Source: Escherichia phage APECc02. From it: DNA of 64,000 bases. Where the stretch lies: sequence record NC_041869.1; one strand, written 5' to 3'. The translations under genes and the position numbers were made by a program. This document shows, one piece after another, positions 1 to 64,000 of this stretch; within the stretch, counting starts at the first letter, position 1; every line of letters begins with the position of its first letter. The notes beneath the pieces are model-generated. The model saw only the letters and a program-made list of their open reading frames with translations, ran no database searches and was not told the DNA's origin.

Positions 1-501
1 GTGAAAATTAAGATCTTTGCTATTATTTTGAGCGCATTTTTATCGCTGCCTGTTGTTGCAGCACCAAAACAAAAAGTATATCATACTTGCAAGCCCTCAG
101 ATACTAAGGAAAACATTCTGGCATGCAATATCTACAGGGAGGCTAGAGGGGATGGCACGATGGGTATGCTGGCATCAGGATTTGCCACACTAAACAGGAA
201 ATCTCACCCCAAATACCCAGACACTATAAGAAAGATTGTCTACCAACCTAACCAGTTTTCGTGGACAAACCACGGCAAAACTTTTAAGGTGACAGAAAAA
301 GATTCATGGGATCACGCTAAAAGTCTTGCAAAGATGCTTCTAAAGGTCTATAATAACAACCATGTTGCATACATGGCTATGGACATAACAGGTGGAGCAA
401 CACACTACCATACAACCAAAGTACGACCGAAATGGGCAAAAAAGATGCAGAGGACAGCTCAATTCGGGAGCCATATCTACTACAAGGAGCGCAATAAATG
501 A
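1..501 (+). CDS. SleB-like cell-wall hydrolase with signal peptide
   Basis: GTG-initiated ORF at window edge (could extend upstream); N-terminal hydrophobic signal peptide MKIKIFAIILSAFLSLPVVAAP; motifs NIYREARG, LNRKSHPKYPDTI, QPNQFSW typical of SleB/Hydrolase_2; stop overlaps next ATG. Confidence 0.6.
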   Translation: MKIKIFAIILSAFLSLPVVAAPKQKVYHTCKPSDTKENILACNIYREARGDGTMGMLASGFATLNRKSHPKYPDTIRKIVYQPNQFSWTNHGKTFKVTEKDSWDHAKSLAKMLLKVYNNNHVAYMAMDITGGATHYHTTKVRPKWAKKMQRTAQFGSHIYYKERNK

Positions 502-2480
502 TCGTAAACAGTAATGAAACTAAAGCGGTACTAACCGGGAATATGGAGGTCACCAGGGGCTCAATTTCTCTGAACAAAGAGACTTTTGGGCTAATCATTA
601 AAGGGATTTACGAAGATAAGGTGCTGGCAAGCTGCCGTGAACCAATCTTCAATGCCGTGGACTCCCATGTTGAGTCTGGACGGGGTGATGTACCGATCAT
701 TATTCACTCTCCTACAGACCTTGAACCATACTTCTTTGTGCAGGACGTTGGATTGGGCATGTCAGAAGAGATGGTCCGCAACACTTTCATGAACCTCGGG
801 GAGTCAACCAAGCGCAACAGCAACGCTCTGGTAGGTAATAAAGGTGTTGGTTCAAAGGCTCCGTTCAGCATGGTGGACACTTTCGATGTTATCAGTGTGC
901 ACAATGGTGTTGAAAGCACATATCTATTGTTCTTGGATCAGGGTATCCCAAACGTTACCAAGATCCGCGAGCGGAAGACTGAAGAGCACAACGGGGTAAA
1001 AGTTCAGTTCCATGTTAAGAAAGAGCATGTCCTGAAATATCGCACTGCTATTGCATCGTGCTTACGCTATGCGAAGTTTCCGTTCATCGTCACCGATCCT
1101 ATGACCAGTAAGATGTTAGAAGGTGACAAGGTTGAGGCACAGTATCATTACGAGAAGGATGGCTGGAAAATGACCATCCTGAAAGGTTATACCAGTTCTG
1201 ATGAGAGCCGTGTTGTGATGGGTCACCAACCTTACCGCTCCAAGTTCCTGGAGACATTGACCGATTACCCTGCAATCTGCGTGGAAATTCCTATTGGGGA
1301 TTGCAATATTAACCCTGGGCGTGAATGGACCATAGAGGGCCATGACGACGGTGGATTCCAGGATCGCCTGGAGGCCTTTGTCAAAGAAGGTATACGTCTT
1401 CGCGGGGCAGAAGTTATTGCAGAACTGGAGACGGCAAAAACCTCCGCAGAAGCACGTGAAATGATGAAGAATAGTGGAGTGTTCGGACACATCTTCGGCA
1501 AAAACTTTATGTGGAACCGTTGGGAAGAAACAGGGCTTGGCGACTTAGGCGATTGTGAAATTTTCGCTGGCGGCTTAAATAAAGGCCGCATAGGCTATGC
1601 TCGTTACGGAAAGTCGGAGTTCTTACGAGGTGTATACCTTGTATTTAACGACGGAGATGGTAAATATAACCGAAATAAGTGTAACTACTTAAGCGAAATC
1701 ACCGGACGCAACGTTTTCTATTGCCGGAACACGGATCTGGTGAAAGAGTTTAAAGAGGCGGCACACCATCCGTTCTTTGCAGATACTGTCAAATTGTTAT
1801 CAGAGCTCCCTCGCCGACCTGCGAAGAAAGGTGAAACAAAAACTCATTACGAGCCAGGTTATTGGGTTAAAAAGCTTGAGAAGGATGGTTACTTCCGTCG
1901 TGAACGTATTACTAAGGCAGAGTTCAAGAAGATTAAGCACTGCATTCCTTATGAGGGTGATATCCAACGTGGAAGTTGTTGGCTGGGACAGCTGAGTAAC
2001 ATCTACCAGCAAAATTATGACCGTGTGCGTGCTGCACTCCAGATTCCTGAAGGTGAAGATCTGTACTTGGTATCAGAATCTCGTCTGCTTTGGACTGATC
2101 CTGATTGCCAGTATGTTACAGAGAAGAATGTGGAACATTTGTTGAAAGAGGATGCTTGGAAATTCTTACTGACTCGCGCAGCAAATGAAACTTCATATGA
2201 CAGCTTGTATAGACAATTAGGGAAAATTATCCCCATGCAGGATTTTGGAAATTATCGGCCACATTTCCACAAGTGGGAAGGTAACACCGCGTGGAAGCAC
2301 AGTGAGCTAAATCATCGTGCCAAAATCTTAATCGCCAACCGGGTTAAGTGCGGGAAGGCCTATATTGCAAGATTGGAAAAGAAATATCCACTTTTGAAGC
2401 ATGTGGGCTTGAAATATTGGGACACCCCTGCTATGATTGAATACCGTGAGCTGATCGATACAAAGAATAACATCAAATAA
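498..2480 (+). CDS. GHKL-family ATPase (MORC/Hsp90-like Bergerat fold), 660 aa
   Basis: N-box EPIFNAVDS, G1-box DVGLGM, G2-box GNKGVGSKAPFS in the first 150 residues; RBS AAGGAG upstream; remainder of protein unassigned. Confidence 0.6.
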   Translation: MIVNSNETKAVLTGNMEVTRGSISLNKETFGLIIKGIYEDKVLASCREPIFNAVDSHVESGRGDVPIIIHSPTDLEPYFFVQDVGLGMSEEMVRNTFMNLGESTKRNSNALVGNKGVGSKAPFSMVDTFDVISVHNGVESTYLLFLDQGIPNVTKIRERKTEEHNGVKVQFHVKKEHVLKYRTAIASCLRYAKFPFIVTDPMTSKMLEGDKVEAQYHYEKDGWKMTILKGYTSSDESRVVMGHQPYRSKFLETLTDYPAICVEIPIGDCNINPGREWTIEGHDDGGFQDRLEAFVKEGIRLRGAEVIAELETAKTSAEAREMMKNSGVFGHIFGKNFMWNRWEETGLGDLGDCEIFAGGLNKGRIGYARYGKSEFLRGVYLVFNDGDGKYNRNKCNYLSEITGRNVFYCRNTDLVKEFKEAAHHPFFADTVKLLSELPRRPAKKGETKTHYEPGYWVKKLEKDGYFRRERITKAEFKKIKHCIPYEGDIQRGSCWLGQLSNIYQQNYDRVRAALQIPEGEDLYLVSESRLLWTDPDCQYVTEKNVEHLLKEDAWKFLLTRAANETSYDSLYRQLGKIIPMQDFGNYRPHFHKWEGNTAWKHSELNHRAKILIANRVKCGKAYIARLEKKYPLLKHVGLKYWDTPAMIEYRELIDTKNNIK

Positions 2481-2490
2481 GGAGACCAAG

Positions 2491-3699
2491 ATGATTTTCA
2501 TCTACGAACATTTCAAAACCCGTAAAGAAGCACGAGACCGCCGTGCAGAACTTGAGAAGAAGGGTTTCACATGTGCCATTGAGAAAGGCGACACAACCTG
2601 GACACTGGCAGTTGGTGCCCCAGAGTTGTTCGATCCTGACCGTGACAGCGTCTGCTACACCCGTGAGGATTTTGAAACCCGCGAAGAGGCCCGTTTATTT
2701 CGATACGGTCTGGAAGATAACGGTAAGTACGCTATGATCTTAGATTTAGGCGAAGGTTCCGTTAAACGTTGGGGCGTGGTATACCCACTGTGTGTTGTTC
2801 ACGGTGTGGGGTTCACTGGAGTAGCAATCAAGTCAGAAGAACCTTTAGTAGAAGTCAAAGATCCGGTGCTGGAAGTGGTGAGTAGTGTGTCTCAGCAACA
2901 GACTCGAAGCATCGAACCTTTGGTAGTTATTTGCGGGGAACTCCTCCAGATCACCTGCAACGAAGGCATTTTTGAAATTCGCCGCAGCGAAAGTGAGGAA
3001 GTTTACCAGAAAGTCTTCGACCATATCTCTGTTCAGGAATATGATGAGGCAATTGGTGAAATCCTTGTCTGGCTGGAACGCAAGAATGAGTTCACCACAC
3101 TTGCAGACAACCTGATCATGAAAGATGGTAAGCTCTACTACTACGGTGTAGAGATGCGATCCACCATTGCAAAGAAAATTGAGAAAGATTATGCAGACGG
3201 AACACTGGATGACCGCTATGTGAAATTCCTCGTTCGCCTGCTACGCAATCCTTCTGCAAAATCTGTAAACATGCTCTACGACTTTATGCAGGCCAACGAT
3301 ATCCAGATTGCAGAAGATGGTCGAATCATTTGCTACAAAGGGGTTCAGTTTAACGGCAGCAAGTGGGTGGATTGGCACAGTGGTAAAGTCCCACAATACC
3401 AAGGTGCTTTTGTATCCATGCCTCGTAACTTTGTAGAGGATGATCCTGAAGCTGCGTGCTCCTATGGCTTACACTGCGCCAGCAAAGAGTATGCAAAGAG
3501 CTACGGCACTGTAATGACTGTTATGGTTGACCCTGCAGATGTGGTTAGTGTGCCATACCAACACAATAGCGCTAAGTGCCGTGCATGCCGCTATGAGATT
3601 GTGGTAGCTCCTCCGGAAGCACGCAAAGATGGAGACCCTATTGAATATGTAGTTGATCGTGACGGTAACACTATCGACATTCTTTACGAGGAGGCGTAA
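2491..3699 (+). CDS. hypothetical protein, 402 aa; two N-terminal SPOR/RRM-like repeats and Cys/His-rich C-terminus (tentative)
   Basis: ATG 11 nt after GHKL gene with AAGGAGA RBS; internal duplication of F.TR.EAR...L...G...W motif; C-terminal CSYGLHCASKEY and KCRACRY; function not assignable. Confidence 0.55.
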   Translation: MIFIYEHFKTRKEARDRRAELEKKGFTCAIEKGDTTWTLAVGAPELFDPDRDSVCYTREDFETREEARLFRYGLEDNGKYAMILDLGEGSVKRWGVVYPLCVVHGVGFTGVAIKSEEPLVEVKDPVLEVVSSVSQQQTRSIEPLVVICGELLQITCNEGIFEIRRSESEEVYQKVFDHISVQEYDEAIGEILVWLERKNEFTTLADNLIMKDGKLYYYGVEMRSTIAKKIEKDYADGTLDDRYVKFLVRLLRNPSAKSVNMLYDFMQANDIQIAEDGRIICYKGVQFNGSKWVDWHSGKVPQYQGAFVSMPRNFVEDDPEAACSYGLHCASKEYAKSYGTVMTVMVDPADVVSVPYQHNSAKCRACRYEIVVAPPEARKDGDPIEYVVDRDGNTIDILYEEA

Positions 3700-5069
3700 T
3701 GGAAAAAGGGCAGTATGATGTAGGCACAGATGCTGCCCTCGTTGCAATCATGAGTGGTGAGAATGTCTTCGTTTCAGGACCCGCAGGTTGTGGGAAGACG
3801 TACCTCATCAACATGATCCAGTCAATGTATGGAGACTCTTGCATAACGGTTGCCCCGACAGGGGTAGCCGCTTTAAACGTTAATGGAGCAACAGCACACC
3901 GAACCTTCGATCTTGCAGCAGGTGTGAGCATGGAGTCAGACTGGACCGCAATAAGGGCAAAAACAGCAAAGCCTTTGAAAAGCAAGGCATTTACCATCCT
4001 AATTATCGATGAAATCTCTATGATCCGTGCTGATAAGTTTATAGAGATGGATAGGAAACTCCGCTTCCTTCGAAAAAATGACAAACCTTTCGGAGGCATA
4101 CAGGTCATATTGTTTGGCGATTTTTACCAGGCCCCTCCTGTTGTCTCTTCTATGGAGAAGGAGGCCTATTTCAACTTCTACCATACGGACCTGTGTTGCT
4201 ATACCGAATCTTGGAAAGAGCTTGACCTCCACAACATAGCCCTAATAGATCAGTTCCGACAGGAGTCTATTCGATTTGCCACAATGCTCAACTGTGTTCG
4301 TGAGGGTCGTCGCATAAAAGAGGTTGTAGCAGAACTTAATGCTCGCTGTTACAAAGGAGGTGTACCAACAGACGCTCTCACAATTTGCGCCACCAACAAA
4401 CAAGCAGAGGAAGTGAACAGAAGGTTCTATGATGCCATCAACGCCCCAGAGAAGGTATACACTGGTGAAATGAAGGGTAAGTTTCCCTCCACCTTGCCAG
4501 TTGAGCAGGAGATGAAGTTGAAAATTGGCATGAAAGTTATGATAACCGCCAACGATGTTGACCCGACGCACAAAGTACCTTATTATGTTAACGGAACACG
4601 TGCCACAATTGTTAAATTTAAGAACAAGGCAGTGGTGGTAGAGCTTGAAGATGGAACACAGGTTGACATAGAGCAAAGGTTGTGGGAGAATAACGAGTAT
4701 AAGCCATCTCAGAGATACAACATTGCAGAAAGGAAGATGGAGAAGTTTATAGAGAGGGTAGTGATTGGGTCATACAGGCAACTTCCTCTGAAATCTGGGT
4801 ATGCCGTAACATCTCATAAAAGTCAAGGACTTACGCTAGATTGTTACAACCTGGACCTTGGAAAGAACGGAGCTTTCTCTCCTGGGATGACGTATGTTGC
4901 TTTGAGTCGGGTTAAGACAATACAAGGAATAAACTTGTTGCGTCCACTAAGAGAAGTTGACATTATTGTTGACCCGCGAGTCGTAGAGTTTTACAATACA
5001 ACATTCCCTGACTTAGACAAAATTGTCAGGAAAGATTTTGAAACCAGAGCCGAAGAGGGGGACGTATGA
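3699..5069 (+). CDS. SF1B DNA helicase, Dda/Pif1/RecD-like
   Basis: Walker A GPAGCGKT near N-terminus, C-terminal VTSHKSQGLTLD motif, size and motif order as T4 Dda; start overlaps upstream stop (TAATG). Confidence 0.75.
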   Translation: MEKGQYDVGTDAALVAIMSGENVFVSGPAGCGKTYLINMIQSMYGDSCITVAPTGVAALNVNGATAHRTFDLAAGVSMESDWTAIRAKTAKPLKSKAFTILIIDEISMIRADKFIEMDRKLRFLRKNDKPFGGIQVILFGDFYQAPPVVSSMEKEAYFNFYHTDLCCYTESWKELDLHNIALIDQFRQESIRFATMLNCVREGRRIKEVVAELNARCYKGGVPTDALTICATNKQAEEVNRRFYDAINAPEKVYTGEMKGKFPSTLPVEQEMKLKIGMKVMITANDVDPTHKVPYYVNGTRATIVKFKNKAVVVELEDGTQVDIEQRLWENNEYKPSQRYNIAERKMEKFIERVVIGSYRQLPLKSGYAVTSHKSQGLTLDCYNLDLGKNGAFSPGMTYVALSRVKTIQGINLLRPLREVDIIVDPRVVEFYNTTFPDLDKIVRKDFETRAEEGDV

Positions 5070-5407
5070 GTTTGTGGAGAAATATAGTTAACTACGTGTG
5101 TGGCAATCCAACTCCTGAAGAGAAGGATGTTGTGATTCACGATTTTACTAAAAGATCCCGTGAAAAAGATCTACTGTTAACAAAGGTGACTGATAAAGAC
5201 CCTGCAGTAGGGGACTGGGCAGGTTTTGCGTTTACATCGGACAAATACACCTTTAACAAAGGTGACTACCTTGTTGTGGATTTTAACGAAGACATTGAGG
5301 GTGCTGAACCTTACTATCAGACCCTTATTGTTGCAGGGTGTGTTAATCTATCTGCAGGCATGCACAGTTTGATTCTTTTTGAGCTTGACTCTGAAGACCT
5401 TGAGTAG
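5066..5407 (+). CDS. hypothetical protein
   Basis: 113-aa ORF, ATGA overlap with helicase stop; no recognisable motif. Confidence 0.5.
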   Translation: MSLWRNIVNYVCGNPTPEEKDVVIHDFTKRSREKDLLLTKVTDKDPAVGDWAGFAFTSDKYTFNKGDYLVVDFNEDIEGAEPYYQTLIVAGCVNLSAGMHSLILFELDSEDLE

Positions 5408-5413
5408 TAAGAT
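5385..5413 (+). promoter_or_regulatory. putative sigma70-like promoter TTGACT-N17-TAAGAT
   Basis: -35 TTGACT at 5385-5390 inside end of upstream ORF, 17-nt spacer, weak -10; would drive MTase gene. Confidence 0.3.
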
Positions 5414-5424
5414 GTGAGTATAAA

Positions 5425-5441
5425 GGGGAGGCCTCCTCCCC
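5425..5441 (+). promoter_or_regulatory. 5' UTR stem-loop GGGGAGG/CCTCCCC
   Basis: 7-bp GC stem with 3-nt loop followed by CA-rich leader and SD AAGGAGA before ATG 5469; same architecture as the early-gene leaders downstream. Confidence 0.4.
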
Positions 5442-5468
5442 ACAAAAAACTAAGGAGAGCACCAAACG

Positions 5469-6794
5469 ATGAGCAAAACCAAATTAGAACTTACCTGGAT
5501 AGGTAAAAACGAGCGCAAAAAGTTAGAGCCACACATTTTGTTAGAAGATTCTAGCAAATCTTACCACAGCCAGAAAGTGACCGAAAACGATATTTTTGAT
5601 AATAAACTGATTTTTGGAGATAACTTATTAGCATTGAAGGCGCTAGAGCAAGAGTATGCAGGCAAAGTGAAGTGTGTTTACATAGACCCACCATTCAATA
5701 CCGGGAGGGCTTTTGAGCATTACGATGATAGCCTGGAGCATTCCATTTGGCTGGGCTTAATGAGGGATAGGTTAGAAATAATTCGTAATCTTCTAAGTGA
5801 TGATGGGGTAATATTCGTTCACTTAGATGATTGCGAAATGGCGTATTTAAAAGTTTTGATGGACGAGATTTTTGGTCGTGCAAATCAGTTAAATACTATA
5901 TCGATGACCACAAATTCCCCTTCGGGATTTAAGGCAACAGGAGCCACAGTTTTCTCCACAGCAAACTTTTTGCTTGTATATGCAAAAGATCGCACCCAGA
6001 AACCGCTTAACAAAATCTATATACCTAAAGGGTATGATACAGGATATAACAAATACCTATTAAACCCGGATGACCATTATAAAAATTGGACGTGGTGCGG
6101 TATTGCCGATGCGTTTGCAAAGGCCAATGGCTATAAAGATGCAAAAGAAGCCAAGAAAAAACTGCCTGATACATTCGATGATGAATTAGCACAATTCGCA
6201 ATTGATAATGCAGAACGTGTATTTCAATCTGTTGCAATTGGTGGTGGTGCTAAAATAAAGAGAAAAGAAACTATCGAGAAGTCAAAGAAAGATAGGGATA
6301 AGGTTTATGTACATCCAAATGAGGATGTTGAAGGATTTTATATCGCAAATGGTAGGCAAATGGTCTTTTACTCCAATAGGCTTTTGGAAATTGACGGTGA
6401 GATGCAACCTGCGGAACTAATAACTGATGTTTGGACAGACATTAGTTGGAATGGAATAGCAAATGAAGGCGGCGTTAGTTTCAAAAATGGGAAAAAACCA
6501 GAAGCGCTTTTGAAGCGGATTTTCGAAATGTGCACGCGAGAAGGCGATTTGGTATTGGATTCATTCGGTGGTTCGGGAACTACTGCTGCTGTAGCTCATA
6601 AGATGAAAAGACGCTGGATCTCAATCGAGCTAGGTGATCATTGTCATACCCATATTATTCCGCGCTTGGAAAAAGTGATCGATGGCGAAGATCAAGGTGG
6701 TATTTCTAAGTCTGTAAACTGGCAAGGTGGTGGTGGCTTCCGTTATTACAAACTTGCCCCGGCCTTAGTTGCGAAAGATAAGTCTGATCAATAA
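5469..6794 (+). CDS. DNA methyltransferase, beta-class amino-MTase (N6-adenine or N4-cytosine)
   Basis: motif IV DPPFNTG precedes motif I DSFGGSGTT (circular permutation typical of beta class / Mod-like MTases). Confidence 0.75.
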   Translation: MSKTKLELTWIGKNERKKLEPHILLEDSSKSYHSQKVTENDIFDNKLIFGDNLLALKALEQEYAGKVKCVYIDPPFNTGRAFEHYDDSLEHSIWLGLMRDRLEIIRNLLSDDGVIFVHLDDCEMAYLKVLMDEIFGRANQLNTISMTTNSPSGFKATGATVFSTANFLLVYAKDRTQKPLNKIYIPKGYDTGYNKYLLNPDDHYKNWTWCGIADAFAKANGYKDAKEAKKKLPDTFDDELAQFAIDNAERVFQSVAIGGGAKIKRKETIEKSKKDRDKVYVHPNEDVEGFYIANGRQMVFYSNRLLEIDGEMQPAELITDVWTDISWNGIANEGGVSFKNGKKPEALLKRIFEMCTREGDLVLDSFGGSGTTAAVAHKMKRRWISIELGDHCHTHIIPRLEKVIDGEDQGGISKSVNWQGGGGFRYYKLAPALVAKDKSDQ

Positions 6795-6807
6795 AGAGTA
6801 CAATCAA

Positions 6808-7113
6808 ATGATGAAACGTTATAAACCATACACTTTTGAAATCGATTTTGAACTTGACGATATGTTCACTGTGGAAGCTCAGGCAGTTGTCCAGTTGCCA
6901 GACCCAGAGTGTCGTGATTCTGATGTTGACTATTATGGATTTAGACAGATCACTGATGTGCATGTTTACCACAACGGTGAAGAGGTGGACTTCCACAAAC
7001 TGCCAAACGATATGCGCCACTCAATTTACAAACGTGCAGCCCGTGAACTAGAGTCCTATCTTGATGCAGCGACGACAGCAGCTGCATTTGCCGAAGAAGT
7101 GGGAGGTTTCTGA
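6808..7113 (+). CDS. hypothetical protein
   Basis: ORF track 6769..7113; start moved to first ATG after MTase stop (in frame). Confidence 0.45.
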   Translation: MMKRYKPYTFEIDFELDDMFTVEAQAVVQLPDPECRDSDVDYYGFRQITDVHVYHNGEEVDFHKLPNDMRHSIYKRAARELESYLDAATTAAAFAEEVGGF

Positions 7114-7508
7114 TGATTACAGATGTGAAGATTGTCCAATACCACTTAACCAAGTTGGAAGATGCTGAGAAAGAGCTTGCAGAAGTTCTGAATAGTGGAT
7201 ATACTTTGCTATCATGCGCCTGCTCAGACACCTACGCTGTGTGGACACTTATCAGGAAGGAAGAGCCTGCAGGGATCTTGGTGCCAAACCCTAAGATTAT
7301 TAGTGAGGTGGATGACTACCCCCAGGACGGCCTGCCAGAAGGCTGGGAAGTATGGGAAGGTGGTGAAAACCCTGCACCAGGTAAGTGGGTAAAATACAAA
7401 CTACGTAGTGGTGCACAGTACGCTGACTACTCTGATGACCTAGACTGGAGTCATTCTTCACCAGGATCATCTGCAAGTTCATATGATATCGTTGCTTTTC
7501 AGGAATAA
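7113..7508 (+). CDS. hypothetical protein
   Basis: 131-aa ORF, GGGAGG RBS, ATGA overlap with upstream stop. Confidence 0.5.
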   Translation: MITDVKIVQYHLTKLEDAEKELAEVLNSGYTLLSCACSDTYAVWTLIRKEEPAGILVPNPKIISEVDDYPQDGLPEGWEVWEGGENPAPGKWVKYKLRSGAQYADYSDDLDWSHSSPGSSASSYDIVAFQE

Positions 7509-7520
7509 GGAGAGGGTGTT

Positions 7521-8003
7521 ATGTCAGATTTTATGTGGAAAGTAGGCTATGCCACTCCTGAAATGTGCGAGGCTTGCTTTGTGAAAATAGGCCGCGAGGA
7601 TATCGACAAAGTGATCCTTAAGTTTCGTGATGTGGCTGTGATCGGCAACCGAGTGCTTAAGCACTTAAAGAATCTGAAGCTCACCAAAAAGAAGTTCTTC
7701 GGGCTTTTCGAAGAGAAAGTTGATGCTTGGACCCATTGCATTCAGGAAGCTAAATCTCACTACAGTGCTATCGTTACTCCAGAACGGGTAGCTAAGATGG
7801 AAGGATTCATTAACAGCACAGAATTTGAGTGTCTGAAAGCTGCACTCGATAGTTATCCGAAATGCCTTAAGCACTTGGACAAGTATGCAGAAAAGGATGG
7901 GGAAATGTATCTAACCCTGGACGCATATTATGAGATGCAAGAAATTTTAAATTTAGATTTGACATTGGTATCCACCGAGTATACAATAGGTATCCGGGTT
8001 TAA
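7521..8003 (+). CDS. hypothetical protein
   Basis: 160-aa ORF with GGAGAGGG RBS; followed by terminator. Confidence 0.5.
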   Translation: MSDFMWKVGYATPEMCEACFVKIGREDIDKVILKFRDVAVIGNRVLKHLKNLKLTKKKFFGLFEEKVDAWTHCIQEAKSHYSAIVTPERVAKMEGFINSTEFECLKAALDSYPKCLKHLDKYAEKDGEMYLTLDAYYEMQEILNLDLTLVSTEYTIGIRV

Positions 8004-8010
8004 CACTAGG

Positions 8011-8036
8011 CCCTGCCCGAAAGGGTGGGGCTTTTT
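8011..8036 (+). terminator. rho-independent terminator
   Basis: hairpin CCCTGCCC-GAAA-GGGTGGGG followed by CTTTTT; near-identical copy at 19032. Confidence 0.65.
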
Positions 8037-8054
8037 GCATTAGGAGACAGCAAA

Positions 8055-8819
8055 TTGAAATTTATCTACAAAGAACACTACCACAAAGGTGTTGTGTGGA
8101 GTCTATTTGACGGGTCTGGTGGTGCAGTCATTGACTGGGCAAAAGCTGGGTACCTGTGCCTGTGCTTTAATGCAGAAGGCGCTGATCACGGCAGTTATGC
8201 AGAGGTGATCACCGATCATCCCAACATTCACTATGTGGACTATTGGATTGACCCGTGGTTCCCTCAGGAAACTTTTTGCATGTATCCGGCTCCAGATTTT
8301 ATTCTTGCATTTCCTCCGTGCACGCATTTAGCGGTATCAGGTGCTGCACATTTTAAGAAAAAACTGGCTAAGGACCCCATGATCCAAATTAATGCTGTAA
8401 AGGATGCTCGGGTTGCGGAAGAGCTGGGAGAGATTTACGATTGCCCGTGGCATGTAGAGAATCCTGTGGGTGTTATGTCCACACTGTGGCGCAAACCTGA
8501 TTACCGTTTTCACCCTTCGGATTATGGCGGGTATTTACCGGAAGATGATGTAAACCCATGGTTTCCTGAATTTATAGCTCCACGTGATGCCTATCCAAAA
8601 ATAACTTGCGGCTGGATAGGTAATGGATTTATAATCCCAGCCACAAAACCTGTCCCGCAAATAGTTGACGCGGTTAGCGGGTATTCCATGCAACACGCCA
8701 AGCTGGGTGGGAAGAGTGCAAGAACGAAGATGATCCGAAGCCTCACACCACGTGGCTGGGCAAAAGCTGTATTCTTAGCAAACGAGCCTGTAGTAAGGAG
8801 CAGAATTAATGGGAAGTAA
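8055..8819 (+). CDS. DNA (cytosine-5) methyltransferase
   Basis: motif I LFDGSGG, PC motif FPPCTHLAVSG, ENV motif HVENPVG; likely TTG start at 8055 after GGAGA (track start 8025 is a GTG inside the terminator hairpin). Confidence 0.6.
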   Translation: MKFIYKEHYHKGVVWSLFDGSGGAVIDWAKAGYLCLCFNAEGADHGSYAEVITDHPNIHYVDYWIDPWFPQETFCMYPAPDFILAFPPCTHLAVSGAAHFKKKLAKDPMIQINAVKDARVAEELGEIYDCPWHVENPVGVMSTLWRKPDYRFHPSDYGGYLPEDDVNPWFPEFIAPRDAYPKITCGWIGNGFIIPATKPVPQIVDAVSGYSMQHAKLGGKSARTKMIRSLTPRGWAKAVFLANEPVVRSRINGK

Positions 8820-10887
8820 ATTTATGGCATCTGCATACAACCGTTTCGGTGAGCCAAACCCGAAAGCAACTAAGTATAAAAGTGGGGGAAGTGTGAAACG
8901 AGACTATCGTGATGAAAAAGAAGTTGAAACTGTAGAGACTGTTTTAGAAAATACTAAAATTGTCCCTGTCCCACAACAAAATATCGGTCTGATGGCTGCA
9001 CAATATTTTGGTGTGCGATCAGCATTGTCCCAAGAAGACGGTGTGACAGTCACTGCAACATATTTCCCATATTACGACCGCTACGGAAATCTGTCCGGTT
9101 TCAAAAAGCGCGACTGGACGATTCCTAAAGAGCAAAGGGGCCATTTCTCCGTTGTTGGCATCGTAAAGGCTAACTCCCAGATGTTTGGTCAAAAGCTGTG
9201 TGCATCTTCCAACAACCGTAAGCAGATTAACGTTTGCGAGGGAGAAGGTGATGTTATTGCAGCATGGCAGGCTGCATATCAGATACAAGTAAAAGGGATT
9301 CTCACCAACGCTAAAGCCCCGGCAAAGGTGAAGCAGTGGGCTAAAGAGGTACAGGACGGGATCGATGCAGTTATCAACGGTGGTGATCTGGCAGGAAAAC
9401 CCTGCCTACCTTTTGTTGGAATTAACTGCGGATGTGCAAACGCAGTAGATACTTTTGCAAACAATGAGAAGTTTATCCGTAGCTATGGAACAGTTGTGCT
9501 GGCAATGGATAACGATGCAGCTAACGAGGTAGAGAAGCAAAAACACGTCATTAAAGGTGTTGAGGCTACGCACAATATCGCAGCATTTTTGATGGCTGAT
9601 AACGTTTACCACGTAGAGTACCCTGGTGAAGTAAACGATCCTGACGGTGTAAAAGATATCCGTGACATGCTGAAGGCTAAAAAGCTGGAAGATATTGTAA
9701 ACATGTTCCGGCATCCTGTTAAGTATGTACCGGATGCTGTATCGGATTTAGAAGACTTCTCTATCGAATCTTTGCGGAAAAAGACTTCCAACGGGGTAGA
9801 TATCAGCGCAGAGTTCCCAAAACTGCAAAAAATGCTAAAAGGCTTGCACAAAGGGACACTCGTAATGCTTACAGGTCCATCAGGAGGCGGTAAAACAACT
9901 GTAGCTAAAAAACTGGAACACTGTATTGCAAGATACCTAATGGACCCGACATGTCCAAAGGCTGATGATTACGAAGAGGATGATCGTCTATGCATGATTC
10001 ATCTTGAGGAGGACCCAGAGGAAGCAATTAACTCCTTGTATGCAAACCAGTTAGGGTTTGATGTTAAAGAGTTTGTTGAAGATCCTAGCCAGTTTTTAAC
10101 TGATCAAGAACACGCAGAGATTCACCAATCATGGGCAAAAGCTGGAAAAATCAAAGTGTTCAAACATTTCGGGTCTATTCCAGTGGACGAGTTGATTACC
10201 AAGCTTAAGCAAATGGTTTGCCTGTACCATTGTCGTTATATTGTGCTGGATCACCTGTCCATGGTAATTTCAGGGCTTAATGTTAAGGATGAGCGAAAAG
10301 AACTGGACATGGCTATGACCCAACTGGCTGCGTTTTGTAAGCAGTTTAACGTGTTTATCTTGGTGATCGCTCACCTCAAACGTACAGAGATTGTGCCCCC
10401 TAAGGACAAGGATGGTAACCCATTACCTTTCTGGTATCCTGTGCGAAAAGAGAATTTGCGAGGATCGGCGGGGCTTGAACAGTTGAGTTGGGTAGTCATA
10501 GGTGTCGAGGCCGAAGAAATGGTGGATCGTTCTCGTGGACGTGTCCGTCTGGTAGGTCTTAAAAACCGTCCAGCAAAAACTCTAGGTATTGCTGACACTT
10601 TGGTTATGGACCCGCACACAGGTAAGTTCCATGATGCCAGTAATTGGTACTGGGACAAAGAAATGCAAATGTTTACAGACGGAGAAGGTGGGGAGGTTGT
10701 TTGGAGACCTCAGGCTATGTTTGAGGATCAGGAGCATGCAGTTGTAGAAACACCTATGGGCAAGGTTGTGGCTGATAAGGTTGTAACTCCTACTGTTAAG
10801 CCTGTTGACACGCAGGAAGACCTCCAGTACGATGATCCATCCTCTGACCCGGTCCCTGGTTTTGAGGATGATGAAACGCCTTTTTAA
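8809..10887 (+). CDS. bifunctional primase-helicase (TOPRIM primase + DnaB-family helicase, T7 gp4-like)
   Basis: acidic TOPRIM-like motifs EGEGD and MDNDAAN in N-terminal half; Walker A LTGPSGGGKTT and helicase C-terminal half; acidic tail ending EDDETPF; RBS AAGGAG; start overlaps MTase stop. Confidence 0.75.
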   Translation: MGSKFMASAYNRFGEPNPKATKYKSGGSVKRDYRDEKEVETVETVLENTKIVPVPQQNIGLMAAQYFGVRSALSQEDGVTVTATYFPYYDRYGNLSGFKKRDWTIPKEQRGHFSVVGIVKANSQMFGQKLCASSNNRKQINVCEGEGDVIAAWQAAYQIQVKGILTNAKAPAKVKQWAKEVQDGIDAVINGGDLAGKPCLPFVGINCGCANAVDTFANNEKFIRSYGTVVLAMDNDAANEVEKQKHVIKGVEATHNIAAFLMADNVYHVEYPGEVNDPDGVKDIRDMLKAKKLEDIVNMFRHPVKYVPDAVSDLEDFSIESLRKKTSNGVDISAEFPKLQKMLKGLHKGTLVMLTGPSGGGKTTVAKKLEHCIARYLMDPTCPKADDYEEDDRLCMIHLEEDPEEAINSLYANQLGFDVKEFVEDPSQFLTDQEHAEIHQSWAKAGKIKVFKHFGSIPVDELITKLKQMVCLYHCRYIVLDHLSMVISGLNVKDERKELDMAMTQLAAFCKQFNVFILVIAHLKRTEIVPPKDKDGNPLPFWYPVRKENLRGSAGLEQLSWVVIGVEAEEMVDRSRGRVRLVGLKNRPAKTLGIADTLVMDPHTGKFHDASNWYWDKEMQMFTDGEGGEVVWRPQAMFEDQEHAVVETPMGKVVADKVVTPTVKPVDTQEDLQYDDPSSDPVPGFEDDETPF

Positions 10888-10945
10888 TGTTTAACAAAGA
10901 GTGGGAGGGGTAGTACAACCGCCTCCCCTTTAAGGAGAACTGTAT

Positions 10946-13369
10946 ATGAGTATGTGGTCTTTCGATTTTGAGTCATCCGGTTTGCTGGAAGACCCAGATC
11001 TTTATTATCACTGCGGTCTGTTTAAAGAGCTGAATAAGAACCGTTTTATGCTGTTCCTTCCTCTAAATGACCGCACACACTACTCCGAGGAGGATATAGA
11101 AAAGGCTAAGAACTTCATTCTGGCAAAGAAAACTCTTTATAAAGATTTTGAAGTTCGCATAGCAGATTTTTCGGAGTTGGAAGGTTGGCTTACAGGCAAT
11201 TCTGACTGGTCACCAACAGCTTTGAACTGCCATAACTGCTACAGTTATGACTTTATGCTAATGGAAAGATTATCCGGTATTCATTTTGATATGTTCCGTG
11301 ATCCTAAATGCATGGGGACTATCAACGACCACCAGGTTAATCTGTTTGATACGTTGGCTATGAGCCGAATATTGTGGCCTGATCGCCCTTTACCAAAAGG
11401 TTGTCCGGACGCTGTATTCAACCCGGTTACTAAGAAAATGCAACCTGTTGGTCCTCACGGCCTTATGGCATGGGGCTACGCCCTTGGTAACCAGAAAGTT
11501 CAAATTGATGACTGGCGCGATCTTCCGCTGTGGAAATATGTGGATCGTGTGTTCGAGGACGTTATCATCCAGGAGTTGCTCTGGAAAGAGCTGGTAGCGG
11601 AATCAAAAGGTGTATTCTACGGCAAATCTGACATGCAGAACTTTATGTACGATCCAGCCAAAGAGAAGCCGAAAGGGTTCAAGAAAATCACCTGGAAGAA
11701 CGCATTACGCCGAGGCATGCTGCAGCACTTCCTGATGGAGCTGCAGGCCCGTCAGGGTGTGTATTTCGACATAGATGGGGCTATTGCTTTACGTGACCGT
11801 TGCGATGCGTGGATGAAAGAGATCGCTGATCGTGTTGAACCTCAACTTCCTTTAAAAGAGTTGTCAATGTCTCAGCGGCCCAAGTTCCCTGAAAAGCCGT
11901 TTAACCAAGACGGGACAATCTCCAATAATGGTTGGAAATGGTTAAAAGATAAGCTTGGCTATCCTGTAGACATGAGCGCTTTAGAATTCAAAGCCCCGCC
12001 TAAGCGAGCATTTACCTCCACAGGAGATGTCAGCAAGATGGGGATAAAATGGTGCGAAGAGATGGGCTGCAAAGACCCCGACAAGATGGCTGATTTCTTG
12101 AGAGGTTATATTAAGGGCACCTCCACACCACAACCTTTACCTAAAGAGCTGATGGATCAGGCAATAAGTGATCTGCAGCAGAAGCGAATGCCTGACTGCA
12201 AGATACCTATGAAAATCAGCAATCAGGACGACATTAAGCGATACCTGATCAGTGCTGGTTGGCTTCCGACAATGTGGAGAACTAAGGATGTAACTAAGGA
12301 CAGCAAGAAGAAAGCTCTACCTGATGCAGATGTTGATGCACGAGTATATGCATACATGGACGAGCTTTTAGAGTCAGAGTATTGTGACCTAATTATCAAC
12401 TTCTGGAACAAAACTGATGCTAAGTTTCAGACAACAGTGCACAAGTTCCGAAGCTTTCCTAACTCCGAAAGGATTAAAAAGGAAGTGTTCGGGAAAATAC
12501 GCAGAAAAGCCAGGGCACTTATTACTTCTCCGCAACTGAAAGATACGTTTGGACACCTATGTCCGAATCTTGAAAAATTGAACGGAGAGATGGCTAAAGA
12601 TATCGTCTTGTGGTTATCATTGCGAAACCGCAGATCGGTCCTTGATCCAATCAAGGAGGATAAGGTTGATACTGGTCTTCTTAATCACCCACGTTTGAAG
12701 ATTGACCATAAGCTTCCTGCTAAAAGCTCTGGATTAACAAACACTTCCCGACAGAAACACAGTATTTGTGCAAACATGCCTAAACCATCTCCTAAAGTGG
12801 TTATGGGTAAAGAGATGCGTAGCTTGTGGGGTGTTCCTCCTGGATACTTTGAGATCGGTATTGACGGGTCCAACTTGGAGCAGCTTATCGGGGCTTGGGG
12901 TGCCTTTGAGTTCGACAACGGCTTGTACTATGATGTTGTAAGTAACGGGGACGCACACCAAAACAATGCTGAGGCATATACAAAAGTAGCAGGCAGAGAG
13001 GTGTCTCGTAACGACGGTAAACCTATCACGTATGGGGTTATGTACGGGGCACAAAAAGATAAAGTTGCAGATATGCTGGATATCTCCCCAGAGTTGGGGC
13101 AAAGGGTGATCGATGCACTTTGGGATGCCAACCCCGGTCTTAAGGGGCGCAAAGAGGATCTGGAGAAATTCTGGGAAGCAACAGGTAAGAAGTTTATCTA
13201 CTCTTTTGATGGTCATGCTATCTGGACCCGATCTAAACACTCTTTACTTAATGCATACCAACAAAATGGTGGTGCATCGCTGTGTGACTTAGTTGGGATA
13301 CTCATGCACCACCAAATGGTGAAGCGTGGGTGGTACGATGAAGGTGTCCGTCGTATTATCTATTACCAT
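10946..13369 (+). CDS. DNA polymerase family A, exon 1 (3'-5' exonuclease and polymerase motifs A and B)
   Basis: Exo I FDFESSG at N-terminus, motif A GIDGSNLEQ, motif B KPITYGVMYGAQ; RBS AAGGAG; track ORF runs 6 nt further to an in-frame TAA that I place inside the intron. Confidence 0.8.
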
Positions 13370-14211
13370 AAATAACATTGTGGCTTCGTGCAGTGATGCA
13401 CGTCGAAAACCTCTTTAATTGACGGGAAGGCTAAGTTGACTTTTACACCTGAACATGGTAAAAGCTCAATATGCTAATCCGCAGCGAAGACTAAAGGGGT
13501 GTAGTTAAAATGGCTAGATCAGCTGATTATCACGGGTATACCGTGTTTGATGATGGAACAATACCTTTATCGAAACGTGATCATACAACAATGTTTTGTT
13601 TTGATAATGGTAGAGGTTACCTTTGCGTAACCATGCTCATCGAGGGGAAGCAGTGCACAAAAGGTGTCCACCACTTGGTTGCTGAATGCTTTGTACCGAA
13701 CCCTGATCCTGAAAAGCTCACATGGGTGAACCATAAGGATGGAAATAAGTACAACAATGCACACTGGAACCTGGAATGGACTACCCCTGGTGGAAATATC
13801 AAACACGCCTACGATAATGAACTCAGAGTAAGGCCAGTCGGTGAGTATAATGCCAACGCTGTGCTGACCGAGGATGAGGTAACGGAGATTTGCGAACTGT
13901 TGCAGAGTGGTCTACGACAATGCGAGATTAGGGATCTTGGGTATCCTTATGAGACGGTCAGAGCCATAAAGCAAAGAAGACAGTGGAAACATATCTCTAA
14001 AAACTACACCTGGTAGTAACGTTCAGAGACTATCGAAAGCATAGCTCCAACATAGTTTGGTGTGAAGAAGCGAGTAGAGTAGGCCAGCAAGTGCGGTCGA
14101 AATGAGAGGTGCCTTGGTAACAAGGTAATGAGATAGTCCGATCCATACAGGAAACCGTATGGCTGTGCACGTAATGGTGCGGGGTAGCTTAACGACCTAC
14201 CTGAACTATTG
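13370..14211 (+). mobile_element. group I self-splicing intron with embedded HNH homing endonuclease ORF
   Basis: P1 pairing CCAU(13366-13369)/GUGG(13380-13383) with U.G at 5' splice site; conserved P-like AATTGACGGGAAGG (13417-13430), Q AATCCGCAGC (13476-13485), R GTTCAGAGACTA (14021-14032), S AGATAGTCCG (14131-14140); terminal G at 14211. Confidence 0.7.
13510..14016 (+). CDS. HNH homing endonuclease (intron-encoded)
   Basis: motifs VHHLVAECF and VNHKDGNKYNNAHWNLEW; lies between intron Q and R elements. Confidence 0.75.
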   Translation: MARSADYHGYTVFDDGTIPLSKRDHTTMFCFDNGRGYLCVTMLIEGKQCTKGVHHLVAECFVPNPDPEKLTWVNHKDGNKYNNAHWNLEWTTPGGNIKHAYDNELRVRPVGEYNANAVLTEDEVTEICELLQSGLRQCEIRDLGYPYETVRAIKQRRQWKHISKNYTW

Positions 14212-14565
14212 GATGAGTACCAACTTCAGGTCCCTGACACGCCTAAGTATAAGACTGTGTACACCTTCGACACAATTGAAGAGCTGGAAGCATTTAAGGC
14301 AGAGCAGGAAGCCAAACTTCATGTGTTCGACGGTCATAAGTACAAAAAGGCACGCAAGGATGAAGACGGAAACGAAGTGGTTGACAGAGACGGAAACACG
14401 GTGTACGATCCTATCCTGAACGATGACGGAAAGCTTGAACTTATCTGGAGCCCTGTGGGTGAAATGGTGGTGCATTGCTTCTGGCAAGCTTCTAAAATGA
14501 TGGGCGTCCCGTTCCAGATCACAGGTGAATACCTGTGTGGTCGTAATTGGGGTGATTGTCACTAA
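14212..14565 (+). CDS. DNA polymerase family A, exon 2 (motif C and C-terminus)
   Basis: predicted splice junction gives ...IIYYH|DEYQLQV, restoring the HDE motif C; C-terminus GRNWGDCH matches the PolA terminal NW...H; track ORF begins at in-frame TTG 14209. Confidence 0.7.
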   Translation, partial: DEYQLQVPDTPKYKTVYTFDTIEELEAFKAEQEAKLHVFDGHKYKKARKDEDGNEVVDRDGNTVYDPILNDDGKLELIWSPVGEMVVHCFWQASKMMGVPFQITGEYLCGRNWGDCH

Positions 14566-14614
14566 TGTAAACTATCAACACATGGAAGTGTTGTTGAGCA
14601 AAGAGGAGACTTTT

Positions 14615-14932
14615 ATGGTAGTAGAACCAACAAAAACATTTACATCCATGACTATCCCTGTTATTATGCAGGTGGAGTGTGTTCAGGTATCTCAAGTGTG
14701 GCCAGGCACTAAAATCCCAACAGGGCCTGATTTCTTTCAGGTTGGGAAAGTGTACAATGTCTGGAAGGCACCAGATTGTCACCCTTTCATTAAAGAGAAG
14801 GCACCAAATTGCTACCCTTTCATCAAAGATGACCGTGGAATGCTGTGGTATCTTGGAAATGATTTGACACTGCACCTTGGGAATGCTATTATTGCAGTAT
14901 TCAGACTTAACAAGAAGGAGACTGATCAATGA
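14615..14932 (+). CDS. hypothetical protein
   Basis: ATG with AGAGGAG RBS just after polymerase stop; track ORF 14525..14932 trimmed to this start. Confidence 0.5.
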   Translation: MVVEPTKTFTSMTIPVIMQVECVQVSQVWPGTKIPTGPDFFQVGKVYNVWKAPDCHPFIKEKAPNCYPFIKDDRGMLWYLGNDLTLHLGNAIIAVFRLNKKETDQ

Positions 14933-15156
14933 CGACTTTGGTTAAAGCTACCTTTGTAGAAGAAAAGATGACAGACCTGTCATTCTTTAAAGAAGGAAAG
15001 ACCTACGAGGTTTATTACGATAAAGCTCGTGCAAACAAGATGATTAAAGACGAGGAAGGGATTGCCTGGTTTATCTCCCATCTGGCAAACGGTGAGTATC
15101 ATATCTACGGAACCACCCTGCTTGCCAAGTTTGTAGCTGTTGAAGAGGACCTATGA
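14929..15156 (+). CDS. hypothetical protein
   Basis: 75-aa ORF, AAGGAG RBS, overlapping stop/start. Confidence 0.5.
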   Translation: MTTLVKATFVEEKMTDLSFFKEGKTYEVYYDKARANKMIKDEEGIAWFISHLANGEYHIYGTTLLAKFVAVEEDL

Positions 15157-15347
15157 AAGTAAAGTATCTGGCTGAGGGTATGAGTAGGTATTTTACCCTT
15201 GGGGAAGAATATTGGCCCTTTACAAACAACGGTGATGTCTACGTGAAAGATAATTTCGGCACGCCGTGGTTTCTGCACTCTAATGGGCTGGGATACTCCA
15301 TTTACTGCGGTGCAGTGAACAACACAACTCTTGCAGAGTTCGTTTAG
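15153..15347 (+). CDS. hypothetical protein
   Basis: 64-aa ORF, ATGA overlap, GAAGAGGA upstream. Confidence 0.45.
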   Translation: MKVKYLAEGMSRYFTLGEEYWPFTNNGDVYVKDNFGTPWFLHSNGLGYSIYCGAVNNTTLAEFV

Positions 15348-15357
15348 AGGAGGTAGG

Positions 15358-15729
15358 ATGTTAGTAAAAGGTACCCACACAGTCAAACAACGTATTGAAG
15401 TTGAGATTGATGATTGTGAGCTGAAGCATATTTTACGGTCATGCTCCAACGTTTTGCTCCTTAGTATTCTTCAGGAGCGAGCGGAGAACGAGTTCTTAAA
15501 TGCATTGGCAGGCCGTCCCGGTGACTTCTGTGTGCGTAAGCGTGGTGACAACAAGTCATGGCTGTGGGAGATAGACGCAGAATGGGATTACCACAAAAAT
15601 GAGGGTATAGATGAACCTATTCGTGAATTGACGGACAACGAGGTTCAGATGTACAATGAAGTTTGTCAGTGGGCAAAAAGTCAACAAACTTATCTTGATC
15701 CTTGGTGGATGATCGAAAATAGTCGTTGA
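15358..15729 (+). CDS. hypothetical protein
   Basis: ATG after GAGGAGG RBS; track ORF 15331..15729 trimmed. Confidence 0.5.
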   Translation: MLVKGTHTVKQRIEVEIDDCELKHILRSCSNVLLLSILQERAENEFLNALAGRPGDFCVRKRGDNKSWLWEIDAEWDYHKNEGIDEPIRELTDNEVQMYNEVCQWAKSQQTYLDPWWMIENSR

Positions 15730-15805
15730 CAGGAAGTAAGATTAGATATAAGATGCTTCACACAAACAGAGCGTTGATTGTTTAACACTTAAGGAGACCG
15801 CTAAG

Positions 15806-16060
15806 ATGAAAATTACTCTGAAGCCAGAATGCGTTGAAAATGACCGAGCTTTTAAAGATTGCACAATCGGTGCGATTTATGAAGCAGAGTTTTGTGAGAA
15901 CCCTTTGGTAAAAGCCCTTTTGGAAGAAGGAGCTCCTCTATCACAGGAAGAGCTTGATGAGTTGGAAAACTCAGCACAGTGCCTTACCTTTAAAGATGAT
16001 GAAGGAGACTCTGTCTGGTGCACTGTTAATGAAGTAGTTTTTGTAAAACCTGAACATTAA
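15806..16060 (+). CDS. hypothetical protein (paralog of 16124..16396)
   Basis: shares KP.x.EKD.AF.DCT ... KDD.GD.V.CT motif with the next gene; RBS AAGGAGA. Confidence 0.55.
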   Translation: MKITLKPECVENDRAFKDCTIGAIYEAEFCENPLVKALLEEGAPLSQEELDELENSAQCLTFKDDEGDSVWCTVNEVVFVKPEH

Positions 16061-16063
16061 TGC

Positions 16064-16092
16064 TTGACAACAGTCATAGGGCCTACTATAAT
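16064..16092 (+). promoter_or_regulatory. consensus sigma70 promoter TTGACA-N17-TATAAT
   Basis: perfect -35 and -10 hexamers with 17-nt spacer between the two paralogous genes. Confidence 0.7.
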
Positions 16093-16123
16093 GGCCCTAT
16101 CAAAACGAAAGGGGACCACAGCA

Positions 16124-16396
16124 ATGACCAAACAATATCAACGAATTAAAGCCAAGGTTAAGCCAGACTATCTGGAGAAGGACTCTGCTTTTCGGGACTG
16201 CACAGCTGACAAAGTTTACACAGGGGCCGTCCTGTTGAACGATGAACTTGAAGTAGATATTCTGGGTAAAGAGGCCACTATTAAGGACGACCAAGGCGAT
16301 TATGTTTGCTGCACCACACGTGAGCTAGAAATCTTAGAATACTTCGGTGAAATCTTCACCTCTCTTGATGATTACTTAGATGATGAGGAAGCGTGA
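16124..16396 (+). CDS. hypothetical protein (paralog of 15806..16060)
   Basis: ATG downstream of consensus promoter with AAAGGGGA RBS; track ORF starts at TTG 16064 inside the promoter. Confidence 0.55.
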   Translation: MTKQYQRIKAKVKPDYLEKDSAFRDCTADKVYTGAVLLNDELEVDILGKEATIKDDQGDYVCCTTRELEILEYFGEIFTSLDDYLDDEEA

Positions 16397-16785
16397 TGAA
16401 AAATATTTGGGATATCGATATCTTTGAAGCCTCTAAGCTTGATGGTGCTGATGGAGTGATTATGGTGTCTGATAGCAAGGCAACACTAACTTCTGGAGAT
16501 ATCATCTATGCCTTGGACGAGCTGGCGCTTCTGAAATCTACCGGTAACACTTTGGAGGAGCGTCTCCAAGGCTTCGCTTTCAAAGAAGGTACAAATACCG
16601 CCATGATGTGCACCACACGGACAGTTCAGGTTGGTAACGGTGTCTATATGATCATTGCGGTGTGTCCTAAATTCAGCAACGTCAACAAAGATGATGCTGA
16701 CGCTGTCAACGATGTGGTTGTTCTCTTCGTAGGTGACGCTATGGCAGATCTGATGAATGCAGGAGAAGCAGCAAATGAAGACTGA
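16393..16785 (+). CDS. hypothetical protein
   Basis: 130-aa ORF overlapping upstream stop. Confidence 0.5.
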   Translation: MMKNIWDIDIFEASKLDGADGVIMVSDSKATLTSGDIIYALDELALLKSTGNTLEERLQGFAFKEGTNTAMMCTTRTVQVGNGVYMIIAVCPKFSNVNKDDADAVNDVVVLFVGDAMADLMNAGEAANED

Positions 16786-17077
16786 AAACATCACCCCCAC
16801 AGGGTTCTTAAAAGTATACCGTGAACTGCTATACACTACAGAGGACAGTGTTCTAGAGTATCCAGAATATCTTTTGCTGTATAAGTATATGCAGGAGGCT
16901 GGTGAAAATCTACCAGTTAGTGCAGAAGGTGGTCCGAACTGGATATACAGCGCATGGAGAAAGGTTGACATTCTCCCAGATCCAGGTAAAGATATGGTAG
17001 TTTGGCAGCTTATCAACAACATTGGGATTCCAATCTTTGATGAAGCTGTTAAAATCTATTTTGAACTTGACGATTAA
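16775..17077 (+). CDS. hypothetical protein
   Basis: ATG 8 nt after AGGAGA; track ORF 16757..17077 trimmed. Confidence 0.45.
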   Translation: MKTENITPTGFLKVYRELLYTTEDSVLEYPEYLLLYKYMQEAGENLPVSAEGGPNWIYSAWRKVDILPDPGKDMVVWQLINNIGIPIFDEAVKIYFELDD

Positions 17078-17094
17078 TATCAGGAGACCTTAAG

Positions 17095-17340
17095 ATGACT
17101 GAAGTAGTTGCTCGCGCAGGACAGAAAGTACGTTGTGTTGAAGTAGGTTTTGGTGGCAAAGGGTGTCAAAACTTGACTCAAGGTAAGGAATACGCTGTTA
17201 TTTCTGGTGGTGGCGACGAAAGTATTGTGTTCGAGGGCCACATCCTGGATGCTGAAAACTTTGAAATCTTTGACGACGATGGGGATCCGATCACCTGCCT
17301 GCTGGACGGGAATTGGGGAACTTTCGAAGTGATTGGCTAA
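17095..17340 (+). CDS. hypothetical protein
   Basis: 81-aa ORF with AGGAGA RBS. Confidence 0.5.
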   Translation: MTEVVARAGQKVRCVEVGFGGKGCQNLTQGKEYAVISGGGDESIVFEGHILDAENFEIFDDDGDPITCLLDGNWGTFEVIG

Positions 17341-17423
17341 CAAATACCTATTGTAATTTGCAGAAGGGGATGCTAAAATAGTGTCTCCTTCTATGTTGTT
17401 CAAATAAAATCGGAGATTCCATA

Positions 17424-17789
17424 ATGGAACAAATGAACGATCAAGCGTCGGTTGCGATGAACGAGCAAGAACAACCTCAAGAATTTTTCTTAGGGTTAAG
17501 TAAAGATCAAGTGTCTCTTCTGCTAGTGCTTTCTTCTTTCATGGGAAGACTTCAGGAGCTCACACAACAACCAGAGGCTGAACAATTATTTCAAGCTCTG
17601 CGTGAAGAAGAAAAATATCGTCGTTTGGACTATGCCTTAGGTTGGGTAGCTCAACAACGAGATATGCTGATGGCCCTCTCTGGGACCACAAGTTTTGCAA
17701 TGGGGCTGTTGGCTCAAGTTCAGGACAAATTAATTCAAGCAGGGTTTGCACACACGGCAAACACTAACGAAGAACAAGGAGACAAATAA
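17424..17789 (+). CDS. hypothetical protein
   Basis: 121-aa ORF, CGGAGA RBS. Confidence 0.5.
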   Translation: MEQMNDQASVAMNEQEQPQEFFLGLSKDQVSLLLVLSSFMGRLQELTQQPEAEQLFQALREEEKYRRLDYALGWVAQQRDMLMALSGTTSFAMGLLAQVQDKLIQAGFAHTANTNEEQGDK

Positions 17790-19015
17790 TGAGCGTTATT
17801 CAACAATTCGCTAACCCGATGAATCCGCGTGAAACTGTTTTACTGGCTCACGGCATGATTAAACGTGTCAGCATCAAGCCTATCAAAGGTGCTGATCCTA
17901 CAACAGGTATTAAAACCACTGTGTGGCAAGGTAAGAAAATTGAATCCAGCCACACCATCTCTTTACTGATTTCTGAACTGGATTCCTCTGATAACCTGCT
18001 TCAAGGTGGTGAAGAAGTTTGGATCAGCATGGGTGATAAGCTGCTTAAACCTGGTCATCAAGACTCTGTCTCTGTTAAAATTGATGACAAGTGGGAAACC
18101 GTAACGCCGGGATGGATCGTAAATATCCCTTTGAAGGCAAACGAGCATAACGGTAAGACCTATTACAAAGGCTCACTGGCTAAGATGGTCAAGCTGGGTG
18201 CAGGAGAGGCTCCAGCAGCGACTCAGCAGCAAAAACAGCAACAAGGTGCACAATCACAAGGCCAGAAGCAGAAACCTCAGCAGAATGCCAATCAGGACGT
18301 TTTACGCATCTATGGCGATGTGACTCAGATTGTTGGCAACGTGGTTACTGTTAATGACCACAAGATTGGCGAAGGTGCTATGGTTGTAACTGATGAGCAG
18401 CTTAAAGACCTGGTGGTAGGTGGTCGTGTTGCAGCCATTGTTGACAAAGACACCGGAAACATTATCAGTGGTTTCAAAGCCTATCCCCCTAAGGCAGAGA
18501 ACGGCACTCAAGGCTCCGGTGGCAAGCGTAAATCCTCTTACGACCCTATCGGTGTGGAAACGGGGCATAGCATCAATGCGTTGCAGATCATCCTGGATCG
18601 CGGGTTTAAGGTAGACGACCCACTGGGCGTGGCTAAAACACTGCACGTAGTCACCATTGAGCTTAAGAAAGAGTATGCTCAAGCCACCAACCGAACTGAA
18701 GATGAAGTAGGTGCCAGTGTCGGTAATGCGGTGTTGAACGCTTGTCGCCGTATTGACAAGAAAACGAAAGTTGATGATTTTGCAGCGGCAATTACTGCAG
18801 AAGCAAAAGATGTCTTGACTAATCTGGCTGAACCGTTGTACGATTGGATCAAGAACGGTGCTGGGTCAACTGACTATCAAGAACCCCAGGCTGCCAAACA
18901 GGAAGCAGCTCCACAGCAAAACACTGTAGACGCTCCTCCTGTAAATGATGAGGAAGATGACCCAATGGATCAGAATCCAGCACAGTATACCTTTGATGAT
19001 GACATCCCTTTTTAA
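17789..19015 (+). CDS. single-stranded DNA-binding protein-like, acidic C-terminal tip DDDIPF
   Basis: 408 aa; Gln/Gly-rich linker QQQKQQQGAQSQGQKQKPQQ; last residues FDDDIPF have the form of the bacterial SSB tail; sits in replication module. Confidence 0.55.
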   Translation: MSVIQQFANPMNPRETVLLAHGMIKRVSIKPIKGADPTTGIKTTVWQGKKIESSHTISLLISELDSSDNLLQGGEEVWISMGDKLLKPGHQDSVSVKIDDKWETVTPGWIVNIPLKANEHNGKTYYKGSLAKMVKLGAGEAPAATQQQKQQQGAQSQGQKQKPQQNANQDVLRIYGDVTQIVGNVVTVNDHKIGEGAMVVTDEQLKDLVVGGRVAAIVDKDTGNIISGFKAYPPKAENGTQGSGGKRKSSYDPIGVETGHSINALQIILDRGFKVDDPLGVAKTLHVVTIELKKEYAQATNRTEDEVGASVGNAVLNACRRIDKKTKVDDFAAAITAEAKDVLTNLAEPLYDWIKNGAGSTDYQEPQAAKQEAAPQQNTVDAPPVNDEEDDPMDQNPAQYTFDDDIPF

Positions 19016-19031
19016 CATCTAGTTAACATAG

Positions 19032-19058
19032 CCCTGCCCGAAAGGGTGGGGCATTTTT
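19032..19058 (+). terminator. rho-independent terminator
   Basis: same CCCTGCCC-GAAA-GGGTGGGG hairpin as at 8011, followed by T-run. Confidence 0.65.
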
Positions 19059-19077
19059 GTATAAGGAGATCTGAAAA

Positions 19078-19494
19078 ATGACATTAGAAGATATCATTGT
19101 TAAGCCTGAGAACTATGACCAATACAACCTGTCAACTCAATCTGTAGACCTTGGATGCGCCACGGTCAGTGCGTGGCTGCTTAACGGAAAAGAGCTGGAT
19201 AAATGCTTAGAAGCTCACATGTCTATTAACAAGTTTCTGGATGAAAATACTCACTGGCTTGAGGGTGCAGGCGTATATGCTTCATGGTTGGAGAGTATGG
19301 GATTCGACTACCAATCTGAAGAGGGGTGGTGGAGCTATTTAGCTATCTGTCCAGAGACGCTACAATGCTTCATGAAATATTCTGAAGATTTGGAGTACCG
19401 GGCGGTGGTTGATAGTGCTATTGCCCGTTATAGCCGTAAACCTTTTTCCCACGACATTAAAACTGTGGAAGAATTTGTTGAAGTTTTCTGTTGA
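19078..19494 (+). CDS. hypothetical protein
   Basis: 138-aa ORF with AAGGAGA RBS. Confidence 0.5.
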   Translation: MTLEDIIVKPENYDQYNLSTQSVDLGCATVSAWLLNGKELDKCLEAHMSINKFLDENTHWLEGAGVYASWLESMGFDYQSEEGWWSYLAICPETLQCFMKYSEDLEYRAVVDSAIARYSRKPFSHDIKTVEEFVEVFC

Positions 19495-19590
19495 CACAGA
19501 TTGAAAGGTGTGCAATTATAACTTCATAGAACGGGAGGACGTGATGAACGAAGAAAACTGGGATGTATAACTAACAGGAGGCCACTGCCC

Positions 19591-19788
19591 ATGATTTATC
19601 GAATCCGTGTAAGAGAAGATGCACCAGGCTGTTACTTTGACTGGCGTGGGTGGTGGTTTATCCACCCAATGGATGGACTCACAGATAGAATGCTGGATGC
19701 TGCCCTTTACACAGATACCGACATAGAATATAATCTCTATCTGAAGGACGGTATAGATAACGGCCTGTTTGAAGCAATTCCTGTGTAA
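19591..19788 (+). CDS. hypothetical protein
   Basis: 65-aa ORF with AGGAGG RBS. Confidence 0.45.
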   Translation: MIYRIRVREDAPGCYFDWRGWWFIHPMDGLTDRMLDAALYTDTDIEYNLYLKDGIDNGLFEAIPV

Positions 19789-19856
19789 GAGACTGTGATA
19801 GCTATGTTTTATGATCTTCCTGTAGCGCCACCACCTGTTGAACCAGGAGAACTAAG

Positions 19857-20282
19857 ATGATCTATGAAATGCCAAAACTGATTCGTGACGATGCCCAAAA
19901 CGCTCACACCATTATTATGGGCAAACGCATGGATATTATTTGTCATAAAGATTTCTGGGAAGGAAGTTACTTCACAGAGTATTTTGGTAAACTGGACAAT
20001 GGTCTGCTGATCCAGTTCTACACCGATGCGGAAAACAACATTCCCTGGGAGTTCGAAACTGAAGATGTCCATAAACTTTTCACCTTCCTCGGTATTAAGG
20101 TTAAGGCCAAGTTTGAAGAAGGTGAGTGCGACGATTGTGGATTTTATGAGGTAACAGATTTCTACCTTCCTAGCGGTAAGAACCTTTACTATGAAAGCCA
20201 CTTCGGTAACTCCAATATGCCACAGTGCTGGACTGAGTTTTTTGAAATTGCGGAAGAGGAGCTGGCTTACCGTGATTATTGA
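19857..20282 (+). CDS. hypothetical protein
   Basis: 141-aa ORF with AGGAGA RBS. Confidence 0.5.
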   Translation: MIYEMPKLIRDDAQNAHTIIMGKRMDIICHKDFWEGSYFTEYFGKLDNGLLIQFYTDAENNIPWEFETEDVHKLFTFLGIKVKAKFEEGECDDCGFYEVTDFYLPSGKNLYYESHFGNSNMPQCWTEFFEIAEEELAYRDY

Positions 20283-20730
20283 TACTGTAGAGGGAGATTT
20301 AATCTCCCTTTTTAAGAGCGGTGCTGGTCACCTGATCCACGGTTGTAACTGCTTCCACACAATGGGCAAGGGTATAGCAAAACAGATTGCCCGTGAGTTT
20401 CCTCAAGCACTGTCAGCCGACAAAGAGACTAGATACGGTTGCCTAAGTAAACTGGGTGCGTTATCCCGATGGGAGCACTTATCTCCGATAGGTATTGTCT
20501 ACGGAATCAATCTATATACCCAGTTCTACCCAGGACCTAATGCTGAGTATTTCTCAATCCTGAAAGGCTTTGAGCTAGTCAATGAAGTATTCAGCGGATC
20601 GACTTTACCATTCTACATCCCTAAGATCGGGTGCGGCATAGGCGGTTTGAAGTGGGAACACGTAGAGGACGTTATTAACCTTGCCACTTTCGACATAGAT
20701 ATTGTCGTGGTGGAGTACAAAAAGTGTTGA
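20272..20730 (+). CDS. macro-domain protein (putative ADP-ribose binding/hydrolase)
   Basis: motifs GDLISLF, HLIHGCNCFHTMGKGIAKQIAREF and IPKIGCGIGGL fit the macro-domain signature; probable GTG start at 20272 with GAGGAG 10 nt upstream (track ORF 20191..20730). Confidence 0.6.
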   Translation: MIIDTVEGDLISLFKSGAGHLIHGCNCFHTMGKGIAKQIAREFPQALSADKETRYGCLSKLGALSRWEHLSPIGIVYGINLYTQFYPGPNAEYFSILKGFELVNEVFSGSTLPFYIPKIGCGIGGLKWEHVEDVINLATFDIDIVVVEYKKC

Positions 20731-20981
20731 CGACCATCTTCTGAGGTGATATAGTTTCCACGACAACTAAGAGAGGAGAGCACTGTGGAGACTAAAATCT
20801 TAATTCTTGCTGTGGTAGATACAACCGAAGGAGCTATATTCGAATCTGCAGGAGGGTATTTCTACCTACCATACGGAAAAAGAACTTCCGAGCCAAGTAA
20901 AGATTCAATCCTCAAAGTGTTCCCGTGTGCTTTCTGGCTGGAGATTTTGGTATAAGATTGCAGAGGATTTGGGAGAGAATT

Positions 20982-21176
20982 ATGAGAAACAAGAAAGAAC
21001 TTTACTCCGGTGAGTGGATCAACGATCAACAGGTGGGAGAGGTAACCTGCTTCCGATGTTTTACCAGGTACAATCTTAAAACTGCACCAAAAAGTGTTCC
21101 AAAGACTGACGGTTACTACATAAAAGAACCTCATTGCCCAAAATGTAAATGCCGATTGTACTGGAGCAATCTGTAA
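20982..21176 (+). CDS. small zinc-ribbon protein
   Basis: CFRCF and CPKCKC pairs; ATG after GGGAGAGAA; track ORF 20925..21176 trimmed. Confidence 0.45.
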   Translation: MRNKKELYSGEWINDQQVGEVTCFRCFTRYNLKTAPKSVPKTDGYYIKEPHCPKCKCRLYWSNL

Positions 21177-21180
21177 GAGG

Positions 21181-21209
21181 TTGACATCTGAAAACTGCAG
21201 TGTATAATA
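21181..21209 (+). promoter_or_regulatory. sigma70-like promoter TTGACA-N17-ATAATA
   Basis: -35 TTGACA directly after upstream stop, 17-nt spacer, TATAAT-like -10. Confidence 0.65.
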
Positions 21210-21239
21210 TACGCATAAACTAACAGAGGGTGATGTATT

Positions 21240-21431
21240 ATGGTAATTTTTAACCGGGATGGTATCATAGTTAGACAGCACCCGTTCCTTGAATACTATC
21301 AAATTGAGCAATGGTGCTACGGGGATTGCAGTCACTCCTATGGGCAAAGTTGGGGATATCGTACAGTTTTTGAATCCACAGACCTTGACAAAGTAAAACA
21401 GAAAGTTTTAGAACTTCTTAACAACAAGTGA
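21240..21431 (+). CDS. hypothetical protein
   Basis: 63-aa ORF downstream of promoter, AGAGGG RBS. Confidence 0.45.
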   Translation: MVIFNRDGIIVRQHPFLEYYQIEQWCYGDCSHSYGQSWGYRTVFESTDLDKVKQKVLELLNNK

Positions 21432-21441
21432 GTATCGTGCC

Positions 21442-21774
21442 ATGGTAACATTGGAAAGACGTAAAGCTATTGCCGCCACACTGGCAGACATCTTTTGGGA
21501 TTGTAATTTAAAATCTACCCGAAATTGTGGTGCATCTGTAGATGTATTATTCCCACGGCCTACTATTGTTGCAATGGGCAACCTGCTCGATGTGGTATAT
21601 GGAGCATGGGACAAGGAAGGTGGATTCTATATCTGGCAACCTGACTACGGGACTTGGAAAGAGGTTAGTGGTTCTTCGGACTTCACTCCTGCAGTGGCTA
21701 AAATGGATGGCTGGAAAATCTATGTCGGTAACGACATGGAACTGAAAGGCGAAATTGTTTACTGGTTACCTTAA
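21442..21774 (+). CDS. hypothetical protein
   Basis: 110-aa ORF in co-directional array. Confidence 0.5.
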   Translation: MVTLERRKAIAATLADIFWDCNLKSTRNCGASVDVLFPRPTIVAMGNLLDVVYGAWDKEGGFYIWQPDYGTWKEVSGSSDFTPAVAKMDGWKIYVGNDMELKGEIVYWLP

Positions 21775-21795
21775 GAAAGTCCAGGAGATAAAGTT

Positions 21796-22041
21796 ATGAA
21801 CAAAGGGTGGACATTTGTAGACGGCGTTAAAAACATGCCTCTAGGAAAGTATATTGTAGCCATGGCAGATGAGAATGGCAAGGTTGATTTCGGAGTTTGC
21901 GAGGTTGTTCTTGCAGGATCTGGTGACTATGCTCACAAAACTGGGATAATTAACGGTCATTTCTACTTTGATTACAACCCTGTTGTGGCGTATATGGCTA
22001 TGCCAGAGTTCGAGCTCCCAAAGGAAGGTGCAGATGTTTAA
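21796..22041 (+). CDS. hypothetical protein
   Basis: 81-aa ORF with CAGGAGA RBS. Confidence 0.5.
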   Translation: MNKGWTFVDGVKNMPLGKYIVAMADENGKVDFGVCEVVLAGSGDYAHKTGIINGHFYFDYNPVVAYMAMPEFELPKEGADV

Positions 22042-22231
22042 GCTTAAATCTGCATGGAACATCGCTGTGGGGGACGAGATCCGTATCCCAGGTGGAAAGA
22101 CCATTATGAAAATATCTCGTATCGAGTACGAAGGTGATCGTGTATTTCATATCTTTGCAGAAGATGGTCGAGAAATTTATATACAGGCAGGCTCTCACAT
22201 CTATATTCGTAAGAAAGGGGAGGACAAATGA
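22034..22231 (+). CDS. hypothetical protein
   Basis: ATG overlapping upstream stop with AAGGAAGG RBS; track ORF 21968..22231 trimmed. Confidence 0.45.
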   Translation: MFKLKSAWNIAVGDEIRIPGGKTIMKISRIEYEGDRVFHIFAEDGREIYIQAGSHIYIRKKGEDK

Positions 22232-22557
22232 CAGAGATCATCATTTCAACTGCAGGGTATGTATTCCTGACAATCATTGCGCTGGCTATTCTGGTGGCGG
22301 TGTATGGATTTGTTATCCTTCCTATCCTTGAGACATTTAGTTTGTGTCGGTGTTGGAGAAAAGCTTACGGTCCACAACCATGGAAGGACTGGCCCCACCT
22401 GGTGCGCTTAGCGTTCTCTTATGCTTACGATCACTCCAGTAGTGCATGCATAACCGGATACCACGCCCACAACTGGAGCTGGGAAGGGTTGAGGAAATGG
22501 AATGTTACAAAGACCATACCTCTGCGCATGTACAAACCTAAAAACAAAGACAGCTGA
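22228..22557 (+). CDS. hypothetical membrane protein
   Basis: N-terminal hydrophobic helix YVFLTIIALAILVAVYGFVILPIL; GGGGAGGA RBS. Confidence 0.5.
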   Translation: MTEIIISTAGYVFLTIIALAILVAVYGFVILPILETFSLCRCWRKAYGPQPWKDWPHLVRLAFSYAYDHSSSACITGYHAHNWSWEGLRKWNVTKTIPLRMYKPKNKDS

Positions 22558-22869
22558 TACTTGAAAATTCCTGGCATATCAAGTGTAAGGGGGATTTCTA
22601 AAATGGATTTCCTCCTTTTGATATTTCACCAGGCTGGATATTTTAAAATTCTTAGAAAATCAGAAAATGGATCGAAAACTAAAATGGATTTTTCAGAGTA
22701 GGCGCGACAAGCTGAATAACTCATCCTATCGTTTGCACCATATTCCAGGCCACCATTATAGATTTCCCACACATGCTAACCTCCCTCTACTAGAACTTCC
22801 TCCACTTGCCCTTGACCTTCTATGGTAACAATCTAACCACTATCTTGAAGTTGCGGTGCAGCTTTCCAG

Positions 22870-22980
22870 GTACTCGATCTACTTTTCATTTCAGGGCTTG
22901 GATTTTCTGAAAATTTTTCTCGATAAATTTCTCAGTACTCGATCTGTTTTTCGTTTTCTGAATCGGATTTTCTGGAAATC
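22870..22980. repeat. about 65-bp imperfect tandem duplication in AT-rich ORF-free region
   Basis: GTACTCGATCT at 22870 and 22935; GGATTTTCTG(A/G)AAAT at 22900 and 22965; AAATGGAT repeated at 22601, 22665, 22682, 23035. Confidence 0.6.
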
Positions 22981-23165
22981 GTTCCGGATCTCGACCTGAA
23001 ATTTTTGGGGACGAAATCGATTTTTCGTTTTCAGAAATGGATTTTTAAAATTTCTATATGGGAATATTTTATGGGATACTGTTTTATAGGAAATTGTTAC
23101 GGAGGGTAATTAGCATGCTAACTAAATTTATGAAATGCGAAAAGTTCTCATTTAGAATTTTGAAT

Positions 23166-23352
23166 GATAATCATTCTCGTTTGCAGAATAACGGGCACCC
23201 CCGGTGATTGTCTCCCGGCCCCTACTGCCCCAGCTTGTTATTATAGTAACACACAGGACAAAGAAAGCAAGAAGTTTTTGCATAAATTTTTAGACGATAA
23301 TGATAATCGTTCTCATTTTATGCAGCGCCCATCCCCGGTGGTTGTCTCCCCC
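23166..23352. repeat. two copies of about 55-bp direct repeat
   Basis: GATAATC.TTCTC.TTT..GCAG...CCCCGGTG.TTGTCTCCC at 23166 and 23302. Confidence 0.55.
23278..23307 (+). promoter_or_regulatory. sigma70-like promoter TTGCAT-N17/18-GATAAT
   Basis: good -35/-10 pair reading into the second direct repeat; no ORF with RBS follows for about 250 nt. Confidence 0.4.
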
Positions 23353-23572
23353 GTCACCGGTGCCTGCCGTCCTTTCGATAGGTATATTGTGCCACCTGGC
23401 GTGGCCGCTGTCAACACTTTTCAAAAAATTTTTCTAACCTGATGCGCTAACCGCTGCAACCTGGCGGGGCCAGCCTGGCAGGACCTAACTGACCAGGTAG
23501 GAGAGAATGAAGGCTTATAATCTGGTGGGCCTATGCTATAGGATAGGTAACAATTGAAGAGGAGGTACAAAA

Positions 23573-23695
23573 ATGAAAGGTAATATGATCCCCCTGGAAA
23601 ATGTAGCGATTAATGACGCTGAGGCTATCGCCATGGTTGAAAGGCTATGGCGGGAGCGTTGGAACATAAAGAAGAGTACGAAAAATGGTGGTTAA
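23573..23695 (+). CDS. small protein, 40 aa (below ORF-track cutoff)
   Basis: ATG 8 nt after strong RBS GAAGAGGAGG; MKGNMIPLENVAINDAEAIAMVERLWRERW... Confidence 0.35.
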   Translation: MKGNMIPLENVAINDAEAIAMVERLWRERWNIKKSTKNGG

Positions 23696-23832
23696 CCTGG
23701 CGGGGGCGGCGGCTGGAGAATTCTGCCCAAAAAATAATTTTAACTAATGGTTGACAGCTCGGACAGTTCTTGTTATTCTTATCCTCGCAAGGTGAACAAC
23801 ACCAAACTAATTAACAGAGAGGATAAAAAATC

Positions 23833-24030
23833 ATGAACGCCTACGGAATCAAAGTACGTCGCAGCACTCGCCAGGTGGTCACCGATCAAATGGTTTGCCA
23901 GGTGGACGTAACCATCAACAACGGGCAAGGCCTTTATAAATTTCGTCGCGGTCATAGCTATACCCTGCAACAGCTTAATCGTTGCGCCCTGACAAAAGGT
24001 CAGATCAACCACTGGTTTAATAAAAAATAA
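23833..24030 (+). CDS. hypothetical protein
   Basis: 65-aa ORF with AGAGAGGA RBS. Confidence 0.5.
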   Translation: MNAYGIKVRRSTRQVVTDQMVCQVDVTINNGQGLYKFRRGHSYTLQQLNRCALTKGQINHWFNKK

Positions 24031-24033
24031 GTA

Positions 24034-24062
24034 TTGACATACAGTCTGAAACAAAATATACT
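24034..24062 (+). promoter_or_regulatory. sigma70-like promoter TTGACA-N17-TATACT
   Basis: -35 begins 4 nt after upstream stop; ATG 24095 lies 32 nt past -10. Confidence 0.65.
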
Positions 24063-24094
24063 GAAAGCACAAAAGACGCTAAGAGGATAAAATC

Positions 24095-24493
24095 ATGAAA
24101 ACCACAACCTTTAATTTTAATAATGCTGACTTCTCTTTTTCTGATGTTAAAAGCTGCCGCCGTGATCGCGGATTCTACAAGGCCTATAATCTGGTGGGCC
24201 TGGACGATGACAATAATTTGCACGAAGTAGCTGAGATCCGGTATTATGCCGCCGCCAGCGGTAACACTCATTACTGTGTATTTTGGATTCACGACAACAA
24301 GAACAATAAGTACGGTTATACTGGCGGCAAGGCGAGCGGTCACGGTTATGATAAAGCTAACGCAGCACTTGAGAGCGCATTAAATGCTATGGGGATCACT
24401 GCCGACGGCTGGATCTACGAAGAAGAGTTTTTGTCGGCACTTGCTGACCACCTAGGCTATAAAAAGCACATTGTAACATGCGCCCACGAATAA
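24095..24493 (+). CDS. hypothetical protein
   Basis: 132-aa ORF with AAGAGGA RBS. Confidence 0.5.
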   Translation: MKTTTFNFNNADFSFSDVKSCRRDRGFYKAYNLVGLDDDNNLHEVAEIRYYAAASGNTHYCVFWIHDNKNNKYGYTGGKASGHGYDKANAALESALNAMGITADGWIYEEEFLSALADHLGYKKHIVTCAHE

Positions 24494-24575
24494 AAATCAT
24501 TGACACGCTGCAAAATTTAAGTAAACTAGACACAAAAGGCGGGAATGTTTCCCGCCAGCACAAAGGAAAAAGATC

Positions 24576-24980
24576 ATGAATAAGAACGTACGCCGCATCA
24601 TGAACGAGTTGGCAAACGATGAAAAAATTATTGACATGCATTTGATCAACATTTGCCGCCGTTGTGTAACATATAACAACCGCGCCGCAAAAGCGCGTGA
24701 GATGAACGCAAAAGGCACCTTAAAGCCATTCCAGGTGGTGGTAAAGGCCATTAAAGATGTAACTAATACGGCAAACCAGGTACAGGGGAACACCAACGAG
24801 AGTACCAATATTGATCCGGCTTACATCATGAAACGGATCCGGACCTGCAAGAACAAAGAGCAAGTGTATAATGTCATAGACTGGTTGGATTCTATGGGAG
24901 ATGTGGTTTACAACAGGTTTTCTGCAGCTATCGAGATCCAGCTTGACAGGTTGGACGGTAAAGTACTGAAAACTTACTAA
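24576..24980 (+). CDS. hypothetical protein
   Basis: 134-aa ORF; upstream TTGACA, GGCGGGAA/TTCCCGCC 5' hairpin, AAAGGA RBS. Confidence 0.5.
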   Translation: MNKNVRRIMNELANDEKIIDMHLINICRRCVTYNNRAAKAREMNAKGTLKPFQVVVKAIKDVTNTANQVQGNTNESTNIDPAYIMKRIRTCKNKEQVYNVIDWLDSMGDVVYNRFSAAIEIQLDRLDGKVLKTY

Positions 24981-24982
24981 GT

Positions 24983-25028
24983 TTATTTTTAGATGGCCTT
25001 GACTTCAGGGCCATCAATAAAGTAAACT
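24983..25028. repeat. conserved palindromic intergenic element, copy 1
   Basis: TTATTTTTAGATGGCC-TTGACTTCAG-GGCCATCAATAAAGTAAACT; 7-bp arms GATGGCC/GGCCATC with TTGACT in loop; directly after stop codon. Confidence 0.7.
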
Positions 25029-25061
25029 AATCTCAACTAAGCGAAAAAGGGGGGCTTTAAG

Positions 25062-25181
25062 ATGAGCACTACACGCCAATACACAAAGGTAACTATTATC
25101 GTTTGCGTTGTCGGTTACATCCTGGCGCAAATGTTAATGAGTAGCGCTAACAGTTTTGCAAAATTTTTCTTAAATTTTTAA
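25062..25181 (+). CDS. small hydrophobic peptide, 39 aa (below ORF-track cutoff)
   Basis: ATG after AAAGGGGGG; MSTTRQYTKVTIIVCVVGYILAQMLMSSANSFAKFFLNF, one predicted TM helix. Confidence 0.35.
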   Translation: MSTTRQYTKVTIIVCVVGYILAQMLMSSANSFAKFFLNF

Positions 25182-25209
25182 TTGACAAACTAACTTAGAT
25201 CGATATACT
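25182..25209 (+). promoter_or_regulatory. sigma70-like promoter TTGACA-N16-TATACT
   Basis: followed by GGGAA/TTCCC hairpin, CA-rich leader, AAGGAGA SD and ATG 25261. Confidence 0.6.
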
Positions 25210-25260
25210 TAAACACGTAAACGGGAAAACTTCCCAGAGCACACAAAAGGAGAAAACACC

Positions 25261-25602
25261 ATGACTACTATGACCGCCGCAGAAAAAGCTATGCAGATCG
25301 CCGCGCTGAAAAAACAGATCGCAGACCTTGAGAACAAGATCGATAACTTTGAAATCGACGAGGACAAGTACGACGAAAACTATGATGAATGGTTAGACGA
25401 GATCTACGGCGAAATTATGATCGGAAACATTTCTTTTCTTCCGTCGCGTATCCTCAAGGAGCTAGATCCTATCGCTTACCGCTGCGGATTTAGCGACTAC
25501 ATCGACAGCCTGGATATTGAGGACGATGAAGAATACCAGGAACTACAGACAGAGTTAGAAGAAGCAAAAGAAGAGCTTGCGGAGCTGGAAGAAAACGAGT
25601 AA
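25261..25602 (+). CDS. hypothetical highly acidic protein
   Basis: 113 aa, Asp/Glu-rich second half (DIEDDEEYQELQTELEEAKEELAELEENE). Confidence 0.55.
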   Translation: MTTMTAAEKAMQIAALKKQIADLENKIDNFEIDEDKYDENYDEWLDEIYGEIMIGNISFLPSRILKELDPIAYRCGFSDYIDSLDIEDDEEYQELQTELEEAKEELAELEENE

Positions 25603-25604
25603 GA

Positions 25605-25650
25605 TTATTTTTAGATGGCCTTGACTTCAGGGCCATCAATAAAGTAAACT
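25605..25650. repeat. conserved palindromic intergenic element, copy 2
   Basis: identical to copy 1 over about 46 bp; directly after stop codon. Confidence 0.7.
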
Positions 25651-25691
25651 TTATACCGTTAACACTGAACTAATACAGAGGAGTTAAAACC

Positions 25692-25937
25692 ATGGCAGCA
25701 CTAATCACCAAATATTATGCCCCTACCAACACCAAAAGCGCCCGTATCATGGTAAAAGGCTTCGGACGTAAAAAGGTTTACACCTGGGATTATTCCCTAG
25801 ACATGGAAGACAACTACACCAACGCAATGACCGATTTTATTAATGAATTAAATAAGCAGATCTTGACAAGTTATAAAGTGACAGATATTGCTTATATAGG
25901 TGAAGGCGGGATCTGTTTTGTAGGCATTGTGAAATAG
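25692..25937 (+). CDS. hypothetical protein
   Basis: 81-aa ORF with AGAGGAG RBS. Confidence 0.5.
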   Translation: MAALITKYYAPTNTKSARIMVKGFGRKKVYTWDYSLDMEDNYTNAMTDFINELNKQILTSYKVTDIAYIGEGGICFVGIVK

Positions 25938-25985
25938 TTATTTTTTCGGTGGTCCTGGCTGCAGGGCCATCTATAAAGATAATTT
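25938..25985. repeat. diverged variant of the palindromic intergenic element
   Basis: TTATTTTTTCGGTGGTCCTGGCTGCAGGGCCATCTATAAAGATAATTTA; same position after stop codon, same flanks. Confidence 0.45.
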
Positions 25986-26011
25986 ATTAACACCATGAAA
26001 GGAGAAAGTAC

Positions 26012-26359
26012 ATGATCAGCGGGGCTAGTTTTATTATTGGCGCTATTGCTACGACTTTAATTGTAAACAAGATCCAATCTAAAAACGAAAAAGATAGCAA
26101 CGCGCTCACAGAATACCCATTTTGGGTATTCAACGACAACGAAGACTACATAATCAAGTACAAAGATGAGAGAGGCGACCAGGTAACACCGCGACCGATC
26201 CCAGCTTACAAGATGCAAGAAACACTCTACCGCCTAAAGGCCGGAGGCGCAAAGATCGTAGACTTTTGGGGATATGATTGCAAGGATCAGGAGGTCATAA
26301 AACGTCGTATCCGGGCGATTCAGGCAAATATTGAAATTAGTAAAGGGGGAAATTTATGA
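26012..26359 (+). CDS. hypothetical protein with N-terminal TM helix
   Basis: 115-aa ORF; AAAGGAGAAA RBS. Confidence 0.5.
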   Translation: MISGASFIIGAIATTLIVNKIQSKNEKDSNALTEYPFWVFNDNEDYIIKYKDERGDQVTPRPIPAYKMQETLYRLKAGGAKIVDFWGYDCKDQEVIKRRIRAIQANIEISKGGNL

Positions 26360-26553
26360 AAATTAATTTCGAAAAAATTGTAAAGCGCCGCCGCGATTCC
26401 GAAGAGCTGCCGGAACGCCGCCAGCGTAACAATAAACTGAATAAACCGAAAAGGTTCGGGAAGATCTGGAGGAATCACTATGATCGCAAATTACCGGGCC
26501 TGCTTTTGGAACGTGAACGACAGGCGGAACGATACCGCCACAAAGGCAAATAA
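26356..26553 (+). CDS. hypothetical small basic protein
   Basis: 65 aa, Arg/Lys-rich; ATGA overlap. Confidence 0.5.
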   Translation: MKINFEKIVKRRRDSEELPERRQRNNKLNKPKRFGKIWRNHYDRKLPGLLLERERQAERYRHKGK

Positions 26554-26561
26554 CAACCAAC

Positions 26562-26590
26562 GCCCCGCCATTGTGCGGGGCTTTTTATTT
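26562..26590 (+). terminator. rho-independent terminator
   Basis: hairpin GCCCCGC-CATTGT-GCGGGGC followed by TTTTTATTT. Confidence 0.65.
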
Positions 26591-26734
26591 CTATCCCGCC
26601 GATAGCGCCCCTGGTTGGCCCTACAAGCGCCATAAAGGCCCCTACCTATGCAATCCCCTTTCTTAACCTGAAAACAGCGTCTAGGGCCGTTTTATGGCGT
26701 TAAAAATATTATTGACAGTGATTCTATTTAAAGC

Positions 26735-26763
26735 TTGACACCTTGGGATAGTCCGGATATACT
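26735..26763 (+). promoter_or_regulatory. sigma70-like promoter TTGACA-N17-TATACT
   Basis: second of two tandem TTGACA boxes (first at about 26713). Confidence 0.6.
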
Positions 26764-26798
26764 AACCACATCAAAGCAAGAAGGAAGGAGTAAACGCC

Positions 26799-27059
26799 AT
26801 GCGTAAATTAAAAAATTTTGATAAAGTCGATGTTGTCCTGAATAATTTTTACTACTGCAATAATAAAGCCGTTTGGTGGCGTGATAGTTCCACCGATAAA
26901 GTTAAAGCGCGCTTTCTCCAAGGGCACTGGCAAGGCCGTCCAGTGATTAAAATCCTTGGGCAATTGGTAGCGTTTAAAAATTGCCGCCGTGTTGATGACG
27001 TTGAAGAGATTCTAAACATTTTACGCCACAATAATTTAAAAAATAGTGTTGACAAGTAA
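26799..27059 (+). CDS. hypothetical protein
   Basis: 86-aa ORF with GGAAGGAG RBS. Confidence 0.5.
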   Translation: MRKLKNFDKVDVVLNNFYYCNNKAVWWRDSSTDKVKARFLQGHWQGRPVIKILGQLVAFKNCRRVDDVEEILNILRHNNLKNSVDK

Positions 27060-27076
27060 GTCTCAATAAGTATACT
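27049..27076 (+). promoter_or_regulatory. sigma70-like promoter TTGACA-N16-TATACT
   Basis: -35 overlaps end of upstream ORF; followed by GGCGGGAA/TTCCCGCC hairpin and CA-rich leader. Confidence 0.6.
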
Positions 27077-27133
27077 TAAACACACAGGCGGGAAGTTTTC
27101 CCGCCACTAACAAAGAAAATAGGAGAAAATATC

Positions 27134-27757
27134 ATGACCACCGTTAACATTACTACAGGTTACAATTTATCTTTCGACGTGCTGACCGACGAACAAAAAG
27201 AAAAAGCTGTTGAAATGGTCCGCGAAAGAGAAGAACACAGCGGGGATAACTTTTTTGCAGAAAGTGTAATTGAGTACTATAAAGAATATGTTTTTCCAGA
27301 GTATGGCCTTGAAGATACCGAAATACATTGGTCCGGCTTTTGGTGTCAAGGCGACGGCGCATCAATTAGCGCTGAAAATGTAAACTTAGAAAAATTCTTG
27401 CGTAAAGTAAAGGCCCTGACCAAGTTCCGATCAATTCGTCACTTGTTCGGCACAATGCACGATGGCGAGTTATCAGCCAGTGTTGAACGCGACAAGTACA
27501 GCCATTATAGCCATGAAAACACTGTAAGCGGATACATTGATACCACCTGGCTAGATCTGACCGCCAAACAAGAAAACAAAGTGGAAGACCTGGAAGAGCT
27601 GATCACCGAGACGGTACGGGAGCTATCCCGCAAGGTTTACGTAGACCTGGAGGAGGCCTATCTTGAACAGTTTACTACCGAAAACCTGATCGGCCTTATT
27701 GAGGCCAATGATTGGCGGTTTGATGTGGATGAATATGGCGAGATGACTTTTTCATAA
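27134..27757 (+). CDS. hypothetical acidic protein
   Basis: 207-aa ORF; conserved-looking WSGFWCQGDGA segment; no confident family assignment. Confidence 0.55.
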   Translation: MTTVNITTGYNLSFDVLTDEQKEKAVEMVREREEHSGDNFFAESVIEYYKEYVFPEYGLEDTEIHWSGFWCQGDGASISAENVNLEKFLRKVKALTKFRSIRHLFGTMHDGELSASVERDKYSHYSHENTVSGYIDTTWLDLTAKQENKVEDLEELITETVRELSRKVYVDLEEAYLEQFTTENLIGLIEANDWRFDVDEYGEMTFS

Positions 27758-27765
27758 ATAAAGTG

Positions 27766-27793
27766 TTGCAATAACCTAAAAACCTGCTATATT
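27766..27793 (+). promoter_or_regulatory. sigma70-like promoter TTGCAA-N16-TATATT
   Basis: followed by GGGGCAA/TTGCCCC hairpin, CACAAAACAAAGAGGAA leader. Confidence 0.55.
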
Positions 27794-27846
27794 AAAACTC
27801 AAGGGGGCAAGACGTTTGCCCCACACAAAACAAAGAGGAAAACATT

Positions 27847-28227
27847 ATGAAAAACACTACCAAGGCTATTGACACCGTTATGTTTAACCTGGTTACCTTT
27901 CGCGAGGATATGAAAGATCTTCCACGTGAAACAGTGTGCGATCACATTGAAAACTATCGCAAACTAATCAAAGAGTTGCCCCTAAAACGTGACCAGTACG
28001 CGGCTAATGCTATGCTTAATGCCATGATCAAAAAGATGATTCAGTGTGATTTAACTCTGGCCTATGATTATGCAGGCGGTCGTTTTGCAGTATACAATCA
28101 GCCCGTGCCCGGTATGGGCACCACCGAAGAATTGCACGCGCTTAATCTAAAACAAGACGTATGGGATAACATGCCCCGCGTGGTGGTGTGGGCAGAAAGC
28201 GGAAAGATTTACGGCGATAATTTTTAA
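27847..28227 (+). CDS. hypothetical protein
   Basis: 126-aa ORF. Confidence 0.5.
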   Translation: MKNTTKAIDTVMFNLVTFREDMKDLPRETVCDHIENYRKLIKELPLKRDQYAANAMLNAMIKKMIQCDLTLAYDYAGGRFAVYNQPVPGMGTTEELHALNLKQDVWDNMPRVVVWAESGKIYGDNF

Positions 28228-28291
28228 TCAGGTAACAGGCGGCATATTTGCCGCCTTATTGTTAAACAGAACTGCAAAAGAGGTACATAGA

Positions 28292-28663
28292 ATGGAATTT
28301 ATTATTTTGGCTGTAGTAGTTGCCTTGTTCAACGCCTGGATCGCTGGCAAGATGGGTAGATCCGCCTTTTTATGGTTTATTATATCTATTTTCCTGGGGG
28401 TGGTTGCAACTATTGTACTTGTTATCCTTGCAATTGTTGACAAGGGGAATAATAGAAAGGGTAAAGTATTTTCAGACCTGTACGACGCTCAAACGTTTGT
28501 CAACGCCTATTATAGTGATCTTCCAGTCTCCCTACGCTGCAGCCTGGCACAACAGGTTTTTGATGAGGCTAAAACCAGAGATCAAGCCCATGAGATATGT
28601 TTAACTGAGGCGGATCGCCTATTTGAGAGGAATAGAAAATATGTGGGCCAACCGTTTAAATAA
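28292..28663 (+). CDS. hypothetical membrane protein
   Basis: two hydrophobic helices; ATG after AAAGAGG (track ORF 28259..28663 trimmed). Confidence 0.5.
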   Translation: MEFIILAVVVALFNAWIAGKMGRSAFLWFIISIFLGVVATIVLVILAIVDKGNNRKGKVFSDLYDAQTFVNAYYSDLPVSLRCSLAQQVFDEAKTRDQAHEICLTEADRLFERNRKYVGQPFK

Positions 28664-28886
28664 TGCCACGTTAATTAATCCCTTTAGTGAAGATTTGAAG
28701 CCAGCCGCCTGGCGTGACGGATTCAATAACGAACGCTTTATTTTCAAGCCTGATCTTGAGGAATTTTATAACAATGGATCGAACAACAGCGGAGATAATT
28801 TTTCTTGGGATGTGCGTGGTGATGGTACTCCTGGGGGCCATTGTAAACCACGTCACTACTACCAGGAGGAAAGGGGGAGACGATGA
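28641..28886 (+). CDS. hypothetical protein
   Basis: ATG after GAGAGGAA overlapping upstream gene end; track ORF 28623..28886. Confidence 0.4.
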   Translation: MWANRLNNATLINPFSEDLKPAAWRDGFNNERFIFKPDLEEFYNNGSNNSGDNFSWDVRGDGTPGGHCKPRHYYQEERGRR

Positions 28887-29002
28887 CAACCAAGGATAAG
28901 CCCCGTACCGATAAGGCGCGCCGGGTTATGGTATGGCTTGAGATCATCGCCCTTGAAATATTGCTAGGCGTAGGGATGTACTTTATCGCTGTAAGTAACT
29001 AA
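28883..29002 (+). CDS. small membrane peptide, 39 aa (below ORF-track cutoff)
   Basis: ATGA overlap with upstream stop; hydrophobic core VMVWLEIIALEILLGVGMYFIAV; followed by terminator. Confidence 0.3.
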   Translation: MTTKDKPRTDKARRVMVWLEIIALEILLGVGMYFIAVSN

Positions 29003-29006
29003 GAAC

Positions 29007-29034
29007 GGCCCCCGATCATGGGGGCCTATCTTTT
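29007..29034 (+). terminator. rho-independent terminator
   Basis: hairpin GGCCCCC-GATCAT-GGGGGCC followed by TATCTTTT then a 12-A run. Confidence 0.65.
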
Positions 29035-29060
29035 AAAAAAAAAAAATTTCTTCCGGGGTG

Positions 29061-29089
29061 TTGCAATCCGGTCCGGAATGTGGATAATA
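29061..29089 (+). promoter_or_regulatory. sigma70-like promoter TTGCAA-N17-ATAATA
   Basis: spacer contains TGTGGATAA (DnaA-box-like 9-mer); followed by GGGGA/TCCCC hairpin and leader. Confidence 0.6.
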
Positions 29090-29144
29090 ACAATCAACGG
29101 GGAGCTAATCCCCACCACCACAAAAACCAGAAAGGAGAAACAAA

Positions 29145-29345
29145 ATGAGCAACAATATCCGCGTTATTAACTTCAAAAAAGAAGAAAAAATTGCCGTGCT
29201 GATTGACGGTCAAGAAATCTTCAAGGGCGACTATGAAGATCATCAAACGGCGATTAGTATCACTCGCGTGATTGGTTACCATAATTTTTACCCCCAAGGC
29301 GCTGAGGCAGCGGTTAAACGAATCAAAGAGATTGTAGGCCTGTAA
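29145..29345 (+). CDS. hypothetical protein
   Basis: 66-aa ORF with AAAGGAGAAA RBS. Confidence 0.5.
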   Translation: MSNNIRVINFKKEEKIAVLIDGQEIFKGDYEDHQTAISITRVIGYHNFYPQGAEAAVKRIKEIVGL

Positions 29346-29348
29346 AAT

Positions 29349-29393
29349 TTATTTTTAGATGGCCTTGACTCCAGGGCCATCAATAAAGTAAAT
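29349..29393. repeat. conserved palindromic intergenic element, copy 3
   Basis: as copies 1 and 2 with one loop substitution (TTGACTCCAG) and AAAT end. Confidence 0.7.
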
Positions 29394-29439
29394 TTAAACC
29401 CTGTTAAAAATACCACGCAGTTAACAAGGAGTGATAGAC

Positions 29440-29739
29440 ATGTTTATCCAGGCTAATAATCTTTATTTCTTTGATGGTCAGATCGTAGACGGTGTGGAAG
29501 TGGAGATCACCGGGTGCCCTGGCGGTCAGGCTATGACTTTTCGGAATAATGCCTTTGATGATTCTCATATCGTTATGAGAATGGAAGTTACGAAGCTGGA
29601 CGACAAGAAAACACTTATTGACTATTCTGTGAAAGATCATCCAGACTACCGCATGATCCATGGCGATTTGTGCATTGTTGACCGTGACAAGGTGGGCGGC
29701 ATTGTGATCGCTATTGTGAACGATGTTTTCTCAAACTAA
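29440..29739 (+). CDS. hypothetical protein
   Basis: ATG 8 nt after AAGGAG; track ORF 29431..29739. Confidence 0.5.
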   Translation: MFIQANNLYFFDGQIVDGVEVEITGCPGGQAMTFRNNAFDDSHIVMRMEVTKLDDKKTLIDYSVKDHPDYRMIHGDLCIVDRDKVGGIVIAIVNDVFSN

Positions 29740-29756
29740 TTTCAGCAGGTGATTTT

Positions 29757-30107
29757 ATGAAAGTCAAACTATATTACCTTAATGAGCTTAACCCCCTTGC
29801 CCAGGTCCGCGCCCTGGCTAATACCTTGATTTGTGAGAAATCTGCATATTGTGTTGAGCTTAACGCCATGCGTGAACGTCTCAAAGGGGGTTACTTTGAC
29901 ATCCATGCTGCAATCAACGGCCTGAATATGGAATTTATACGCTTACGTAACAGCCGCCGGAATCTGGCAAGAATGGAACAAGATCCGGCCCACCTTCGTA
30001 AGCTGGTTATTGAAAATCATCTGATGTTTAATGCCGAGGGTGATTATTACCATTTTCACCGCAAACGCTGGTACCGTGGCGGCAATACAGGCAAGAATGC
30101 AAAATAA
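29757..30107 (+). CDS. hypothetical protein
   Basis: 116-aa ORF. Confidence 0.5.
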   Translation: MKVKLYYLNELNPLAQVRALANTLICEKSAYCVELNAMRERLKGGYFDIHAAINGLNMEFIRLRNSRRNLARMEQDPAHLRKLVIENHLMFNAEGDYYHFHRKRWYRGGNTGKNAK

Positions 30108-30142
30108 GGCCCCAGGCAGGGCCTGCAGCGATATAATCACAT

Positions 30143-30176
30143 AAAGGCTATGCGGTTGCATGGCCTTTATTATTTT
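30143..30176 (+). terminator. rho-independent terminator
   Basis: imperfect hairpin AAAGGC(T)ATGC-GGTT-GCATGGCCTTT followed by TTTATTATTTT. Confidence 0.5.
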
Positions 30177-30223
30177 AGCGTTACAGCGGCCCCAAGGCGC
30201 TTAAAAAATTTTTAAAGAAGTAC

Positions 30224-30252
30224 TTGCATCAAGTCCTACAATATGGATAATA
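30224..30252 (+). promoter_or_regulatory. sigma70-like promoter TTGCAT-N17-ATAATA
   Basis: followed by GGGGGC/GCCCCC hairpin and leader before ATG 30309. Confidence 0.55.
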
Positions 30253-30308
30253 GGACGTGTCAGGGGGGCGGCCCCCAATCATTAACCGGATAGATAGGAG
30301 TTAAAATC

Positions 30309-30593
30309 ATGGCTATTGTCACCGTTGGCGATGTAGTGGAAATGGAAGCAAAATACTTAAAAGCGGGTATGCATATCCTACGGAATGATCAAGAATTGTT
30401 ATTAACGATGGTAGACTATAATCCCGGCCAGGATTATCCAAGCATCGACTACTTTTTTGAGTATGTTGATGAAGAATTGAAAGAGGATGAGGCTTATCGG
30501 GGTGAATTCTGCAATTTCTTTTGCCCTGATGAGGTTGTAAAAGTTATCTATCAACCTGGAGTACCTTTCCCGCTGCACGCTATCAATAAATAA
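30309..30593 (+). CDS. hypothetical protein
   Basis: 94-aa ORF with ATAGGAG RBS. Confidence 0.5.
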   Translation: MAIVTVGDVVEMEAKYLKAGMHILRNDQELLLTMVDYNPGQDYPSIDYFFEYVDEELKEDEAYRGEFCNFFCPDEVVKVIYQPGVPFPLHAINK

Positions 30594-30647
30594 ACCTGGT
30601 GGGGCCGAAAAGGCCCCAATTATGAAAATAAAGAGAGGTAAATCATC

Positions 30648-30881
30648 ATGATGGAACAAATTAAACGCGCTGAGGCTATTAATGGCAATGTGATCTATTT
30701 TGTCAGCAAAAACGAAAAAGGCGTACCATATGCGGCGGTAATAGTACAACCTGACGGCGATTATTGGTTTACTGTATACGGATCTTATTCTTTCGGGCGT
30801 CCGGTTCATGATAGAATTTTGAAAGTAGCAAATCCGACCGGGAAAAATATCACAGCAGAAAAATTTTTTGAAAATAGTTGA
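30648..30881 (+). CDS. hypothetical protein
   Basis: 77-aa ORF with AGAGAGG RBS. Confidence 0.5.
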   Translation: MMEQIKRAEAINGNVIYFVSKNEKGVPYAAVIVQPDGDYWFTVYGSYSFGRPVHDRILKVANPTGKNITAEKFFENS

Positions 30882-30905
30882 CATGACCATATAAGACTGT
30901 AATAT
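30878..30905 (+). promoter_or_regulatory. sigma70-like promoter TTGACA-N16-TAATAT
   Basis: -35 overlaps upstream stop codon; followed by GGGGC/GCCCC hairpin and CACAAAGAGGA leader. Confidence 0.6.
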
Positions 30906-30957
30906 ATAAATCAAAGAGGGGCAACAAGCCCCACCAACCACAAAGAGGATAAAAATC

Positions 30958-31137
30958 ATGGCTATTATTGCAAAGACTGAGATCGTAGGCTTAGATTCTA
31001 TTCTCCTCGCATATGAGGAAGCTATAGAAATGTATGTGGTTTCCTATGGTGAGTATATTCGTGAATATAAATCTATTGATCTGGCTTTTGAATGTTATAT
31101 TCGCCAGGTAAATAAAGCATATGATGATTATCGTTAA
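30958..31137 (+). CDS. small protein, 59 aa (below ORF-track cutoff)
   Basis: full promoter-hairpin-leader-SD architecture upstream; MAIIAKTEIVGLDSILLAYEEAIEMYVVSYGEYIREYKSIDLAFECYIRQVNKAYDDYR. Confidence 0.45.
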   Translation: MAIIAKTEIVGLDSILLAYEEAIEMYVVSYGEYIREYKSIDLAFECYIRQVNKAYDDYR

Positions 31138-31143
31138 AATAGT

Positions 31144-31171
31144 TTGACAACAATTACAAATCGGGTAGAAT
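31144..31171 (+). promoter_or_regulatory. sigma70-like promoter TTGACA-N16-TAGAAT
   Basis: 6 nt after upstream stop. Confidence 0.6.
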
Positions 31172-31223
31172 GTATTTCGTAGGGCGGGGCAATAAGGCAA
31201 CGCCCATTAATGAGGGTAGAATC

Positions 31224-31328
31224 ATGTTAGAGAAAATTTTCACGGTTGTAGTAGTTGGCCTGGCATTATCGGTTGGATGGGTTGCAACTATGGCTAACAT
31301 GATCCTATCTTCCCACGGTATCGGTTAA
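31224..31328 (+). CDS. small membrane peptide, 34 aa (below ORF-track cutoff)
   Basis: ATG after GAGGGTAGAA; MLEKIFTVVVVGLALSVGWVATMANMILSSHGIG. Confidence 0.3.
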   Translation: MLEKIFTVVVVGLALSVGWVATMANMILSSHGIG

Positions 31329-31338
31329 GGTGAATCAA

Positions 31339-31554
31339 ATGATCACGAATAAAACAGGTAAAACGGAATTCTTGCGCGGCTTGCAGGTCGGCAAGCCTGA
31401 GATCTGGCATTGCACTAAAACACCACGTGACGAAATGAAAGACTTCACCGCCACGCTGCAACGGGTAAAGATATCCATCACGCAGAAAAAGGCCTTGATA
31501 GTGGTGGAAGGTGAGATCCCTCAAACCGTTGTTATAGTTGAGCGTACAGCATAG
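31339..31554 (+). CDS. hypothetical protein
   Basis: ATG after AAGGTGA; track ORF starts at GTG 31330. Confidence 0.45.
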   Translation: MITNKTGKTEFLRGLQVGKPEIWHCTKTPRDEMKDFTATLQRVKISITQKKALIVVEGEIPQTVVIVERTA

Positions 31555-31645
31555 TTTAATTTATACCGATACCCGAAAATTAACCAACAAAGCATAAACA
31601 GGCGGTTACCGCCGCCTTAAACGTAGCAGAAAGAGGATAGACACA

Positions 31646-31930
31646 ATGAAAAAGATGATCGCAGTGGTTGCCCTGGTTGTTGGACTTAATGCGCCTGTAA
31701 TGGCTAAAGAGCTGGCAAAAGAGGTTAATCTAACGGATATTCATGCCGTCAATCAAATCGGGGTTACTTATCGCTTATGCCTTGCCGCTAAAACTTTTAA
31801 TGACGGCACAACAGAGTACTACGGATTCGAGGGTATCCGGTGCGGTGAGCTTGCTCGCGACCTTAAGGAAGATCCAGACCTGGAAGATCTGCCCATCACC
31901 GTAAACGGTAAAGCTTACGTAAACCGTTAA
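31646..31930 (+). CDS. hypothetical secreted or periplasmic small protein
   Basis: signal peptide MKKMIAVVALVVGLNAPVMA; AAAGAGGA RBS. Confidence 0.55.
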   Translation: MKKMIAVVALVVGLNAPVMAKELAKEVNLTDIHAVNQIGVTYRLCLAAKTFNDGTTEYYGFEGIRCGELARDLKEDPDLEDLPITVNGKAYVNR

Positions 31931-31932
31931 CC

Positions 31933-32067
31933 ATGAGAAAGATAATCATCACCTTGGGGATTGTGGCGGGATCGCTGGCGCTCTTTCCCCTTATGGTTAG
32001 GCATGTGCTGATCAGTATTGTCCTGATGGTCAGTGATCTATTGGAAACGGTTGGCACCTTGTTTTAA
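31933..32067 (+). CDS. small membrane peptide, 44 aa (below ORF-track cutoff)
   Basis: ATG 2 nt after upstream stop; MRKIIITLGIVAGSLALFPLMVRHVLISIVLMVSDLLETVGTLF. Confidence 0.3.
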   Translation: MRKIIITLGIVAGSLALFPLMVRHVLISIVLMVSDLLETVGTLF

Positions 32068-32079
32068 AGAGCGGTAAAA

Positions 32080-32271
32080 ATGAATATCGAACAAGTTAGA
32101 AAGGTATTAGCGGTACTGCGTTACCATAATCATAGAAAGGTCATAGACGATCCTGATTATGTTGATTCAAGCCTGGAAGGGGATACACTACAAGCCATAA
32201 GTAACATGCAAGAATTGCTAAAGCGCATGACAGAGAAAAACCGACCGGACTACATAGGCGAAAAAATATAA
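32080..32271 (+). CDS. hypothetical protein
   Basis: 63-aa ORF with AGAGCGG RBS. Confidence 0.45.
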   Translation: MNIEQVRKVLAVLRYHNHRKVIDDPDYVDSSLEGDTLQAISNMQELLKRMTEKNRPDYIGEKI

Positions 32272-32288
32272 TCCTTATTGACTAGAAA

Positions 32289-32315
32289 ACAGGGCTTGCA
32301 ATGGTCCTGTTTTTT
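32289..32315 (+). terminator. putative rho-independent terminator
   Basis: stem ACAGG/CCTGT around TTGCAATGGT loop followed by TTTTTT. Confidence 0.4.
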
Positions 32316-32399
32316 GTTATACTTATTCCACGGCAGGCACCTGGTGACGGGGGGAGACAACCACCGGGCCTGCCTGTCATATAAGAACTATAAAAACCG

Positions 32400-32428
32400 T
32401 TGACATCTGCCAGGGGGTGGGGTAACAT
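32400..32428 (+). promoter_or_regulatory. sigma70-like promoter TTGACA-N17-TAACAT
   Basis: followed by GGGCA/TGCCC hairpin and CACACAACAACCAGAAGAGAGGAAAA leader. Confidence 0.5.
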
Positions 32429-32482
32429 TTATCTTGAAGGGGCAAAAGTGCCCACACAACAACCAGAAGAGAGGAAAACATT

Positions 32483-32755
32483 ATGTCAAGCTGGATTAAT
32501 CAAGAAGTCGAATCACGTTTTAATGCTATTTGGGATCTCATCGAAAAAGAAGACGGCACATCAAGCCCCTACCTCAACAATTTGGAATTCCATTTTGTGG
32601 AAGCGATGAACGCAGAACATGATCACGAAGGTGGCGCGGATGAGTTCGCTAAAGGTTATGGCTTTAACAATGCCAACGAAATGATCGAGGCGGTAGTACT
32701 CCAGGCTGAGGAAGATTATCAATTAAAAACGCTTGAATTCTGCCGCCGCAAGTAA
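32483..32755 (+). CDS. hypothetical acidic protein
   Basis: 90-aa ORF. Confidence 0.5.
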   Translation: MSSWINQEVESRFNAIWDLIEKEDGTSSPYLNNLEFHFVEAMNAEHDHEGGADEFAKGYGFNNANEMIEAVVLQAEEDYQLKTLEFCRRK

Positions 32756-32815
32756 TAAGATAATGACACGGGCCAAAAGGCCCACTAATCAGAACCACAC
32801 AAAGAGAGAAAGAAA

Positions 32816-33034
32816 ATGACAACCCGTAAAATTAAAGTTGTTTGCATTGAATCGACTGGGGGCGCTTTTGTAGTTGGTCAGGAATATAATGCGGTTTTAA
32901 TGGGTACGGATTGGAAGGTTAAAGGCCTTAATGGTTACGAGTACGGCACTACTTGCGGCTTGCGTGGTCGAATCGGATACGTGAGTTTAGACAATAAAGA
33001 AAAATTTGTTTTCGACACCGTTGTGAGTAAATAG
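32816..33034 (+). CDS. hypothetical protein
   Basis: 72-aa ORF; GGGCC/GGCCC hairpin and CACACAAAGAGAGAAAGAAA leader upstream. Confidence 0.5.
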   Translation: MTTRKIKVVCIESTGGAFVVGQEYNAVLMGTDWKVKGLNGYEYGTTCGLRGRIGYVSLDNKEKFVFDTVVSK

Positions 33035-33111
33035 CATGAATTGCTAAAGACTGATCTGCGAACTGCTGTATTATCAACTAATCAAAACGAACCACATAAA
33101 GAGGAAACATC

Positions 33112-33375
33112 ATGAAACGTCTGGATCAGCTTAAATTAGTTCAGTACATGGCCTACAGAATTCTTGAAGTCCAGAAAGGTAGCAAAAAAGAGGTTTGCGA
33201 GAAAGCTTATAAGATCTTCACTCGTAAAAAAGATGATTGGATGTTACGCCAGACCAAAAAGGCTGACATCTTGGGGTACCTGGAAGAAGAGATCCGCCTT
33301 GAAGAGCAAGAAGAGATCCGCCGTAGTGAGGCAGATTATCAGGCAGCTTGGGAAAACTGGATGAGCAACAAATAA
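33112..33375 (+). CDS. hypothetical protein
   Basis: 87-aa ORF with AAAGAGGAAA RBS; last plus-strand gene of the block. Confidence 0.5.
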   Translation: MKRLDQLKLVQYMAYRILEVQKGSKKEVCEKAYKIFTRKKDDWMLRQTKKADILGYLEEEIRLEEQEEIRRSEADYQAAWENWMSNK

Positions 33376-33394
33376 TACAACAAGGTGCACGGTC

Positions 33395-33420
33395 AGGGGC
33401 TTAAAGCCCCTTTCTTTTTG
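33395..33420 (+). terminator. rho-independent terminator
   Basis: hairpin AGGGGC-TTAAA-GCCCCT followed by TTCTTTTTG. Confidence 0.65.
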
Positions 33421-34028
33421 TCTCCTCTTTTCCTACCACAAATGGCCCCGCCTGGCAAATGGAATAATCAACAAGCCAGCAATTAACCCCACTGTACAAA
33501 CATACATATAAAATAACTATTGCATAATTTTTCATTGTGTGGTAGCAGGGCCATTTTTACACGTTTTTCCTTCCAAAATTGCACGTAATGCAGCATTTGC
33601 ACAAAATTTAACCTGATGCATATCTTCAATAGCTTGTCAACAACTAAAAATCTTTATAAGTCATACACTTACATAACTACAAAAGCGTTTTCTACGTGAA
33701 AAATCGAGTATAACTATAGCCGCCAGATCTCAGAATTTACGTACGCTCGCCATTCTATAGCCTGCTAAGCATTTATTCCAACCATAGAATAACGGAATAG
33801 TCAATACCTGCATAAAATAATTATTCGTGTAAACTGCATAACATAAATCGGCCCAGGTGTCAACATTTTTCGTAAACAGTCTGGAATTGTCACGTTAGGT
33901 TACCATAAGCAGAGAAATCTTTAGTCGTCTAATGTTTACTGTACGTTACTATACTAACTGAAATCATTAGATGACTAATAGAAAGATAAGAAATAATTAA
34001 CAATACAATTATTTTATCTGTAACAATA

Positions 34029-34205
34029 AGGCAACTATGCAAACGAATGGCATGGCGCGACGGAGTCGCGACATAATATAAAAGCAGTAACCATCACCCC
34101 CGTGATAGTTTGTCTGCAAACTATTAATCAGATCATAGTTGCCTTGTATTTAGTTAATCATGACATAACAAGCAAGGCAACTATAGATCTGCTAATAGTT
34201 GCCCT
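34029..34205. repeat. four copies of 11-mer AAGGCAACTAT in alternating orientation (candidate protein-binding sites)
   Basis: plus-orientation at 34029 and 34174, inverted at 34136 and 34195; 34135-34146/34173-34184 form a 12-bp perfect inverted repeat 26 bp apart. Confidence 0.6.
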
Positions 34206-34317
34206 GCTTTTATATTATGTCATAGAAACACCCGAAGGGGTGACCAAAGGTTACCTGGCATAGCCAGTGAAAGATTATTAACTTGCTAATCTTTATCATG
34301 CAAACGAATGGCATGGC
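34037..34317. repeat. 20-bp perfect direct repeat ATGCAAACGAATGGCATGGC
   Basis: copies at 34037-34056 and 34298-34317. Confidence 0.65.
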
Positions 34318-34338
34318 TTATCATTTCTGTGTAAATAG

Positions 34339-34390
34339 TCTATGCGTAAACTGTCAAGGCGTAAACAATCTATGCGTGAACAGTGAAACA
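34339..34390. repeat. short direct repeats TCTATGCGT(A/G)AAC and GCGTAAAC
   Basis: TCTATGCGTAAAC at 34339, GGCGTAAACA at 34359, TCTATGCGTGAAC at 34369. Confidence 0.5.
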
Positions 34391-34423
34391 TGAAATAATA
34401 ACAGTTGTTATTGTGTCATATTG

Positions 34424-34505
34424 TGCTGCAGCGTGTTGAGTATGTTTAAGGTGCCCAGTATGTCACCATTATGTCACTATTGTGTCATAGTGTCATAGTA
34501 TGTCA
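34424..34505. repeat. iteron-like array of TGTCA(C/T) pentamers at about 10-11 bp phasing
   Basis: TGTCA at 34424, 34461, 34472, 34483, 34491, 34501 (plus 34362, 34525). Confidence 0.6.
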
Positions 34506-35083
34506 GACAAGTTTTTCCCCTCTTTGTCAAGTGCTGCATGAAAAAATTTACAAGCTGGTATGGTAGCATTTTTGCGGCCTTGTTTACATTCAGTAATGTA
34601 TGTATAACCCTTGATGTGTGGGCGTTTAGACGTCTAGACGGTCAGAAGTCTGCAGGTCAATATCTAATCTATTGGCTGCTAACTATATCCCCCACAAATA
34701 ATAAGAAATATAATTGTTATGTGCGTAAACAGTAACTCATGTTATCAATCCCTGTATGGATCGCCAGTGGTGCGCATAATGGGTATTATGTTAAATTGCC
34801 CGTAATGATAACTATTCTCACAATGATAGGTATTCTCATTCACCCCCACAAGATAGGTTGCAAATGTTGTGCCACTGTGTGAACGGCCTAGCCTATTAAT
34901 TTGCCTCACTGCCTTGATATTTGAGAATTGTTATAAGAATGAGAAGTATTCCCATTTCGTCCGCCTGGCAGCACTCCTGTAGGTCCTGCAAGGACTCTAG
35001 CTGAAAGCTAGACCCTTCGGGCCTCCCTGTAGGTCAGGTCAAAATCGTGGTAGAATTGGGCCTGTTCAGATATTTCTGGCTGA

Positions 35084-35643
35084 CTCTTCAGGTCTGTGTG
35101 GGAAAAGCCAACCTCTCCGGCGGGGCAGGGGGTCATGACGGGAAAATTGCAGGTCAATTAAAAAATTTACGTGGTGTATGAAGCGCTCTTCAGGTAAGGC
35201 ATGTATTATGGGATGAAACCCTCTTCAGGCAATGATATTTGTGGGTGTGATATTTGCTGGAAAGCCAGATATGACGGGACTCCCGGCGGGGCAGGGGTAG
35301 TACAGACAGGGAAAATATGAGAATGTAGTTGGGGAAATTGATCAGACAGGTAGAGTATGGAATATGTTACAAGTATGTTAAATATGGAGGTTGAATATCT
35401 GTAGGATTTGTGTGTAAAATCAAAGACTTAAGGGGTGTTGTGGTATTTTCTATAAATAATTCAAGTTTAATAGGCAATATTTGTCTCTATCCGCTTTGTG
35501 TGGTAAACAGATTCAGATTAGATTGGTTTACAAGTGTATACATAATATACAAATTAAAGATACAAGAAACCCCCCTCCCCCCTTCGGCTACCATTCACCT
35601 TTTCCTCTGACTGGTACTTAAACACTTATTCAGACTCTTCAGG
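35084..35643. repeat. dispersed direct repeats CTCTTCAGG (x4), CCGGCGGGGCAGGGG (x2), CCTGTAGGTC (x2)
   Basis: CTCTTCAGG at 35084, 35186, 35221, 35635; CCGGCGGGGCAGGGG at 35117 and 35283, each followed by G-rich GGGAAAAT. Confidence 0.55.
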
Positions 35644-35993
35644 TTATCACCCATATATCATATGGCAGTGACTGGTGTCCTCCGGCCCCTCTTTCGTCAC
35701 CCGTCCGCTTCGCCATGCTAATGCCATAGCTAATGGTTCGGTTGTTCACCCTGTTCACTCAGGTGTATCTCTATACCCCTTCAAACCGAAGAGAACAGAA
35801 AACCCGAATTACTCGGTAAAAGAAAAGAGAAGAACTTAATTTTATCAGGATAGGCAAGAATGTCAAGGCATGACTGCTCACTAAACAAGCAAACAGTCAT
35901 GTGTGGGAGGTAAGTGATTGTGGTGGTAGGAAATTTAGTTGAAAGATGTGTTATAGGTGCTTCCAGCACTTTAGCCGGGCAGCTAATTGTGTG

Positions 35994-36209
35994 TCAGTCC
36001 AGCGGTTCATCCTCTACTTCACTGAAATCAATGTTCATGGTCTCTTCCCAACCATCGATCTCAGCACAAGAGTGGAGTTCTTTAGGGTTTACTCCCAAAG
36101 CCTCAGCAACAGAGTCTATATTTAACACCTCTGGCAGGTATGATTCATCGAATTCAAGGTAAATCAGGCCACGAGTGTTGTCAGCTCCACCAAATATCTC
36201 TATCTTCAT
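35994..36209 (-). CDS. hypothetical small acidic protein
   Basis: 71-aa ORF, last gene of minus-strand block. Confidence 0.5.
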   Translation of the reverse strand: MKIEIFGGADNTRGLIYLEFDESYLPEVLNIDSVAEALGVNPKELHSCAEIDGWEETMNIDFSEVEDEPLD

Positions 36210-36330
36210 AAAATCTCCTCTGGGAATGAAAGTGTGAACAGGGTTTTATACGTTCTAATGCACAGGAATTATACACGTTTGCCTCTTCAGGCCATGCTTC
36301 AGCATGAGGAACCTGTGTGGGCTCGGTGCT

Positions 36331-36744
36331 TCATAGTCTACCACCCCTGAACTCTTCGTGCTCAGGCATAATAGAGAACCAGATATCTACGATGTCTTCC
36401 CACGTCAGGTCATCAGCCTCAGGATCTACCTGGAGCGAAGATGAAGAATCTTCAGAATCGAAGTTTTCCTCTTGCACTGGCTCAGTCAAGGGACATATAG
36501 TCACTCCTTTGGATGTCTCTTCAGATGCATGTGTGTTTATCATGTTCCACCCGTGAGTATTCCGGCAACAGCCACTATGGACGTAATGATCATCAGGATC
36601 ACCACCAAAACCTCTGACAATGTTTTCATTGTGTATCCCATATTCTCCAAACGATGTGTGGATACTATCACTGGATCGGTAATGTGTCAACAGAAACGCC
36701 GCGAGGGTTTGGTTAAAATCCGAGCGTATGGTGATTTGGGTCAA
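36331..36744 (-). CDS. hypothetical acidic protein
   Basis: 137-aa ORF co-directional with neighbours; overlaps plus-strand shadow ORFs. Confidence 0.4.
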   Translation of the reverse strand: MTQITIRSDFNQTLAAFLLTHYRSSDSIHTSFGEYGIHNENIVRGFGGDPDDHYVHSGCCRNTHGWNMINTHASEETSKGVTICPLTEPVQEENFDSEDSSSSLQVDPEADDLTWEDIVDIWFSIMPEHEEFRGGRL

Positions 36745-36903
36745 AACGGACGTGCGTTCTCGCTACGCTCGAAATATGGAGTTGTTTGTAGGGAGCTCTT
36801 AAACGCTCTGTAATGAAATTAACTACCCAAGGTATGCAATCGTGCACCAGACAAAGAAAAGGACGCCACAGAGCGTCCTAGGTGTCTTAAATTTGATATT
36901 TTG

Positions 36904-37203
36904 CTATACCCACGAGGGCTTATCAAGGTTGGAGTAGCTGAAAGGTGTCAAAAGGTGACTGTCAAAATCTCTCAAACTATCCAAATCTTTTTCCTCGTCC
37001 TGACACCATCTGTGCCTACATTTGTTGTTGTAGTGCATGGAATGCATAGCGTTCTGCAACTTAACAGGCACAAGTGATTCAGGAGTAGATAGTATTGTTG
37101 GGTATGCCAGAACCACCTCAAACAGTGGAAACACATCGAAACTAAAGTCTACCTCTGCAGAGGTTGATGGCATATAGGAGTATTTAGCCGCCTTTGTAGA
37201 CAT
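36904..37203 (-). CDS. hypothetical protein
   Basis: ATG with GAGGTGG RBS; track ORF 36904..37215 trimmed. Confidence 0.45.
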   Translation of the reverse strand: MSTKAAKYSYMPSTSAEVDFSFDVFPLFEVVLAYPTILSTPESLVPVKLQNAMHSMHYNNKCRHRWCQDEEKDLDSLRDFDSHLLTPFSYSNLDKPSWV

Positions 37204-37211
37204 AATCCACC

Positions 37212-37544
37212 TCACACAGGTTTGATAATACCTTCACCGAATAGCTCTTCGTATCTAATCTTGTCCGGATCCCACTCCTGTATAATTTCGAAGACAATAT
37301 CCAACCCAGGAACAATCACTTCTCCAGTGTCAAGCTTAGCAAGAACAAAACCGGAAGGTTGAATGGTTTCCCAGTTACGGCGATCAGAATAAAATACTTC
37401 GAAAATATCACCAACCTCAATCCGTTTCTGTTGCTCAAGATGCTGAAGGTTCTCTTTCATACGGATGCAGCGTATTTTTCGTGCAGGCCATAGACCACCT
37501 GCATCACGTTCATTCAATTCTTTTACAGTGATCGGTATACCCAT
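37212..37544 (-). CDS. hypothetical protein
   Basis: 110-aa ORF with GAAGGAGA RBS. Confidence 0.5.
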   Translation of the reverse strand: MGIPITVKELNERDAGGLWPARKIRCIRMKENLQHLEQQKRIEVGDIFEVFYSDRRNWETIQPSGFVLAKLDTGEVIVPGLDIVFEIIQEWDPDKIRYEELFGEGIIKPV

Positions 37545-37561
37545 CTCAAGTCTCCTTCATG

Positions 37562-37595
37562 GATAGTAAAAAGAGGGGCCTAAGCCCCCCCTCTT
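37562..37595 (-). terminator. putative rho-independent terminator (minus strand)
   Basis: 8-bp stem AAGAGGGG/CCCCTCTT followed on the minus strand by TTTACTAT. Confidence 0.45.
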
Positions 37596-37600
37596 TGTCA

Positions 37601-37906
37601 TTATTCTACAGAGCGTTTGAACAGAATGTCTGCCTCAGACATGTGCTCAACCTCTTCTTCGATTTTAGCTCGACGTTTTTCAGCCTCATATCGAATATCG
37701 AACTCGGTAGCCACCAGAGATTTGATGAATTTAGGAGAATACAGATGATCCTGCTTCTCAACAAGAATGATATCCTTGATGGCATCTTTCAAATCTTTAA
37801 TCTGAAGCTGGAGTTCCACCAGTTCTTCAATTGTTTTGCGAAGGCGATCACGTTCTGCAGTGTCAGAAGGAAGAGAGGTGAACAGTTCAACTTTAGATTT
37901 AGCCAT
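37601..37906 (-). CDS. hypothetical coiled-coil protein
   Basis: 101 aa, heptad-like charged sequence. Confidence 0.5.
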   Translation of the reverse strand: MAKSKVELFTSLPSDTAERDRLRKTIEELVELQLQIKDLKDAIKDIILVEKQDHLYSPKFIKSLVATEFDIRYEAEKRRAKIEEEVEHMSEADILFKRSVE

Positions 37907-37934
37907 AGTAAGAGTCTCCTTATGTTGTTTTAAA

Positions 37935-38186
37935 TTAACGTTCTACAAAAATACCGTTCAGTTCAATAACCAGGAATTTCTGGTCTTCACTATCGTCTCG
38001 TGCCAGCACCTCACAGACGTATCGGTCATCCCCATCATCATCGCAGTCAAATACAAGACTGAGGACTTTATCATGATAAACCTTCGCCACTACCGCCTCG
38101 TAAGTATTGCCGATTGTGAATCCAAGATAATCTCCAATGCATTTGACAACAACATGATCACCAGCATTCAAGTCAATCTTCGTCAT
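37935..38186 (-). CDS. hypothetical acidic protein
   Basis: ATG after AAGGAG; track ORF 37935..38252 trimmed. Confidence 0.5.
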   Translation of the reverse strand: MTKIDLNAGDHVVVKCIGDYLGFTIGNTYEAVVAKVYHDKVLSLVFDCDDDGDDRYVCEVLARDDSEDQKFLVIELNGIFVER

Positions 38187-38341
38187 TACTGCGCTCCTTG
38201 GGTAATAATACTGTATGTAAAACTTTAACCAGAGATGTGAATAACGCCCCAAAACACACCGATAGCGCTAAAACAGACAAGGCCATCATTAAAGCTTCAG
38301 TAAAATCAGTCACTCCTCACCTCTTGTTAGTCACTATACTG

Positions 38342-38605
38342 TCATTTATCCTTGCCGTCAAGAACTTTTTTAAATCTTTCAGGGATATCGCCTGTTCTTA
38401 GATAGCTCATGACCTCACAAGGTTCCCACTTGAATTTCTTACAAAGCAGGGCGGCTGAGATTGTTTCATTGCGAAAAGAAAGGATATTAATATCCCATTC
38501 TGAGAATCCCAACTTCCGAAGGGTAGCTACAGAAATCCTCACCGCAACCCAGCAGCAAAAACATGCAACAAACGCCACTGCTATAACCCACATCAGGATG
38601 TTCAT
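38342..38605 (-). CDS. hypothetical membrane protein
   Basis: N-terminal TM helix MNILMWVIAVAFVACFCCWVAV. Confidence 0.5.
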   Translation of the reverse strand: MNILMWVIAVAFVACFCCWVAVRISVATLRKLGFSEWDINILSFRNETISAALLCKKFKWEPCEVMSYLRTGDIPERFKKVLDGKDK

Positions 38606-38694
38606 ACAAGCACCTCACTGAAATACAAGACACAGTGTTAAGGTTACAGACCAGCAAATAATTAACAGTGCCGTTGCAACCTTGGCAAGATTTA

Positions 38695-38982
38695 TCATAG
38701 TGCCTCTAAGATTTCATATCCTTCGGGTCGGAATACAAGCCACTCCGTGGCTCCGTTTGGTCGATACGCTTTATACAGAACAACCTGATCTCGGCACATG
38801 CACATAGCTACATAGTTTTCATCCACACCTGCAGCCTGCATTGCAGCTTCTTCTCCGGCAACTGCTTTGCTTACAACCTCCTTAGTAGGCAAGTGTGCGA
38901 TCAGCTCGTCACCATCCTTAATTCCAAAATGGCTGAGTTCTCCATTGGTATCTTTAATCTTAATCTTAACCAAATCTTTCAT
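38695..38982 (-). CDS. hypothetical protein
   Basis: 95-aa ORF. Confidence 0.5.
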   Translation of the reverse strand: MKDLVKIKIKDTNGELSHFGIKDGDELIAHLPTKEVVSKAVAGEEAAMQAAGVDENYVAMCMCRDQVVLYKAYRPNGATEWLVFRPEGYEILEAL

Positions 38983-39311
38983 TAGTCTTCCTCCAGGTTC
39001 AAAGGTCCTAAGATTTCATATGCCAGATTAGAAGTTACCAGAGGGTCTTCTGCATCTTTAGTATTATACCACCCGTGAATAACCAGAGTCCCACTTTGTT
39101 TCATGTCCAACTGTAACTCTTCTGCCGTTTCCTCATCCAGCTCCAAGATTTCCATAAGGTATTTGATGTTAGGAAGGTATGCAGCTGTTACAGTTCCCTC
39201 CACCAAACCTTCGGGCCAACCTACATCTGGATGACAAGTAGGAACCAGGTTGGTCAGCTTAATGGTGTACGCTTTTTCTGCACGAGCCTTCAGTAACGGG
39301 TCAATCTTCAT
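38982..39311 (-). CDS. hypothetical acidic protein
   Basis: 109-aa ORF, overlapping stop/start. Confidence 0.5.
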   Translation of the reverse strand: MKIDPLLKARAEKAYTIKLTNLVPTCHPDVGWPEGLVEGTVTAAYLPNIKYLMEILELDEETAEELQLDMKQSGTLVIHGWYNTKDAEDPLVTSNLAYEILGPLNLEED

Positions 39312-39661
39312 TATTCGTCCTCCTCTTCGGTGCCTGCTTCCAGTAATAAGTTAAGAATATCTTCTGCACAAGGCTCATAGAACTCTTGGCCTTCATTATC
39401 GATGATTTTGTAGTCATCTCCGCGAATAATCAGAGGATCACTCTCAAAATTATCGAGACCTTTAACAACGACAACACGATCGATTGCCATCATTGTAAGA
39501 ACTTTATCGACATCTTCCTCTGCTACACCATACTGCAGCAGAATGTCTTTGGTAGGAGGAACAGCATCCACCACAACACCGTTACCAAAACCTTCCGGTA
39601 AGTTAGCTAAAATATCTTCCGGAACCACACTAACATCAAAACCAGTAATTTCTACTTTCAT
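39311..39661 (-). CDS. hypothetical acidic protein
   Basis: 116 aa, C-terminal EAGTEEEDE. Confidence 0.5.
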   Translation of the reverse strand: MKVEITGFDVSVVPEDILANLPEGFGNGVVVDAVPPTKDILLQYGVAEEDVDKVLTMMAIDRVVVVKGLDNFESDPLIIRGDDYKIIDNEGQEFYEPCAEDILNLLLEAGTEEEDE

Positions 39662-39922
39662 TTACAGCACCTCTTCGTCAACTACTTCATAAAAATGGCC
39701 TGGGATTGCAATAGCGTTCTCACCTTCACCTACAAACACAGTTCCGTCAAGAATCAACATCATAAGAGTTTCTGGAATATCCTCTTCCTGAACGTTGCCA
39801 AAACCTTTAATCAGCTCGTAGGTTGGAAGATTTACCTCTAAGATGTCACCATCTTTAGAGCGGAAATCAACACCATCCTGAATCTCTGCCATTTCAAGGT
39901 TTTTCAGTTTAATCTTCATCAA
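39662..39922 (-). CDS. hypothetical acidic protein
   Basis: 86 aa, MMKIKL N-terminus, acidic C-terminus. Confidence 0.5.
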   Translation of the reverse strand: MMKIKLKNLEMAEIQDGVDFRSKDGDILEVNLPTYELIKGFGNVQEEDIPETLMMLILDGTVFVGEGENAIAIPGHFYEVVDEEVL

Positions 39923-39998
39923 TCAGTCTCCCGTCTTGTTAAGATGAAGGTATTATTTCACACAGGGTTGGTGTTGTCAACACCTGTGTGCAAGAAAA

Positions 39999-40394
39999 TT
40001 ACTGAAACAGTGCGGATAAATTACCTTCTGGTGGGAACTTATCTGCCAAAAACGGTGTTAGCACAGTAGCCTTCTGAAGATCTGGGGTCCACTCGTTGTT
40101 CAGAACATCCCAGTAGTACGCAATGTTGCTGTGTGGGTGCCGCATTACGAACTTTTTCCCTTCGTAGTCATCTGAAACCTCTACAGAAGAAATAACAACA
40201 GAATCTTCAAGGGTTTCTTCATAGAAAGATCCGCCTTCAAATTTCCAACGAGATGCAAGAGCCCCTGCCTTGAACGCTGCAGATAACGGACTGTCGGCAA
40301 GAACATACATTTCTTGCACTCTGTCGCTGCGATCTTTGCTTCTTACGTTGTATACAGTATCTGAGCTATACTCAACACGGTATAGGCTTACCAT
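39999..40394 (-). CDS. hypothetical protein (paralog of 42202..42612)
   Basis: shares V..HP.S....YW......WTP motif with 42202..42612. Confidence 0.55.
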   Translation of the reverse strand: MVSLYRVEYSSDTVYNVRSKDRSDRVQEMYVLADSPLSAAFKAGALASRWKFEGGSFYEETLEDSVVISSVEVSDDYEGKKFVMRHPHSNIAYYWDVLNNEWTPDLQKATVLTPFLADKFPPEGNLSALFQ

Positions 40395-40726
40395 TACCGC
40401 ACCTCCTCAATAACTTCCACATCTGAACCCACCACAAATGCAAAAGGACAGGTTTCATGAAAGACATCCGGATCGCCGCCAAGCTTGCTAACAATTTCTC
40501 CACCACTAATAAACACAAGCTCACCGATATTCATCAGATTGCTGAAATAGTATCCATAATGATTAAAGAATGCAGCAGGGTCAGGTAGACTAGTGGCCTC
40601 AAGCACTACATCGGTTGAGGTTACTTTCTTATCATAGCCTCTCGCCTTCTGAGATGCAAGATCTGCAGAATCCTCAGGCGACCGGAGATGCACAGGAATT
40701 GTTTCACCAATAAAGCGTACTTTCAT
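40394..40726 (-). CDS. hypothetical acidic protein, MKVK-family paralog
   Basis: likely ATG start giving MKVRFIGE (track start 40753 is TTG); VGSDVEVIEE tail. Confidence 0.5.
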   Translation of the reverse strand: MKVRFIGETIPVHLRSPEDSADLASQKARGYDKKVTSTDVVLEATSLPDPAAFFNHYGYYFSNLMNIGELVFISGGEIVSKLGGDPDVFHETCPFAFVVGSDVEVIEEVR

Positions 40727-40730
40727 ATTA

Positions 40731-40994
40731 TCACCCAACAACCATAGCTTCAAAAGGGGTCATGAACGAATAAACGGCATCATCATCTGCTTCAGGGAAT
40801 GCTCCCAAAGACTTCATGTCTGAGCCCTTGACAAATACAAGGTTTTGATCAAAGGCTTCTTGGGGGTCAATCCGATACATATCTCGTAGGATATCACTTA
40901 CCTCCTCATCAAGAGGTGAGTATGCTGTGCACGTTTTTCCGATCAAGCTTTGAGAATCAGGGTATCCACCTGAAGTTTTAAAATAAACAATCAT
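40731..40994 (-). CDS. hypothetical acidic protein, MKVK-family-related
   Basis: VFVKGSDMKSLGA resembles the G.DL(I/L)AAGA core of the family. Confidence 0.5.
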   Translation of the reverse strand: MIVYFKTSGGYPDSQSLIGKTCTAYSPLDEEVSDILRDMYRIDPQEAFDQNLVFVKGSDMKSLGAFPEADDDAVYSFMTPFEAMVVG

Positions 40995-41085
40995 ATAGTA
41001 TCACCTCTGGTAAGAGATTGGGATTCCTTTCCCACAAATAATTACAAACCTTCCTTGTCGAGGAAGTATGCTAATCCAAGCAGGA

Positions 41086-41355
41086 TTATTCCTCTACAAT
41101 CTCATACACATCCGGAGTTACAATCAACTCTTCTCCGTTACCCGGTGCAACAAACACCACCATTCCTTCAGGTGTGTGCTTTTTAGCCATCTCGATAACA
41201 TCTTCTCGCAGAGCTGGCTCCATCAGATCAAAACCTTCACCAAGGGCATCACGAACCACCTTCATATAGTCAACTGGTTGTGCTTCGACAATCATGCCTT
41301 CAACCAGTCCACAATTTTTGTCTGCCAGCTCAGTTTGGAATAATTTAATTTTCAT
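41086..41355 (-). CDS. hypothetical acidic protein
   Basis: MKIKLF start, YEIVEE end. Confidence 0.5.
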   Translation of the reverse strand: MKIKLFQTELADKNCGLVEGMIVEAQPVDYMKVVRDALGEGFDLMEPALREDVIEMAKKHTPEGMVVFVAPGNGEELIVTPDVYEIVEE

Positions 41356-41505
41356 TTAGAGGTCTCCTCAATTATTTGATATTAATAGCCGTAACCTAAC
41401 ACATTAACTACAACTGCGATTGCAAACATAATTTCAAAGCATGCAATCTCTACATTTGGGACTAATTTCTTAATCACACCCATTGTAGCACCTCATTCTC
41501 CAAAG

Positions 41506-41811
41506 TCAATCTTTACTTTGCCTCTCCCCCTTACCTTTCTTTCTACCGCACTTAGCCAGTTGACGTGCTGCAACATCTACCATACGGTCAGTTGCCTCGT
41601 AAGCATCACTGCCTTTAGCTTTGGCAATAACTTCTTTTCCAGAATTGTCAAAAATGAACGCCATAACTTCCTGGTGATCATTTTCAACTTTTACACTCAC
41701 ACGTGCATAGTTGGCAGAGGGGTGCAAACGCTCCAGCTTAGACATTTTGTTGGAAATGAAAGACACCATACCTTCAGTGATTTCTACGTTGCCAGTGATT
41801 TCAATTTGCAT
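41506..41811 (-). CDS. ribosome hibernation promoting factor / RaiA (YfiA) family protein
   Basis: MQIEITGNVEITEGMVSFISNKMSKLERL ... VSVKVEN ... NSGKEVIAKAKGSDAYEATDRMVDVAARQLAK aligns along its length with bacterial HPF (MQLNITG.NVEITEAL...KL...VKVEK...G.E..A.A.G.DMY.A.D...DKLARQL.K). Confidence 0.7.
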   Translation of the reverse strand: MQIEITGNVEITEGMVSFISNKMSKLERLHPSANYARVSVKVENDHQEVMAFIFDNSGKEVIAKAKGSDAYEATDRMVDVAARQLAKCGRKKGKGERQSKD

Positions 41812-41893
41812 AACGTGTTCCTTTTAAAGAAGAGGGGACCAAACCCTCTTTGAAAACAATGATACTAAATCTGAAGCGTTGTGTCAACAGTTT

Positions 41894-42184
41894 TTACAGA
41901 TTGTTGTCGATAGTTTTTAAAATATCCACAGCAAGATCTGCCATTTTTCGAACATACTCTGCAAACTCAACAGGATCCTTGATCAAAGAATTCACAGGGT
42001 CGTACCCTAGAGCGTTCAAAATGGTTGCAGCATCTACAACCTTCTCATCATTTGCGAAGATCTCTCCGTCAAACTTGTAGGTCCATTTTGAGTCAACCTT
42101 AGCAGAGCAGGGTTTGTCCATGCTTGTTACACCATCGTCTTTAAACTCTCCTGCGTTATCAATATTCAGAACTAAATCCATCAT
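41894..42184 (-). CDS. hypothetical acidic protein
   Basis: 96-aa ORF. Confidence 0.5.
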   Translation of the reverse strand: MMDLVLNIDNAGEFKDDGVTSMDKPCSAKVDSKWTYKFDGEIFANDEKVVDAATILNALGYDPVNSLIKDPVEFAEYVRKMADLAVDILKTIDNNL

Positions 42185-42201
42185 AGTGGCACCTCACTGT
42201 T

Positions 42202-42612
42202 TCAGTTTAGCTTTTCTTCAACAACCCCATAACTTGGGGCAGAGTCAAGAGCTTTCTGGTTTAAAAGTGGTGTAGCAGAATCTGCAAACGGTGTCCAAGT
42301 TTTTGTTCTGGCATTCCAGTAATGCTTCACTCTAGAATCTGGGTGCACTATAACAAAAACTTTTTCACTTGTCAACACATTAATTTCTTCCACACCTTTG
42401 CTGATAATTTCTCCGTCATATCCCCCGGTCTGGTATCCTTCGTACCAGGTTCTTGCATAGGCATAGCCAGCCTGCCAGCATGCAGCCTCCTCCGAGGTGG
42501 AGACTACGTAGAAGTCTTTCTCAAATTCTGGGATACGCCCTTGCTTTACGCTCCAAGCTCCGCGAATTTTCATTGTAACTTTGAACAGTTTATTTTTCAC
42601 AACGGTTACCAA
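42202..42612 (-). CDS. hypothetical protein (paralog of 39999..40394)
   Basis: VIVHPDSRVKHYWNARTKTWTP motif shared with 39999..40394. Confidence 0.55.
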   Translation of the reverse strand: MVTVVKNKLFKVTMKIRGAWSVKQGRIPEFEKDFYVVSTSEEAACWQAGYAYARTWYEGYQTGGYDGEIISKGVEEINVLTSEKVFVIVHPDSRVKHYWNARTKTWTPFADSATPLLNQKALDSAPSYGVVEEKLN

Positions 42613-42867
42613 TCACAGCTCTACAATATCTGCATCTGACCCTGCCCCAAAGGCATAATAGGACTCTTCCCCGAAATAATATTCCGGTGCACCAGCAGCG
42701 ATCAGGTCTGATCCCAAGATAAACACCACGTTGTGGCCTACATAACTGTGATGTTGCCGCACAGGATCATCCCACGGCAACCCTTCAAAGTATACCGCAG
42801 GAACGACCTTTCCCTTCAGGAAGGATTGTCCCAAGTAGACGTTAGAATCAAGAATTTTAACCTTCAT
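42613..42867 (-). CDS. hypothetical acidic protein, MKVK-family paralog
   Basis: MKVKILD ... GSDLIAAGA ... DADIVEL. Confidence 0.55.
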   Translation of the reverse strand: MKVKILDSNVYLGQSFLKGKVVPAVYFEGLPWDDPVRQHHSYVGHNVVFILGSDLIAAGAPEYYFGEESYYAFGAGSDADIVEL

Positions 42868-43084
42868 GATCGTCCTCCACTATCTCTACATCCTCACCAA
42901 GGGCAAAGTTGTAGGTCCACTGACTGTCAAAGCAGTCCTGAGATGCACCAGCGGCAATAAGATCTGCACCTTTTATTTTTAAAAGGTCAGGATAATCTTC
43001 GTTAGGGATAGCGGTAAACACTTTCCCCACTAAGGGCTCCTGACCAATATAGAAGCTTGAATCTAAAACTTTAACTTTCATCAA
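42857..43084 (-). CDS. hypothetical acidic protein, MKVK-family paralog
   Basis: MMKVKVLD ... GADLIAAGA ... EDVEIVEDD. Confidence 0.55.
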   Translation of the reverse strand: MMKVKVLDSSFYIGQEPLVGKVFTAIPNEDYPDLLKIKGADLIAAGASQDCFDSQWTYNFALGEDVEIVEDDHEG

Positions 43085-43368
43085 CGGTCTCCCTCAGGCG
43101 GTTGTGGGACGTAAACACTGTTACGAATATCGTCAGCAGTGTAGTAATAAGTGGTTCCAACCCTGTCTCGGGCTGCAATGTACTCTGCTATACCAATAAG
43201 TGCCATTGATTTGGTGGCGTATCTTCCCAACTCGTTAGCTCCCCAGTAGAATTTAGACCAGTAGGGAATAAGACCGAACAAATATACCTTTTGACGAACT
43301 TCCCAGTAAGTGCCTTTTCCGACAAGTTTAAACTCTACTTCACTACTGTTAATCTTTTTCATTATCAA
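43081..43368 (-). CDS. hypothetical protein
   Basis: 95-aa ORF. Confidence 0.5.
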   Translation of the reverse strand: MIMKKINSSEVEFKLVGKGTYWEVRQKVYLFGLIPYWSKFYWGANELGRYATKSMALIGIAEYIAARDRVGTTYYYTADDIRNSVYVPQPPEGDR

Positions 43369-43661
43369 TCTCCCTCTACCGTGGTCGGATTGTCAGTAAG
43401 AAATTGAGCATTGGCTGGAGGCACGCCTGACATTTTCCACACAACCATAAGTTTGTAACCAGGCACTCTATTAAGTGCAGATCGAGTAGAGTTTGTGCAC
43501 GTATACTTTCGCTTTCCAAACCCGTTCTCCATCATAATCCAGTACCCAGTATCTTTGTCACCAGGTATCGGTAGACCACCTTCATCAACCCACTGAATGG
43601 ACCACGGCACGATGGCTACAGCTTTATATTTAAACTTTTTAAACCACTCAAAAAGTTTCAT
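43365..43661 (-). CDS. hypothetical protein
   Basis: 98-aa ORF. Confidence 0.5.
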   Translation of the reverse strand: MKLFEWFKKFKYKAVAIVPWSIQWVDEGGLPIPGDKDTGYWIMMENGFGKRKYTCTNSTRSALNRVPGYKLMVVWKMSGVPPANAQFLTDNPTTVEGD

Positions 43662-43756
43662 AATTCAGCCTCGCATAGACATAATCACTATAAACAGGCA
43701 AACAATGAATCCGAATGCCACGCCACCCATAAACGTTAATATTGATGCAATCATAG

Positions 43757-43942
43757 TCAATCAGCCTCGCTTGGCAACTCTTCTACCTTAACATGCCGAA
43801 AAGTGTTACCGTAATGGTTGATCCATGACATCAGCTCGCTTTCTTGCTCTTCCTCTGGGATGAACTCTCGAATGCTGACAAGTTTTAAGAAAACCCAATC
43901 ACAATCTGCACCCATTCTACCAGACAGGCAATAGTGCTTCAT
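43757..43942 (-). CDS. hypothetical protein
   Basis: 61-aa ORF. Confidence 0.4.
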   Translation of the reverse strand: MKHYCLSGRMGADCDWVFLKLVSIREFIPEEEQESELMSWINHYGNTFRHVKVEELPSEAD

Positions 43943-43960
43943 AAAACCCTCCCGCCTGGT

Positions 43961-44155
43961 TTAGAATATTGCTTCTTCCATTGCGCCTGAGAGCAACAAA
44001 GAGGTGATCTGGCTAACATTCATCTCAGACTCTACTTCCTCCCCTTTGAAAGGTTCGCGGCAGAATAGGACTGTTTCAGGACTTTTACTTCGAACAATAT
44101 AATACAAATCATTCAATGTGTTGTAGTAATAAGTGTTAAAACGTAAGTTTTTCAT
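43961..44155 (-). CDS. hypothetical protein
   Basis: 64-aa ORF. Confidence 0.45.
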   Translation of the reverse strand: MKNLRFNTYYYNTLNDLYYIVRSKSPETVLFCREPFKGEEVESEMNVSQITSLLLSGAMEEAIF

Positions 44156-44439
44156 TTTCTAGTCCTCTTCTTAGATTTTTGGGGAGAAACGCTTTCTGCA
44201 ATACGAGACAGACGTTCTTCTGAAGCCTTACCTACTCCAGGTTTTTTGAGTGGATTATCTTTATGACCACAATCCAACTGGATATTGGATACCTCTCCAA
44301 CTTTGTAAGTCAATTCTAGCAAAAGGTTGTCGTCCTTGTCAAATGTTTTTACGATAAATTTTTTATCGTTCTCCTGAACTTCATATCTGGTACCTGCAGT
44401 ATACAGCATGGTGCCATCAGCATAGGATATCCAGATCAT
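44152..44439 (-). CDS. hypothetical protein
   Basis: 95-aa ORF with basic C-terminus. Confidence 0.5.
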   Translation of the reverse strand: MIWISYADGTMLYTAGTRYEVQENDKKFIVKTFDKDDNLLLELTYKVGEVSNIQLDCGHKDNPLKKPGVGKASEERLSRIAESVSPQKSKKRTRK

Positions 44440-44783
44440 TGAGCCTCCTTTTGCTGCAACAGCATTAACTCTTTGTTAGAGATCTTTACTGCTGTTTTTA
44501 TTGTTCCATCTTCACGAAACCACGACCAGAACTCTACAGTGTCACCACTATCAAGTAAAGCATGCCCATGGTAAAAATCTTTGTCCTTAGACAGTTTCTC
44601 ATCTATATCTGCATCAACACATTCGTGATCCATAGCATTTTGCCTGAACGCATCGGTTATGCCAATGCACGCCTTGCTCTCAAGACTGGTATATCCGATA
44701 TCTTTTAATTCAGTTTCCCAAGTCCAGTACCCTATAAAAGCTAAAACAGCTACCCACAGTAATAACGTTTTAATCTTTGGCAT
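44436..44783 (-). CDS. hypothetical protein with N-terminal signal/anchor
   Basis: N-terminal hydrophobic segment LLLWVAVLAFIGYWTW. Confidence 0.5.
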   Translation of the reverse strand: MPKIKTLLLWVAVLAFIGYWTWETELKDIGYTSLESKACIGITDAFRQNAMDHECVDADIDEKLSKDKDFYHGHALLDSGDTVEFWSWFREDGTIKTAVKISNKELMLLQQKEAQ

Positions 44784-44845
44784 TCTCTCTACCTCTTTCT
44801 TAGTTTATTTCACTATGGCACATCCTTTGTGCCATATCTCAACTA

Positions 44846-45316
44846 CTACTTAAATAGTAGTTCAAAATAGTGCAAAATTAACAGAAGTTGAACTACACCT
44901 AGTGCAACGGCAAGTATGTTAATCTTAGAATCGAAAAACTTCTTAACTTTTACTCTAAAAGGTTCCTTAATGTCCTTTACGATCCTATCTATAGATGACC
45001 TCATATCTCTGATTACCATCCTGAACATTAAAGACGGATGCTCCCCCATCTCTGTAACGGAATCGAAAACATACTCTCTTCGGTCATAAGGGCCGCCAGC
45101 TCTGCGTATTAACCTCTCCACAGAGACCTCGAACGTCACACCTGTAACGTAATCATCTATAACAAGTCGTGACGGGTCTTTACCTTTACTATCAAGAGGT
45201 ATCAAAGTTATCTTTCCAGATTTTGTTAAAATTTCCCCTTTTTCAAGCAAGGTGTACCAATGCTCTCTGCCAAGACTGTTGAGGCACGTTTTTACATATT
45301 TAACAAACATCGTCAC
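44846..45316 (-). CDS. hypothetical protein with C-terminal TM helix
   Basis: 156 aa; C-terminal ILAVALGVVQLLLILHYF. Confidence 0.5.
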   Translation of the reverse strand: MTMFVKYVKTCLNSLGREHWYTLLEKGEILTKSGKITLIPLDSKGKDPSRLVIDDYVTGVTFEVSVERLIRRAGGPYDRREYVFDSVTEMGEHPSLMFRMVIRDMRSSIDRIVKDIKEPFRVKVKKFFDSKINILAVALGVVQLLLILHYFELLFK

Positions 45317-45718
45317 CCCTCATCGCACGTCTGATATAACCACTCTATAAAATCTTGATACCATTCGCCCTCTGAGCGCTCCGTAGGCCAATAATCTTCA
45401 CCCTCTCGTGCATTAAAATCTGAGTATTCAACTTTCCACTCCTTTACCAGCTCGTGGAGAAGGTTTTCAGCCTGCTCTAAAGATTTATTTTTTTACCATT
45501 GCTGTCTCCTTTTTCAAGATAGTTATACATCAGAACTGCACCACCTAAGATGGCTACCAGTAACAATACCCCAGATAGCATCTCAATAAACATGGCTTGA
45601 AACACTGGAAGGCCTCCCTAAATTAACGCACCATTTTAAATACATGCTCTTTTCCCATAAAGGTGCCTGGCTAAGATCTGCGTAGAACGCAATCTCTTTA
45701 AGAACAGTATAAACAGTT

Positions 45719-45955
45719 TTAGGTGCGGTCTCCATCCCTACCCTCCTTTTTCTCCTTACGGATATTCTTGTAGTAATCAACCAAGCACATTATCACGATG
45801 AAGATAACAACAGGCCAAAAAGGTGCAGCAGTGATGATGGTGATAAAATCATCAAACTTCACCCTTCGTCTGGACACGATGCATACACCTGTCAAGAATA
45901 CCGCTGTTATAACGGACATTACCAGGTAACCTATTAGCACAACATTTATACTCAT
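45719..45955 (-). CDS. hypothetical membrane protein
   Basis: 78 aa, two hydrophobic helices. Confidence 0.45.
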   Translation of the reverse strand: MSINVVLIGYLVMSVITAVFLTGVCIVSRRRVKFDDFITIITAAPFWPVVIFIVIMCLVDYYKNIRKEKKEGRDGDRT

Positions 45956-45985
45956 TGGTCCTCCCTTTGTAGGTTAAATTGTATA

Positions 45986-46519
45986 CTACAAATGGTCGCT
46001 GAGGGTGTCAAGAAAATTATCCCGTTCTTTCTCAGAGTTTTCATGTGTGTAGCTGAAAAACATATCGAGAATAACCTTATTGATATATTCCAGCTCCTCT
46101 GTGTTCAGATGCTTAGCAGGATCTACAATGACATCCCAAATATCATACAGACCGCACTCATGATACCCATAACGCCACTCAATTGTCAAGCTGAGCGGCA
46201 AATCTTTACCTTCACAAACAACCTTCCATCTACATATGTTGGTATCTGGTCGTACCTGTGCACGGTACACCTGCACAAAATCCAATTTGAATTTGAGGTA
46301 CTCGTCATACAATTTAAGCACAAAGCTCTCGATTTGTGGAGACACTTTTGCAGCAAACTGTGCGTATTTGTACTTGCACTGGATGATCTTTCTGCGTTTT
46401 GCAGTTAAATTTTTTGCCGCCAGTTGTTCTTCAGTGTATCTCCACCTACGATCAACAAACGCAACAGGGTCTTTGTCCCCATAGAGGTCTTCCCAGTTAA
46501 TCAGAAGCATACCTGTCAC
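45986..46519 (-). CDS. hypothetical protein
   Basis: 177-aa ORF. Confidence 0.55.
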   Translation of the reverse strand: MTGMLLINWEDLYGDKDPVAFVDRRWRYTEEQLAAKNLTAKRRKIIQCKYKYAQFAAKVSPQIESFVLKLYDEYLKFKLDFVQVYRAQVRPDTNICRWKVVCEGKDLPLSLTIEWRYGYHECGLYDIWDVIVDPAKHLNTEELEYINKVILDMFFSYTHENSEKERDNFLDTLSDHL

Positions 46520-46749
46520 TCCTCCACAACTTCAAGGCCTTTACCGCCTCGCTCTGGCAGATTACTTAAAGATAGGTAATACATATAATCAGGAGAGATC
46601 CTGCCAGACTCTGCACCTGCAGCTAGTAAATCCTTCCCTTTAACCAGGACAACATTCTCGTTTGCAGATAGCCGTTTTGCTTCCACAATTTTACCAACAC
46701 AGTCAACCAAGGAAGGGTACCCTAAATCTGTAAGAAATTTAACTTTCAT
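46516..46749 (-). CDS. hypothetical acidic protein, MKVK-family paralog
   Basis: MKVKFLTD ... GKDLLAAGA ... GLEVVEE. Confidence 0.55.
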   Translation of the reverse strand: MKVKFLTDLGYPSLVDCVGKIVEAKRLSANENVVLVKGKDLLAAGAESGRISPDYMYYLSLSNLPERGGKGLEVVEE

Positions 46750-46786
46750 GCTACCTCCTACCTACCATCCCTGGTAAGATAAATTA

Positions 46787-47185
46787 TTACTGAACAGAGC
46801 GCGGTGCTGGGAAGGATAACTCTTCTAAAGAGAAGATTTCATTTCCTACCACCCAAGTTGCTGGGTCATCTGGATCAACAGGTTGGATAATCATTACCTC
46901 ATCCGCCTCGCACACACGTTTCCCACCCATAGTAGCGTCAGCCACTAACATACGCGGCTCTTCAGAAATGCACAGGTAGCCACCTCGGCCCACTGTTCCT
47001 TCCACGGGATCCTGCCCTTTGACCACAATGAATACCTTCTCTCCTGTGGCGATATTACTTTTCACACTAACAGTTTGACCAACTTTAGATGTACCGATCT
47101 TGGTGGCTTCAAACATTAAATCCCGAATTACTGTTGCATAGTTGCCGGACACTTTCTTACCTTCTTTAGTAATCTCAATCTTCAT
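46787..47185 (-). CDS. hypothetical protein
   Basis: 132-aa ORF, MKIEIT start. Confidence 0.5.
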   Translation of the reverse strand: MKIEITKEGKKVSGNYATVIRDLMFEATKIGTSKVGQTVSVKSNIATGEKVFIVVKGQDPVEGTVGRGGYLCISEEPRMLVADATMGGKRVCEADEVMIIQPVDPDDPATWVVGNEIFSLEELSFPAPRSVQ

Positions 47186-47457
47186 AATCTAGGCTCCTTA
47201 AATGAATCTATGTAATCAATTAAATCCCAAGCATCGCGATGGGCTGTCAGAGGGTATACTTCTCCGAGAGGGATCATAGCAATAAGTCTATCAAAAACCC
47301 AGTCTGGACGCAACATTTTATGGTGATATTCCCACTCACCTTCCACAGATTTTTTCTGAGTTATCAGGATCTCTGTGTAGTGTTTCTCCTGTCTTGAGTA
47401 GATTGAAAATGACTTGTACATAAATGACCCCCTCTTGTTGAAAACAACAATACACAA
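47182..47457 (-). CDS. hypothetical protein
   Basis: 91-aa ORF. Confidence 0.5.
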   Translation of the reverse strand: MCIVVFNKRGSFMYKSFSIYSRQEKHYTEILITQKKSVEGEWEYHHKMLRPDWVFDRLIAMIPLGEVYPLTAHRDAWDLIDYIDSFKEPRL

Positions 47458-47742
47458 CTACCAGGTTACTGTCAAGTAGGCAACCGTATTATTTTTCTCT
47501 GGGGAGATGCCAACAACATCTACCTGCAGACCTCCTGCCCTTAAATCTCCAACAATGTGAGGGAAGTAATCTGAGAGATGCGAGGGTAGATTTATCGAAA
47601 ATCCGCACCCCAGAAAGCCTGCTAACGCTTTATTTTGTATCTCCCCCACAATCGCATCATAAATGGAGTTAAGCTCGTCAGGGAGCGTTACAGGACGTTT
47701 TAGCGCTAACTGGTGTAATTTGTCCTTAGCACTCATTTTCAT
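47458..47742 (-). CDS. hypothetical protein
   Basis: ATGA overlap with MTase stop; track ORF 47458..47772 trimmed. Confidence 0.45.
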   Translation of the reverse strand: MKMSAKDKLHQLALKRPVTLPDELNSIYDAIVGEIQNKALAGFLGCGFSINLPSHLSDYFPHIVGDLRAGGLQVDVVGISPEKNNTVAYLTVTW

Positions 47743-48272
47743 TTCAGGTCTACCTCTGGAGGTGCCAACCACATAAACGGCGGCAAGTCTAAACGGTTTT
47801 TCTTATCCCACACAAAATATGCATATGCTTGCCCGTCAGTTCTGCCGTTTGATTGAAATGATGGACGCTTAGATATTGTGATCACAGTAGTAGGTGCATT
47901 ATCAAGCCACCATTCAAATCTGGCTTTGCTTTCCAGAAAATTAAGACGCAAAAGCATAATAACTACGTCAGCATCTTTCAACGCCTTGTCTACAAACTCA
48001 CGAGCCAGGCTGTATGGTGGGTTGGTGATAATACAGTCAACATGGTTGTATTCTGTATTCAGATAGTCAACACCTTCTTGTATTTCTCCCCATGCAGATC
48101 CTAACGGCATACGGGAGTAGAACACACCTGAGGCACTATTCCTGCAAGGCTCTAAGTAGGTCCAGTCTTCTGGGAACGGAATAAGGTCATACAGCCCTTC
48201 TGCACACCACTCCGGTGTCACATACTCATCGTAGGCGTTACGTTGTTCATCAGGTTTTCGAGCACAAGTCAT
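47739..48272 (-). CDS. small DNA N6-adenine methyltransferase (phage T1 Dam-like)
   Basis: catalytic motif DCIITNPPYS; 177 aa, size typical of phage stand-alone Dam-type MTases. Confidence 0.6.
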   Translation of the reverse strand: MTCARKPDEQRNAYDEYVTPEWCAEGLYDLIPFPEDWTYLEPCRNSASGVFYSRMPLGSAWGEIQEGVDYLNTEYNHVDCIITNPPYSLAREFVDKALKDADVVIMLLRLNFLESKARFEWWLDNAPTTVITISKRPSFQSNGRTDGQAYAYFVWDKKNRLDLPPFMWLAPPEVDLK

Positions 48273-48282
48273 GCAAATCTCC

Positions 48283-48312
48283 AGATCATAAAAGCCCTCC
48301 GAAGAGGGCTTT
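48283..48312 (-). terminator. putative rho-independent terminator (minus strand)
   Basis: hairpin AAAGCCCTC-CGAAG-AGGGCTTT followed on minus strand by TTTTAT. Confidence 0.5.
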
Positions 48313-48323
48313 AGAATTAATGT

Positions 48324-49373
48324 TTAAGCTTCTTCGACAATTCCTGCACCCAGGATTTTTTCATTGAGCTCTTTTGCTGTTTTAATAATATTGTCCACCA
48401 GACGCTTGCGAGTCTTATCTTTTACCTTAACCTCTTCACCGCCGTTTAGGGTTGTCTTCAATTGGGACAAAATGTCTTGAAGTTCAACGACAGAGAATCG
48501 CTGCAGATCTTCTGAGGTAATCTCACCTAAGGCAATCTTAACGGTCTCACCACTTTCCATCTGCAGGTTCAGGAACACAGTGTGAACATCACCTTTCGAA
48601 CCACCAGCTTTTGCAGATTCAACAGCATGAACTAACTCATCTAAAGAGGTACACTGGTGAATCTCCGGGAGACCTGCTTCACCTAACACACCTTCTTCAT
48701 CACCTTTTGCCAGAAGCTTTTTCGGTTTTTGTCCGTTCTGGATGCGTTGTATGTTACCTTCATCCAGAATGATAGCTCCAGTTCGAGCTGCCAGCTCCTC
48801 TCCGTCCAACCACACTTCACCACCAGCTGTGATGGATGCGATCTCATCTTCTGTCAGCACCCAACCGTAGTATTTTTCGATCAGGCGTTCGAAACGCTTT
48901 TTCCAGTAGCTGACCTGAGTATTCATGTTCACACCGTTACCATAAGTGCCACCTTGATAGTAGTGGAACATAAATTCTGTGTCCGGAGCCACAGTACGTT
49001 CTTTGCAACCCAGCCATAAGATTGTTCCCGCAGAGCAGCACATCCCTTCCGCATGTGCAACAACGCTTGCCTGAGACTCGCGGAATGCCTGCAGATAAGC
49101 CATCGCAATGTGCACGCAACCACCAGGGCTGTTAATGATCACTCGAATGCTTTCTTCAGGCTGAGCCATACGGATCGTCTGCAGGCGAGACATATGATCC
49201 TGCAGGTCTTCCAAATCGTCGATATAAAGAACGTGGTCAACAACAGGTGTTGGGTAGCTGTATGTCTCCATAATACCACCCGGCATACCGAACATTTTAT
49301 TACTCATAGGTTCGAAACCGTTCTGTTTTTCTTTCATGCCGTGTACCATGGTGCTGCGAGGTGTTAAATTCAT
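48324..49373 (-). CDS. ClpP-like serine protease with C-terminal extension of about 120 aa
   Basis: INSPGG motif, catalytic-Ser context GMCCSAGT, His context FMFHYYQGG, as in ClpP/S14 peptidases. Confidence 0.65.
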   Translation of the reverse strand: MNLTPRSTMVHGMKEKQNGFEPMSNKMFGMPGGIMETYSYPTPVVDHVLYIDDLEDLQDHMSRLQTIRMAQPEESIRVIINSPGGCVHIAMAYLQAFRESQASVVAHAEGMCCSAGTILWLGCKERTVAPDTEFMFHYYQGGTYGNGVNMNTQVSYWKKRFERLIEKYYGWVLTEDEIASITAGGEVWLDGEELAARTGAIILDEGNIQRIQNGQKPKKLLAKGDEEGVLGEAGLPEIHQCTSLDELVHAVESAKAGGSKGDVHTVFLNLQMESGETVKIALGEITSEDLQRFSVVELQDILSQLKTTLNGGEEVKVKDKTRKRLVDNIIKTAKELNEKILGAGIVEEA

Positions 49374-49433
49374 GAGAAATCCTTAATATTGGAAGTTGAA
49401 AGCTATTTATTTAAACCTGATTCACATTTACCT

Positions 49434-49745
49434 TTATTTAGCAATCACTAGTGAATACTTACGATTGTCAGAAGCATCACAGCTCAATGATTGCCAGTCT
49501 ACCACATACCACGTATCATTGTCAACAATTACTTTATCGCCTGTTCTGTAGCAGGTACTGCTTTCAATAATCCGAGACTCGATAAAGAATCTGTGTCGGC
49601 GCTCACGTAGCAACGCTAAGTTGATTATATTACCACCGCTGTCCTTGATCCACACATTCTTGGATCCTTTATTTGCCAAAATTGTCTCGCCGTTGTAGAC
49701 AAACAGGCAGTATATTTTATTCAGTTTCTCTTGTATTGTAGCCAT
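49434..49745 (-). CDS. hypothetical protein
   Basis: 103-aa ORF downstream of minus-strand promoter. Confidence 0.5.
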   Translation of the reverse strand: MATIQEKLNKIYCLFVYNGETILANKGSKNVWIKDSGGNIINLALLRERRHRFFIESRIIESSTCYRTGDKVIVDNDTWYVVDWQSLSCDASDNRKYSLVIAK

Positions 49746-49773
49746 ACTGTCCTTCTCTCTGTTTTGTCCGATA

Positions 49774-49802
49774 ATAATATCTAAAGCTTACCTATTTGTC
49801 AA
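49774..49802 (-). promoter_or_regulatory. sigma70-like promoter (minus strand) TTGACA-N17-TATTAT
   Basis: read on minus strand; -35 at 49802-49797, -10 at 49779-49774; hairpin GGGTGG/CCACCC at 49821-49841 just upstream. Confidence 0.55.
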
Positions 49803-49846
49803 CAACTGTTTTAGATATTTAAGGGTGGAATAACCACCCTTCTGTA

Positions 49847-50635
49847 TTACTCGGAAACAGGGGTCCAAATATGATTTGCACGATCCTCAATAAGATTGAG
49901 TGCGATCTGACGACCCAACCCGGAACGAACGACATCGTCTGGACTATCAAAGCTGATCATTCCAACCTCAGGATCTGGATGACGAGTAAAGAAATCCGTC
50001 ACCCATGCAAGGCCAGATTTACCAGGGATGTCACGTTGGCTATTATCACCCATAATTACAAGGGTGGCCTGATCAGAGATCCTTGTGATAATTGACAACA
50101 TTTCTTCAGGGTTAGTTTGCTGTGCCTCGTCAATCAGGACAAAGCATCGCTCATCGAAACTACGACCACGAATGCTTTCAACTTCACAAATCTCGATACG
50201 ACTGTTCTGACCGTCTCCCAGCATTGCGGCAAAAGCACCTTTGCCAACACGACGACAAATCGTGTCCATCATGCTTCGAAGATAGGGCCACAGTTTCTGC
50301 ATTGCATTTCCGGGTTTAAATCCTGAAGTCTTTCCTGTCTGGACGTAAGGACGTGCAACAATGATCTTATCAATCTCGTTCTTACGCAGAAGATCACCTG
50401 CATATGCAGATGCCATAAATGTCTTACCGGATCCAAACACACCGTTTACAATAATAATCTTACGTGACCCCAGATAATCAAGATACTTTTGCTGCTTCTT
50501 ATTCATTGGTCGGAGAGCTGGAGCGGTGTGCTCTCTTTCGTCAGCAAATTTCTCAGCAGCCTTACGCAGGCGATCAGATTTGCGAGCCTCTCTAGCTTCA
50601 TCACGCATGCGTTTTGTTTCTTTAGCTCGACCCAT
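49847..50635 (-). CDS. phoH: PhoH-like ATPase
   Basis: Walker A GVFGSGKT, Walker B VLIDEAQ, PhoH-family length and motif spacing. Confidence 0.8.
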   Translation of the reverse strand: MGRAKETKRMRDEAREARKSDRLRKAAEKFADEREHTAPALRPMNKKQQKYLDYLGSRKIIIVNGVFGSGKTFMASAYAGDLLRKNEIDKIIVARPYVQTGKTSGFKPGNAMQKLWPYLRSMMDTICRRVGKGAFAAMLGDGQNSRIEICEVESIRGRSFDERCFVLIDEAQQTNPEEMLSIITRISDQATLVIMGDNSQRDIPGKSGLAWVTDFFTRHPDPEVGMISFDSPDDVVRSGLGRQIALNLIEDRANHIWTPVSE

Positions 50636-50673
50636 GTTGGGACTCCTTTCAGATTGAGATGTGCCAAGTACTT

Positions 50674-51024
50674 TTACTGCAACAGTTTTTCAATAGCCGC
50701 TTCCATGCTGCTTGCAACAGCCTGAACTCGGATATTCATCTCTTCTTGGTGGATCAGCTCCTTAAGCTCTTTAATGGTAAATTCTTTAGAGAAACCTTCC
50801 ACCATAATCTTGTGCAAGGCTTCTTGCGTGTCTACTTGCAAGAACTTTTCCAGTTTGTTGGCAGAGGCTTCTAAATCAGCCCGAATACGAGGGTCATCTG
50901 TGCGATTCAGCATTAGGCGTAAGCCATCAAGATTAGTAGAAATAGCATCTGCATGTTGAGTAACTAACCGTGGCAAAATGAGGTCTACAAACTTATTAGC
51001 CAAATCGATACGTTCTTGTGTCAC
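50674..51024 (-). CDS. hypothetical protein
   Basis: 116-aa ORF with GTG start overlapping upstream stop (GTGA). Confidence 0.45.
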   Translation of the reverse strand: MTQERIDLANKFVDLILPRLVTQHADAISTNLDGLRLMLNRTDDPRIRADLEASANKLEKFLQVDTQEALHKIMVEGFSKEFTIKELKELIHQEEMNIRVQAVASSMEAAIEKLLQ

Positions 51025-51134
51025 TGTTGCACCCCCTCTTCATCTTCATGATGTTTCTTTTCACGCTTGTGTTTTTTCTTAAGCTCAAGCGCAATCTCTT
51101 TCTTGTACGCCTTCTTCAAGGCTTTTTTAGCCAT
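51021..51134 (-). CDS. small Lys-rich basic peptide, 37 aa (below ORF-track cutoff)
   Basis: ATG 6 nt after AGGAGG, downstream of a minus-strand consensus-like promoter; MAKKALKKAYKKEIALELKKKHKREKKHHEDEEGVQQ. Confidence 0.45.
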   Translation of the reverse strand: MAKKALKKAYKKEIALELKKKHKREKKHHEDEEGVQQ

Positions 51135-51163
51135 TTGGCACCTCCTCTGCTTTCATTACGCTA

Positions 51164-51204
51164 ATTATAACCAACTTAACAAAACTTTGTCAACAATTAG
51201 TCAA
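51164..51204 (-). promoter_or_regulatory. sigma70-like promoter (minus strand), tandem -35 boxes TTGACT/TTGACA and -10 TATAAT
   Basis: read on minus strand: TTGACTAATTGTTGACA-N18-TATAAT; overlaps 3' end of nrdG. Confidence 0.55.
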
Positions 51205-51670
51205 CCTGAACCCAACCACCTGCTGCCTTTTTAAACATTCTTTGGTTATCACTACCTCTGAAGGGTTTTTTGGTTGGGTTATCTTTTTCGTACTTACCAT
51301 CCATAATGTAATCGACACTATCTTTAATGTAATCGGGAACCTCTTCAAACAAATACCCTGTGTACACCCAGATAGTTTTTGTGTTGCCGAAGTGTTCACG
51401 GATAGCGCTAATGATCGAGTACATACCCTCAATATTGTAAGGCGCTAAAGGTTCGCCACCGCATAATGTAACGCCAGTAATGTGTTTCGGCTCTATAGAG
51501 TGAAGTATACTCTCAATAGTGTCATTTGTTAACGGTTCCCCTTTAGCTGGTGACCAAACACTTTTGTTTTGGCAACCGACGCAGTGATGTGGGCAACCAG
51601 AACAGAACACCGTTGTCCTAATGCCTGGGCCGTCAACCATGCTACACTCTATAATATTAACAACATTCAT
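51197..51670 (-). CDS. nrdG: anaerobic ribonucleotide reductase activating protein (radical SAM)
   Basis: radical-SAM cluster CSGCPHHCVGC; adjacent to nrdD. Confidence 0.8.
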   Translation of the reverse strand: MNVVNIIECSMVDGPGIRTTVFCSGCPHHCVGCQNKSVWSPAKGEPLTNDTIESILHSIEPKHITGVTLCGGEPLAPYNIEGMYSIISAIREHFGNTKTIWVYTGYLFEEVPDYIKDSVDYIMDGKYEKDNPTKKPFRGSDNQRMFKKAAGGWVQVD

Positions 51671-51903
51671 TCCTTATCCTCTTTTAGGTAAGGATATTCA
51701 GGCCCACAATAAGCTCTATCCAAGAAAACAGCTTCTTCCCCTCTGGAATCAGTAGATCTATAATACCCATCACCATGGTAACTAACGAACCAGTGGCACC
51801 CATCATCGCTTTCTACTGTTGTGGCTCTGTCCGAATGAAAGATAATTTCGTAATCCTTACCGAATGTAAACCATCTGTTAGCTTTTACACAGACACCTAT
51901 CAT
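51667..51903 (-). CDS. hypothetical protein
   Basis: 78-aa ORF between nrdD and nrdG. Confidence 0.45.
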   Translation of the reverse strand: MIGVCVKANRWFTFGKDYEIIFHSDRATTVESDDGCHWFVSYHGDGYYRSTDSRGEEAVFLDRAYCGPEYPYLKEDKE

Positions 51904-52235
51904 AAGGAACCTCTCTTCTGTGGTGTGCTTCTATTCAAGATAAACCTATAAAAGTCCATTTGATGAAGCCGTATAACTTTTTATACTTACGCTTCAGTGC
52001 TAACAATTTTATCTTGATTTTCTTGATAGATTCCCGCATTTCGACCCCTTATGCTTATAAGTACTCCGCATCGCATTCAGGGCAATGCCAAATAAAATCG
52101 TCCAGTGCCTTGCACCAACGAAGATTGCAACGACAACCACACTTGCAAATTTTATAAATACCTTTAGACATACTGTACCCCCCTAGCTCACTGTGTGTCA
52201 ATAATATGCCACATCCTTGTGGCTTTTGTCAAGTA

Positions 52236-54359
52236 TCAGCAACTACAACTTCCATAGTGCTTAACTCGCTCGATAACTTCCGCTTGCTTACCTTTATTGT
52301 AAGGACGGGAGTTAGGACTGGAAAGGTATCCAGACACACGTCGAATTACACTGATCGTTCCCTCTTCATGGTTTCCACACTCTGGGCATACAAAGCCTTT
52401 AGCTGTTGCACTGAACTCACCAGAGAAACCACACTTGAGACATTTATCCACAGGTTGGTTAATACCAAAATACATAATATGTTTATACCCGAAGTCAACA
52501 AGAGCCTCTAAAGCATCCAGGTTGTTTTTCAGGTTAGGTGTCTCTACGTATCCAATGTTGCCACCAGAGGAGATCATAGCAAAACCTTCCTCATACTCCC
52601 ACTTATCAAAAGGAGAGCTATTTATCCACACTGGCTGATGGAAACTGTTGGTGAGATATTCATGCTCGTGCTTTAACACTTCTGGATATTCACGATCCAG
52701 ACAGGTTGCAGCTTTATAGCATAGACTCTCAGAAGGAGTGCCGTACAAGCTAAATGCTAGTCTACTTTCCTTCTTGTATCGCTCACAAGCATCTCTCATG
52801 TGCTGAAGGATTCCAAGAGCTAAAGCCTTGTCACCTTCTCTGCCCAAAATCTGACAGGTTTCATACACACCAATATACCCAATACTGATGGAAGCGTACC
52901 CGTCATAGAAGAGTTTATCAATACTTTCTTCGGGATCCAGGCGAGCAAGAGCGCCTTCACACCACATGATGGGGTTCTGCCCTGCCTTTGTTCCTTTTAG
53001 ACGGTTAACCCTTACAAGGTGAGCCTCGTATGCAAGATCCAAGTATTCGTCAAGAACTGCAAAGAAATCAACACCTTCCGTCTTAGCTTTTGCCGCAATC
53101 ATTGGCAGGTTAAGGCTAACAACGCCTAAGTTAAATCTGCCAAGGTATTTCTCCTCGCCTGTTTCCAAGTCATTGTATTTACTAAGAAAACTCCTGCAAC
53201 CCATGCTAGTTACTTTGCCATCTGTCGAGCCTGTCACTTTTCTATTTAGTGGTACAGATACGAAGTCAGGATAGATACGTTCTGCACAGCATTCCAGAGC
53301 TAATCGTTTCAAATCATAGTTAGGATCCCCAGGGTTCATGTTGACACCCTCTTCCAGGAAGAACAGCACTTTAGGGAACACAGGTGTGATACGTTCTTCA
53401 CCAAGACCCATTTTGTGGACTTTCAAGTAGTTTTTGGTAATCATTCTACCAAAGACCGAGGTATCTAGTCCTAAACTTAATGTGATGAATGGAGTTTGCC
53501 CGTTGACAGAGGTTAACGTATTGATTTGATAGAGCAAAGTCTGCATGCTGTCAAATACATCTTTATCTGTCATTTGCATTGCAACAGTTTCAGCATCCGG
53601 CAACCAATGTTCCTGGCAAAATTTAAGGTTCTTCTCATAGGTTGCTTCAGCATACTGTGCCAGATAATGATCAATATGGCTCATAGTCTGACCACCATAT
53701 TGAGCACTAGCTACCGCGCTAGAGATTTGACTAAGGATTGTTGTTGCAACCCCTATTGACTTCGGCTTACTGACATGGGCGTTGCCAATGTTGAATCCGT
53801 TTTCCAACATATCTGGATAATTTACCAAACAACAGTTTGTTAACGGGCTGATCAAGTAGTCAAGATCATGCACATGGATGAAGCCTTTATTGTGCTCTTC
53901 TGAAACACGGTCTGGCAGGATCTGTGTTGATGCAAGGTGTTTGCTAAGGATGCCTGCAAGCAGGTCACGATGAGTGTGTACATGATTAGTGGGCTTATTT
54001 GCGTTTTCTTTTGTAAATTCATCACAAGTTCGATCCAAGAAGCCACTAATATCTGCAAGCAGTTTTCCACCTGCCTCTCTGTTATTATCTCTTGTCTGTC
54101 TATACTGGATGTATTCTCTGGCTGCACATTTTAAACCCATATCCATAAGAGCATCTTCAACAAGGATATGGATATTTTTTACAGAGATCGTGCACTGGTC
54201 GGTTGGCAGATTGTTAGCAACAACTTCATTAACCGCACAAGCGATCCGGTAAGCTTCTTCTTCAGTATGCCCAGACTCAAGTAAGGCGGACTCTGCCGCC
54301 TTGATCACCTTAATTCCGTTATAGAACTCTTCTCTACCGTCCCGTTTTACAACTTTCAC
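52236..54359 (-). CDS. nrdD: anaerobic ribonucleoside-triphosphate reductase
   Basis: 707 aa; glycyl-radical motif RVSGY near C-terminus; C-terminal Cys cluster CLKCG...CPECG. Confidence 0.85.
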   Translation of the reverse strand: MKVVKRDGREEFYNGIKVIKAAESALLESGHTEEEAYRIACAVNEVVANNLPTDQCTISVKNIHILVEDALMDMGLKCAAREYIQYRQTRDNNREAGGKLLADISGFLDRTCDEFTKENANKPTNHVHTHRDLLAGILSKHLASTQILPDRVSEEHNKGFIHVHDLDYLISPLTNCCLVNYPDMLENGFNIGNAHVSKPKSIGVATTILSQISSAVASAQYGGQTMSHIDHYLAQYAEATYEKNLKFCQEHWLPDAETVAMQMTDKDVFDSMQTLLYQINTLTSVNGQTPFITLSLGLDTSVFGRMITKNYLKVHKMGLGEERITPVFPKVLFFLEEGVNMNPGDPNYDLKRLALECCAERIYPDFVSVPLNRKVTGSTDGKVTSMGCRSFLSKYNDLETGEEKYLGRFNLGVVSLNLPMIAAKAKTEGVDFFAVLDEYLDLAYEAHLVRVNRLKGTKAGQNPIMWCEGALARLDPEESIDKLFYDGYASISIGYIGVYETCQILGREGDKALALGILQHMRDACERYKKESRLAFSLYGTPSESLCYKAATCLDREYPEVLKHEHEYLTNSFHQPVWINSSPFDKWEYEEGFAMISSGGNIGYVETPNLKNNLDALEALVDFGYKHIMYFGINQPVDKCLKCGFSGEFSATAKGFVCPECGNHEEGTISVIRRVSGYLSSPNSRPYNKGKQAEVIERVKHYGSCSC

Positions 54360-54634
54360 TTTTTCTCTCCAAAACCATTCTTAACAAAAGAGATGAAATC
54401 GTCGGCACCGCCTATATGGATACTGTCAAGATTGCTTTCTAAGAAGATTTGCGGCAACGTTCTGGGGACAATTGGACTACACTTCTCAATAAGCTCTTCT
54501 TTTGTGTAGCCCTCGCCAAGTGTCTTATATACAAAAGGCAGACCTTTGCTGATTGCAAATTCTTTTGCTCTGACACAATGTGGGCAGTTATCCTTACCGT
54601 AAATGATGATGAAAAAAGATTTTTCGCAGCTCAT
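54356..54634 (-). CDS. glutaredoxin-like protein
   Basis: active site CPHC, TLPQIF and GGADD motifs; located between nrdB and nrdD. Confidence 0.7.
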   Translation of the reverse strand: MSCEKSFFIIIYGKDNCPHCVRAKEFAISKGLPFVYKTLGEGYTKEELIEKCSPIVPRTLPQIFLESNLDSIHIGGADDFISFVKNGFGEKK

Positions 54635-54637
54635 ATA

Positions 54638-55726
54638 TTAAAACTCCCAAATTTCTTCTTCAGCGTCGTTAACAGTTGTGTTGACGCGGTAGTCAGTGTT
54701 CGACATTTCTTGGTTCGCCGTCTGTTGCAATGAAGGTTTCATCCACACCTGCATAAACGGTAGCGGGTCCTTTGCTGGCGGCACAAAGTCTTTGTCGATG
54801 TCGTAGTAATCATAAATTGGTGAGCAGTTATAGTCAACCCACTCTTTAAGCAACGGTGAGTTAAGACCTATAATCGCTCTTCCTTCGCTGAAAATATAGT
54901 CACTCCAACCGTACTCTTTGGTTCGTACTTCATCAAGAATCTCTTTTAACTCCCCCTTTATCTCAAGGAAGCTTTTCTCCCATGCGGGATCATTAAGCAG
55001 GATATCAATGATGGCAAAATCACCTTTCGAATGTAGCATTTCGTCAAGCATGATTTTTTGAACAAGCTGCGCCACCTGAACAAAGATACCCTGTTCAGCT
55101 ACTGCGAAAGTGCATGCAAAACTTGCAATAAACTCAATACTTTCCAGAGCTAAAAGTGCAAAAAGCGCTCTAAGAATGCATTTCCGCACAACATCTTCTT
55201 CAACACTAGAAGGATCCAGTCGGTATTTTGCACCAATAACCTCTAGCTCTTGCATGTATTTGACAATAACACCGGATCTGCTCAGAACGTTTTGGTTTTC
55301 CTGAATCTCTTCTATAATCTCACGGGCATTGGGGAGGCATTGTCTAACAATCTCTGAGTAAGTTAGTGCGTGAAGAACTTCAATCTCCGACTGTTTCATC
55401 AATAGAGTGAAAAGCTCACTATTAGTGATGAACGGTGAAAAGAGGCAGATGATCGATCTTGCCGCAACGCTATCAGCCTCCCATTGCCACATCAAGGTCT
55501 GTACCATCACGTCATAAGTTGACTTTGAGCATGTTACAAAATCTGAAATAGATTGCGACAAATCCACTTCATCCTCTGCCCAATCTTGTTCTTTTTGTTT
55601 TTTGTATAGTTCAAACAGTTGTGGATATTTTTTGTTGATAGAGTCGTACATACCCATTTGCTGTCCTAAAAACAGCGGATAGTCACCAGTTTTATGAGCG
55701 GTGTTCTCAGCATTAAATACAGCCAT
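54638..55726 (-). CDS. nrdB: ribonucleotide reductase class I beta subunit
   Basis: 362 aa, ferritin-like; immediately downstream of nrdA. Confidence 0.75.
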   Translation of the reverse strand: MAVFNAENTAHKTGDYPLFLGQQMGMYDSINKKYPQLFELYKKQKEQDWAEDEVDLSQSISDFVTCSKSTYDVMVQTLMWQWEADSVAARSIICLFSPFITNSELFTLLMKQSEIEVLHALTYSEIVRQCLPNAREIIEEIQENQNVLSRSGVIVKYMQELEVIGAKYRLDPSSVEEDVVRKCILRALFALLALESIEFIASFACTFAVAEQGIFVQVAQLVQKIMLDEMLHSKGDFAIIDILLNDPAWEKSFLEIKGELKEILDEVRTKEYGWSDYIFSEGRAIIGLNSPLLKEWVDYNCSPIYDYYDIDKDFVPPAKDPLPFMQVWMKPSLQQTANQEMSNTDYRVNTTVNDAEEEIWEF

Positions 55727-55765
55727 TATTCTAACCTCTAAAATGGGGCCGAAGCCCCTTTAAAA

Positions 55766-58081
55766 TTATAGTGCACAACTTTCGCAATACGGATCTTCAA
55801 CTGAACTATCTGCAATCAAAGGATAGTTCTTTCTGGTTTCATCTTCAGCCTGTTTCTTGGCATGAAGTTCCTCTGCCAAGGAGTCACCAGCACCAACCCT
55901 AGAGTTTAAATAATACCATGTCTTCATCCCGAATTTAGTGGCACGGATAAGGTACCCTAGCTGCTCCTTCATTGAAATTTTACCATCTTTCAACTTGGTG
56001 TAGTCTATGTATAAATCCGCGCTGATTGCCTGACCTGTGAATTTTTGAATCACGGCATACATATCGATCATGTCGTTAGTATCAACGTCCCAAGCCGAAG
56101 TGTAATACTCTTTCAACTCATCATAGTCAGGAACGATAAACAGCACCTGCCCTTGTGGCGACTTTTTAAAGATAATGTGCTCACGGACAGGATAAACCCC
56201 GTTAGTGGTGTTTGTTGCCAGCGAAGAGCTTTCATTAGGCATATATGCTTCAAGAACGCTATTACGTAGCCCACCATTCTCAATGATTTCTTTACGTAAC
56301 CCTTCCCAATCCTGTTTAAGAGAAGGATCTTTCACCACGCTATCGACCTCTTTGTTATAGGTGTCGATTGGTAACCAACCTTCTGGATATTTTGTTTTAT
56401 GCATCCACTCGCAGACACCACGCTCTTTTGCCAACCGTAAACTTGCCTTATGCAAGCTGTAGCTGTGAAGTTCTGCAAGATCGTGAACGAGCTGTTTACT
56501 TTCAGGAGACCCGTAAGTAACCTTGTGGCTGGCAATAAAATGTGCAACATTGGTAAGGCCAACCCCGATGGATCTGCGTTTTTTAACTGTGCTTTCCATA
56601 TTTTCATACGGATATGTCATGATTTCCATAACATTGTCAATCATAAGCACCGTATAGTATGCAACATCCTCATACTCCTCTGGAGTAACCCTCCCAGCTA
56701 CAAGAGATGACAGGAAGCACAATGCAACCTCTCCATCATCAGCATCGTACTTGAAGATATTACGCATATCTGAATAGCCTTTTGTCGGGAGGGCTATTTC
56801 TGCACACAGGTTGCTTGAATAGATCACATCTTTAAAAGGTGTATGTCTATTCATCTCATCTGTCCAGTATACGTACAGCCTTCCCACCTCAGTGCGCTGC
56901 GTGATCAGTTCAACAGCAAGATCTCTAGCTCGGATCCATGTTTTAGGAATACTGTCATCTTTAGCAATACGATCAACCTCTGCATCAAACTCCTCCATAG
57001 ACATGGTGAAGATACCCTCATGCAGTTGAGGCGCGTGCTTATAAGAAACAAGCATCCAATCTAAATTCTTAGCCACACGGTTGATAAACGACCTATTAAT
57101 ACCGATGGAGTAGTCCATGGTGTTGATTCTTTTTGAAGCAACAGTCATAGGGTTTCTCAAACGGATTAGCTCATCAATCTGCGGGTCCAGTGCAAGGAAT
57201 GATACTGTTGCAGAACCACCACGTGATTGTTGTCTGTTCTCCTTAACCCCAGCATCAATACCTCGATAATATGGAATCTTACCCATGTGTTTAATAGTGT
57301 TACCACGAACACCATCGCCTGCAGATCTTGAGGATAAGTAGTAGCCGATACCTGCTTGATTAACCGTCATTGTGTACGCAACTTCACGTGCCACACCAAT
57401 AGATTTTGCTGTATCGTCAGCTTTTATTACACAACAAGATGCATACCCTGTCTTACCTGTGCGCAGCCCGTTTAAGTACGGTGTCGGGGCATTGATCTTT
57501 AAGTCGGACAGATACGTGTATAATTTTACAACATCGTTGATACGACGTTCTTTCGGCATATTCTTCATGACAGCCATTGCTATCCCCATAAACATCATCT
57601 GGGGAGATTCAAACAAGGTGTCTTTAAGAGTATCCTTGATCCCATATTTGTCGCGAAACTGTTTAAGGACTGCATAGCCATAACCGAGATCTTTACTGTG
57701 GTCAATAACAGCGTCTAAAGTGTTTAGCTCGGTAAAGCTATAGCCCATATCCTCCCAATACCCTTTCTCAACCATGGTATTGTAAAATGATGGTAAGGAA
57801 GGGATCTTTGTAAACCCTCCAAAAGCCTCTTTATAAATCTGACCAATAAGAACACGACCAGCCATACGGGAATGTGCTTCGTCTTTACGGCTAACACAGG
57901 AGTCTATGATAGCTTGGTTAACTTCTTTGGTTGTACATCCATCATACAGTCGTTTGTATGCATCCAGTGCAATGTGTGACCAATTGCCGTTACCGTCGTC
58001 ACCGAAAATAGCTGCCTTATTTAAACGTTCTGGATCGAATGCCACTTCACATCCGTTGCTTTTAATTACCTTGGTGATCAA
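55766..58081 (-). CDS. nrdA: ribonucleotide reductase class I alpha subunit
   Basis: 771 aa; active-site NLCAEIALPT; C-terminal Cys pair YCESCAL. Confidence 0.85.
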   Translation of the reverse strand: MITKVIKSNGCEVAFDPERLNKAAIFGDDGNGNWSHIALDAYKRLYDGCTTKEVNQAIIDSCVSRKDEAHSRMAGRVLIGQIYKEAFGGFTKIPSLPSFYNTMVEKGYWEDMGYSFTELNTLDAVIDHSKDLGYGYAVLKQFRDKYGIKDTLKDTLFESPQMMFMGIAMAVMKNMPKERRINDVVKLYTYLSDLKINAPTPYLNGLRTGKTGYASCCVIKADDTAKSIGVAREVAYTMTVNQAGIGYYLSSRSAGDGVRGNTIKHMGKIPYYRGIDAGVKENRQQSRGGSATVSFLALDPQIDELIRLRNPMTVASKRINTMDYSIGINRSFINRVAKNLDWMLVSYKHAPQLHEGIFTMSMEEFDAEVDRIAKDDSIPKTWIRARDLAVELITQRTEVGRLYVYWTDEMNRHTPFKDVIYSSNLCAEIALPTKGYSDMRNIFKYDADDGEVALCFLSSLVAGRVTPEEYEDVAYYTVLMIDNVMEIMTYPYENMESTVKKRRSIGVGLTNVAHFIASHKVTYGSPESKQLVHDLAELHSYSLHKASLRLAKERGVCEWMHKTKYPEGWLPIDTYNKEVDSVVKDPSLKQDWEGLRKEIIENGGLRNSVLEAYMPNESSSLATNTTNGVYPVREHIIFKKSPQGQVLFIVPDYDELKEYYTSAWDVDTNDMIDMYAVIQKFTGQAISADLYIDYTKLKDGKISMKEQLGYLIRATKFGMKTWYYLNSRVGAGDSLAEELHAKKQAEDETRKNYPLIADSSVEDPYCESCAL

Positions 58082-58308
58082 TTTGCTTCCTCCACTTCAT
58101 TAACGTATTTATCAAGGCAGGTATCAGTATCTTGCTGGATAAAGGTATCCTCTTCTACAGAGATATTTATAATTTTACCTGTATACTCGTCATAATAAAC
58201 ATCATCATACATTTTAATATCGTTTGTCAGGCCGTTGAACCAAAGCCAACCAACATATTCTGCCCGACTTGCAAAACCAAGATCCTTCCACTTGGAGTTA
58301 TGACTCAT
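58078..58308 (-). CDS. hypothetical protein
   Basis: ATG after GGTGGTGA; track ORF 58078..58386 trimmed. Confidence 0.45.
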   Translation of the reverse strand: MSHNSKWKDLGFASRAEYVGWLWFNGLTNDIKMYDDVYYDEYTGKIINISVEEDTFIQQDTDTCLDKYVNEVEEAN

Positions 58309-58318
58309 CTTCACCACC

Positions 58319-58792
58319 TTAGCTTTCAATACCGAATAATTTTTCCAGGCGATGCAGATCTTCAAAATTGAAAGGTTCATCAACAATATGAATATCTTCA
58401 GCCTTTTCAGATTGTTTTGTATACTTTCTTACATTAACACGATCCTCTACGGGGATATCATACGGGAGATCTTGAACAAGCATTGCCTCACCAGGTGCTT
58501 TATCTACATCTAAAATATCTACACCGTTATACATTTGTGGGTATCTAAAGTCTGCACGCATGACACCAGCAAATACATCTGCCTTTCGATAATGTGTTGG
58601 CTTATTTTTGCATCGAACGTTTTTTCCACGAAGAACATCAATACTTTTTAAATCAAACCCTACGGCAAAGAGTGCAGCTCGGAGACCGTTTCGTGTGCGA
58701 ACGTTAAACCCGGGGACGGTAGATAGAAAATCTAAAGTAACTGAAATAAATGTCTTTTTAGGAATCATAACATTACTCATATCTGTCTCCAT
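58319..58792 (-). CDS. hypothetical protein
   Basis: track ORF 58319..58819; start moved downstream of the predicted transcription start of the promoter at 58821-58849. Confidence 0.45.
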   Translation of the reverse strand: METDMSNVMIPKKTFISVTLDFLSTVPGFNVRTRNGLRAALFAVGFDLKSIDVLRGKNVRCKNKPTHYRKADVFAGVMRADFRYPQMYNGVDILDVDKAPGEAMLVQDLPYDIPVEDRVNVRKYTKQSEKAEDIHIVDEPFNFEDLHRLEKLFGIES

Positions 58793-58820
58793 TTCTGGCT
58801 CACCAACAAAGTGAGCCATT

Positions 58821-58849
58821 ATTATAGATTATCTAATACTATTAGTCAA
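58821..58849 (-). promoter_or_regulatory. consensus sigma70 promoter (minus strand) TTGACT-N17-TATAAT
   Basis: read on minus strand: -35 at 58849-58844, -10 at 58826-58821; lies between thyX stop and next gene. Confidence 0.65.
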
Positions 58850-58878
58850 CACAAAAGTTACCTATCGCTGTGATAGGA

Positions 58879-59862
58879 TTAACCTTTCACGAAGTGGTTA
58901 TTAAGCAGTTGTCTGTGCTGAACCCACCCACAAAAGTTGGCAGACCAGAATTTACCATCACGGTCTTGATGGGTTACACCTTCCTGCCAAGTACTGATGT
59001 CTTGTGTGATTTCACATGAAGACAGGTAGTAGTTTAAACGTTCCATTGCGTTATCGTGATCCATAGGTGTTGCCTGGTGCTCGTAAGGGCTTGCATGAAT
59101 ACGATCCCCACCAATCAATTTTTTAGCCACACTATCTGCCTTTTCAAACGTGCTGTCAATATTTCGATAAGATACTTGTGCACAGCAACTAGCACTGATA
59201 GACAGAGCTTCTTTAGTATCGAGAATGCAGAGCTTTCCTTCTGTGTCACGTACAGCGTAGTTAAACTCTCCGTCCAAATAAACGTGCTCTACATATGGGG
59301 TGTGCCATTGACCCGGTTTAAGGATTTCAGGAGTGCTATTCTCAAGAGCCTCCCACATACAACTAGCTAACATCTGAATCGTAGGATCCGCATCGTGCCA
59401 GCAACGGAGGTGGAAAAAATTATTCCACTCGGTGCTTGTTACAACTGTTTTCATGCGCTGGAACGGCTCCACTAAGCGGTTACATACTTGCTTATGGTAA
59501 CCAGCAAGGGCGAACTTCTCTGCATGCCAAGCGGCGTTTTTTGCAGCTTCTTTCCAAAACTCTTCAGGAGTTAGCTCCATGTCAGTGTACTCTACACGGA
59601 TCTTTTGATCGTGTTCCCCACCATCTTCCATTCCTCGCTTATTTACACCGAAGCGAACTGGCATTGCCGGATTCTCCACAATCTGTTGCAGCATCTTGCC
59701 GACAGGTACTGCACGGGAAGACATGGCGTTTCGGCTGAACACTCGGTGCGTCATAAGCTCTGAGTGAATAATTCGAGGATACTCTAGTTCAAAAGTGGTG
59801 ATACGCTTACCTTTCTCGGAAATGCTGTCAGCAATAATCTTTGCAGTGCACAGTTTTAGCAT
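58879..59862 (-). CDS. thyX: flavin-dependent thymidylate synthase
   Basis: ThyX signature HRVFSRNAMSSR (RHR...S.R). Confidence 0.8.
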   Translation of the reverse strand: MLKLCTAKIIADSISEKGKRITTFELEYPRIIHSELMTHRVFSRNAMSSRAVPVGKMLQQIVENPAMPVRFGVNKRGMEDGGEHDQKIRVEYTDMELTPEEFWKEAAKNAAWHAEKFALAGYHKQVCNRLVEPFQRMKTVVTSTEWNNFFHLRCWHDADPTIQMLASCMWEALENSTPEILKPGQWHTPYVEHVYLDGEFNYAVRDTEGKLCILDTKEALSISASCCAQVSYRNIDSTFEKADSVAKKLIGGDRIHASPYEHQATPMDHDNAMERLNYYLSSCEITQDISTWQEGVTHQDRDGKFWSANFCGWVQHRQLLNNHFVKG

Positions 59863-60062
59863 TATTTAGCTCTCCTTGTTTTAATTTTGGAAATTTCGTC
59901 TGGGTTTATGTTGGCCTTAAATGCAAGGTATCTGTTGAACATGTCAGAGCACATATCTTGGGTGATCCTAGAGGCATACACTAGCTTACCTCCTAGATCA
60001 TACACCTCTAGCCAGTCACCGTATCTGACTACAGGATCGCCACCTTTAGAACATCTGCCCAT
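59862..60062 (-). CDS. hypothetical protein
   Basis: 66-aa ORF. Confidence 0.45.
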   Translation of the reverse strand: MGRCSKGGDPVVRYGDWLEVYDLGGKLVYASRITQDMCSDMFNRYLAFKANINPDEISKIKTRRAK

Positions 60063-60063
60063 T

Positions 60064-60657
60064 TCAAATACCTTCTAAAAATTTTCCTATTTTATACCAG
60101 CTATTAGCGGTATAGTCAACACTGACCTTTAACTCCTCGAATTGCTCATAAGGCGTATCTTTTAGGATTTTAATAACTTCAGGTCGTGAAGCGAATTGGT
60201 TCAGGTATTCATGCCTGTCATCAATTATAACATCTACAGCCACATTTCCTTTGAAATGTGTGGCGTAGAATCCGTGGCCCTGGGTGTGATCGTCCAGATC
60301 CATAAAATCACTGGTCCAACGCTTTAAGAACCTTGATTTAGATGCAAGGTGACCTTTCTTGCATACCGAGATAAATGCAAGCTTGTGACCACGAGCCACC
60401 AAATCTTTCATAACCTCAATAGCCCCCTCTTCAGGCTTAAGGAAGTCGTAGAGGAACGGATCACTCCAGAAATCAAAAGGTCCTATGATGTTTTCTTTGG
60501 GACGATCAGGCCAATACTTTGACAGATCGTAATACATTAGCCCATTAGAAGGTTTAGCTACTGTCTTACTGGCTGGACCATACAAACGCTCCAACCACTC
60601 CCACCATGCTGTTCCTGAATCTACCAGTGTCAGATCTACATCAATTCCGATTAACAT
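60064..60657 (-). CDS. HAD-family 5'-(deoxy)nucleotidase
   Basis: HAD motif I DVDLT at residues 6-10; nucleotide-metabolism neighbourhood. Confidence 0.6.
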   Translation of the reverse strand: MLIGIDVDLTLVDSGTAWWEWLERLYGPASKTVAKPSNGLMYYDLSKYWPDRPKENIIGPFDFWSDPFLYDFLKPEEGAIEVMKDLVARGHKLAFISVCKKGHLASKSRFLKRWTSDFMDLDDHTQGHGFYATHFKGNVAVDVIIDDRHEYLNQFASRPEVIKILKDTPYEQFEELKVSVDYTANSWYKIGKFLEGI

Positions 60658-61265
60658 TCTTCTTGGGCCTCTTTAGCATCAATATACTTGCACACAATCT
60701 CCGATGCACACTCCCAAGGTGCACCTTCAGGGTTTACAACATCAAACTCAACCCCTTTTATTCCGTTCTTTTCCAGACTTAGATAGGTTCTGGAATCATT
60801 TCCCCAGTCATATCCTACACGGTGAATACGGAACAACAACAGATCTCCACCTGTGCTGTATGCGTACTCGCTAAGGCATGCCAGCTCCTCTTTGAATCCC
60901 CCATCGGAGTAAACAATAACCCCTTTACCTTCAGGGAAATCTTTCTTCAAAGATGCGACTGCGGCTTTACCGAAAGCATCTTCACCAAAGATAGGTTTAA
61001 TCAGATTTTCACTACAATGGATCATCCATTCTCGCGGAGAAACATGCTTGCCGTCTATCATTAAGAAAGGGCAAGGCTCTTCTTTGTAGTGACGGTCATA
61101 AAGTGCATTCCAGAGTTGAGGAGTTACACCAGCTGCCTTAATTGCCACACTGAAGAGCATTTCCTTAACCTCGCGGTGGTGTGAGTTAGGAATAGCTTCC
61201 AACAAGAGATCTGCAATGTGATCCTTACCACTGCTGGGTGGGGCGTTAAGAACAATAATATCCAT
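60651..61265 (-). CDS. deoxynucleoside monophosphate kinase
   Basis: P-loop NAPPSSGKD at N-terminus as in T4 gp1-type dNMP kinases. Confidence 0.65.
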   Translation of the reverse strand: MDIIVLNAPPSSGKDHIADLLLEAIPNSHHREVKEMLFSVAIKAAGVTPQLWNALYDRHYKEEPCPFLMIDGKHVSPREWMIHCSENLIKPIFGEDAFGKAAVASLKKDFPEGKGVIVYSDGGFKEELACLSEYAYSTGGDLLLFRIHRVGYDWGNDSRTYLSLEKNGIKGVEFDVVNPEGAPWECASEIVCKYIDAKEAQEEC

Positions 61266-61468
61266 TAAAAACCTCCGTGGTATTCTTCAACTGCATCAAT
61301 AATACTTTTACACTTATCTACCAGCTCGTTAGCCACTACAGAATCGTCTTCCCAAACAGCCTCCTCAATCTGATCAAGCAATGATCGCATCTTACTCATC
61401 ATTTCTGGGATAAAGTTTTCTGAAAAGCTGTCTGGAATTGTTAACTCTAGTGTCATTTCGGTCTCCAA
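61265..61468 (-). CDS. hypothetical acidic protein
   Basis: 67-aa ORF. Confidence 0.45.
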   Translation of the reverse strand: METEMTLELTIPDSFSENFIPEMMSKMRSLLDQIEEAVWEDDSVVANELVDKCKSIIDAVEEYHGGF

Positions 61469-61483
61469 TCATACTATGCGTTA

Positions 61484-61942
61484 TTAGAAGTTTGTTTTTA
61501 CACGTCCCTTCTCATCAACCTCGTTGTTAGCTAAAAGCGTTACAAAGTCTGTGAAACGAACATGAAGAACCCTTTTCTTATCAAGGTATCCTAAAGCCAC
61601 CCCTGAGAAATTTAGCATCAAAGGGGCTAAAGAAGCTCTGGCACTGAAATGCTGTTGTTCTACCCTTCCAACACCCTTAGTGTAGGATGGGTTAAGATTG
61701 TAAGTTCTGAATCCCAGTTTTGTTGGAGCTTTAGAATTAAAAACGACTTTATAGCGTTTCTTACTCAACTTATGCTCCAGGATAAGCATTCCCTTATCAC
61801 CTTTGATAAGTTGAAAATCTGTAAAGTGCTCTTTTAAGACGAAAGGTAGTGCCAGTCCCATCGCCTGTCCTCTTTGTACCGCTGTCTCACCAAAAGCTTT
61901 TGCATCAGTAAGTTCTTTGGTCAAGTCTATGCTTTTGATCAT
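61484..61942 (-). CDS. hypothetical protein
   Basis: 152-aa ORF; start may be downstream of track start (overlaps MTase end by 38 nt). Confidence 0.45.
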   Translation of the reverse strand: MIKSIDLTKELTDAKAFGETAVQRGQAMGLALPFVLKEHFTDFQLIKGDKGMLILEHKLSKKRYKVVFNSKAPTKLGFRTYNLNPSYTKGVGRVEQQHFSARASLAPLMLNFSGVALGYLDKKRVLHVRFTDFVTLLANNEVDEKGRVKTNF

Positions 61943-62753
61943 ACCTGGTCTCCAAAATGTATTGTAGTTCTTTCTTACCTATACTCTTCATTCCAGCAGT
62001 CTTACCTGCTTCTTCTTGAAAAGAAGAATAGCATTCAGCAAACACTCTGTCAACACCGTTAACTAAAGATTTTATGAAATATGTTGATTCTTCAGATTTT
62101 GGGTCATCATCCCCCAATACTTTTCCAGCATTATACCCAACACGTCTTACACAGAAGTCGTAGTCATCTGGTGTGCTAAAAGAAAATAACTTATTCTCTC
62201 CAATCTCTACAGGATCCCTATTGCACGCCTTTTTCTCCCAAATTTGGAAAACACATGGCACGTCATAAGGTTTGCCATTAAGTAAAAACGAATTCTTAGG
62301 GCACCTTTCGCTGTAGACAAGGTGCATCGACATGTCCAGTTTGTTTGCAAAAAATATTTTTTCAAATGTCCGTGGCAAGATGAAGGCTATAGCCCCTCCA
62401 AGCTCTAGCAATGATGCACAATGGTTAAAGAATTTGCAAGCTAAGGATGAATTCTTGCCAAATGGTGGGTTACCTATGAAGACATCTGCCTTGGGATGCA
62501 CCTCCAAGAAGTTTGCCTGAATGCACGGTGTTGGTCCTTCAAATTCAGGATCTGGTACTAAATCGTACGACAGTATCTCTGAAAATAGTTTTGAAAAAGA
62601 ACCCCTTCCAGCAGAAGGCTCAACGTATGCACAATTCCCATACTTATCTTTTACTTTACCAACAAGATATTCTGCATACTCAGGGTTTGTGTAGTATTTG
62701 TCGTTGGACTCTTTCTTGCTCAAAGTGCCTCCAAAAGGAAAAGGGAGGCGCAA
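61905..62753 (-). CDS. DNA N6-adenine methyltransferase, gamma-class
   Basis: motif I VEPSAGRGSF precedes motif IV GNPPFG. Confidence 0.7.
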   Translation of the reverse strand: MRLPFPFGGTLSKKESNDKYYTNPEYAEYLVGKVKDKYGNCAYVEPSAGRGSFSKLFSEILSYDLVPDPEFEGPTPCIQANFLEVHPKADVFIGNPPFGKNSSLACKFFNHCASLLELGGAIAFILPRTFEKIFFANKLDMSMHLVYSERCPKNSFLLNGKPYDVPCVFQIWEKKACNRDPVEIGENKLFSFSTPDDYDFCVRRVGYNAGKVLGDDDPKSEESTYFIKSLVNGVDRVFAECYSSFQEEAGKTAGMKSIGKKELQYILETRYDQKHRLDQRTY

Positions 62754-62768
62754 GCCTCCCTATAATTG

Positions 62769-63752
62769 TTAGATTATCTGAATCAGGGTATTTTTCATTT
62801 CTTCTCTGGTTCGGATGTTGTTACGGTCACGAACAACAGATCCACAACCTTCGCAGCGGTATGTTTTAAATGCACTCAGTTGAGTATACGCCAAAGCTTC
62901 TTCCTCGTGAAGGTGTTCTCCACCACAGCGTGGGCAACGAACTTTTGGCTCCTCATCCTGGTAGTACAATGACATGTTGGGGTGCTGCTTAGCAAACGGG
63001 CGAGCCAGCAAATACAGGCCTTCCAGAGATAGGATATCGCCAACATTGTACTCCCGCATCTGTTTAAACGCCTCAAGATCACCGTGAACACACTTGATCC
63101 ACATTTCAAATGTGTGGTCAATCAGTTTCTGTCGGGCAAGTTGGAAGTATTTGCATGCATACTCCAAAGTGTTTGCATTCAAACGGAATGCCTTCTTGAT
63201 CATTTTAAGGGTGTCAACCTCTTTGTAGGGGCTTGTTGGAGGCAATCCGTGAAATGCAAATCGTTGGTTGGCCCACCCACAGTCAAAACCTGAATTGTGG
63301 GCTACTGCGATATCACATTTATCCAGATAATACCACAAATCCTGAATCAATTCGAGATCATTGTGAATATCCTCATCCCACATTTTGTAATCAGGAAGAG
63401 CGCAGTCAACCACACTAGGACTGTCTAACCACTTACCTGCGAAAGTTAGCATGTAGGGCATAATTTCAATACCGCAGGTTTGAATGTTGGTCTTATAGTG
63501 CCCAAAGAACCAGCCGTTTGTTGGAGATGTCTCTGTATCATACACCCAAACTTTAGCACCTTTGTGCTCTTCAAGGAAACGCTCCGTTGCTTCTCCTACA
63601 ATCTCTGACATATTCTCTTGTGCACGTTTAAGCTGTAGTCGGATCCAGCTCTCACGTGACTCACGGCCTAAAAATTCACGAGCAATTTGTCTATTAGTGT
63701 ATCCCTGTTGCTTTAGTGTTAAAATTTGCTCAAGAGTTAACTTTGTCATCAT
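62769..63752 (-). CDS. DnaQ-like (DEDD) 3'-5' exonuclease with N-terminal HTH and C-terminal zinc ribbon
   Basis: HTH-like YTNRQIAREF; Exo I VYDTETS, Exo II VAHNSGFDCGW, Exo III-like HGDLEAF; CPRCGG...CEGCG. Confidence 0.6.
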   Translation of the reverse strand: MMTKLTLEQILTLKQQGYTNRQIAREFLGRESRESWIRLQLKRAQENMSEIVGEATERFLEEHKGAKVWVYDTETSPTNGWFFGHYKTNIQTCGIEIMPYMLTFAGKWLDSPSVVDCALPDYKMWDEDIHNDLELIQDLWYYLDKCDIAVAHNSGFDCGWANQRFAFHGLPPTSPYKEVDTLKMIKKAFRLNANTLEYACKYFQLARQKLIDHTFEMWIKCVHGDLEAFKQMREYNVGDILSLEGLYLLARPFAKQHPNMSLYYQDEEPKVRCPRCGGEHLHEEEALAYTQLSAFKTYRCEGCGSVVRDRNNIRTREEMKNTLIQII

Positions 63753-63764
63753 CGTTAAGATTCC

Positions 63765-63986
63765 TTAGTAAAACTGAAGAATGTCTTTTAAAGCGAAGTC
63801 ACGATATTCGCCCTTGTCTACATCGAAGGCACGCATCAACCACTGCTCTTCTTTATGATACTCTGTAGAGCCAAACCATAAATTAGGCTCAGTAACGCAG
63901 CGATCTGCAACAACACCTTTCCAGTTACGGTATTTCATCCTGATCAGGACTGAGTCGCAAGGATTGAATACCTTTTTCATCCCCAT
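63765..63986 (-). CDS. hypothetical protein
   Basis: 73-aa ORF near window edge. Confidence 0.45.
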   Translation of the reverse strand: MGMKKVFNPCDSVLIRMKYRNWKGVVADRCVTEPNLWFGSTEYHKEEQWLMRAFDVDKGEYRDFALKDILQFY

Positions 63987-64000
63987 AGAAATCTCTCTCC

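Follow-up and report, generated by a model that had tools for sequence, protein, structure and literature searches.

Bacillus SleB, a germination-specific lytic transglycosylase, is specific for the muramic-delta-lactam of the spore cortex, a modification absent from E. coli, and the secretory and signal-anchor-release (SAR) endolysins, such as Lys44 of Oenococcus phage fOg44, Lyz of P1 and R of phage 21, are the lysis enzymes of their own phages. In FtsN, glycan binding involves the Gln/Ser of strand 1, a Trp and the Arg that follows it. Closer to the locus studied here, Table S3 of rV5 lists rIIA as gene 1, a cell wall hydrolase (166 aa, PF07486) as gene 2 and rIIB as gene 238, the annotation of gene 2 dating from 2013. 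For the homologue CB7_83 a signal peptide was predicted and expression was toxic, and both the signal peptide and the conservation of the gene across all Vequintavirinae genera were reported in 2020 (PMC7344957). HIDEN-SEQ transposon data for Bas54 (98% identical; Extended Data Table 8, given as sites hit/TA sites) class the endolysin bas54_0202 as Essential (0/24), whereas the hydrolase bas54_0065 (32/36), rIIA (90/101) and rIIB (56/59) are Non-essential. The dispensability of the hydrolase covers rich medium, with K-12 and one clinical isolate as hosts, and in the clinical isolate there was no significant depletion (log2FC -0.88, q 1.0).

We analysed a window of 64,000 nucleotides from Escherichia phage APECc02 (NC_041869.1), the first 6 kb of which match many Vequintavirus genomes at about 98% identity and in the same gene order. 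Judged by this similarity, the source is a Vequintavirus, an rV5-like E. coli myophage and another isolate of a known type, and the region is the hydrolase-rIIA-rIIB-helicase block, the start of the rII region already annotated in Vequintavirus. On the plus strand, the hydrolase gene (1-501) is followed by rIIA (498-2480; 660 aa, beginning with a GHKL ATPase domain; full-length match to phrog_612, E 1.8e-124), rIIB (2491-3699; 402 aa; phrog_609, E 2.1e-61) and a gene for a Dda/Pif1-like helicase (3699-5069; PF05970 PIF1, E 1.1e-32; phrog_325 Dda-like helicase, E 8.5e-112), the start of which shares 1 nt with the rIIB stop in a TAATG junction. The original prediction had put the hydrolase at the head of a replication operon, which does not agree with this order, since the next two genes are rIIA and rIIB and only after them does the array reach a replication-type gene, the helicase. 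A gene for a MoxR ATPase, an anti-defence gene, lies two genes upstream of the hydrolase, and rIIA/B counter RexAB, a role that is putative for this lineage, as is the triggering of CARD-gasdermin systems. As this is an already annotated start of an rII region, in which a dispensable exported hydrolase precedes classical rIIA and rIIB, the locus is an ordinary one and not a new cell-wall system.

The identification of the ‘GHKL ATPase’ gene and the 402-aa gene as orthologues of T4 rIIA and rIIB is shown by direct alignment: at 28% identity in the N-terminal GHKL region for rIIA (BLASTP E 3e-21), and at 37% identity over residues 172-371 for rIIB (E 4e-39), homologues of which carry PF26926 Phage_T4_rIIB. 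The GHKL domain itself matched Pfam HATPase_c_3 (E 1.7e-8). The conserved C-terminal domain of rIIB (2884-3615, plus strand; residues ~132-375) was delimited from the phrog_609 match (132-372), the dense invariant columns and the T4 rIIB alignment.

The hydrolase gene starts with GTG and encodes a SleB/CwlJ-family (Hydrolase_2) protein of 166 aa, orthologous to rV5 gene 2 and bas54_0065. In phage WalterGehring (L001, 98% identical) an in-frame TAA is found 45 nt upstream of the same GTG, so that there is no upstream continuation of the ORF; the concern that it might be part of a larger protein could thus be settled, the gene being complete and its start confirmed in relatives. The interval between that TAA and the GTG in WalterGehring holds a GGAG ribosome-binding site as well as a hairpin that is rich in G+C and has a T-run (CCCCGCTTCGGCGGGG-ATTTTCTATT). 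A terminator-like hairpin thus lies directly 5' of the hydrolase gene, and we found no convincing promoter upstream of it, promoter-like matches being not above chance. At the other end of the gene, the proposed translational coupling to the GHKL-domain gene is confirmed by an ATGA overlap (498-501, plus strand), read from the sequence, in which the rIIA ATG (498-500) overlaps the hydrolase TGA (499-501), and by an AAGGAG 8 nt upstream of this ATG. The same overlap is present in a further relative (L011) and in rV5, whereas in Klebsiella PVP-SE1-like phages the two genes do not overlap but are separated by 170 bp.

Several lines of evidence assign the hydrolase to the SleB family, as had been predicted. 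It matched Pfam Hydrolase_2 (PF07486) with an E value of 2.1e-19 and 70.4 bits (cutoff 27), no other Pfam domain being found in the 166-aa protein, and a sequence search of the PDB gave the catalytic domain of SleB (4F55, E 2.5e-6), EARGD standing opposite ESRGE. The AlphaFold2 model (pLDDT 88), compared to the PDB with Foldseek, matched only SleB catalytic domains (probability 1.00, TM to target 0.75-0.78). The predicted catalytic residue is Glu47 (codon 139-141, plus strand) in the motif YREARGD. It lies opposite the ESRGE glutamate, which performs catalysis in SleB, and, like 16 other alignment columns, it does not vary among the homologues compared. Related Hydrolase_2 genes occur in 1335 phage records. 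From the profile matches and the predicted structure, the product of the first gene is shown to combine a signal-peptide-like N-terminus with a SleB/CwlJ-type catalytic domain that keeps the catalytic glutamate.

The signal-peptide-like N-terminus comprises residues 1-20 (1-60, plus strand; MKIKIFAIILSAFLSLPVVA) and reads MKIK-IFAIILSAFLSLPVV-AAP, with a basic n-region, a mean Kyte-Doolittle hydropathy of 2.29 over the 19 residues 3-21 and small residues at -3/-1 (VVA followed by A), the likely cleavage site lying between VVA and AP. It is outside the globular fold of the AlphaFold2 model, with a pLDDT of ~51. With its many Ile, Leu and Phe residues and its AxA-type end, the hydrophobic segment resembles a cleaved signal peptide more than a SAR anchor, which is typically only weakly hydrophobic. 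Diverged homologues in at least four groups of phages keep a hydrophobic N-terminus that ends in an AxA-like or lipobox-like sequence: signal-like N-termini were seen in Certrevirus, PVP-SE1-like, Phapecoctavirus and T5-like homologues, and lipobox-like ends in some metagenomic homologues. The prediction of a signal-peptide-bearing hydrolase is thus upheld.

The 402-aa rIIB protein does begin with two repeats, in line with what had been proposed. Unit 1 (2497-2616, plus strand; residues 3-42) and unit 2 (2650-2796, plus strand; residues 54-102) have the same beta-alpha-beta-beta topology in the AlphaFold2 model (E3-8, H11-23, E27-32 and E37-42 in unit 1; E54-61, H64-78, E82-85 and E94-102 in unit 2), residues 1-52 align with residues 53-116 by BLASTP (E 2e-4), and homologues down to ~35% identity keep an R-x-x-A-R ... 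W pattern without exception in either unit. What we could not substantiate is that these repeats are peptidoglycan-binding SPOR folds. The SPOR profile (PF05036) scored 19.3 bits against full-length rIIB, below the cutoff of 21, and 23.2-23.8 bits against the isolated fragment, covering model positions 12-49 of 76; this scoring was limited to unit 1 and to close relatives, unit 2 having no Pfam match even at E <= 10 and the units of more distant rIIB homologues no SPOR match. Unit 1 aligned with the FtsN SPOR domain by BLASTP (E 0.009, 28% identity over 47 residues), sharing F-x-x-x-x-x-A ... L ... G-F ... W-x-x-x-V/I-G, but of the glycan-contact residues the Trp alone was aligned; the Arg after it is replaced, and the Gln/Ser falls outside the local alignment and is not evident. 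Compared with the ~70-aa SPOR fold of FtsN, RlpA and CwlC, each unit has only ~40 aa, and unit 1 lacks the second helix and the last strand. The fold match of the units is generic, and a profile search with the module hit no more than 9 of 1.8 billion proteins, the 7 fetched ones all being rIIB N-termini, fragments or small unit-bearing proteins, none with SPOR-protein architecture. Hydropathy and the homologue alignment gave neither a signal peptide nor a conserved membrane segment in rIIB, the sole hydrophobic stretch (residues 95-113, Kyte-Doolittle 1.69) not being kept even at 74% identity, which argues for a cytoplasmic N-terminus. Given this missing export signal, the marginal score of unit 1, the generic fold and the single aligned Trp, sequence and model comparisons make peptidoglycan binding by the rIIB N-terminus improbable, and the SPOR idea fails on the terms originally set for its refutation. 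The N-terminus probably consists of two cytoplasmic mini-domains, a lineage-specific replacement of the T4 rIIB N-terminus with no cell-wall binding.

The original proposal implies a link between the hydrolase and these repeats, in which hydrolase, rIIA and rIIB would form one functional cell-wall module and the rIIB repeats would bind peptidoglycan or glycan fragments released by the hydrolase. The ATGA coupling, the marginal SPOR match of unit 1 and the adjacency of hydrolase and rIIA, which Vequintavirus shares with the diverged Klebsiella PVP-SE1-like phages, are consistent with such a module, and the adjacency might just conceivably reflect a loose functional association. However, one lineage (L006) has rIIA-rIIB with the hydrolase missing from that position, Certrevirus has the hydrolase with no rII genes in the same slot (see also PMC7344957), and in Phapecoctavirus, T5-like and Pakpunavirus phages the hydrolase occurs in contexts unrelated to rII. 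As each occurs independently of the other in related phages, a functional partnership is unlikely, and with the size, distribution and cytoplasmic character of the rIIB units also against it, we regard the module as very improbable.

The predicted separation of the hydrolase from the lysis genes was confirmed: slur16 and Bas54 encode a separate 156-aa lambda-R-like endolysin elsewhere (phrog_90, E 4.7e-56), and the spanins adjoin the terminase. The hydrolase might still be a secretory or SAR endolysin, a partly redundant second lysis enzyme that is exported in advance and switched on by the loss of membrane potential caused by a holin or pinholin. It matches phrog_938 "endolysin" (E 1.7e-27) and several records name it "endolysin" or "SleB", but these annotations rest on homology alone. 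The toxicity of CB7_83 would also fit, as would the small two-transmembrane holin-like protein that overlaps the hydrolase 3' end in Certrevirus (PMC7344957; gp089 in CR8) and the citation of CR3_087 as implicated in host lysis (PMC7344957); the gene downstream here, however, is rIIA and not holin-like, and the segment favours a cleaved signal peptide over a SAR anchor. Moreover, the lambda-R-like endolysin of Bas54 is essential despite the presence of the dispensable hydrolase, which therefore cannot replace it, and we consider a second lysis enzyme unlikely. It is also quite unlikely that the exported hydrolase acts early to alter the envelope in competition or defence, e.g. by excluding superinfecting phages, by conferring resistance to lysis from without or by countering an envelope-linked defence of the host. 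Its place in a non-structural array, where anti-defence and accessory genes are also found (MoxR ATPase, rIIA/B), points in this direction, as do the homologues in other phage families, which lie among early or nucleotide-metabolism genes and not near lysis genes, and laboratory dispensability is typical for such genes; yet the comparison with the one clinical isolate did not show the hydrolase to be conditionally essential (q 1.0), and peptidoglycan cleavage has no obvious way to exclude other phages.

We favour, as reasonably probable, the view that the hydrolase is an accessory periplasmic muralytic enzyme that sits beside the rII genes with no joint mechanism, the rIIB repeats being cytoplasmic. 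It would be exported by Sec and its putative signal peptide cleaved near VVA-AP, leaving a basic mature protein of ~145 residues, possibly stabilised by a Cys30-Cys42 disulfide, that would act on peptidoglycan from the periplasmic side without a holin, probably as a lytic transglycosylase by analogy to SleB. As an accessory factor and not the lysis enzyme of the phage, it would serve during infection to weaken the sacculus or remodel it, e.g. aiding lysis in hosts or conditions outside laboratory sampling. The adjacency to rIIA and the ATGA overlap would then reflect tight packing in a dispensable host-interaction gene block.

Compared with Bacillus SleB (PDB 4F55 / 4FET), the phage enzyme shares the catalytic fold, the family HMM and the glutamate motif, but is only ~24% identical, lacks the N-terminal peptidoglycan-binding domain and consists of a single domain with a putative signal peptide, in a phage of a Gram-negative host; as this host has no muramic-delta-lactam cortex, its substrate specificity must differ. 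Like the secretory and SAR endolysins, it is a predicted phage muralytic enzyme with a predicted N-terminal export signal that would not need a canonical holin; unlike them, it is dispensable, the essential enzyme being the separate cytoplasmic lambda-R-like endolysin, it has a different catalytic fold and its hydrophobic segment resembles a cleavable signal peptide instead of a SAR anchor. The rII genes resemble those of T4 in adjacency, order and dispensability in a standard host, whereas the rIIB N-terminus (residues 1 to ~105) is unrelated, its two beta-alpha-beta-beta units being confined to rIIB proteins of the Vequintavirinae type and a few small proteins. Finally, rV5 gene 2 and its Vequintavirinae orthologues (bas54_0065, CB7_83, CR3_087 and CR8 gp090 "SleB") are the same gene as the one described here: in rV5 it likewise encodes 166 aa with PF07486 and lies immediately 5' of rIIA with a 4-nt overlap, and close Vequintavirus orthologues show no material difference, whereas in Certrevirus the small two-transmembrane protein takes the place of rIIA/rIIB after the hydrolase.

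Within its first 6 kb, the window matches 119 phage records with about 98% identity; for 82 records the match extends over 80% or more of the length. Nearly all of the records belong to Escherichia phages of the genus Vequintavirus, the rV5-like myophages with genomes of about 137 kb. The annotated order in these records is a putative cell wall hydrolase, SleB or endolysin, followed by rIIA, rIIB, a DNA helicase, a hypothetical protein and an N6-adenine methyltransferase. In rV5, gene 1 is rIIA (660 aa, HATPase_c_3), gene 2 a "cell wall hydrolase" (166 aa, PF07486, pI 10.0), gene 238 rIIB and gene 237 a PIF1-type ATPase (PMC3606486 Table S3). Judged by this table and the record annotations, the arrangement is thus known and already annotated in a phage genus that has been well sampled; for rV5-like phages, earlier publications cover the gene, its family and signal peptide, and its place beside rIIA. 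A further observation concerns 16 GenBank records (MG0656xx) titled 'Campylobacter phage', with Campylobacter jejuni as host, which carry no annotation, are about 98% identical to the Vequintavirus region and are probably mislabelled or contaminant assemblies.

The hydrolase ORF (1-501, + strand) has its GTG start at window position 1, which raised the possibility that it continues upstream in the full genome. In the 98%-identical relative WalterGehring, an in-frame TAA lies 45 nt upstream of the equivalent GTG, and between the two there is a G+C-rich hairpin with a T-run (CCCCGCTTCGGCGGGG ATTTTCTATT), followed by GGAG 7 bases before the start. The in-frame stop, hairpin and ribosome-binding site rule out an upstream extension in two relatives, and the hydrolase gene is therefore complete. 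A sigma-70 promoter scan around the hydrolase in one relative gave 14 sites against 10.9 +/- 3.5 expected, not above chance, and the interval from the upstream hairpin to the start codon accommodates no promoter.

The assignment of the 166-aa product as a SleB-like hydrolase is borne out by family profile, fold and catalytic glutamate. It matches Pfam Hydrolase_2 (PF07486) with 70.4 bits (cutoff 27, E 2.1e-19) over profile positions 2-100 of 100, as well as PHROG 938 "endolysin", and consists of a signal-peptide-like segment and a single catalytic domain, with no other Pfam domain at E <= 0.1. Sequence matches to the SleB catalytic domains 4F55 and 4FET align its YREARGD with ESRGE, the carrier of the catalytic glutamate; Glu47 pairs with the Glu of ESRGE, is unvaried in 10 homologues and belongs to 17 columns unvaried among hydrolase homologues down to about 33% identity. 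The AlphaFold2 model, built from an alignment of eight sequences (mean pLDDT 88), had 4F55 and 4FET as its sole significant PDB matches (Foldseek probability 1.00, TM to target 0.75-0.78).

The signal peptide, called heuristically from a basic n-region, a hydrophobic h-region and small residues at -3/-1, shows all three features, and they are kept in homologues, in agreement with what had been predicted. Residues 1-21 comprise two lysines, a 15-residue hydrophobic core and a proline, followed by VVA/A or VAA/P (MKIK / IFAIILSAFLSLPVV / A-A; Kyte-Doolittle mean 2.29 over 19 residues), giving candidate cleavage sites after residues 20 or 21; Pro at +1 disfavours cleavage at VAA/P. In the AlphaFold2 model this stretch is predicted with low confidence and is not part of the globular fold. 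The mature protein is strongly basic, with 26 Lys+Arg versus 10 Asp+Glu, and its two cysteines occupy positions 30 and 42. Homologues from Certrevirus, Klebsiella PVP-SE1-like phages, Phapecoctavirus and T5-like phages have N-termini of different sequence that are likewise hydrophobic and end in ALA/K, VLA/K, VVA/K or SHA/T, and some metagenomic homologues have a lipobox-like TASC end. SAR endolysins keep an uncleaved N-terminal transmembrane domain of weak hydrophobicity, with many Gly, Ala, Ser and Thr residues. The hydrolase segment is rich in Ile/Leu/Phe, has a Kyte-Doolittle value of 2.29, ends in VVAA and resembles a cleavable signal peptide. Homologues occur in all Vequintavirinae genera, and one from Certrevirus, CB7_83, has a predicted signal peptide and was toxic on expression, with data not shown (Buttimer et al., PMC7344957). 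This toxicity is the sole hint in print of a peptidoglycan-cleaving activity. Judged from sequence, Sec export of the hydrolase is a strong inference. The enzyme would be exported, lose its signal peptide by cleavage and then act on the sacculus as a holin-independent lytic transglycosylase, in a role that may be auxiliary or condition-specific.

The hydrolase stop overlaps the next start in an ATGA at 498-501 with AAGGAG upstream, which upholds the proposed translational coupling to the GHKL gene. The GHKL domain is present (HATPase_c_3, 35 bits versus a cutoff of 25), but this gene (498-2480) and that of the 402-aa protein (2491-3699) encode rIIA and rIIB and not replication proteins. Indeed, the former matches the rIIA PHROG (phrog_612) over its full length (residues 1-658, E 1.8e-124) and aligns with T4 rIIA from residue 1 (28% identity, E 3e-21, BLASTP), while the latter matches the rIIB PHROG (phrog_609) over residues 132-372 (E 2.1e-61) and T4 rIIB with 37% identity over 204 residues (E 4e-39, BLASTP); PF26926 Phage_T4_rIIB is precomputed on all of its database homologues. 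Between the two genes lie 10 nt, the Shine-Dalgarno sequence overlaps the stop codon, and the rIIB stop has one base in common with the helicase start. Downstream, the same-strand array continues to methyltransferases, primase/helicase and DNA polymerase; placing the hydrolase at the head of a "replication operon" thus suits the wider array only loosely and is wrong where rIIA and rIIB are concerned.

In the relative with a 74%-identical rIIB, the rIIA frame (3630-5986 of that locus) is called as three ORFs of 407, 254 and 124 aa, which could reflect an insertion, a frameshift or an assembly problem. Two database proteins are probably chimeras produced by assembly or gene calling: P0072 (330 aa) has an rIIA-like N-terminus joined to an rIIB C-terminal domain, and P0005 (498 aa) has TPR repeats joined to an rIIB C-terminal part of 98% identity. 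However, rIIA-rIIB fusions are known among T4 mutants.

The original prediction had also described two repeats at the start of the 402-aa protein as resembling peptidoglycan-binding SPOR folds. The repeats are real: the two units match each other (E 2e-4), R11/A14/R15/W37 and R64/A67/R68/W94 are unvaried across rIIB homologues, and AlphaFold2 (pLDDT 73) gives each unit the same strand-helix-strand-strand topology (residues 3-42 and 54-102). The SPOR resemblance is confined to one of them. The full protein scores 19.3 bits against SPOR (PF05036; cutoff 21) and the isolated N-terminal fragment 23.2-23.8 bits, in unit 1 only and over model positions 12-49 of 76; the score is 13 bits in the lineage with 49% rIIB identity, and there is no match in the 35% lineage or in any unit 2. 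The complete SPOR fold of about 70 residues (beta-alpha-beta-beta-alpha-beta) is absent from the rIIB N-terminus. FtsN binds glycan through residues of strand 1 (Gln and Ser) and of strand 3 (Trp and Arg). When the rIIB N-terminus is aligned by BLASTP with the SPOR domain of E. coli FtsN (47 residues, 28% identity; E 0.009 as a single comparison), W37 pairs with the FtsN tryptophan as the sole glycan-contact residue aligned; FtsN WNR corresponds to WTL in rIIB, and strand 1 reads IFIYEHF, without Gln-x-Gly-Ser. The original prediction named a ferredoxin-like fold without glycan-binding features as what would refute it, and by this standard the reading of the repeats as peptidoglycan-binding is refuted.

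rIIB opens with a charged sequence (MIFIYEHFKTRKEARDRR), which is no signal peptide. The protein has a single hydrophobic window, residues 95-113 (Kyte-Doolittle mean 1.69), considered as a transmembrane segment by which the repeats might reach the periplasm; it was rejected, being modelled as a strand followed by a region of pLDDT < 50 and not kept at 74%, 49% or 35% identity. A profile of the N-terminal module found 9 matches among 1.84 billion representative proteins; the seven fetched were rIIB N-termini, fragments or small proteins of 42-150 aa carrying the unit, and none of these seven sequences, judged without annotations of the matches, had a SPOR-protein architecture. A single-unit profile, too short for such databases, gave 3 matches, all trivial, in a collection of 5.8 billion proteins. 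What remains for the rIIB N-terminus is a lineage-specific cytoplasmic module. As a separate observation, the unit (F-K-T-R-x-E-A-R ... D-x-G ... R-W-x-V) also stands alone in three small metagenomic proteins, P0135, P0136 and P0137, as a single unit of 42 aa, as two units in 150 aa and as one unit in 134 aa, and resembles a small mobile module; no family has been assigned to it.

Could the hydrolase be the lysis enzyme of the phage? The related genome slur16 has a separate 156-aa endolysin of the lambda-R type after the DNA ligase gene (phrog_90, E 4.7e-56; MKLDKNVQRKAFLDMIAYSEGTDNGRQ...), without a signal peptide, and an Rz-like spanin pair that adjoins the terminase; the rV5 paper names this lambda-R-type enzyme (Gp89) as the lysin and leaves gene 2 undiscussed. 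Decisive here is a 2025 preprint that reports a saturated transposon library of Bas54 (10.1101/2025.11.20.689424), a phage that we equated with MaxBurger; the latter has 98.2% identity to the first 6 kb of the window, and the match begins at 58858, which is also where the Bas54 annotation table has the hydrolase gene start (58858-59358). Counted as TA sites with an insertion over all TA sites in the gene (Extended Data Table 8), the hydrolase orthologue bas54_0065 had 32/36, rIIA (bas54_0066) 90/101 and rIIB (bas54_0067) 56/59, all non-essential, versus 0/24 for the essential lambda-R-like endolysin bas54_0202 (10.1101/2025.11.20.689424). The separate endolysin and spanins, together with this table, rule out the hydrolase as the main endolysin, and its dispensability beside an essential lambda-R-like endolysin means that the SleB-like enzyme is an accessory gene and not the phage endolysin. 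We consider a role as a redundant endolysin using the secretory route unlikely. In the four genomes inspected from phage groups with such enzymes, the SleB-like gene is remote from annotated lysis genes, and in the one tested case it is dispensable; the role of these hydrolases might therefore differ from end-of-cycle lysis, and early holin-independent wall remodelling, infection of non-growing cells with altered peptidoglycan or inter-phage competition may be considered.

A function in competition or defence seems more doubtful still. The MoxR ATPase two genes upstream of the hydrolase was strongly depleted in a clinical isolate and validated by the authors as anti-defence; the hydrolase itself was without significant depletion in that comparison (log2FC -0.88, q 1.0) (10.1101/2025.11.20.689424). 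Of the neighbouring genes, the orthologue of the Dda/Pif1-like helicase (window 3699-5069), bas54_0068, is non-essential in K-12 (66/73 sites) and strongly depleted in the clinical-isolate comparison (log2FC -6.32, q 0), and the hydrolase, rIIA and rIIB, lying between it and the MoxR ATPase, are not depleted (10.1101/2025.11.20.689424). A joint cell-wall module of hydrolase and rIIB, suggested by their proximity and by the SPOR resemblance, is very improbable. Overall, we find it probable that the hydrolase is an exported accessory muralytic enzyme that sits beside an independent rIIA/rIIB pair.

The occurrence of the genes in other lineages bears on this independence. In the lineage with 74% rIIB identity the arrangement is as in the window, with the 4-nt overlap kept, and in the Klebsiella PVP-SE1-like lineage (35%) a Hydrolase_2 gene lies immediately 5' of rIIA with a 170-bp gap. 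A metagenomic lineage (49%) has a MoxR-like ATPase, a 122-aa gene and rIIA-rIIB-helicase, with the hydrolase not at this position, and Certrevirus CR8 has the hydrolase, a 62-aa two-transmembrane protein, a 61-aa protein and the helicase, without rIIA/rIIB (also PMC7344957). A word-indexed collection returned 10 matches to the hydrolase; tblastn on phage genomes was far more informative and matched Hydrolase_2 relatives of the gene in 1335 phage records from Vequintavirinae, Stephanstirmvirinae, T5-like Demerecviridae, Pakpunavirus and other groups. In Phapecoctavirus, T5-like Epseptimavirus and Pseudomonas Pakpunavirus the gene sits among small hypothetical or nucleotide-metabolism genes, and no rII gene was found near it in these three genomes. 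From this distribution, the hydrolase and the rII pair therefore behave as independent cassettes that are coincidentally adjacent in some lineages.

In CR8, the rIIA-rIIB slot is occupied by two small genes (4477-4860 of that locus). The product of the first, the 62-aa protein annotated 'membrane protein', has two hydrophobic stretches, and its gene and the hydrolase gene have 4 nt in common; its CB7 homologue is described as two-transmembrane (PMC7344957). The 61-aa protein is soluble, and the helicase comes next.

Two further features of the window lie outside these genes. About 2.5 kb at 33375-35914 are without an ORF of at least 70 aa; + strand genes on the left converge there with those on the - strand to the right, the sign of the GC skew flips, direct repeats with 15-nt spacing (GCGTAAAC...) occur at 34331-34387 with a further copy at 34710, and several inverted repeats lie around 34020-34220. 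The region, which may be an origin or other essential cis element, apparently corresponds to the 'non-coding' box of rV5 and to an intergenic region of about 2 kb in Bas54 that tolerates no transposon insertions (10.1101/2025.11.20.689424). A perfect G+C-rich hairpin (GGGGAGGCCTCCTCCCC) at 5423-5439, between a 113-aa ORF and the N6-adenine methyltransferase gene, has a T-run on its - strand side only, all neighbouring genes being on the + strand. Rfam gave no match at or above a family's gathering score anywhere in the window.

We believe that two corrections are useful: the GHKL and 402-aa genes are rIIA and rIIB, and the SPOR/peptidoglycan idea for rIIB fails. Putatively exported SleB-like hydrolases are found again and again, away from canonical lysis genes, in over a thousand phage genomes, and the lineage-specific N-terminal module of rIIB could matter for how host defence senses rIIB or is countered by it. 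As a tentative generalization, signal-peptide-bearing SleB-like hydrolases might form a widespread accessory class of large virulent phages of Gram-negative hosts, and the rIIB unit a separate interaction module; this beta-alpha-beta-beta unit could be an undescribed module tuning which host factors or defence systems rIIB engages. Protection against RexAB-type exclusion by rIIA/rIIB is known for T4 and T6, and the N-terminus of T4 rIIB is unrelated to that of the rIIB analysed here. The hydrolase, in turn, differs from SleB proper, the spore cortex-lytic enzyme, in dispensing with the N-terminal peptidoglycan-binding domain that precedes the catalytic domain in SleB.

Follow-up and report, generated by a model that had tools for sequence, protein, structure and literature searches.

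Four stand-alone methyltransferase genes of a Vequintavirus and the probable self-methylation of its DNA at a few short motifs

What a phage could gain from four methyltransferases (MTases) that have no restriction partner is the question raised by the window analyzed here, a 64,000-nucleotide stretch of the genome of Escherichia phage APECc02 (NC_041869.1). The initial annotation proposed two answers: broad anti-restriction protection by self-methylation at many motifs, or epigenetic control of the phage's own promoters and origin. The window is a part of an rV5-like Vequintavirus genome and shares ~99% identity with deposited genomes, BASEL phage Bas51 (WalterGehring) among them; across 7 kb, 99% identity to phages inoa, slur16 and WalterGehring was found. 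In Bas51 (MZ501111) the counterparts of M1–M4 (Table 1) are bas51_0070, bas51_0074, bas51_0176 and bas51_0200, which share their order and context and are annotated as three "putative N6 adenine methyltransferases" and one "Dcm-like C5 cytosine methyltransferase". M1 and M2 are 100% identical to bas51_0070 and bas51_0074, and M3 (176 of 177 residues) differs from bas51_0176 by V174A alone. Bas51 carries additional homing-endonuclease insertions in this region, which the window lacks; beyond the four, its genome annotation names no MTase. In near-identical phages the four stand-alone MTases have been annotated before and tested in part; the observation is real but ordinary and largely known already.

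Table 1. Methyltransferase genes and adjoining terminator-like hairpins of the window.
Feature	Coordinates	Strand	Description
M1	5469..6794	+	441 aa; predicted beta-class, type III Mod-like orphan amino-methyltransferase
Terminator-like hairpin	8008..8033	+	just upstream of M2; holds the spurious GTG 8025 start
M2	8055..8819	+	254 aa; predicted compact Dcm-like C5-cytosine DNA methyltransferase
M3	47739..48272	-	177 aa; small gamma-type N6-adenine methyltransferase, GATC-specific
M4	61905..62723	-	272 aa from TTG 62723; predicted small gamma-class NPPF amino-methyltransferase
Terminator-like hairpin	62742..62761	-	between the DnaQ-like exonuclease gene and M4; holds the spurious TTG 62753

Checking of the open reading frames together with profile searches showed that all four genes exist where they were initially placed and that all encode methyltransferases, each of a different sequence type. 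The absence of an adjacent restriction endonuclease was likewise confirmed, as a domain search beside all four MTases gave no nuclease family match above threshold in the ten flanking ORFs. Thus, none of the four is accompanied by the neighboring endonuclease gene that defines a type II restriction-modification (R-M) system, and all are orphans without a cognate nuclease. The Bas51 annotation lists no nearby nucleases other than homing endonucleases, a DnaQ-like exonuclease and EndoVII.

In M3 the NPPY motif (residues 84–87) is preceded by motif I, a gamma-like order, and the protein matches phrog_799 (8e-67). Scores against the curated T1-type Dam models lie below the cut-offs (PF05869, 19.2 vs 28.1 bits; TIGR01712, 16.1 vs 97 bits), a match to Pfam EcoRI_methylase is also below threshold, and the E. 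coli/T4 Dam-type family is absent from the Pfam and NCBIfam profile-scan listings of M3. The initial label "T1-Dam-like" is correct for specificity (GATC) and not for family membership. The Dam enzymes of E. coli and T4 (alpha class) and T1-type Dam are, like M3, orphan enzymes with the product Gm6ATC; M3 is unlike the classical Dams in its gamma-like motif order and in a core related to that of M4.

Nakamura et al. 2025 (PMC12548924) do not name the one they studied among the three adenine MTases annotated in Bas51. Among the four MTases, the published escape positions D69, D79 and T83 occur only in M3; since the residue numbering fits M3 alone, the enzyme of that study is the M3 ortholog. 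Nanopore sequencing together with a T83P mutant demonstrated that it writes m6A at GATC. It also triggers retrons Asa1 and Squ1, and its sole expression is toxic to E. coli; M3 loss-of-function phages plaque at wild-type level on the no-retron control (PMC12548924).

The same nanopore data, in which only 6mA was called, at a threshold of 60%, give 1405, 509 and 576 m6A calls at GATC, GTAC and other sites in wild-type Bas51, and 35, 511 and 349, respectively, in the T83P mutant (PMC12548924). According to our own count, the Bas51 genome contains 703 GATC and 258 GTAC sites, i.e., 1406 and 516 adenines; therefore, 99.9% of GATC and 98.6% of GTAC adenines are methylated in Bas51 virions. Self-methylation at more than one motif is thus supported, both motifs being nearly completely modified in a ~99% identical phage. 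The search for virion m6A beyond the host pattern, which had been set beforehand as a refuting test, has in effect been performed on Bas51, and its outcome favors self-methylation. To our knowledge, GTAC is not a motif of E. coli K-12. Since GTAC methylation is independent of M3, it has to be made by M4, which is favored, or by M1. Only two clear m6A motifs are reported for three predicted amino-MTases.

Full GATC methylation could also serve purposes directed at the host: it could block nicking by MutHLS, MutH acting at unmethylated GATC, or over-methylation of host DNA could disturb replication and repair. This explanation draws on the toxicity of the M3 ortholog and of K42 Dcm (see below) to E. 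coli and on the finding that loss of M3 leaves the GATC sites under the 60% threshold for calling, even when the host is Dam-plus. However, it leaves GTAC and C5 methylation unexplained, and on the no-retron control M3 mutants form plaques normally; overall it is considered unlikely.

The start of M4 initially placed at 62753 was not retained, as this TTG sits in the loop of a terminator-like hairpin of 8 pairs, 6 of them G-C, with a T-rich tail. The true start is most likely TTG 62723, which has a GGAGG ribosome-binding site, gives an N-terminus fitting the homologs and agrees with the Bas51 annotation. M4 combines an invariant EPSAGRG (motif I, residues 35–41) and NPPF (85–88) with a conserved C-terminal half, which corresponds to the gamma-class order. 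M4 matches phrog_5172 (4e-129), listed among PHROGs as "unknown function", and no curated family exceeds its cut-off (Eco57I, 15.5 vs 25.3 bits; no NCBIfam match). With the AF2 model (pLDDT 91), Foldseek returns the DNA enzymes M.TaqI, M.BseCI and CamA, and also RNA MTases, namely TrmN, the top match, and PH1948.

Accordingly, not all four enzymes need act on DNA: M4, and conceivably M1, could target RNA or protein or be inactive, the GTAC mark then being made by M1. The missing curated family, the tRNA enzyme TrmN and other RNA MTases among the structural matches, the name "predicted RNA methylase" given by JGI to some M4 homologs, and the two clear m6A motifs for three amino-MTases could all be read in this way. 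On the other hand, the core of M4 is homologous to that of M3 (hhalign 91%), a proven DNA enzyme of which M4 may be a distant paralog. The resemblance to M.TaqI, M.BseCI and CamA, the architecture common to M.HpyAXII and the R-M-like two-gene operons of bacterial M4 homologs (both described below), together with the poor fit of a Mod-like M1 to palindromic GTAC, also argue against this alternative, which is considered rather unlikely.

Assignment of GTAC methylation to M4 relies on comparison with known enzymes. M.HpyAXII, M.PabI and M.CviQI are GTAC-specific m6A MTases, i.e., they produce the mark present on Bas51 DNA. M.HpyAXII (331 aa) is a gamma-class, M.TaqI-like enzyme with catalytic Asn87, to which Asn85 of M4 could correspond; the likeness is one of architecture. 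In 19 of 80 bacterial loci, a conserved partner of ~215 aa lies directly downstream of the M4 homolog and on the same strand, and this is the layout of an R-M operon. The partner of M.HpyAXII is a restriction glycosylase of the PabI type; that of the bacterial M4 homologs has no significant match among sequences of solved structures (best E 0.68), and all its 447 homologs are "hypothetical". GTAC avoidance in the bacterial context of M4 homologs did not discriminate between M4 and M1. By these comparisons M4 is the leading candidate for making the GTAC mark. The wider proposal, in which M4 is the GTAC enzyme, its bacterial kin and the ~215-aa partner form a new type II R-M family, and M1 makes a third mark, is possible but tentative.

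M1 is assigned to the beta-class N6/N4 amino-MTases (Pfam PF01555, N6_N4_Mtase; E 4e-42, 145.1 bits at a cut-off of 26.7). Its DPPF (residues 73–76) precedes FGGSG (366–370), which is the beta-class order, and its best solved relatives are the N6A Mod subunits 6k0w of H. pylori (1e-28) and 4zcf of EcoP15I (2e-24); some records label M1 as BamHI-methylase-like. The N-terminal catalytic region, beta motif order and central target-recognition region are common to M1 and type III Mod subunits, but M1, with DPPF as motif IV, is shorter (441 aa vs 618–644). No Res (helicase-nuclease) subunit lies beside it: the flanking ORFs contain neither nuclease nor Res domains, and therefore M1 is regarded as an orphan Mod-like enzyme. 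In Bas51 the annotation at this place shows replication genes and hypothetical proteins. Enzymes built like Mod typically recognize asymmetric sites rather than palindromes such as GTAC. M1 would be a dispensable enzyme that possibly modifies an asymmetric motif. It is cleanly deleted in ~32 of 116 vequintavirus records and is an accessory gene within the genus.

C5 methylation could be performed by M2. In Pfam and NCBIfam it has no match at E up to 0.1, hence none to PF00145, and a few of its homologs carry precomputed PF00145 matches; the similarity to phrog_757 "DNA methyltransferase" is high (3e-87). FDGSGG (motif I, residues 18–23), Pro88-Cys89 (FPPC) and Glu135-Asn136-Pro137 (ENP) are invariant in 28 homologs. 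The top 50 Foldseek matches of the AF2 model (pLDDT 88.4, pTM 0.88) comprise DNMT3A/3B/3C and the prophage MTase 3g7u (best E 6.9e-6, TM 0.5–0.57), so that M2 is predicted to have a DNMT3-like catalytic-domain fold. Its initially assigned start, TTG 8055, proved correct, the upstream GTG falling within the terminator hairpin. The sequence of this hairpin is repeated at 19031-19057 (repeat family D8).

M2 belongs to the K42/KarlJaspers-type Dcm family of compact (~230–250 aa) DNMT3-like C5-MTases, present in ~1500 phage records. For K42 Dcm, 5mC formation was detected by LC-MS, the CCWGG site was reported, and toxicity to E. coli upon sole expression was observed (Wang et al. 2023 preprint, 10.1101/2023.08.16.553469). 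K42 belongs to another phage family (Drexlerviridae) than the Vequintavirus of the window. M2 is 54.5% identical to herni_21, an ortholog of K42 Dcm carrying C82/E128/K175/K176 of the experimentally validated enzyme. The catalytic Cys, Glu and one Lys align in M2, whereas Lys176 is replaced by Ile (residue 183). By analogy with K42 Dcm, M2 would write 5mC, probably at or near CCWGG.

Broad anti-restriction would mean that the four MTases jointly mask enough sites to escape most host R-M systems. MTases of four different types and the full methylation of two 4-bp motifs accord with it; the BASEL study, however, describes Vequintavirinae as "exceptionally susceptible" to RM systems, and its raw data contradict the initial claim for the six systems tested. 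Bas50-56 have an EOP of ~1e-4 to 1e-3 on EcoRI and form essentially no plaques on EcoRV, and every type II or III system tested, the type III ones included, restricts these phages strongly; marks at GATC, GTAC or CCWGG leave GAATTC, GATATC and AGACC exposed. In the BASEL data, Bas56, which lacks M1, is no more restriction-sensitive than the phages possessing it. Broad protection is thus extremely unlikely, and since EcoRI and EcoRV restrict Bas50-56 heavily, any protection is at most motif-limited. GTAC and CCWGG are themselves underrepresented genome-wide (O/E 0.59 and 0.70), and hence methylation is evidently not the only answer of the phage to enzymes targeting these motifs.

Epigenetic regulation was initially linked to GATC clusters in repeat regions. 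GATC or GTAC methylation at promoters, origin or packaging site could time expression, replication or packaging; the action of Dam at the P1 pac site offers a model for packaging control. Complete methylation could act as a switch, and of the three copies of the 47-nt repeat at 22860-23045, two contain GTACTCGATC. The distribution of GATC does not correspond to this picture. The densest 500-bp window holds 8 sites, whereas randomly placed sites give a maximum of 9.0 on average; GATC thus does not cluster, and the proposed clusters in repeat regions are not confirmed. In non-coding DNA, GATC is 2.5-fold depleted (21 vs 52 expected, p = 3e-7), and the 2.6-kb non-coding gap has 5 sites vs 13.7 expected. 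In addition, phages without functional M3 still plaque at wild-type level, and M1 is naturally missing in about a quarter of relatives. Such regulation is quite improbable, and its proposed basis in GATC clusters is not supported.

Of the initial interpretation, self-methylation at more than one motif is real, while broad protection and control through GATC clusters are not supported. It is probable that the four orphan MTases methylate the phage's own new DNA at a few short motifs, M3 acting at GATC and M4 at GTAC, with narrow masking as the result. Their genes are located inside replication and nucleotide-metabolism gene blocks, and the enzymes would act on newly replicated phage DNA. M3 would bring GATC methylation to completion, as shown in the near-identical phage, where host Dam alone falls short; a second phage enzyme, presumably M4, would do the same at GTAC, for which completion is shown in that phage as well. 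The likeliest benefit would be narrow masking against restriction enzymes cutting unmethylated GATC, GTAC or CCWGG. A known cost could be incurred through some retrons, which sense methylation of their msDNA and abort infection.

If M4 is the GTAC enzyme and M1 makes a third mark, a target would for the first time be known in an uncharacterized minimal gamma-class family that has no curated Pfam or NCBIfam model. The mark of M1, overlooked to date, would be either m4C or an asymmetric m6A motif concealed in the 349 "other" calls, and the phage would bear three or four distinct methylation marks.

All four orphan DNA methyltransferase (MTase) genes proposed for the window (M1-M4) are real, one coordinate, the start of M4, being corrected. 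The curated record of the near-identical BASEL phage WalterGehring (Bas51, MZ501111) spans the whole window and annotates exactly these genes as 'putative N6 adenine methyltransferase' (bas51_0070, bas51_0176 and bas51_0200, corresponding to M1, M3 and M4) and 'Dcm-like C5 cytosine methyltransferase' (bas51_0074, M2), with no further annotated MTase in the rest of its 140,659-bp genome. The Bas51 proteins are identical to M1 and M2 and show a single residue change relative to M3 (V174A). A 7-kb stretch holding two of the genes is matched by 122 phage records (best identity 99%), nearly all of them from rV5-like E. coli myophages (genus Vequintavirus: inoa, slur16, BASEL phages). Annotations of the four genes already exist in over 100 vequintavirus genome deposits; the feature is known and partly characterised. 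The original rV5 genome paper contains no statement on methylation or restriction. Many GenBank records labelled 'Campylobacter phage' (MG065635-MG065690, host C. jejuni), some of them 35-75-kb fragments, share 96-100% identity with E. coli vequintaviruses over the MTase genes; these labels are probably due to mislabelling or contamination and not to true Campylobacter hosts.

Coordinates and characteristics of the MTase genes, the non-coding gap and the repeats
Feature	Position	Strand	Characteristics
M1	5469-6794	+	PF01555 N6/N4 amino-MTase, 145 bits (cut-off, 26.7 bits)
M2	8055-8819	+	phrog_757 member; family of 3555 homologues
47-nt element	22860-23045		three copies, spaced 65 and 74 nt
51-nt element	24978-25028, 25600-25650, 25934-25984, 29344-29394		four copies, among small early genes
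Non-coding gap	33401-35989 (2.6 kb)		plus- and minus-strand blocks converge here; no convincing ORF
15-nt tandem repeat	34331-34384		3.6 copies, in the non-coding gap
M3	47739-48272	-	NPPY present
M4	to 62723 (most likely start, TTG)		EPSAGRG, then NPPF, then conserved C-terminal half (gamma order)

The motif order of M1 is that of the beta class, FGGSG (residues 366-370) lying downstream of DPPF (residues 73-76). Among solved structures, type III Mod subunits are closest to it (6k0w, 1e-28; EcoP15I Mod, 2e-24), and asymmetric target sites are typical for enzymes of such a Mod-like build. At an identity of at least 90%, M2, M3 and M4 are found in 115, 117 and 119 phage records and M1 in only 86, because a clean deletion of about 1.34 kb removes M1 alone in about 32 of 116 records (DNA search), including the BASEL phages AlexBoehm (Bas56) and HeinrichReichert (Bas58). 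M1 is therefore dispensable. Bas51 carries homing-endonuclease insertions at the primase/helicase-polymerase junction, in the polymerase gene itself and farther downstream (11034-11768, 14329-14835 and 19799-20377 of its genome, L001). At least the first of them appears to be missing from the window at about 10890-11000, the matching stretch being 732 bp longer in Bas51.

M2 has no Pfam or NCBIfam match. FDGSGG, Pro88-Cys89 and Glu135-Asn136-Pro137 are kept across 28 M2 homologues. Since the M2-family profile gave only marginal matches to PDB sequences (E ~0.1; DNMT3B and M.HaeIII, over motifs I-IV), a fold search was needed to settle the class of the enzyme. The predicted structure is confident (pLDDT 88, pTM 0.88), and the PDB fold matches listed for it comprise only C5-cytosine MTase catalytic domains (DNMT3A, 3B and 3C; prophage enzyme 3g7u). 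A KarlJaspers-like phage has a 711-bp Dcm gene whose product forms 5mC on the msDNA of retron Ec86; the reaction needs a CCWGG site, and C82, E128, K175 and K176 are the key residues of the enzyme (Wang et al., bioRxiv 2023.08.16.553469). The same four residues occupy the same positions in herni_21 (236 aa), from a phage of the same genus as the Dcm source. M2 is 54.5% identical to herni_21 over its whole length and agrees with it in C89, E135 and K182, whereas the fourth key residue is Ile. The proposed start of M2 (TTG 8055) is right, as it has an AGGAGA ribosome-binding site and the alternative GTG 8025 falls in a terminator hairpin. A near-consensus sigma-70 promoter (within 7959-8033; TTGACA, 17-nt spacer, TACAAT; 11 of 12 matches) is located inside the end of the ORF preceding M2. 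The strong terminator hairpin follows it directly, just before M2, and the same sequence occurs again at 19031-19057.

M3 matched the Dam and EcoRI-methylase profiles only below threshold, and a single-sequence PDB search returned nothing meaningful; its specificity comes from published data. Mutations in 'an N6 adenine methyltransferase' allow Bas51 to escape two retrons; of these mutations, D69G, D79G and T83P were reconstructed (Nakamura et al., PLoS Biol 2025, PMC12548924). Asp69, Asp79 and Thr83 occur together in M3 only among the four proteins, and this enzyme is therefore the M3 orthologue. The source data for wild-type Bas51 give 1405 m6A calls at GATC, 509 at GTAC and 576 elsewhere, and those for the T83P mutant 35, 511 and 349, respectively (PMC12548924). 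The assembled genome contains 703 GATC and 258 GTAC sites (1406 and 516 adenines), so Bas51 virion DNA is methylated at 99.9% of GATC and 98.6% of GTAC adenines, and the self-methylation claimed in the initial annotation holds. The 13 EcoKI sites would account for no more than 26 of the 349 'other' calls that remain, provided that the propagation host was EcoKI-proficient.

The GTAC mark is independent of M3, and GTAC is not a known motif of E. coli K-12; the phage must have a second enzyme for this mark. This enzyme is moderately likely to be M4, which is favoured by the architecture of M.HpyAXII, its paralogy with M3, the Mod-like build of M1 and the R-M-like operon layout around its bacterial homologues. 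M.HpyAXII, for which GTAC m6A activity is proven, resembles M4 in being small, gamma-class and M.TaqI-like (catalytic Asn87 compared with Asn85 of M4). The predicted M4 structure (pLDDT 91) resembles M.TaqI, M.BseCI and CamA, as well as tRNA and rRNA methyltransferases. The cores of M3 and M4 are homologous (hhalign probability 91%, E 1e-6), M4 being a distant paralogue of M3, and GATC, the site of M3, and GTAC have the same outer bases, with a difference in the two central ones only. The most likely start codon of M4, TTG 62723, has a GGAGG site, fits the N-termini of homologues and concurs with the Bas51 annotation; TTG 62753, proposed initially, is part of a terminator hairpin loop.

Of 80 bacterial loci, 19 encode a conserved protein of about 215 aa downstream of the M4 homologue on the same strand, as in a restriction-modification (R-M) operon. 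These loci (L012:1845-2498, L033:4774-5445 and 17 others among L018-L081) belong to Sphingomonadales, Rhodobacterales and others, and in L012 the partner gene overlaps the end of the MTase gene. An FDI...PTSIK...QRRLQCS pattern is among the invariant residues of the partner. The protein matches no Pfam or NCBIfam family and no PDB sequence, and all of its 447 homologues (profile search) are named 'hypothetical'; it is a candidate for a new restriction enzyme family. The observed/expected ratio (O/E) of GTAC is 0.73 in the bacterial loci with homologue and partner and 0.82 in those with the homologue alone, which does not discriminate between them. Two M4 homologues on long contigs have viral-looking neighbourhoods without R-M pairing.

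The ten ORFs flanking the phage MTase genes have no nuclease family match, in agreement with the claimed absence of an adjacent restriction endonuclease. Broad anti-restriction protection, one of the two roles proposed for the enzymes, is contradicted by plating data. Vequintavirinae were described as 'exceptionally susceptible' to RM systems (BASEL study): the plating efficiency (EOP) of Bas50-56 is about 1e-4 to 1e-3 on EcoRI, essentially no plaques are formed on EcoRV, and type III systems restrict these phages strongly, to a varying degree (BASEL raw data). Methylation at GATC, GTAC or CCWGG leaves GAATTC, GATATC and AGACC unmasked, and such restriction is therefore to be expected. No protective effect of M1 is seen against any of the six systems, and M1-minus Bas56 is not more sensitive than M1-plus phages (BASEL EOP data). 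Bas51 is partly resistant to EcoCFT_II (EOP about 0.05, variable) and forms no plaques on EcoP1, while Bas50 and Bas52-56 show the reverse pattern (BASEL S1 Data); this difference is not explained by the presence or absence of M1.

The other proposed role, epigenetic control through GATC clusters, is not supported by the distribution of sites. No 500-bp stretch holds more than 8 GATC sites (mean maximum for randomly placed sites, 9.0), and GATC is depleted 2.5-fold in non-coding DNA (21 observed, 52 expected; p = 3e-7), with only 5 sites in the 2.6-kb gap (13.7 expected). Moreover, M3-null phages form normal plaques where no retron is present (PMC12548924). The only repeat with methylated motifs is the 47-nt element, two of whose three copies contain GTACTCGATC, with both methylated motifs side by side; it may be the source of the 'GATC in repeat regions' mentioned initially. 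Overall GATC is not depleted (O/E 0.99). CCWGG is (0.70), as is GTAC, fully methylated all the same (0.59 in Bas51, z -8.7; 0.70 in the window); among 4-bp palindromes, CTAG alone has a lower O/E than GTAC in the whole Bas51 genome and in the window. The phage thus avoids both sites besides modifying GTAC and probably CCWGG.

The non-coding gap has a GC content of 39.8% (coding DNA, 43.5%). No Rfam family or tRNA was found in it by scans, and its Bas51 counterpart is likewise unannotated. The longest GTAC-free stretch of the window (35614-39267, 3653 bp; mean spacing 471 bp) covers the last ~375 bp of the gap and about 3.3 kb of the small genes on the minus strand. Its length is unusual only to a marginal degree (chance expectation, about 0.06 such gaps). 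The 51-nt element contains an inverted repeat around TTGACT (GATGGCCTTGACTTCAGGGCCATC) with an A/T-rich tail after it, has no GATC or GTAC, and resembles a regulatory or promoter-terminator module in repeated form.

M1 and M2 are located in the replication block (helicase, M1, M2, primase/helicase, polymerase), and M3 and M4 in the nucleotide-metabolism block (ClpP-like protease, M3 ... thymidylate synthase, M4, DnaQ-like exonuclease). The MTases are probably expressed alongside replication and probably modify progeny DNA as it is made; in Bas51, two motifs are methylated completely. The benefit would be a motif-limited masking against enzymes cutting unmethylated GATC, GTAC or CCWGG. The cost is documented, since retrons Asa1, Squ1 and Ec86 sense MTase activity (PMC12548924; bioRxiv 2023.08.16.553469); the EHEC defence-island and retron Eco2 papers hold nothing specific on these MTases.

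The presence of four MTases by itself adds little, as one has a published specificity and another is a close relative of a characterised enzyme. MTase counts warrant caution: four methyltransferases do not give this phage restriction resistance. Phage MTases are what several retrons sense, and genes read as protective are documented weak points, a liability relevant to the choice or engineering of therapeutic rV5-like phages.

Follow-up and report, generated by a model that had tools for sequence, protein, structure and literature searches.

Why the DNA polymerase gene of Escherichia phage APECc02 breaks off within a catalytic motif, and resumes 842 nt further on, is the question raised by this locus, which lies in the 64,000-nt stretch of sequence record NC_041869.1 analysed here (the window). 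In the ORF list the 5' part of the gene is an ORF at 10946-13375 whose 3' end reads CAT AAA TAA in the window sequence, the stop codon ending 6 nt after U13369, as a sequence-only reading of this DNA had noted. Motif A of its product (GIDGSNLE) aligns to GIDASGLE of T7 DNA polymerase. Joining 13369 to 14212 keeps the frame and gives a protein of 808 + 117 = 925 residues that reads ...IIYYH|DEYQLQV... (...IIYYHDEYQLQVPDTPK across the predicted His808-Asp809 junction) and terminates with ...GRNWGDCH, where T7 DNA polymerase (T7 gene 5, translated for comparison) terminates with ...GPNWAICH. The alignment of the two enzymes (mawvHDEiqv vs iiyyHDEyql) places the junction in motif C, between His808 and Asp809. 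The in-frame join, the HDE motif, the NWGDCH end, the length of 925 residues and the split exactly at motif C, all proposed in the sequence-only reading, are thereby reproduced. The product of exon 2 by itself has no significant match in the PDB. The predicted joined product is a T7-like family-A DNA polymerase. The family-A DNA polymerase gene is essential to rV5-like phages. Without splicing, a single Lys is appended after His808 and translation ends at the stop codon 13373-13375, giving 809 aa. We consider it very probable that the intervening sequence represents a mobile, self-splicing intron of group I with IA2-type architecture, residing in the polymerase gene of an E. coli myovirus of the rV5-like group (Vequintavirus) (Table 1).

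Table 1. Coordinates of the polymerase exons, the intron and its structural elements in the window
Feature	Position	Strand	Details
DNA polymerase exon 1	10946..13369	+	808 codons, C-terminal IIYYH; Pfam DNA_pol_A match
Group I intron	13370..14211	+	842 nt; first base A13370, last omega-G14211; RF00028, intron-less alleles, covariation
P1 hairpin	13366..13383	+	exon CCAU + intron AA with internal guide UUGUGG; L1 13372-13377
P2	13387..13402	+	6 bp, GUGA tetraloop; compensatory changes in 6/6 pairs; in MFE fold
P3 5' strand ACCUCUU	13409..13415	+	partner 14104-14110; double changes in 3 pairs
J3/4, P4, P5, P5a/b	13417..13483	+	P4-P5 recovered in fold of ORF-less homologue
P6 / P6a / P6b 5' strands	13484..13504	+	alignment, MFE fold
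HNH homing endonuclease gene (putative)	13510..14016	+	168 aa, looped out of P6a, bracketed by P6b
P6b / P6a / P6 3' strands	14004..14022	+	CUACACC...UAGU...GU; covariation alignment, MFE fold
R element	14023..14032	+	P7 5' strand GACUA 14028-14032; 2 pairs with double changes
P7.1, GUA-containing linker, P7.2	14033..14098	+	P7.1 14033-14073, P7.2 14082-14098
P3 3' strand + P8	14104..14126	+	P3 14104-14110; P8 14111-14126, GUAA loop
S element	14130..14139	+	P7 3' strand UAGUC 14134-14138
P9, P9.1, P9.2	14143..14201	+	P9 14143-14162 (GAAA tetraloop), P9.1 14167-14180, P9.2 14183-14201
DNA polymerase exon 2	14212..14565	+	117 codons + stop, DEYQLQV...NWGDCH

Relatives of APECc02 exist in which the gene is uninterrupted. 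Exactly 842 nt are absent from the Vequintavirus alleles of naswa, V18, ECP26, ECP2309 and Murica, which read IIYYH|DEYQLQV (...IIYYHDEYQLQV...) within a 925-aa protein, encoded in naswa by 2778 nt; the comparison with intron-less homologues that had been suggested as a check thus yields a continuous ORF with the predicted junction in all five. In Murica this appears to reflect a precise loss of the intron. Across 117 relatives the Vequintavirus site is polymorphic, carrying 842, 329, 276 or 0 nt, with the 842-nt form present in about a quarter of them and the intron absent from roughly half of a 60-record sample. Altogether, forms that have the same boundaries and no ORF range from 254 to 343 nt. 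An intein, or any other in-frame insertion removed at the level of the protein, has no place among the plausible explanations: a genuine intein does occur elsewhere in the same polymerase gene of WM, YP-6 and 241Ecol014PP, but the APECc02 insert runs into a stop two codons in, its 842 nt are not divisible by 3 and a ribozyme lies inside it.

The suggestion that this ribozyme is a group I intron had been accompanied by a proposal to search covariance models, the absence of any hit being taken to speak against it. A hit is found, as RF00028 matches the window copy over its full length (model 1-253) with 41.1 bits, at E=7.4e-9 when 1 kb is searched and at E=4.7e-7 when the search covers all 64 kb of the window. 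Since this score falls below the curated gathering score of 50, a scan of the whole window at the default gathering threshold reports nothing and a permissive scan is needed to detect the intron; it is the threshold, not the absence of an intron, that leaves the default scan empty. The low score is likely due to the insertion of ~510 nt in P6. The ORF-less alleles with identical boundaries exceed the cut-off, with 72.5 bits for the 329-nt and 64.7 bits for the 276-nt form.

The structure can be followed helix by helix. The intron starts with AAAUAA and ends with ...UAUUG, and its length of 842 nt and terminal G14211 are as first read. P1 consists of 6 bp (C13366-C-A-U-A-A13371 with U13378-U-G-U-G-G13383) rather than the 4 bp (CCAU/GUGG) of the sequence-only reading, of which the pairing and the U.G wobble hold; this wobble, U13369.G13380, denotes the 5' splice site, does not vary among 15 site-homologous introns and is present in the minimum free energy (MFE) fold. 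The P, Q, R and S core elements that had been recognised early on could be placed at 13417-13426, 13476-13483, 14023-14032 and 14130-14139, P and Q being the strands of P4, and the 5' strand of P7 is pseudoknotted with 14134-14138. P5 bears a CUAAG...UAUG motif resembling the 11-nt receptor, and 13436-13469 form the P5a/b hairpin. The Rfam model stops at 14161, the last 50 nt of the intron being lineage-specific extensions, and in the window copy an A.C mismatch takes the place of one P9 pair. A P10 of 4 bp is possible between G14212-A-U-G14215 and C13376-A-U-U13379 and is retained by the majority of the 15 sequences; positions +1 to +3 of exon 2 are GAC, not GAU, in four of the five intron-less alleles. 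Introns of subgroup IA are distinguished by P7.1 and P7.2 between P7 and the P3 3' strand, with a G-U-A linker (PMC3428280). Downstream of P7.1 the window reads ...GUAGAGUA..., followed by P7.2, which covaries, and the 276-nt form reads UUCC-GAAA-GGAA GUA GACC...GGUC in this region. The intron has the features of IA2 introns and is here called IA2-type, an assignment based on its architecture.

Evolutionary maintenance of these helices is seen in an alignment of the core, covering 67 pairs, of 15 introns that all reside at the H|DE site, in phages of Escherichia, Salmonella, Klebsiella, Aeromonas, Pseudaeromonas, Pseudomonas and Vibrio. The alignment was anchor-segmented and registered by hand; plain MAFFT alignment of the 842-, 329- and 276-nt forms put the 5' half against the ORF. 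In the hand-registered alignment 97.9% of the cells are paired, compared with 31-39% in slid-partner controls, and changes on both sides occur in 36 of the 67 pairs; the P3/P7 pseudoknot is among the helices covered. For covariation the alignment scores 0.542, where slid partners give 0.055-0.107, and none of 500 shuffles reached this value; the register of P7.2 and P9.1 was picked by pairing, which biases these two helices towards the structure. Unconstrained MFE folding of the window copy yields P1, P2, P6b, P8, P9, P9.1 and P9.2, and P4-P6 are recovered by MFE folding of the ORF-less form, whose folding z-score is a modest -2.06. The full core, the covariation, the ORF-less forms above the Rfam threshold and the intron-less alleles agree in bearing out the sequence-only reading's group I intron.

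It is conceivable, if highly improbable, that nothing is ever excised and that a free-standing HNH gene with non-coding flanks simply separates two genes, whose 809-aa and 117-aa polypeptides assemble after translation. Such an arrangement has a precedent in the split NrdA gene of phage Aeh1, with mobE, where the polypeptides also assemble after translation. Exon 1 possesses its own stop codon, a TTG-start ORF from 14209 spans exon 2, two separate CDS named 'DNA polymerase' are given in many GenBank records, and phage HNH insertions without splicing exist (discussed in PMC7344957). However, a split gene is contradicted by the conservation of the complete ribozyme core, in which compensatory changes are seen among phages of seven host genera, and by the absence of a ribosome-binding site before exon 2, the stretch 5' of the TTG (CCUACCUGAACUAUUG) containing no Shine-Dalgarno-like sequence. 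It would also part the His from the catalytic Asp-Glu, and free-standing HNH insertions should not leave ORF-less versions at identical boundaries. Moreover, a homologue is spliced in vivo in Pectobacterium phage CB7 (Certrevirus, Vequintavirinae), as RT-PCR and cDNA sequencing revealed (PMC7344957). The CB7 intron, which scores 46.6 bits with RF00028, shares with that of the window its insertion site (RGWYDEGVRRIIYYH|DEYQLEV) and its P1 and internal guide (CAU|AAGUAACAUUGUGGC), has a similar 3' end and likewise contains an HNH ORF (CB7_50). It differs in genus and host, in its length of 687 nt, in its shorter HNH ORF and in the presence of a second polymerase intron upstream. By analogy, we infer that splicing also takes place in APECc02.

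If so, the polymerase pre-mRNA would fold into a ribozyme comprising P1-P10 and the P7.1/P7.2 and P9.1/P9.2 extensions. A free guanosine held in P7 would attack the bond 3' of U13369, offered as the U.G wobble in P1, and the 3'-OH of exon 1 would then attack the bond after omega-G14211, placed by P10 (GAUG with CAUU). Ligation would join His808 to Asp809, restoring motif C and the 925-aa polymerase, whereas unspliced RNA would yield an 809-aa protein devoid of the catalytic Asp-Glu and the C-terminal His.

What the remainder of the intron encodes also bears on how it came to be there. The ORF at 13510-14016 sits between Q and R, in P6a, in keeping with the Q-R loop named in the sequence-only reading. 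The P6b strand GGUGUAG (13498-13504) spans the purine-rich stretch immediately 5' of the HNH start codon, and the 3' strands of P6b, P6a and P6 share nucleotides with the final codons and the stop codon of the ORF. The 168-aa protein, with its HNH at the N-terminus and a helix-turn-helix-like region at the C-terminus, matches PHROG 59 (E=8e-38), a family that includes the HNH endonucleases of Bastillevirinae polymerase introns. Its only significant solved-structure match is I-HmuI (PDB 1U3E, E=2.8e-5), over the catalytic region (vHhLva...vnHKDGNk.NN..NL.W). A dN/dS of 0.11 (vs FV3) argues for a functional protein, and the entire ORF aligns gap-free with its Av-05 homologue, the DNA of the Av-05 intron being only 71% identical. 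By homology the ORF encodes an I-HmuI-like HNH enzyme, and it is under purifying selection. A promoter scan of the stretch from the 5' splice site to the HNH start codon found no convincing promoter, and we therefore do not propose that the ORF is separately transcribed.

From the sequence of this protein and the distribution of the intron we infer endonuclease activity, its target and homing. When relatives without the intron infect the same cell, the enzyme is presumed to nick or cut their polymerase alleles close to the insertion site, upon which recombinational repair would copy the intron and some of the exon flank into these alleles. With the intron of phage I29 the identity is 100%, compared with 98.7% for a wider region of 1801 nt that takes in the exon flanks, and about 30 records match the intron at 95-99.8%. 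It is accompanied by an exon-2 synonymous haplotype, GAT GAG TAC CAA, in place of which four of the five intron-less alleles have GAC GAA TAT CAG. A patchy distribution together with a linked exon-2 haplotype is the pattern that recent homing would be expected to leave. We regard it as unlikely, though less so than a split gene, that the intron is splicing-competent and merely inherited vertically in this lineage, its endonuclease being inactive or serving another role. The match to Pfam HNH_3 (E=6e-4, 19.8 bits) is indeed under the 24.8-bit cut-off of that family, and the persistence of ORF-less forms in many relatives indicates that the ribozyme is independent of the ORF. Yet the low dN/dS, the gap-free alignment to the Av-05 protein, the alignment of the catalytic HNH region with I-HmuI, the identity to I29 exceeding that of its flanks, and the patchy distribution with its linked haplotype all speak for an intron that homes.

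Further states of this site were encountered among relatives. In 241Ecol014PP and K470 the intron is ORF-less and a related free-standing HNH gene lies directly downstream of the polymerase, and in PVP-SE1 the same ribozyme carries an unrelated LAGLIDADG gene within P7.1. It is quite possible, if somewhat short of probable, that the H|DE introns of the Vequintavirinae and of Aeromonas, Pseudomonas and Vibrio myoviruses represent a single lineage of ribozymes that spreads horizontally and is seen at each step on its way to mobility: ORF-less, ORF-less with a downstream HNH gene, with HNH in P6a, with LAGLIDADG in P7.1, and lost. The intron of ECO104 4-5-2 (L010) was considered as a candidate and rejected; it shares ~80 nt of P9-like sequence and is a different intron, at another polymerase site and with a C-terminal-HNH ORF.

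Similar introns are found in more distant phages. In the T7-like Escherichia phage HZP2 an intron occupies the identical point, separating the His codon of motif C from the Asp codon (MAWVH|DEIQV); its core is likewise IA2-type and includes P7.1-GUA-P7.2, and its P6a holds an HNH ORF. However, the HZP2 intron is 601 nt long, lacks P2 and P9.1/P9.2 and has no similarity to that of the window beyond the generic core, and its 131-aa HNH protein shows no detectable kinship with the window HNH (BLASTP E=1.6). According to PMC3428280, self-splicing of the PhiI/W31 introns found in T7-like phages (Bonocora & Shub 2004) occurs both in vitro and in vivo, and the H|DE insertion point corresponds to E. 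coli Pol I site 881. The APECc02 intron would work like those of the PhiI/W31 lineage, but belongs to a separate lineage. The introns of SPO1, SP82 and Bastille (I-HmuI, I-HmuII, I-BasI) and of Pf-WMP3 (I-PfoP3I) are also IA2 introns in family-A polymerase genes and encode nicking HNH enzymes, yet they are inserted at Pol I position 674, in the fingers, and not at motif C (PMC3428280), and their hosts are Gram-positive bacteria or cyanobacteria instead of E. coli.

As such, the element is ordinary and already known, since near-identical public phage genomes annotate the spliced gene, and HNH-bearing group I introns in phage polymerases are a kind known since 1990-2004. I29, rV5_ev146, HeinrichReichert/Bas58 and FV3 harbour the same element, with equal boundaries, ORF and exon context and no substantive difference. 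In the records of HeinrichReichert and RudolfGeigy the polymerase CDS is a join of two pieces whose spans fit the removal of 842 or 276 nt, and the BASEL-collection GenBank records that annotate a join are 98.7% identical over the region; the intron boundaries were assigned there through comparative genomics (PMC8594841). The rV5 genome paper gives the polymerase as 775 aa and mentions introns only in the terminase (PMC3606486), and the literature searched yielded no structural or experimental work devoted to this intron. Most other records wrongly show the element as two polymerase genes plus an HNH gene, and in the majority of public rV5-like genomes the polymerase appears as two or three separate genes, together with an overlapping ORF that is spurious. 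Where the polymerase serves as a marker in pipelines or phylogenies, 13369 should be joined to 14212.

Our understanding of how such elements work is unchanged by this finding, which adds one more case of selfish elements lodged in a replication enzyme at its most conserved codons. At least two distinct lineages of intron and endonuclease have settled at the His|Asp boundary, in T7-like podoviruses and rV5-like myoviruses, which supports the established view that homing endonucleases target invariant catalytic motifs. The natural allele series in a tractable E. coli phage collection may provide an experimental system for homing and for the capture of endonuclease genes: since many of the allele forms occur among the BASEL phages, which form plaques and infect E. 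coli K-12, one could directly test in which order endonuclease genes are captured, as well as 'collaborative homing' and co-conversion.

The 842-nt insert within the gene for DNA polymerase in this rV5-like E. coli myovirus (genus Vequintavirus) is very probably a group I intron of IA2 type that carries an HNH homing-endonuclease gene and is seated at the His/Asp codon boundary of motif C. The surrounding region (12900-14700) is 98.7% identical to that of Escherichia phages HeinrichReichert and I29. The numerical statements of the sequence-only reading are all correct: since the upstream ORF ends CAT AAA TAA, its stop finishes 6 nt past U13369, the insert has the stated length, and a join of 13369 with 14212 keeps the frame, giving 925 aa (808 + 117) with ...IIYYH/DEYQLQV... 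at the junction.

Features of the interrupted polymerase gene (window coordinates)
Feature	Coordinates	Strand	Remarks
Polymerase exon-1 ORF	10946-13375	+	N-terminal 808 residues, T7-like family-A DNA polymerase
Insert, very probably a group I intron	13370-14211		842 nt
HNH ORF	13510-14016	+	168 aa
86-aa ORF	14159-14419	+	Overlaps intron 3' end and exon 2; probably spurious; FV3 counterpart FV3_00207 annotated hypothetical protein
Exon 2 as annotated in many records	14209-14565	+	Separate 'DNA polymerase' or hypothetical gene; TTG start within the intron's last 3 nt
Polymerase exon-2 ORF	14212-14565	+	117 codons; C-terminus ...GRNWGDCH

Alignment with T7 DNA polymerase structures is continuous over the junction (iiyyHDEyql in the window, mawvHDEiqv in T7), and pairs the upstream motif A (GIDGSNLE with GIDASGLE); the C-terminus of T7 polymerase (...GPNWAICH) is also like that of the window, upholding both the placement in motif C and the PolA-typical NWGDCH terminus that had been claimed. 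In family-A polymerases the Asp of HDE is one of two catalytic carboxylates, and since it is encoded in exon 2, an unspliced product would be devoid of an essential catalytic residue. That the two halves are instead translated separately is argued against by the lack of a Shine-Dalgarno-like sequence ahead of exon 2.

Natural alleles in relatives pin down the boundaries. Sorting 117 related phage genomes that match the region by insert length revealed the 842-nt insert in about a quarter, a 329-nt form in a few and a 276-nt form in many, including the prototype rV5/V5, while about half of a 60-record sample have no insert. In phage naswa, whose allele has no intron, the sequence runs uninterrupted as RGWYDEGVRRIIYYHDEYQLQVPDTPKYKT, with the junction exactly at 13369/14212 and an unbroken gene of 2778 nt (925 aa), and four more intron-less alleles have the identical junction, so that the proposed comparison with intron-less polymerases supports the intron. 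Because the bases flanking the junctions differ (T/A on the 5' side, G/G on the 3' side), placement of the insert is unambiguous. Sixteen records labelled 'Campylobacter phage' (MG0656xx), with Campylobacter jejuni given as host, also match this region of an E. coli rV5-like phage, at 94-97% identity among the matches listed, and hold the same 842-, 276- or 0-nt alleles; their host attribution looks doubtful.

A default Rfam scan of the window reported no hit. A permissive scan returned a full-length match to the group I intron model RF00028 at 13360-14161 (41.1 bits; E=7.4e-9 local, 4.7e-7 for the whole window), which lies below the gathering score of 50 and contains a ~510-nt insertion in P6; the covariance-model search suggested for 13370-14211 thus recovers the family, albeit under threshold. 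ORF-less introns with the same boundaries score 72.5 bits (329 nt, JLBYU08) and 64.7 bits (276 nt, RudolfGeigy and 241Ecol014PP). Across the whole 64-kb window the permissive scan yielded, at E<=0.001, neither a further group I intron nor another RNA family, indicating that terminase introns of the rV5 type are absent here or that the terminase gene lies outside the window; ARAGORN found no tRNA genes in the window.

Covariation supports the fold. We aligned the cores of 15 introns that interrupt polymerase genes at this same His/Asp boundary of motif C in phages of Escherichia, Salmonella, Klebsiella, Aeromonas, Pseudaeromonas, Pseudomonas and Vibrio, with ORF-bearing loops excised and conserved anchors setting the register, and scored 67 pairs (P1, P2, P3, P4, P5, P6, P6a, the P7 pseudoknot, P7.2, P8, P9, P9.1, P9.2 and two P10 pairs). 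In this hand-registered alignment 97.9% of cells hold standard pairs, versus 31-39% after the 3' partners were shifted by 1-3 columns; both sides change in 36 of the 67 pairs, and the covariation score of 0.542 (0.055-0.107 with shifted partners) was reached by none of 500 shuffles. The registers of P7.2 and P9.1 were picked by pairing, which biases both helices towards the structure; P2, P3, P4 and P7, at fixed offsets from conserved anchors, each show compensatory changes. When the window intron was folded whole by unconstrained energy minimisation, P1, P2, P6b, P8, P9, P9.1 and P9.2 were recovered; a fold of the 329-nt form contained P4-P6, at a modest z-score of -2.06. The U.G wobble predicted at the 5' splice site is present (U13369.G13380), in a P1 of 6 bp (C13366-A13371 with U13378-G13383) rather than the 4 bp first proposed. 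GNRA loops cap P2, P8 and P9, and P5 contains a CUAAG...UAUG motif that we take to resemble the 11-nt tetraloop receptor. P7 and the 3' strand of P3 are separated by P7.1 and P7.2, which a GUA-containing linker joins, an arrangement that is a criterion of subgroup IA2 (PMC3428280). These features are as expected for phage IA2 introns.

The only significant solved-structure match of the HNH ORF, in the catalytic region, is I-HmuI (1U3E, E=2.8e-5), a nicking homing endonuclease encoded by the polymerase intron of SPO1. The ORF matches PHROG 59 (HNH endonuclease, E=8e-38), which also holds HNH enzymes of Bastillevirinae polymerase introns (PMC11878797), and its match to Pfam HNH_3 is under the cut-off. 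A dN/dS of ~0.11 against FV3 (15.5 synonymous and 7.5 non-synonymous differences), together with a gap-free full-length alignment to the homologue of phage Av-05, whose intron is only 71% identical in DNA, suggests that the endonuclease is probably functional. The ORF forms a loop in P6a, closed by a 7-bp helix (13498-13504 with 14004-14010) that covers the purine-rich stretch before the AUG and includes the last ORF codons, and that, on analogy with other introns of phages, may thereby limit translation; no convincing promoter was found upstream of the ORF within the intron.

Both this element and introns of its kind were known before. BASEL-collection records annotate the spliced polymerase as a two-piece join, whose spans of 3620 and 3054 nt minus 842 and 276 nt leave 2778 nt each, with intron boundaries set by comparative genomics (PMC8594841). 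The rV5 genome paper, which gives a 775-aa polymerase and introns in the terminase only (PMC3606486), missed the polymerase intron. In the related Vequintavirinae phage CB7, a polymerase intron with the HNH gene CB7_50, identical to the window's in site and P1, reportedly undergoes splicing in vivo (PMC7344957). In the T7-like phages PhiI and W31, Pol I site 881 is occupied by IA2 introns that self-splice and have an HNH gene in P6a (PMC3428280), and T7-like HZP2 has a 601-nt intron at the identical codon boundary (MAWVH/DEIQV), but the HNH protein of HZP2 shows no relationship to that of the window (E=1.6) and its ribozyme is without P2 and P9.1/P9.2: the T7-like introns are a separate lineage at the same site. 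Conversely, the closest characterised enzymes belong to the introns of SPO1, Bastille and Pf-WMP3, which occupy a different polymerase site, distinct from Pol I 881 (PMC3428280).

We infer that the intron splices and homes in this phage. Mobility is suggested by its 100% identity to that of I29, against 98.7% for the wider 1801-nt region with exon flanks. Compared with naswa, exon 1 is identical (300/300), but the first 33 nt of exon 2 contain eight synonymous differences. At four synonymous sites of exon 2 (+3, +6, +9, +12) in 13 alleles, GAT GAG TAC CAA accompanies the 842- or 276-nt insert in 7/7 cases and GAC GAA TAT CAG is found in four of five intron-less alleles; the +3 T completes P10, and JLBYU08 keeps that T alone. 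This distribution is compatible with co-conversion accompanying homing, with immunity of the intron-less haplotype's target site, or with both together. The exception is Murica, intron-less with GAT GAG TAC CAA at +1 to +12, a candidate for precise loss of the intron or else for the uncut ancestral target.

Other relatives vary in what the site holds. Salmonella phage PVP-SE1 has a homologous intron (L014, 401-1319) at the H/DE site with a LAGLIDADG ORF in P7.1, between R and S, and no HNH gene in P6a; in this related ribozyme the captured endonuclease gene belongs to another family and sits in another loop. Directly 3' of the polymerase gene, 241Ecol014PP (L008:1335-1982) and Vibrio phage K470 (L019:1868-2515), both with an ORF-less intron, have a free-standing HNH gene, and so does Av-05 (L009:3762-4400), though its intron carries an HNH ORF. 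The 241Ecol014PP protein is 33% identical to the window's enzyme (E=1e-15) with the same HNH and HTH layout, and a free-standing gene beside an ORF-less intron resembles 'collaborative homing', which Bonocora, Zeng and Shub reportedly proposed in 2009 as a step towards mobile introns. The ORF-less 329-nt intron of JLBYU08 (L001, 1971-2299) has a window-type core from P3 on, a P2 like that of the 276-nt form and a CAUCC-GAGA-GGAUG hairpin at the exact position of the window's ORF, suggesting recombination between intron lineages and modular ORF gain or loss. Further upstream in the gene, Av-05 (L009, 1584-2299) and CB7 (L025, 20865-21535) have an extra insertion with no counterpart in the window, and the one in CB7 is an additional group I intron (47 bits). 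VB-EcoM-WM, YP-6 and 241Ecol014PP (L006-L008) have a 969-nt in-frame insertion in exon 1 that bears the hallmarks of an intein, with C-YSGDTQILTE at its start, the LAGLIDADG-like LLIAIHDDGN inside and ...VCGN at its end, before a Cys. The homologous position in the window, which has no intein, is ~13005 (...GDAH/QNN...); the same polymerase gene can thus hold both an intein-like insertion and an intron. Together these phages provide a natural series of alleles (none; ORF-less; ORF-less with a related free-standing HNH gene adjacent; HNH in P6a; LAGLIDADG in P7.1), many of them in culturable E. coli phages, in which the acquisition of endonuclease genes by introns could be tested.
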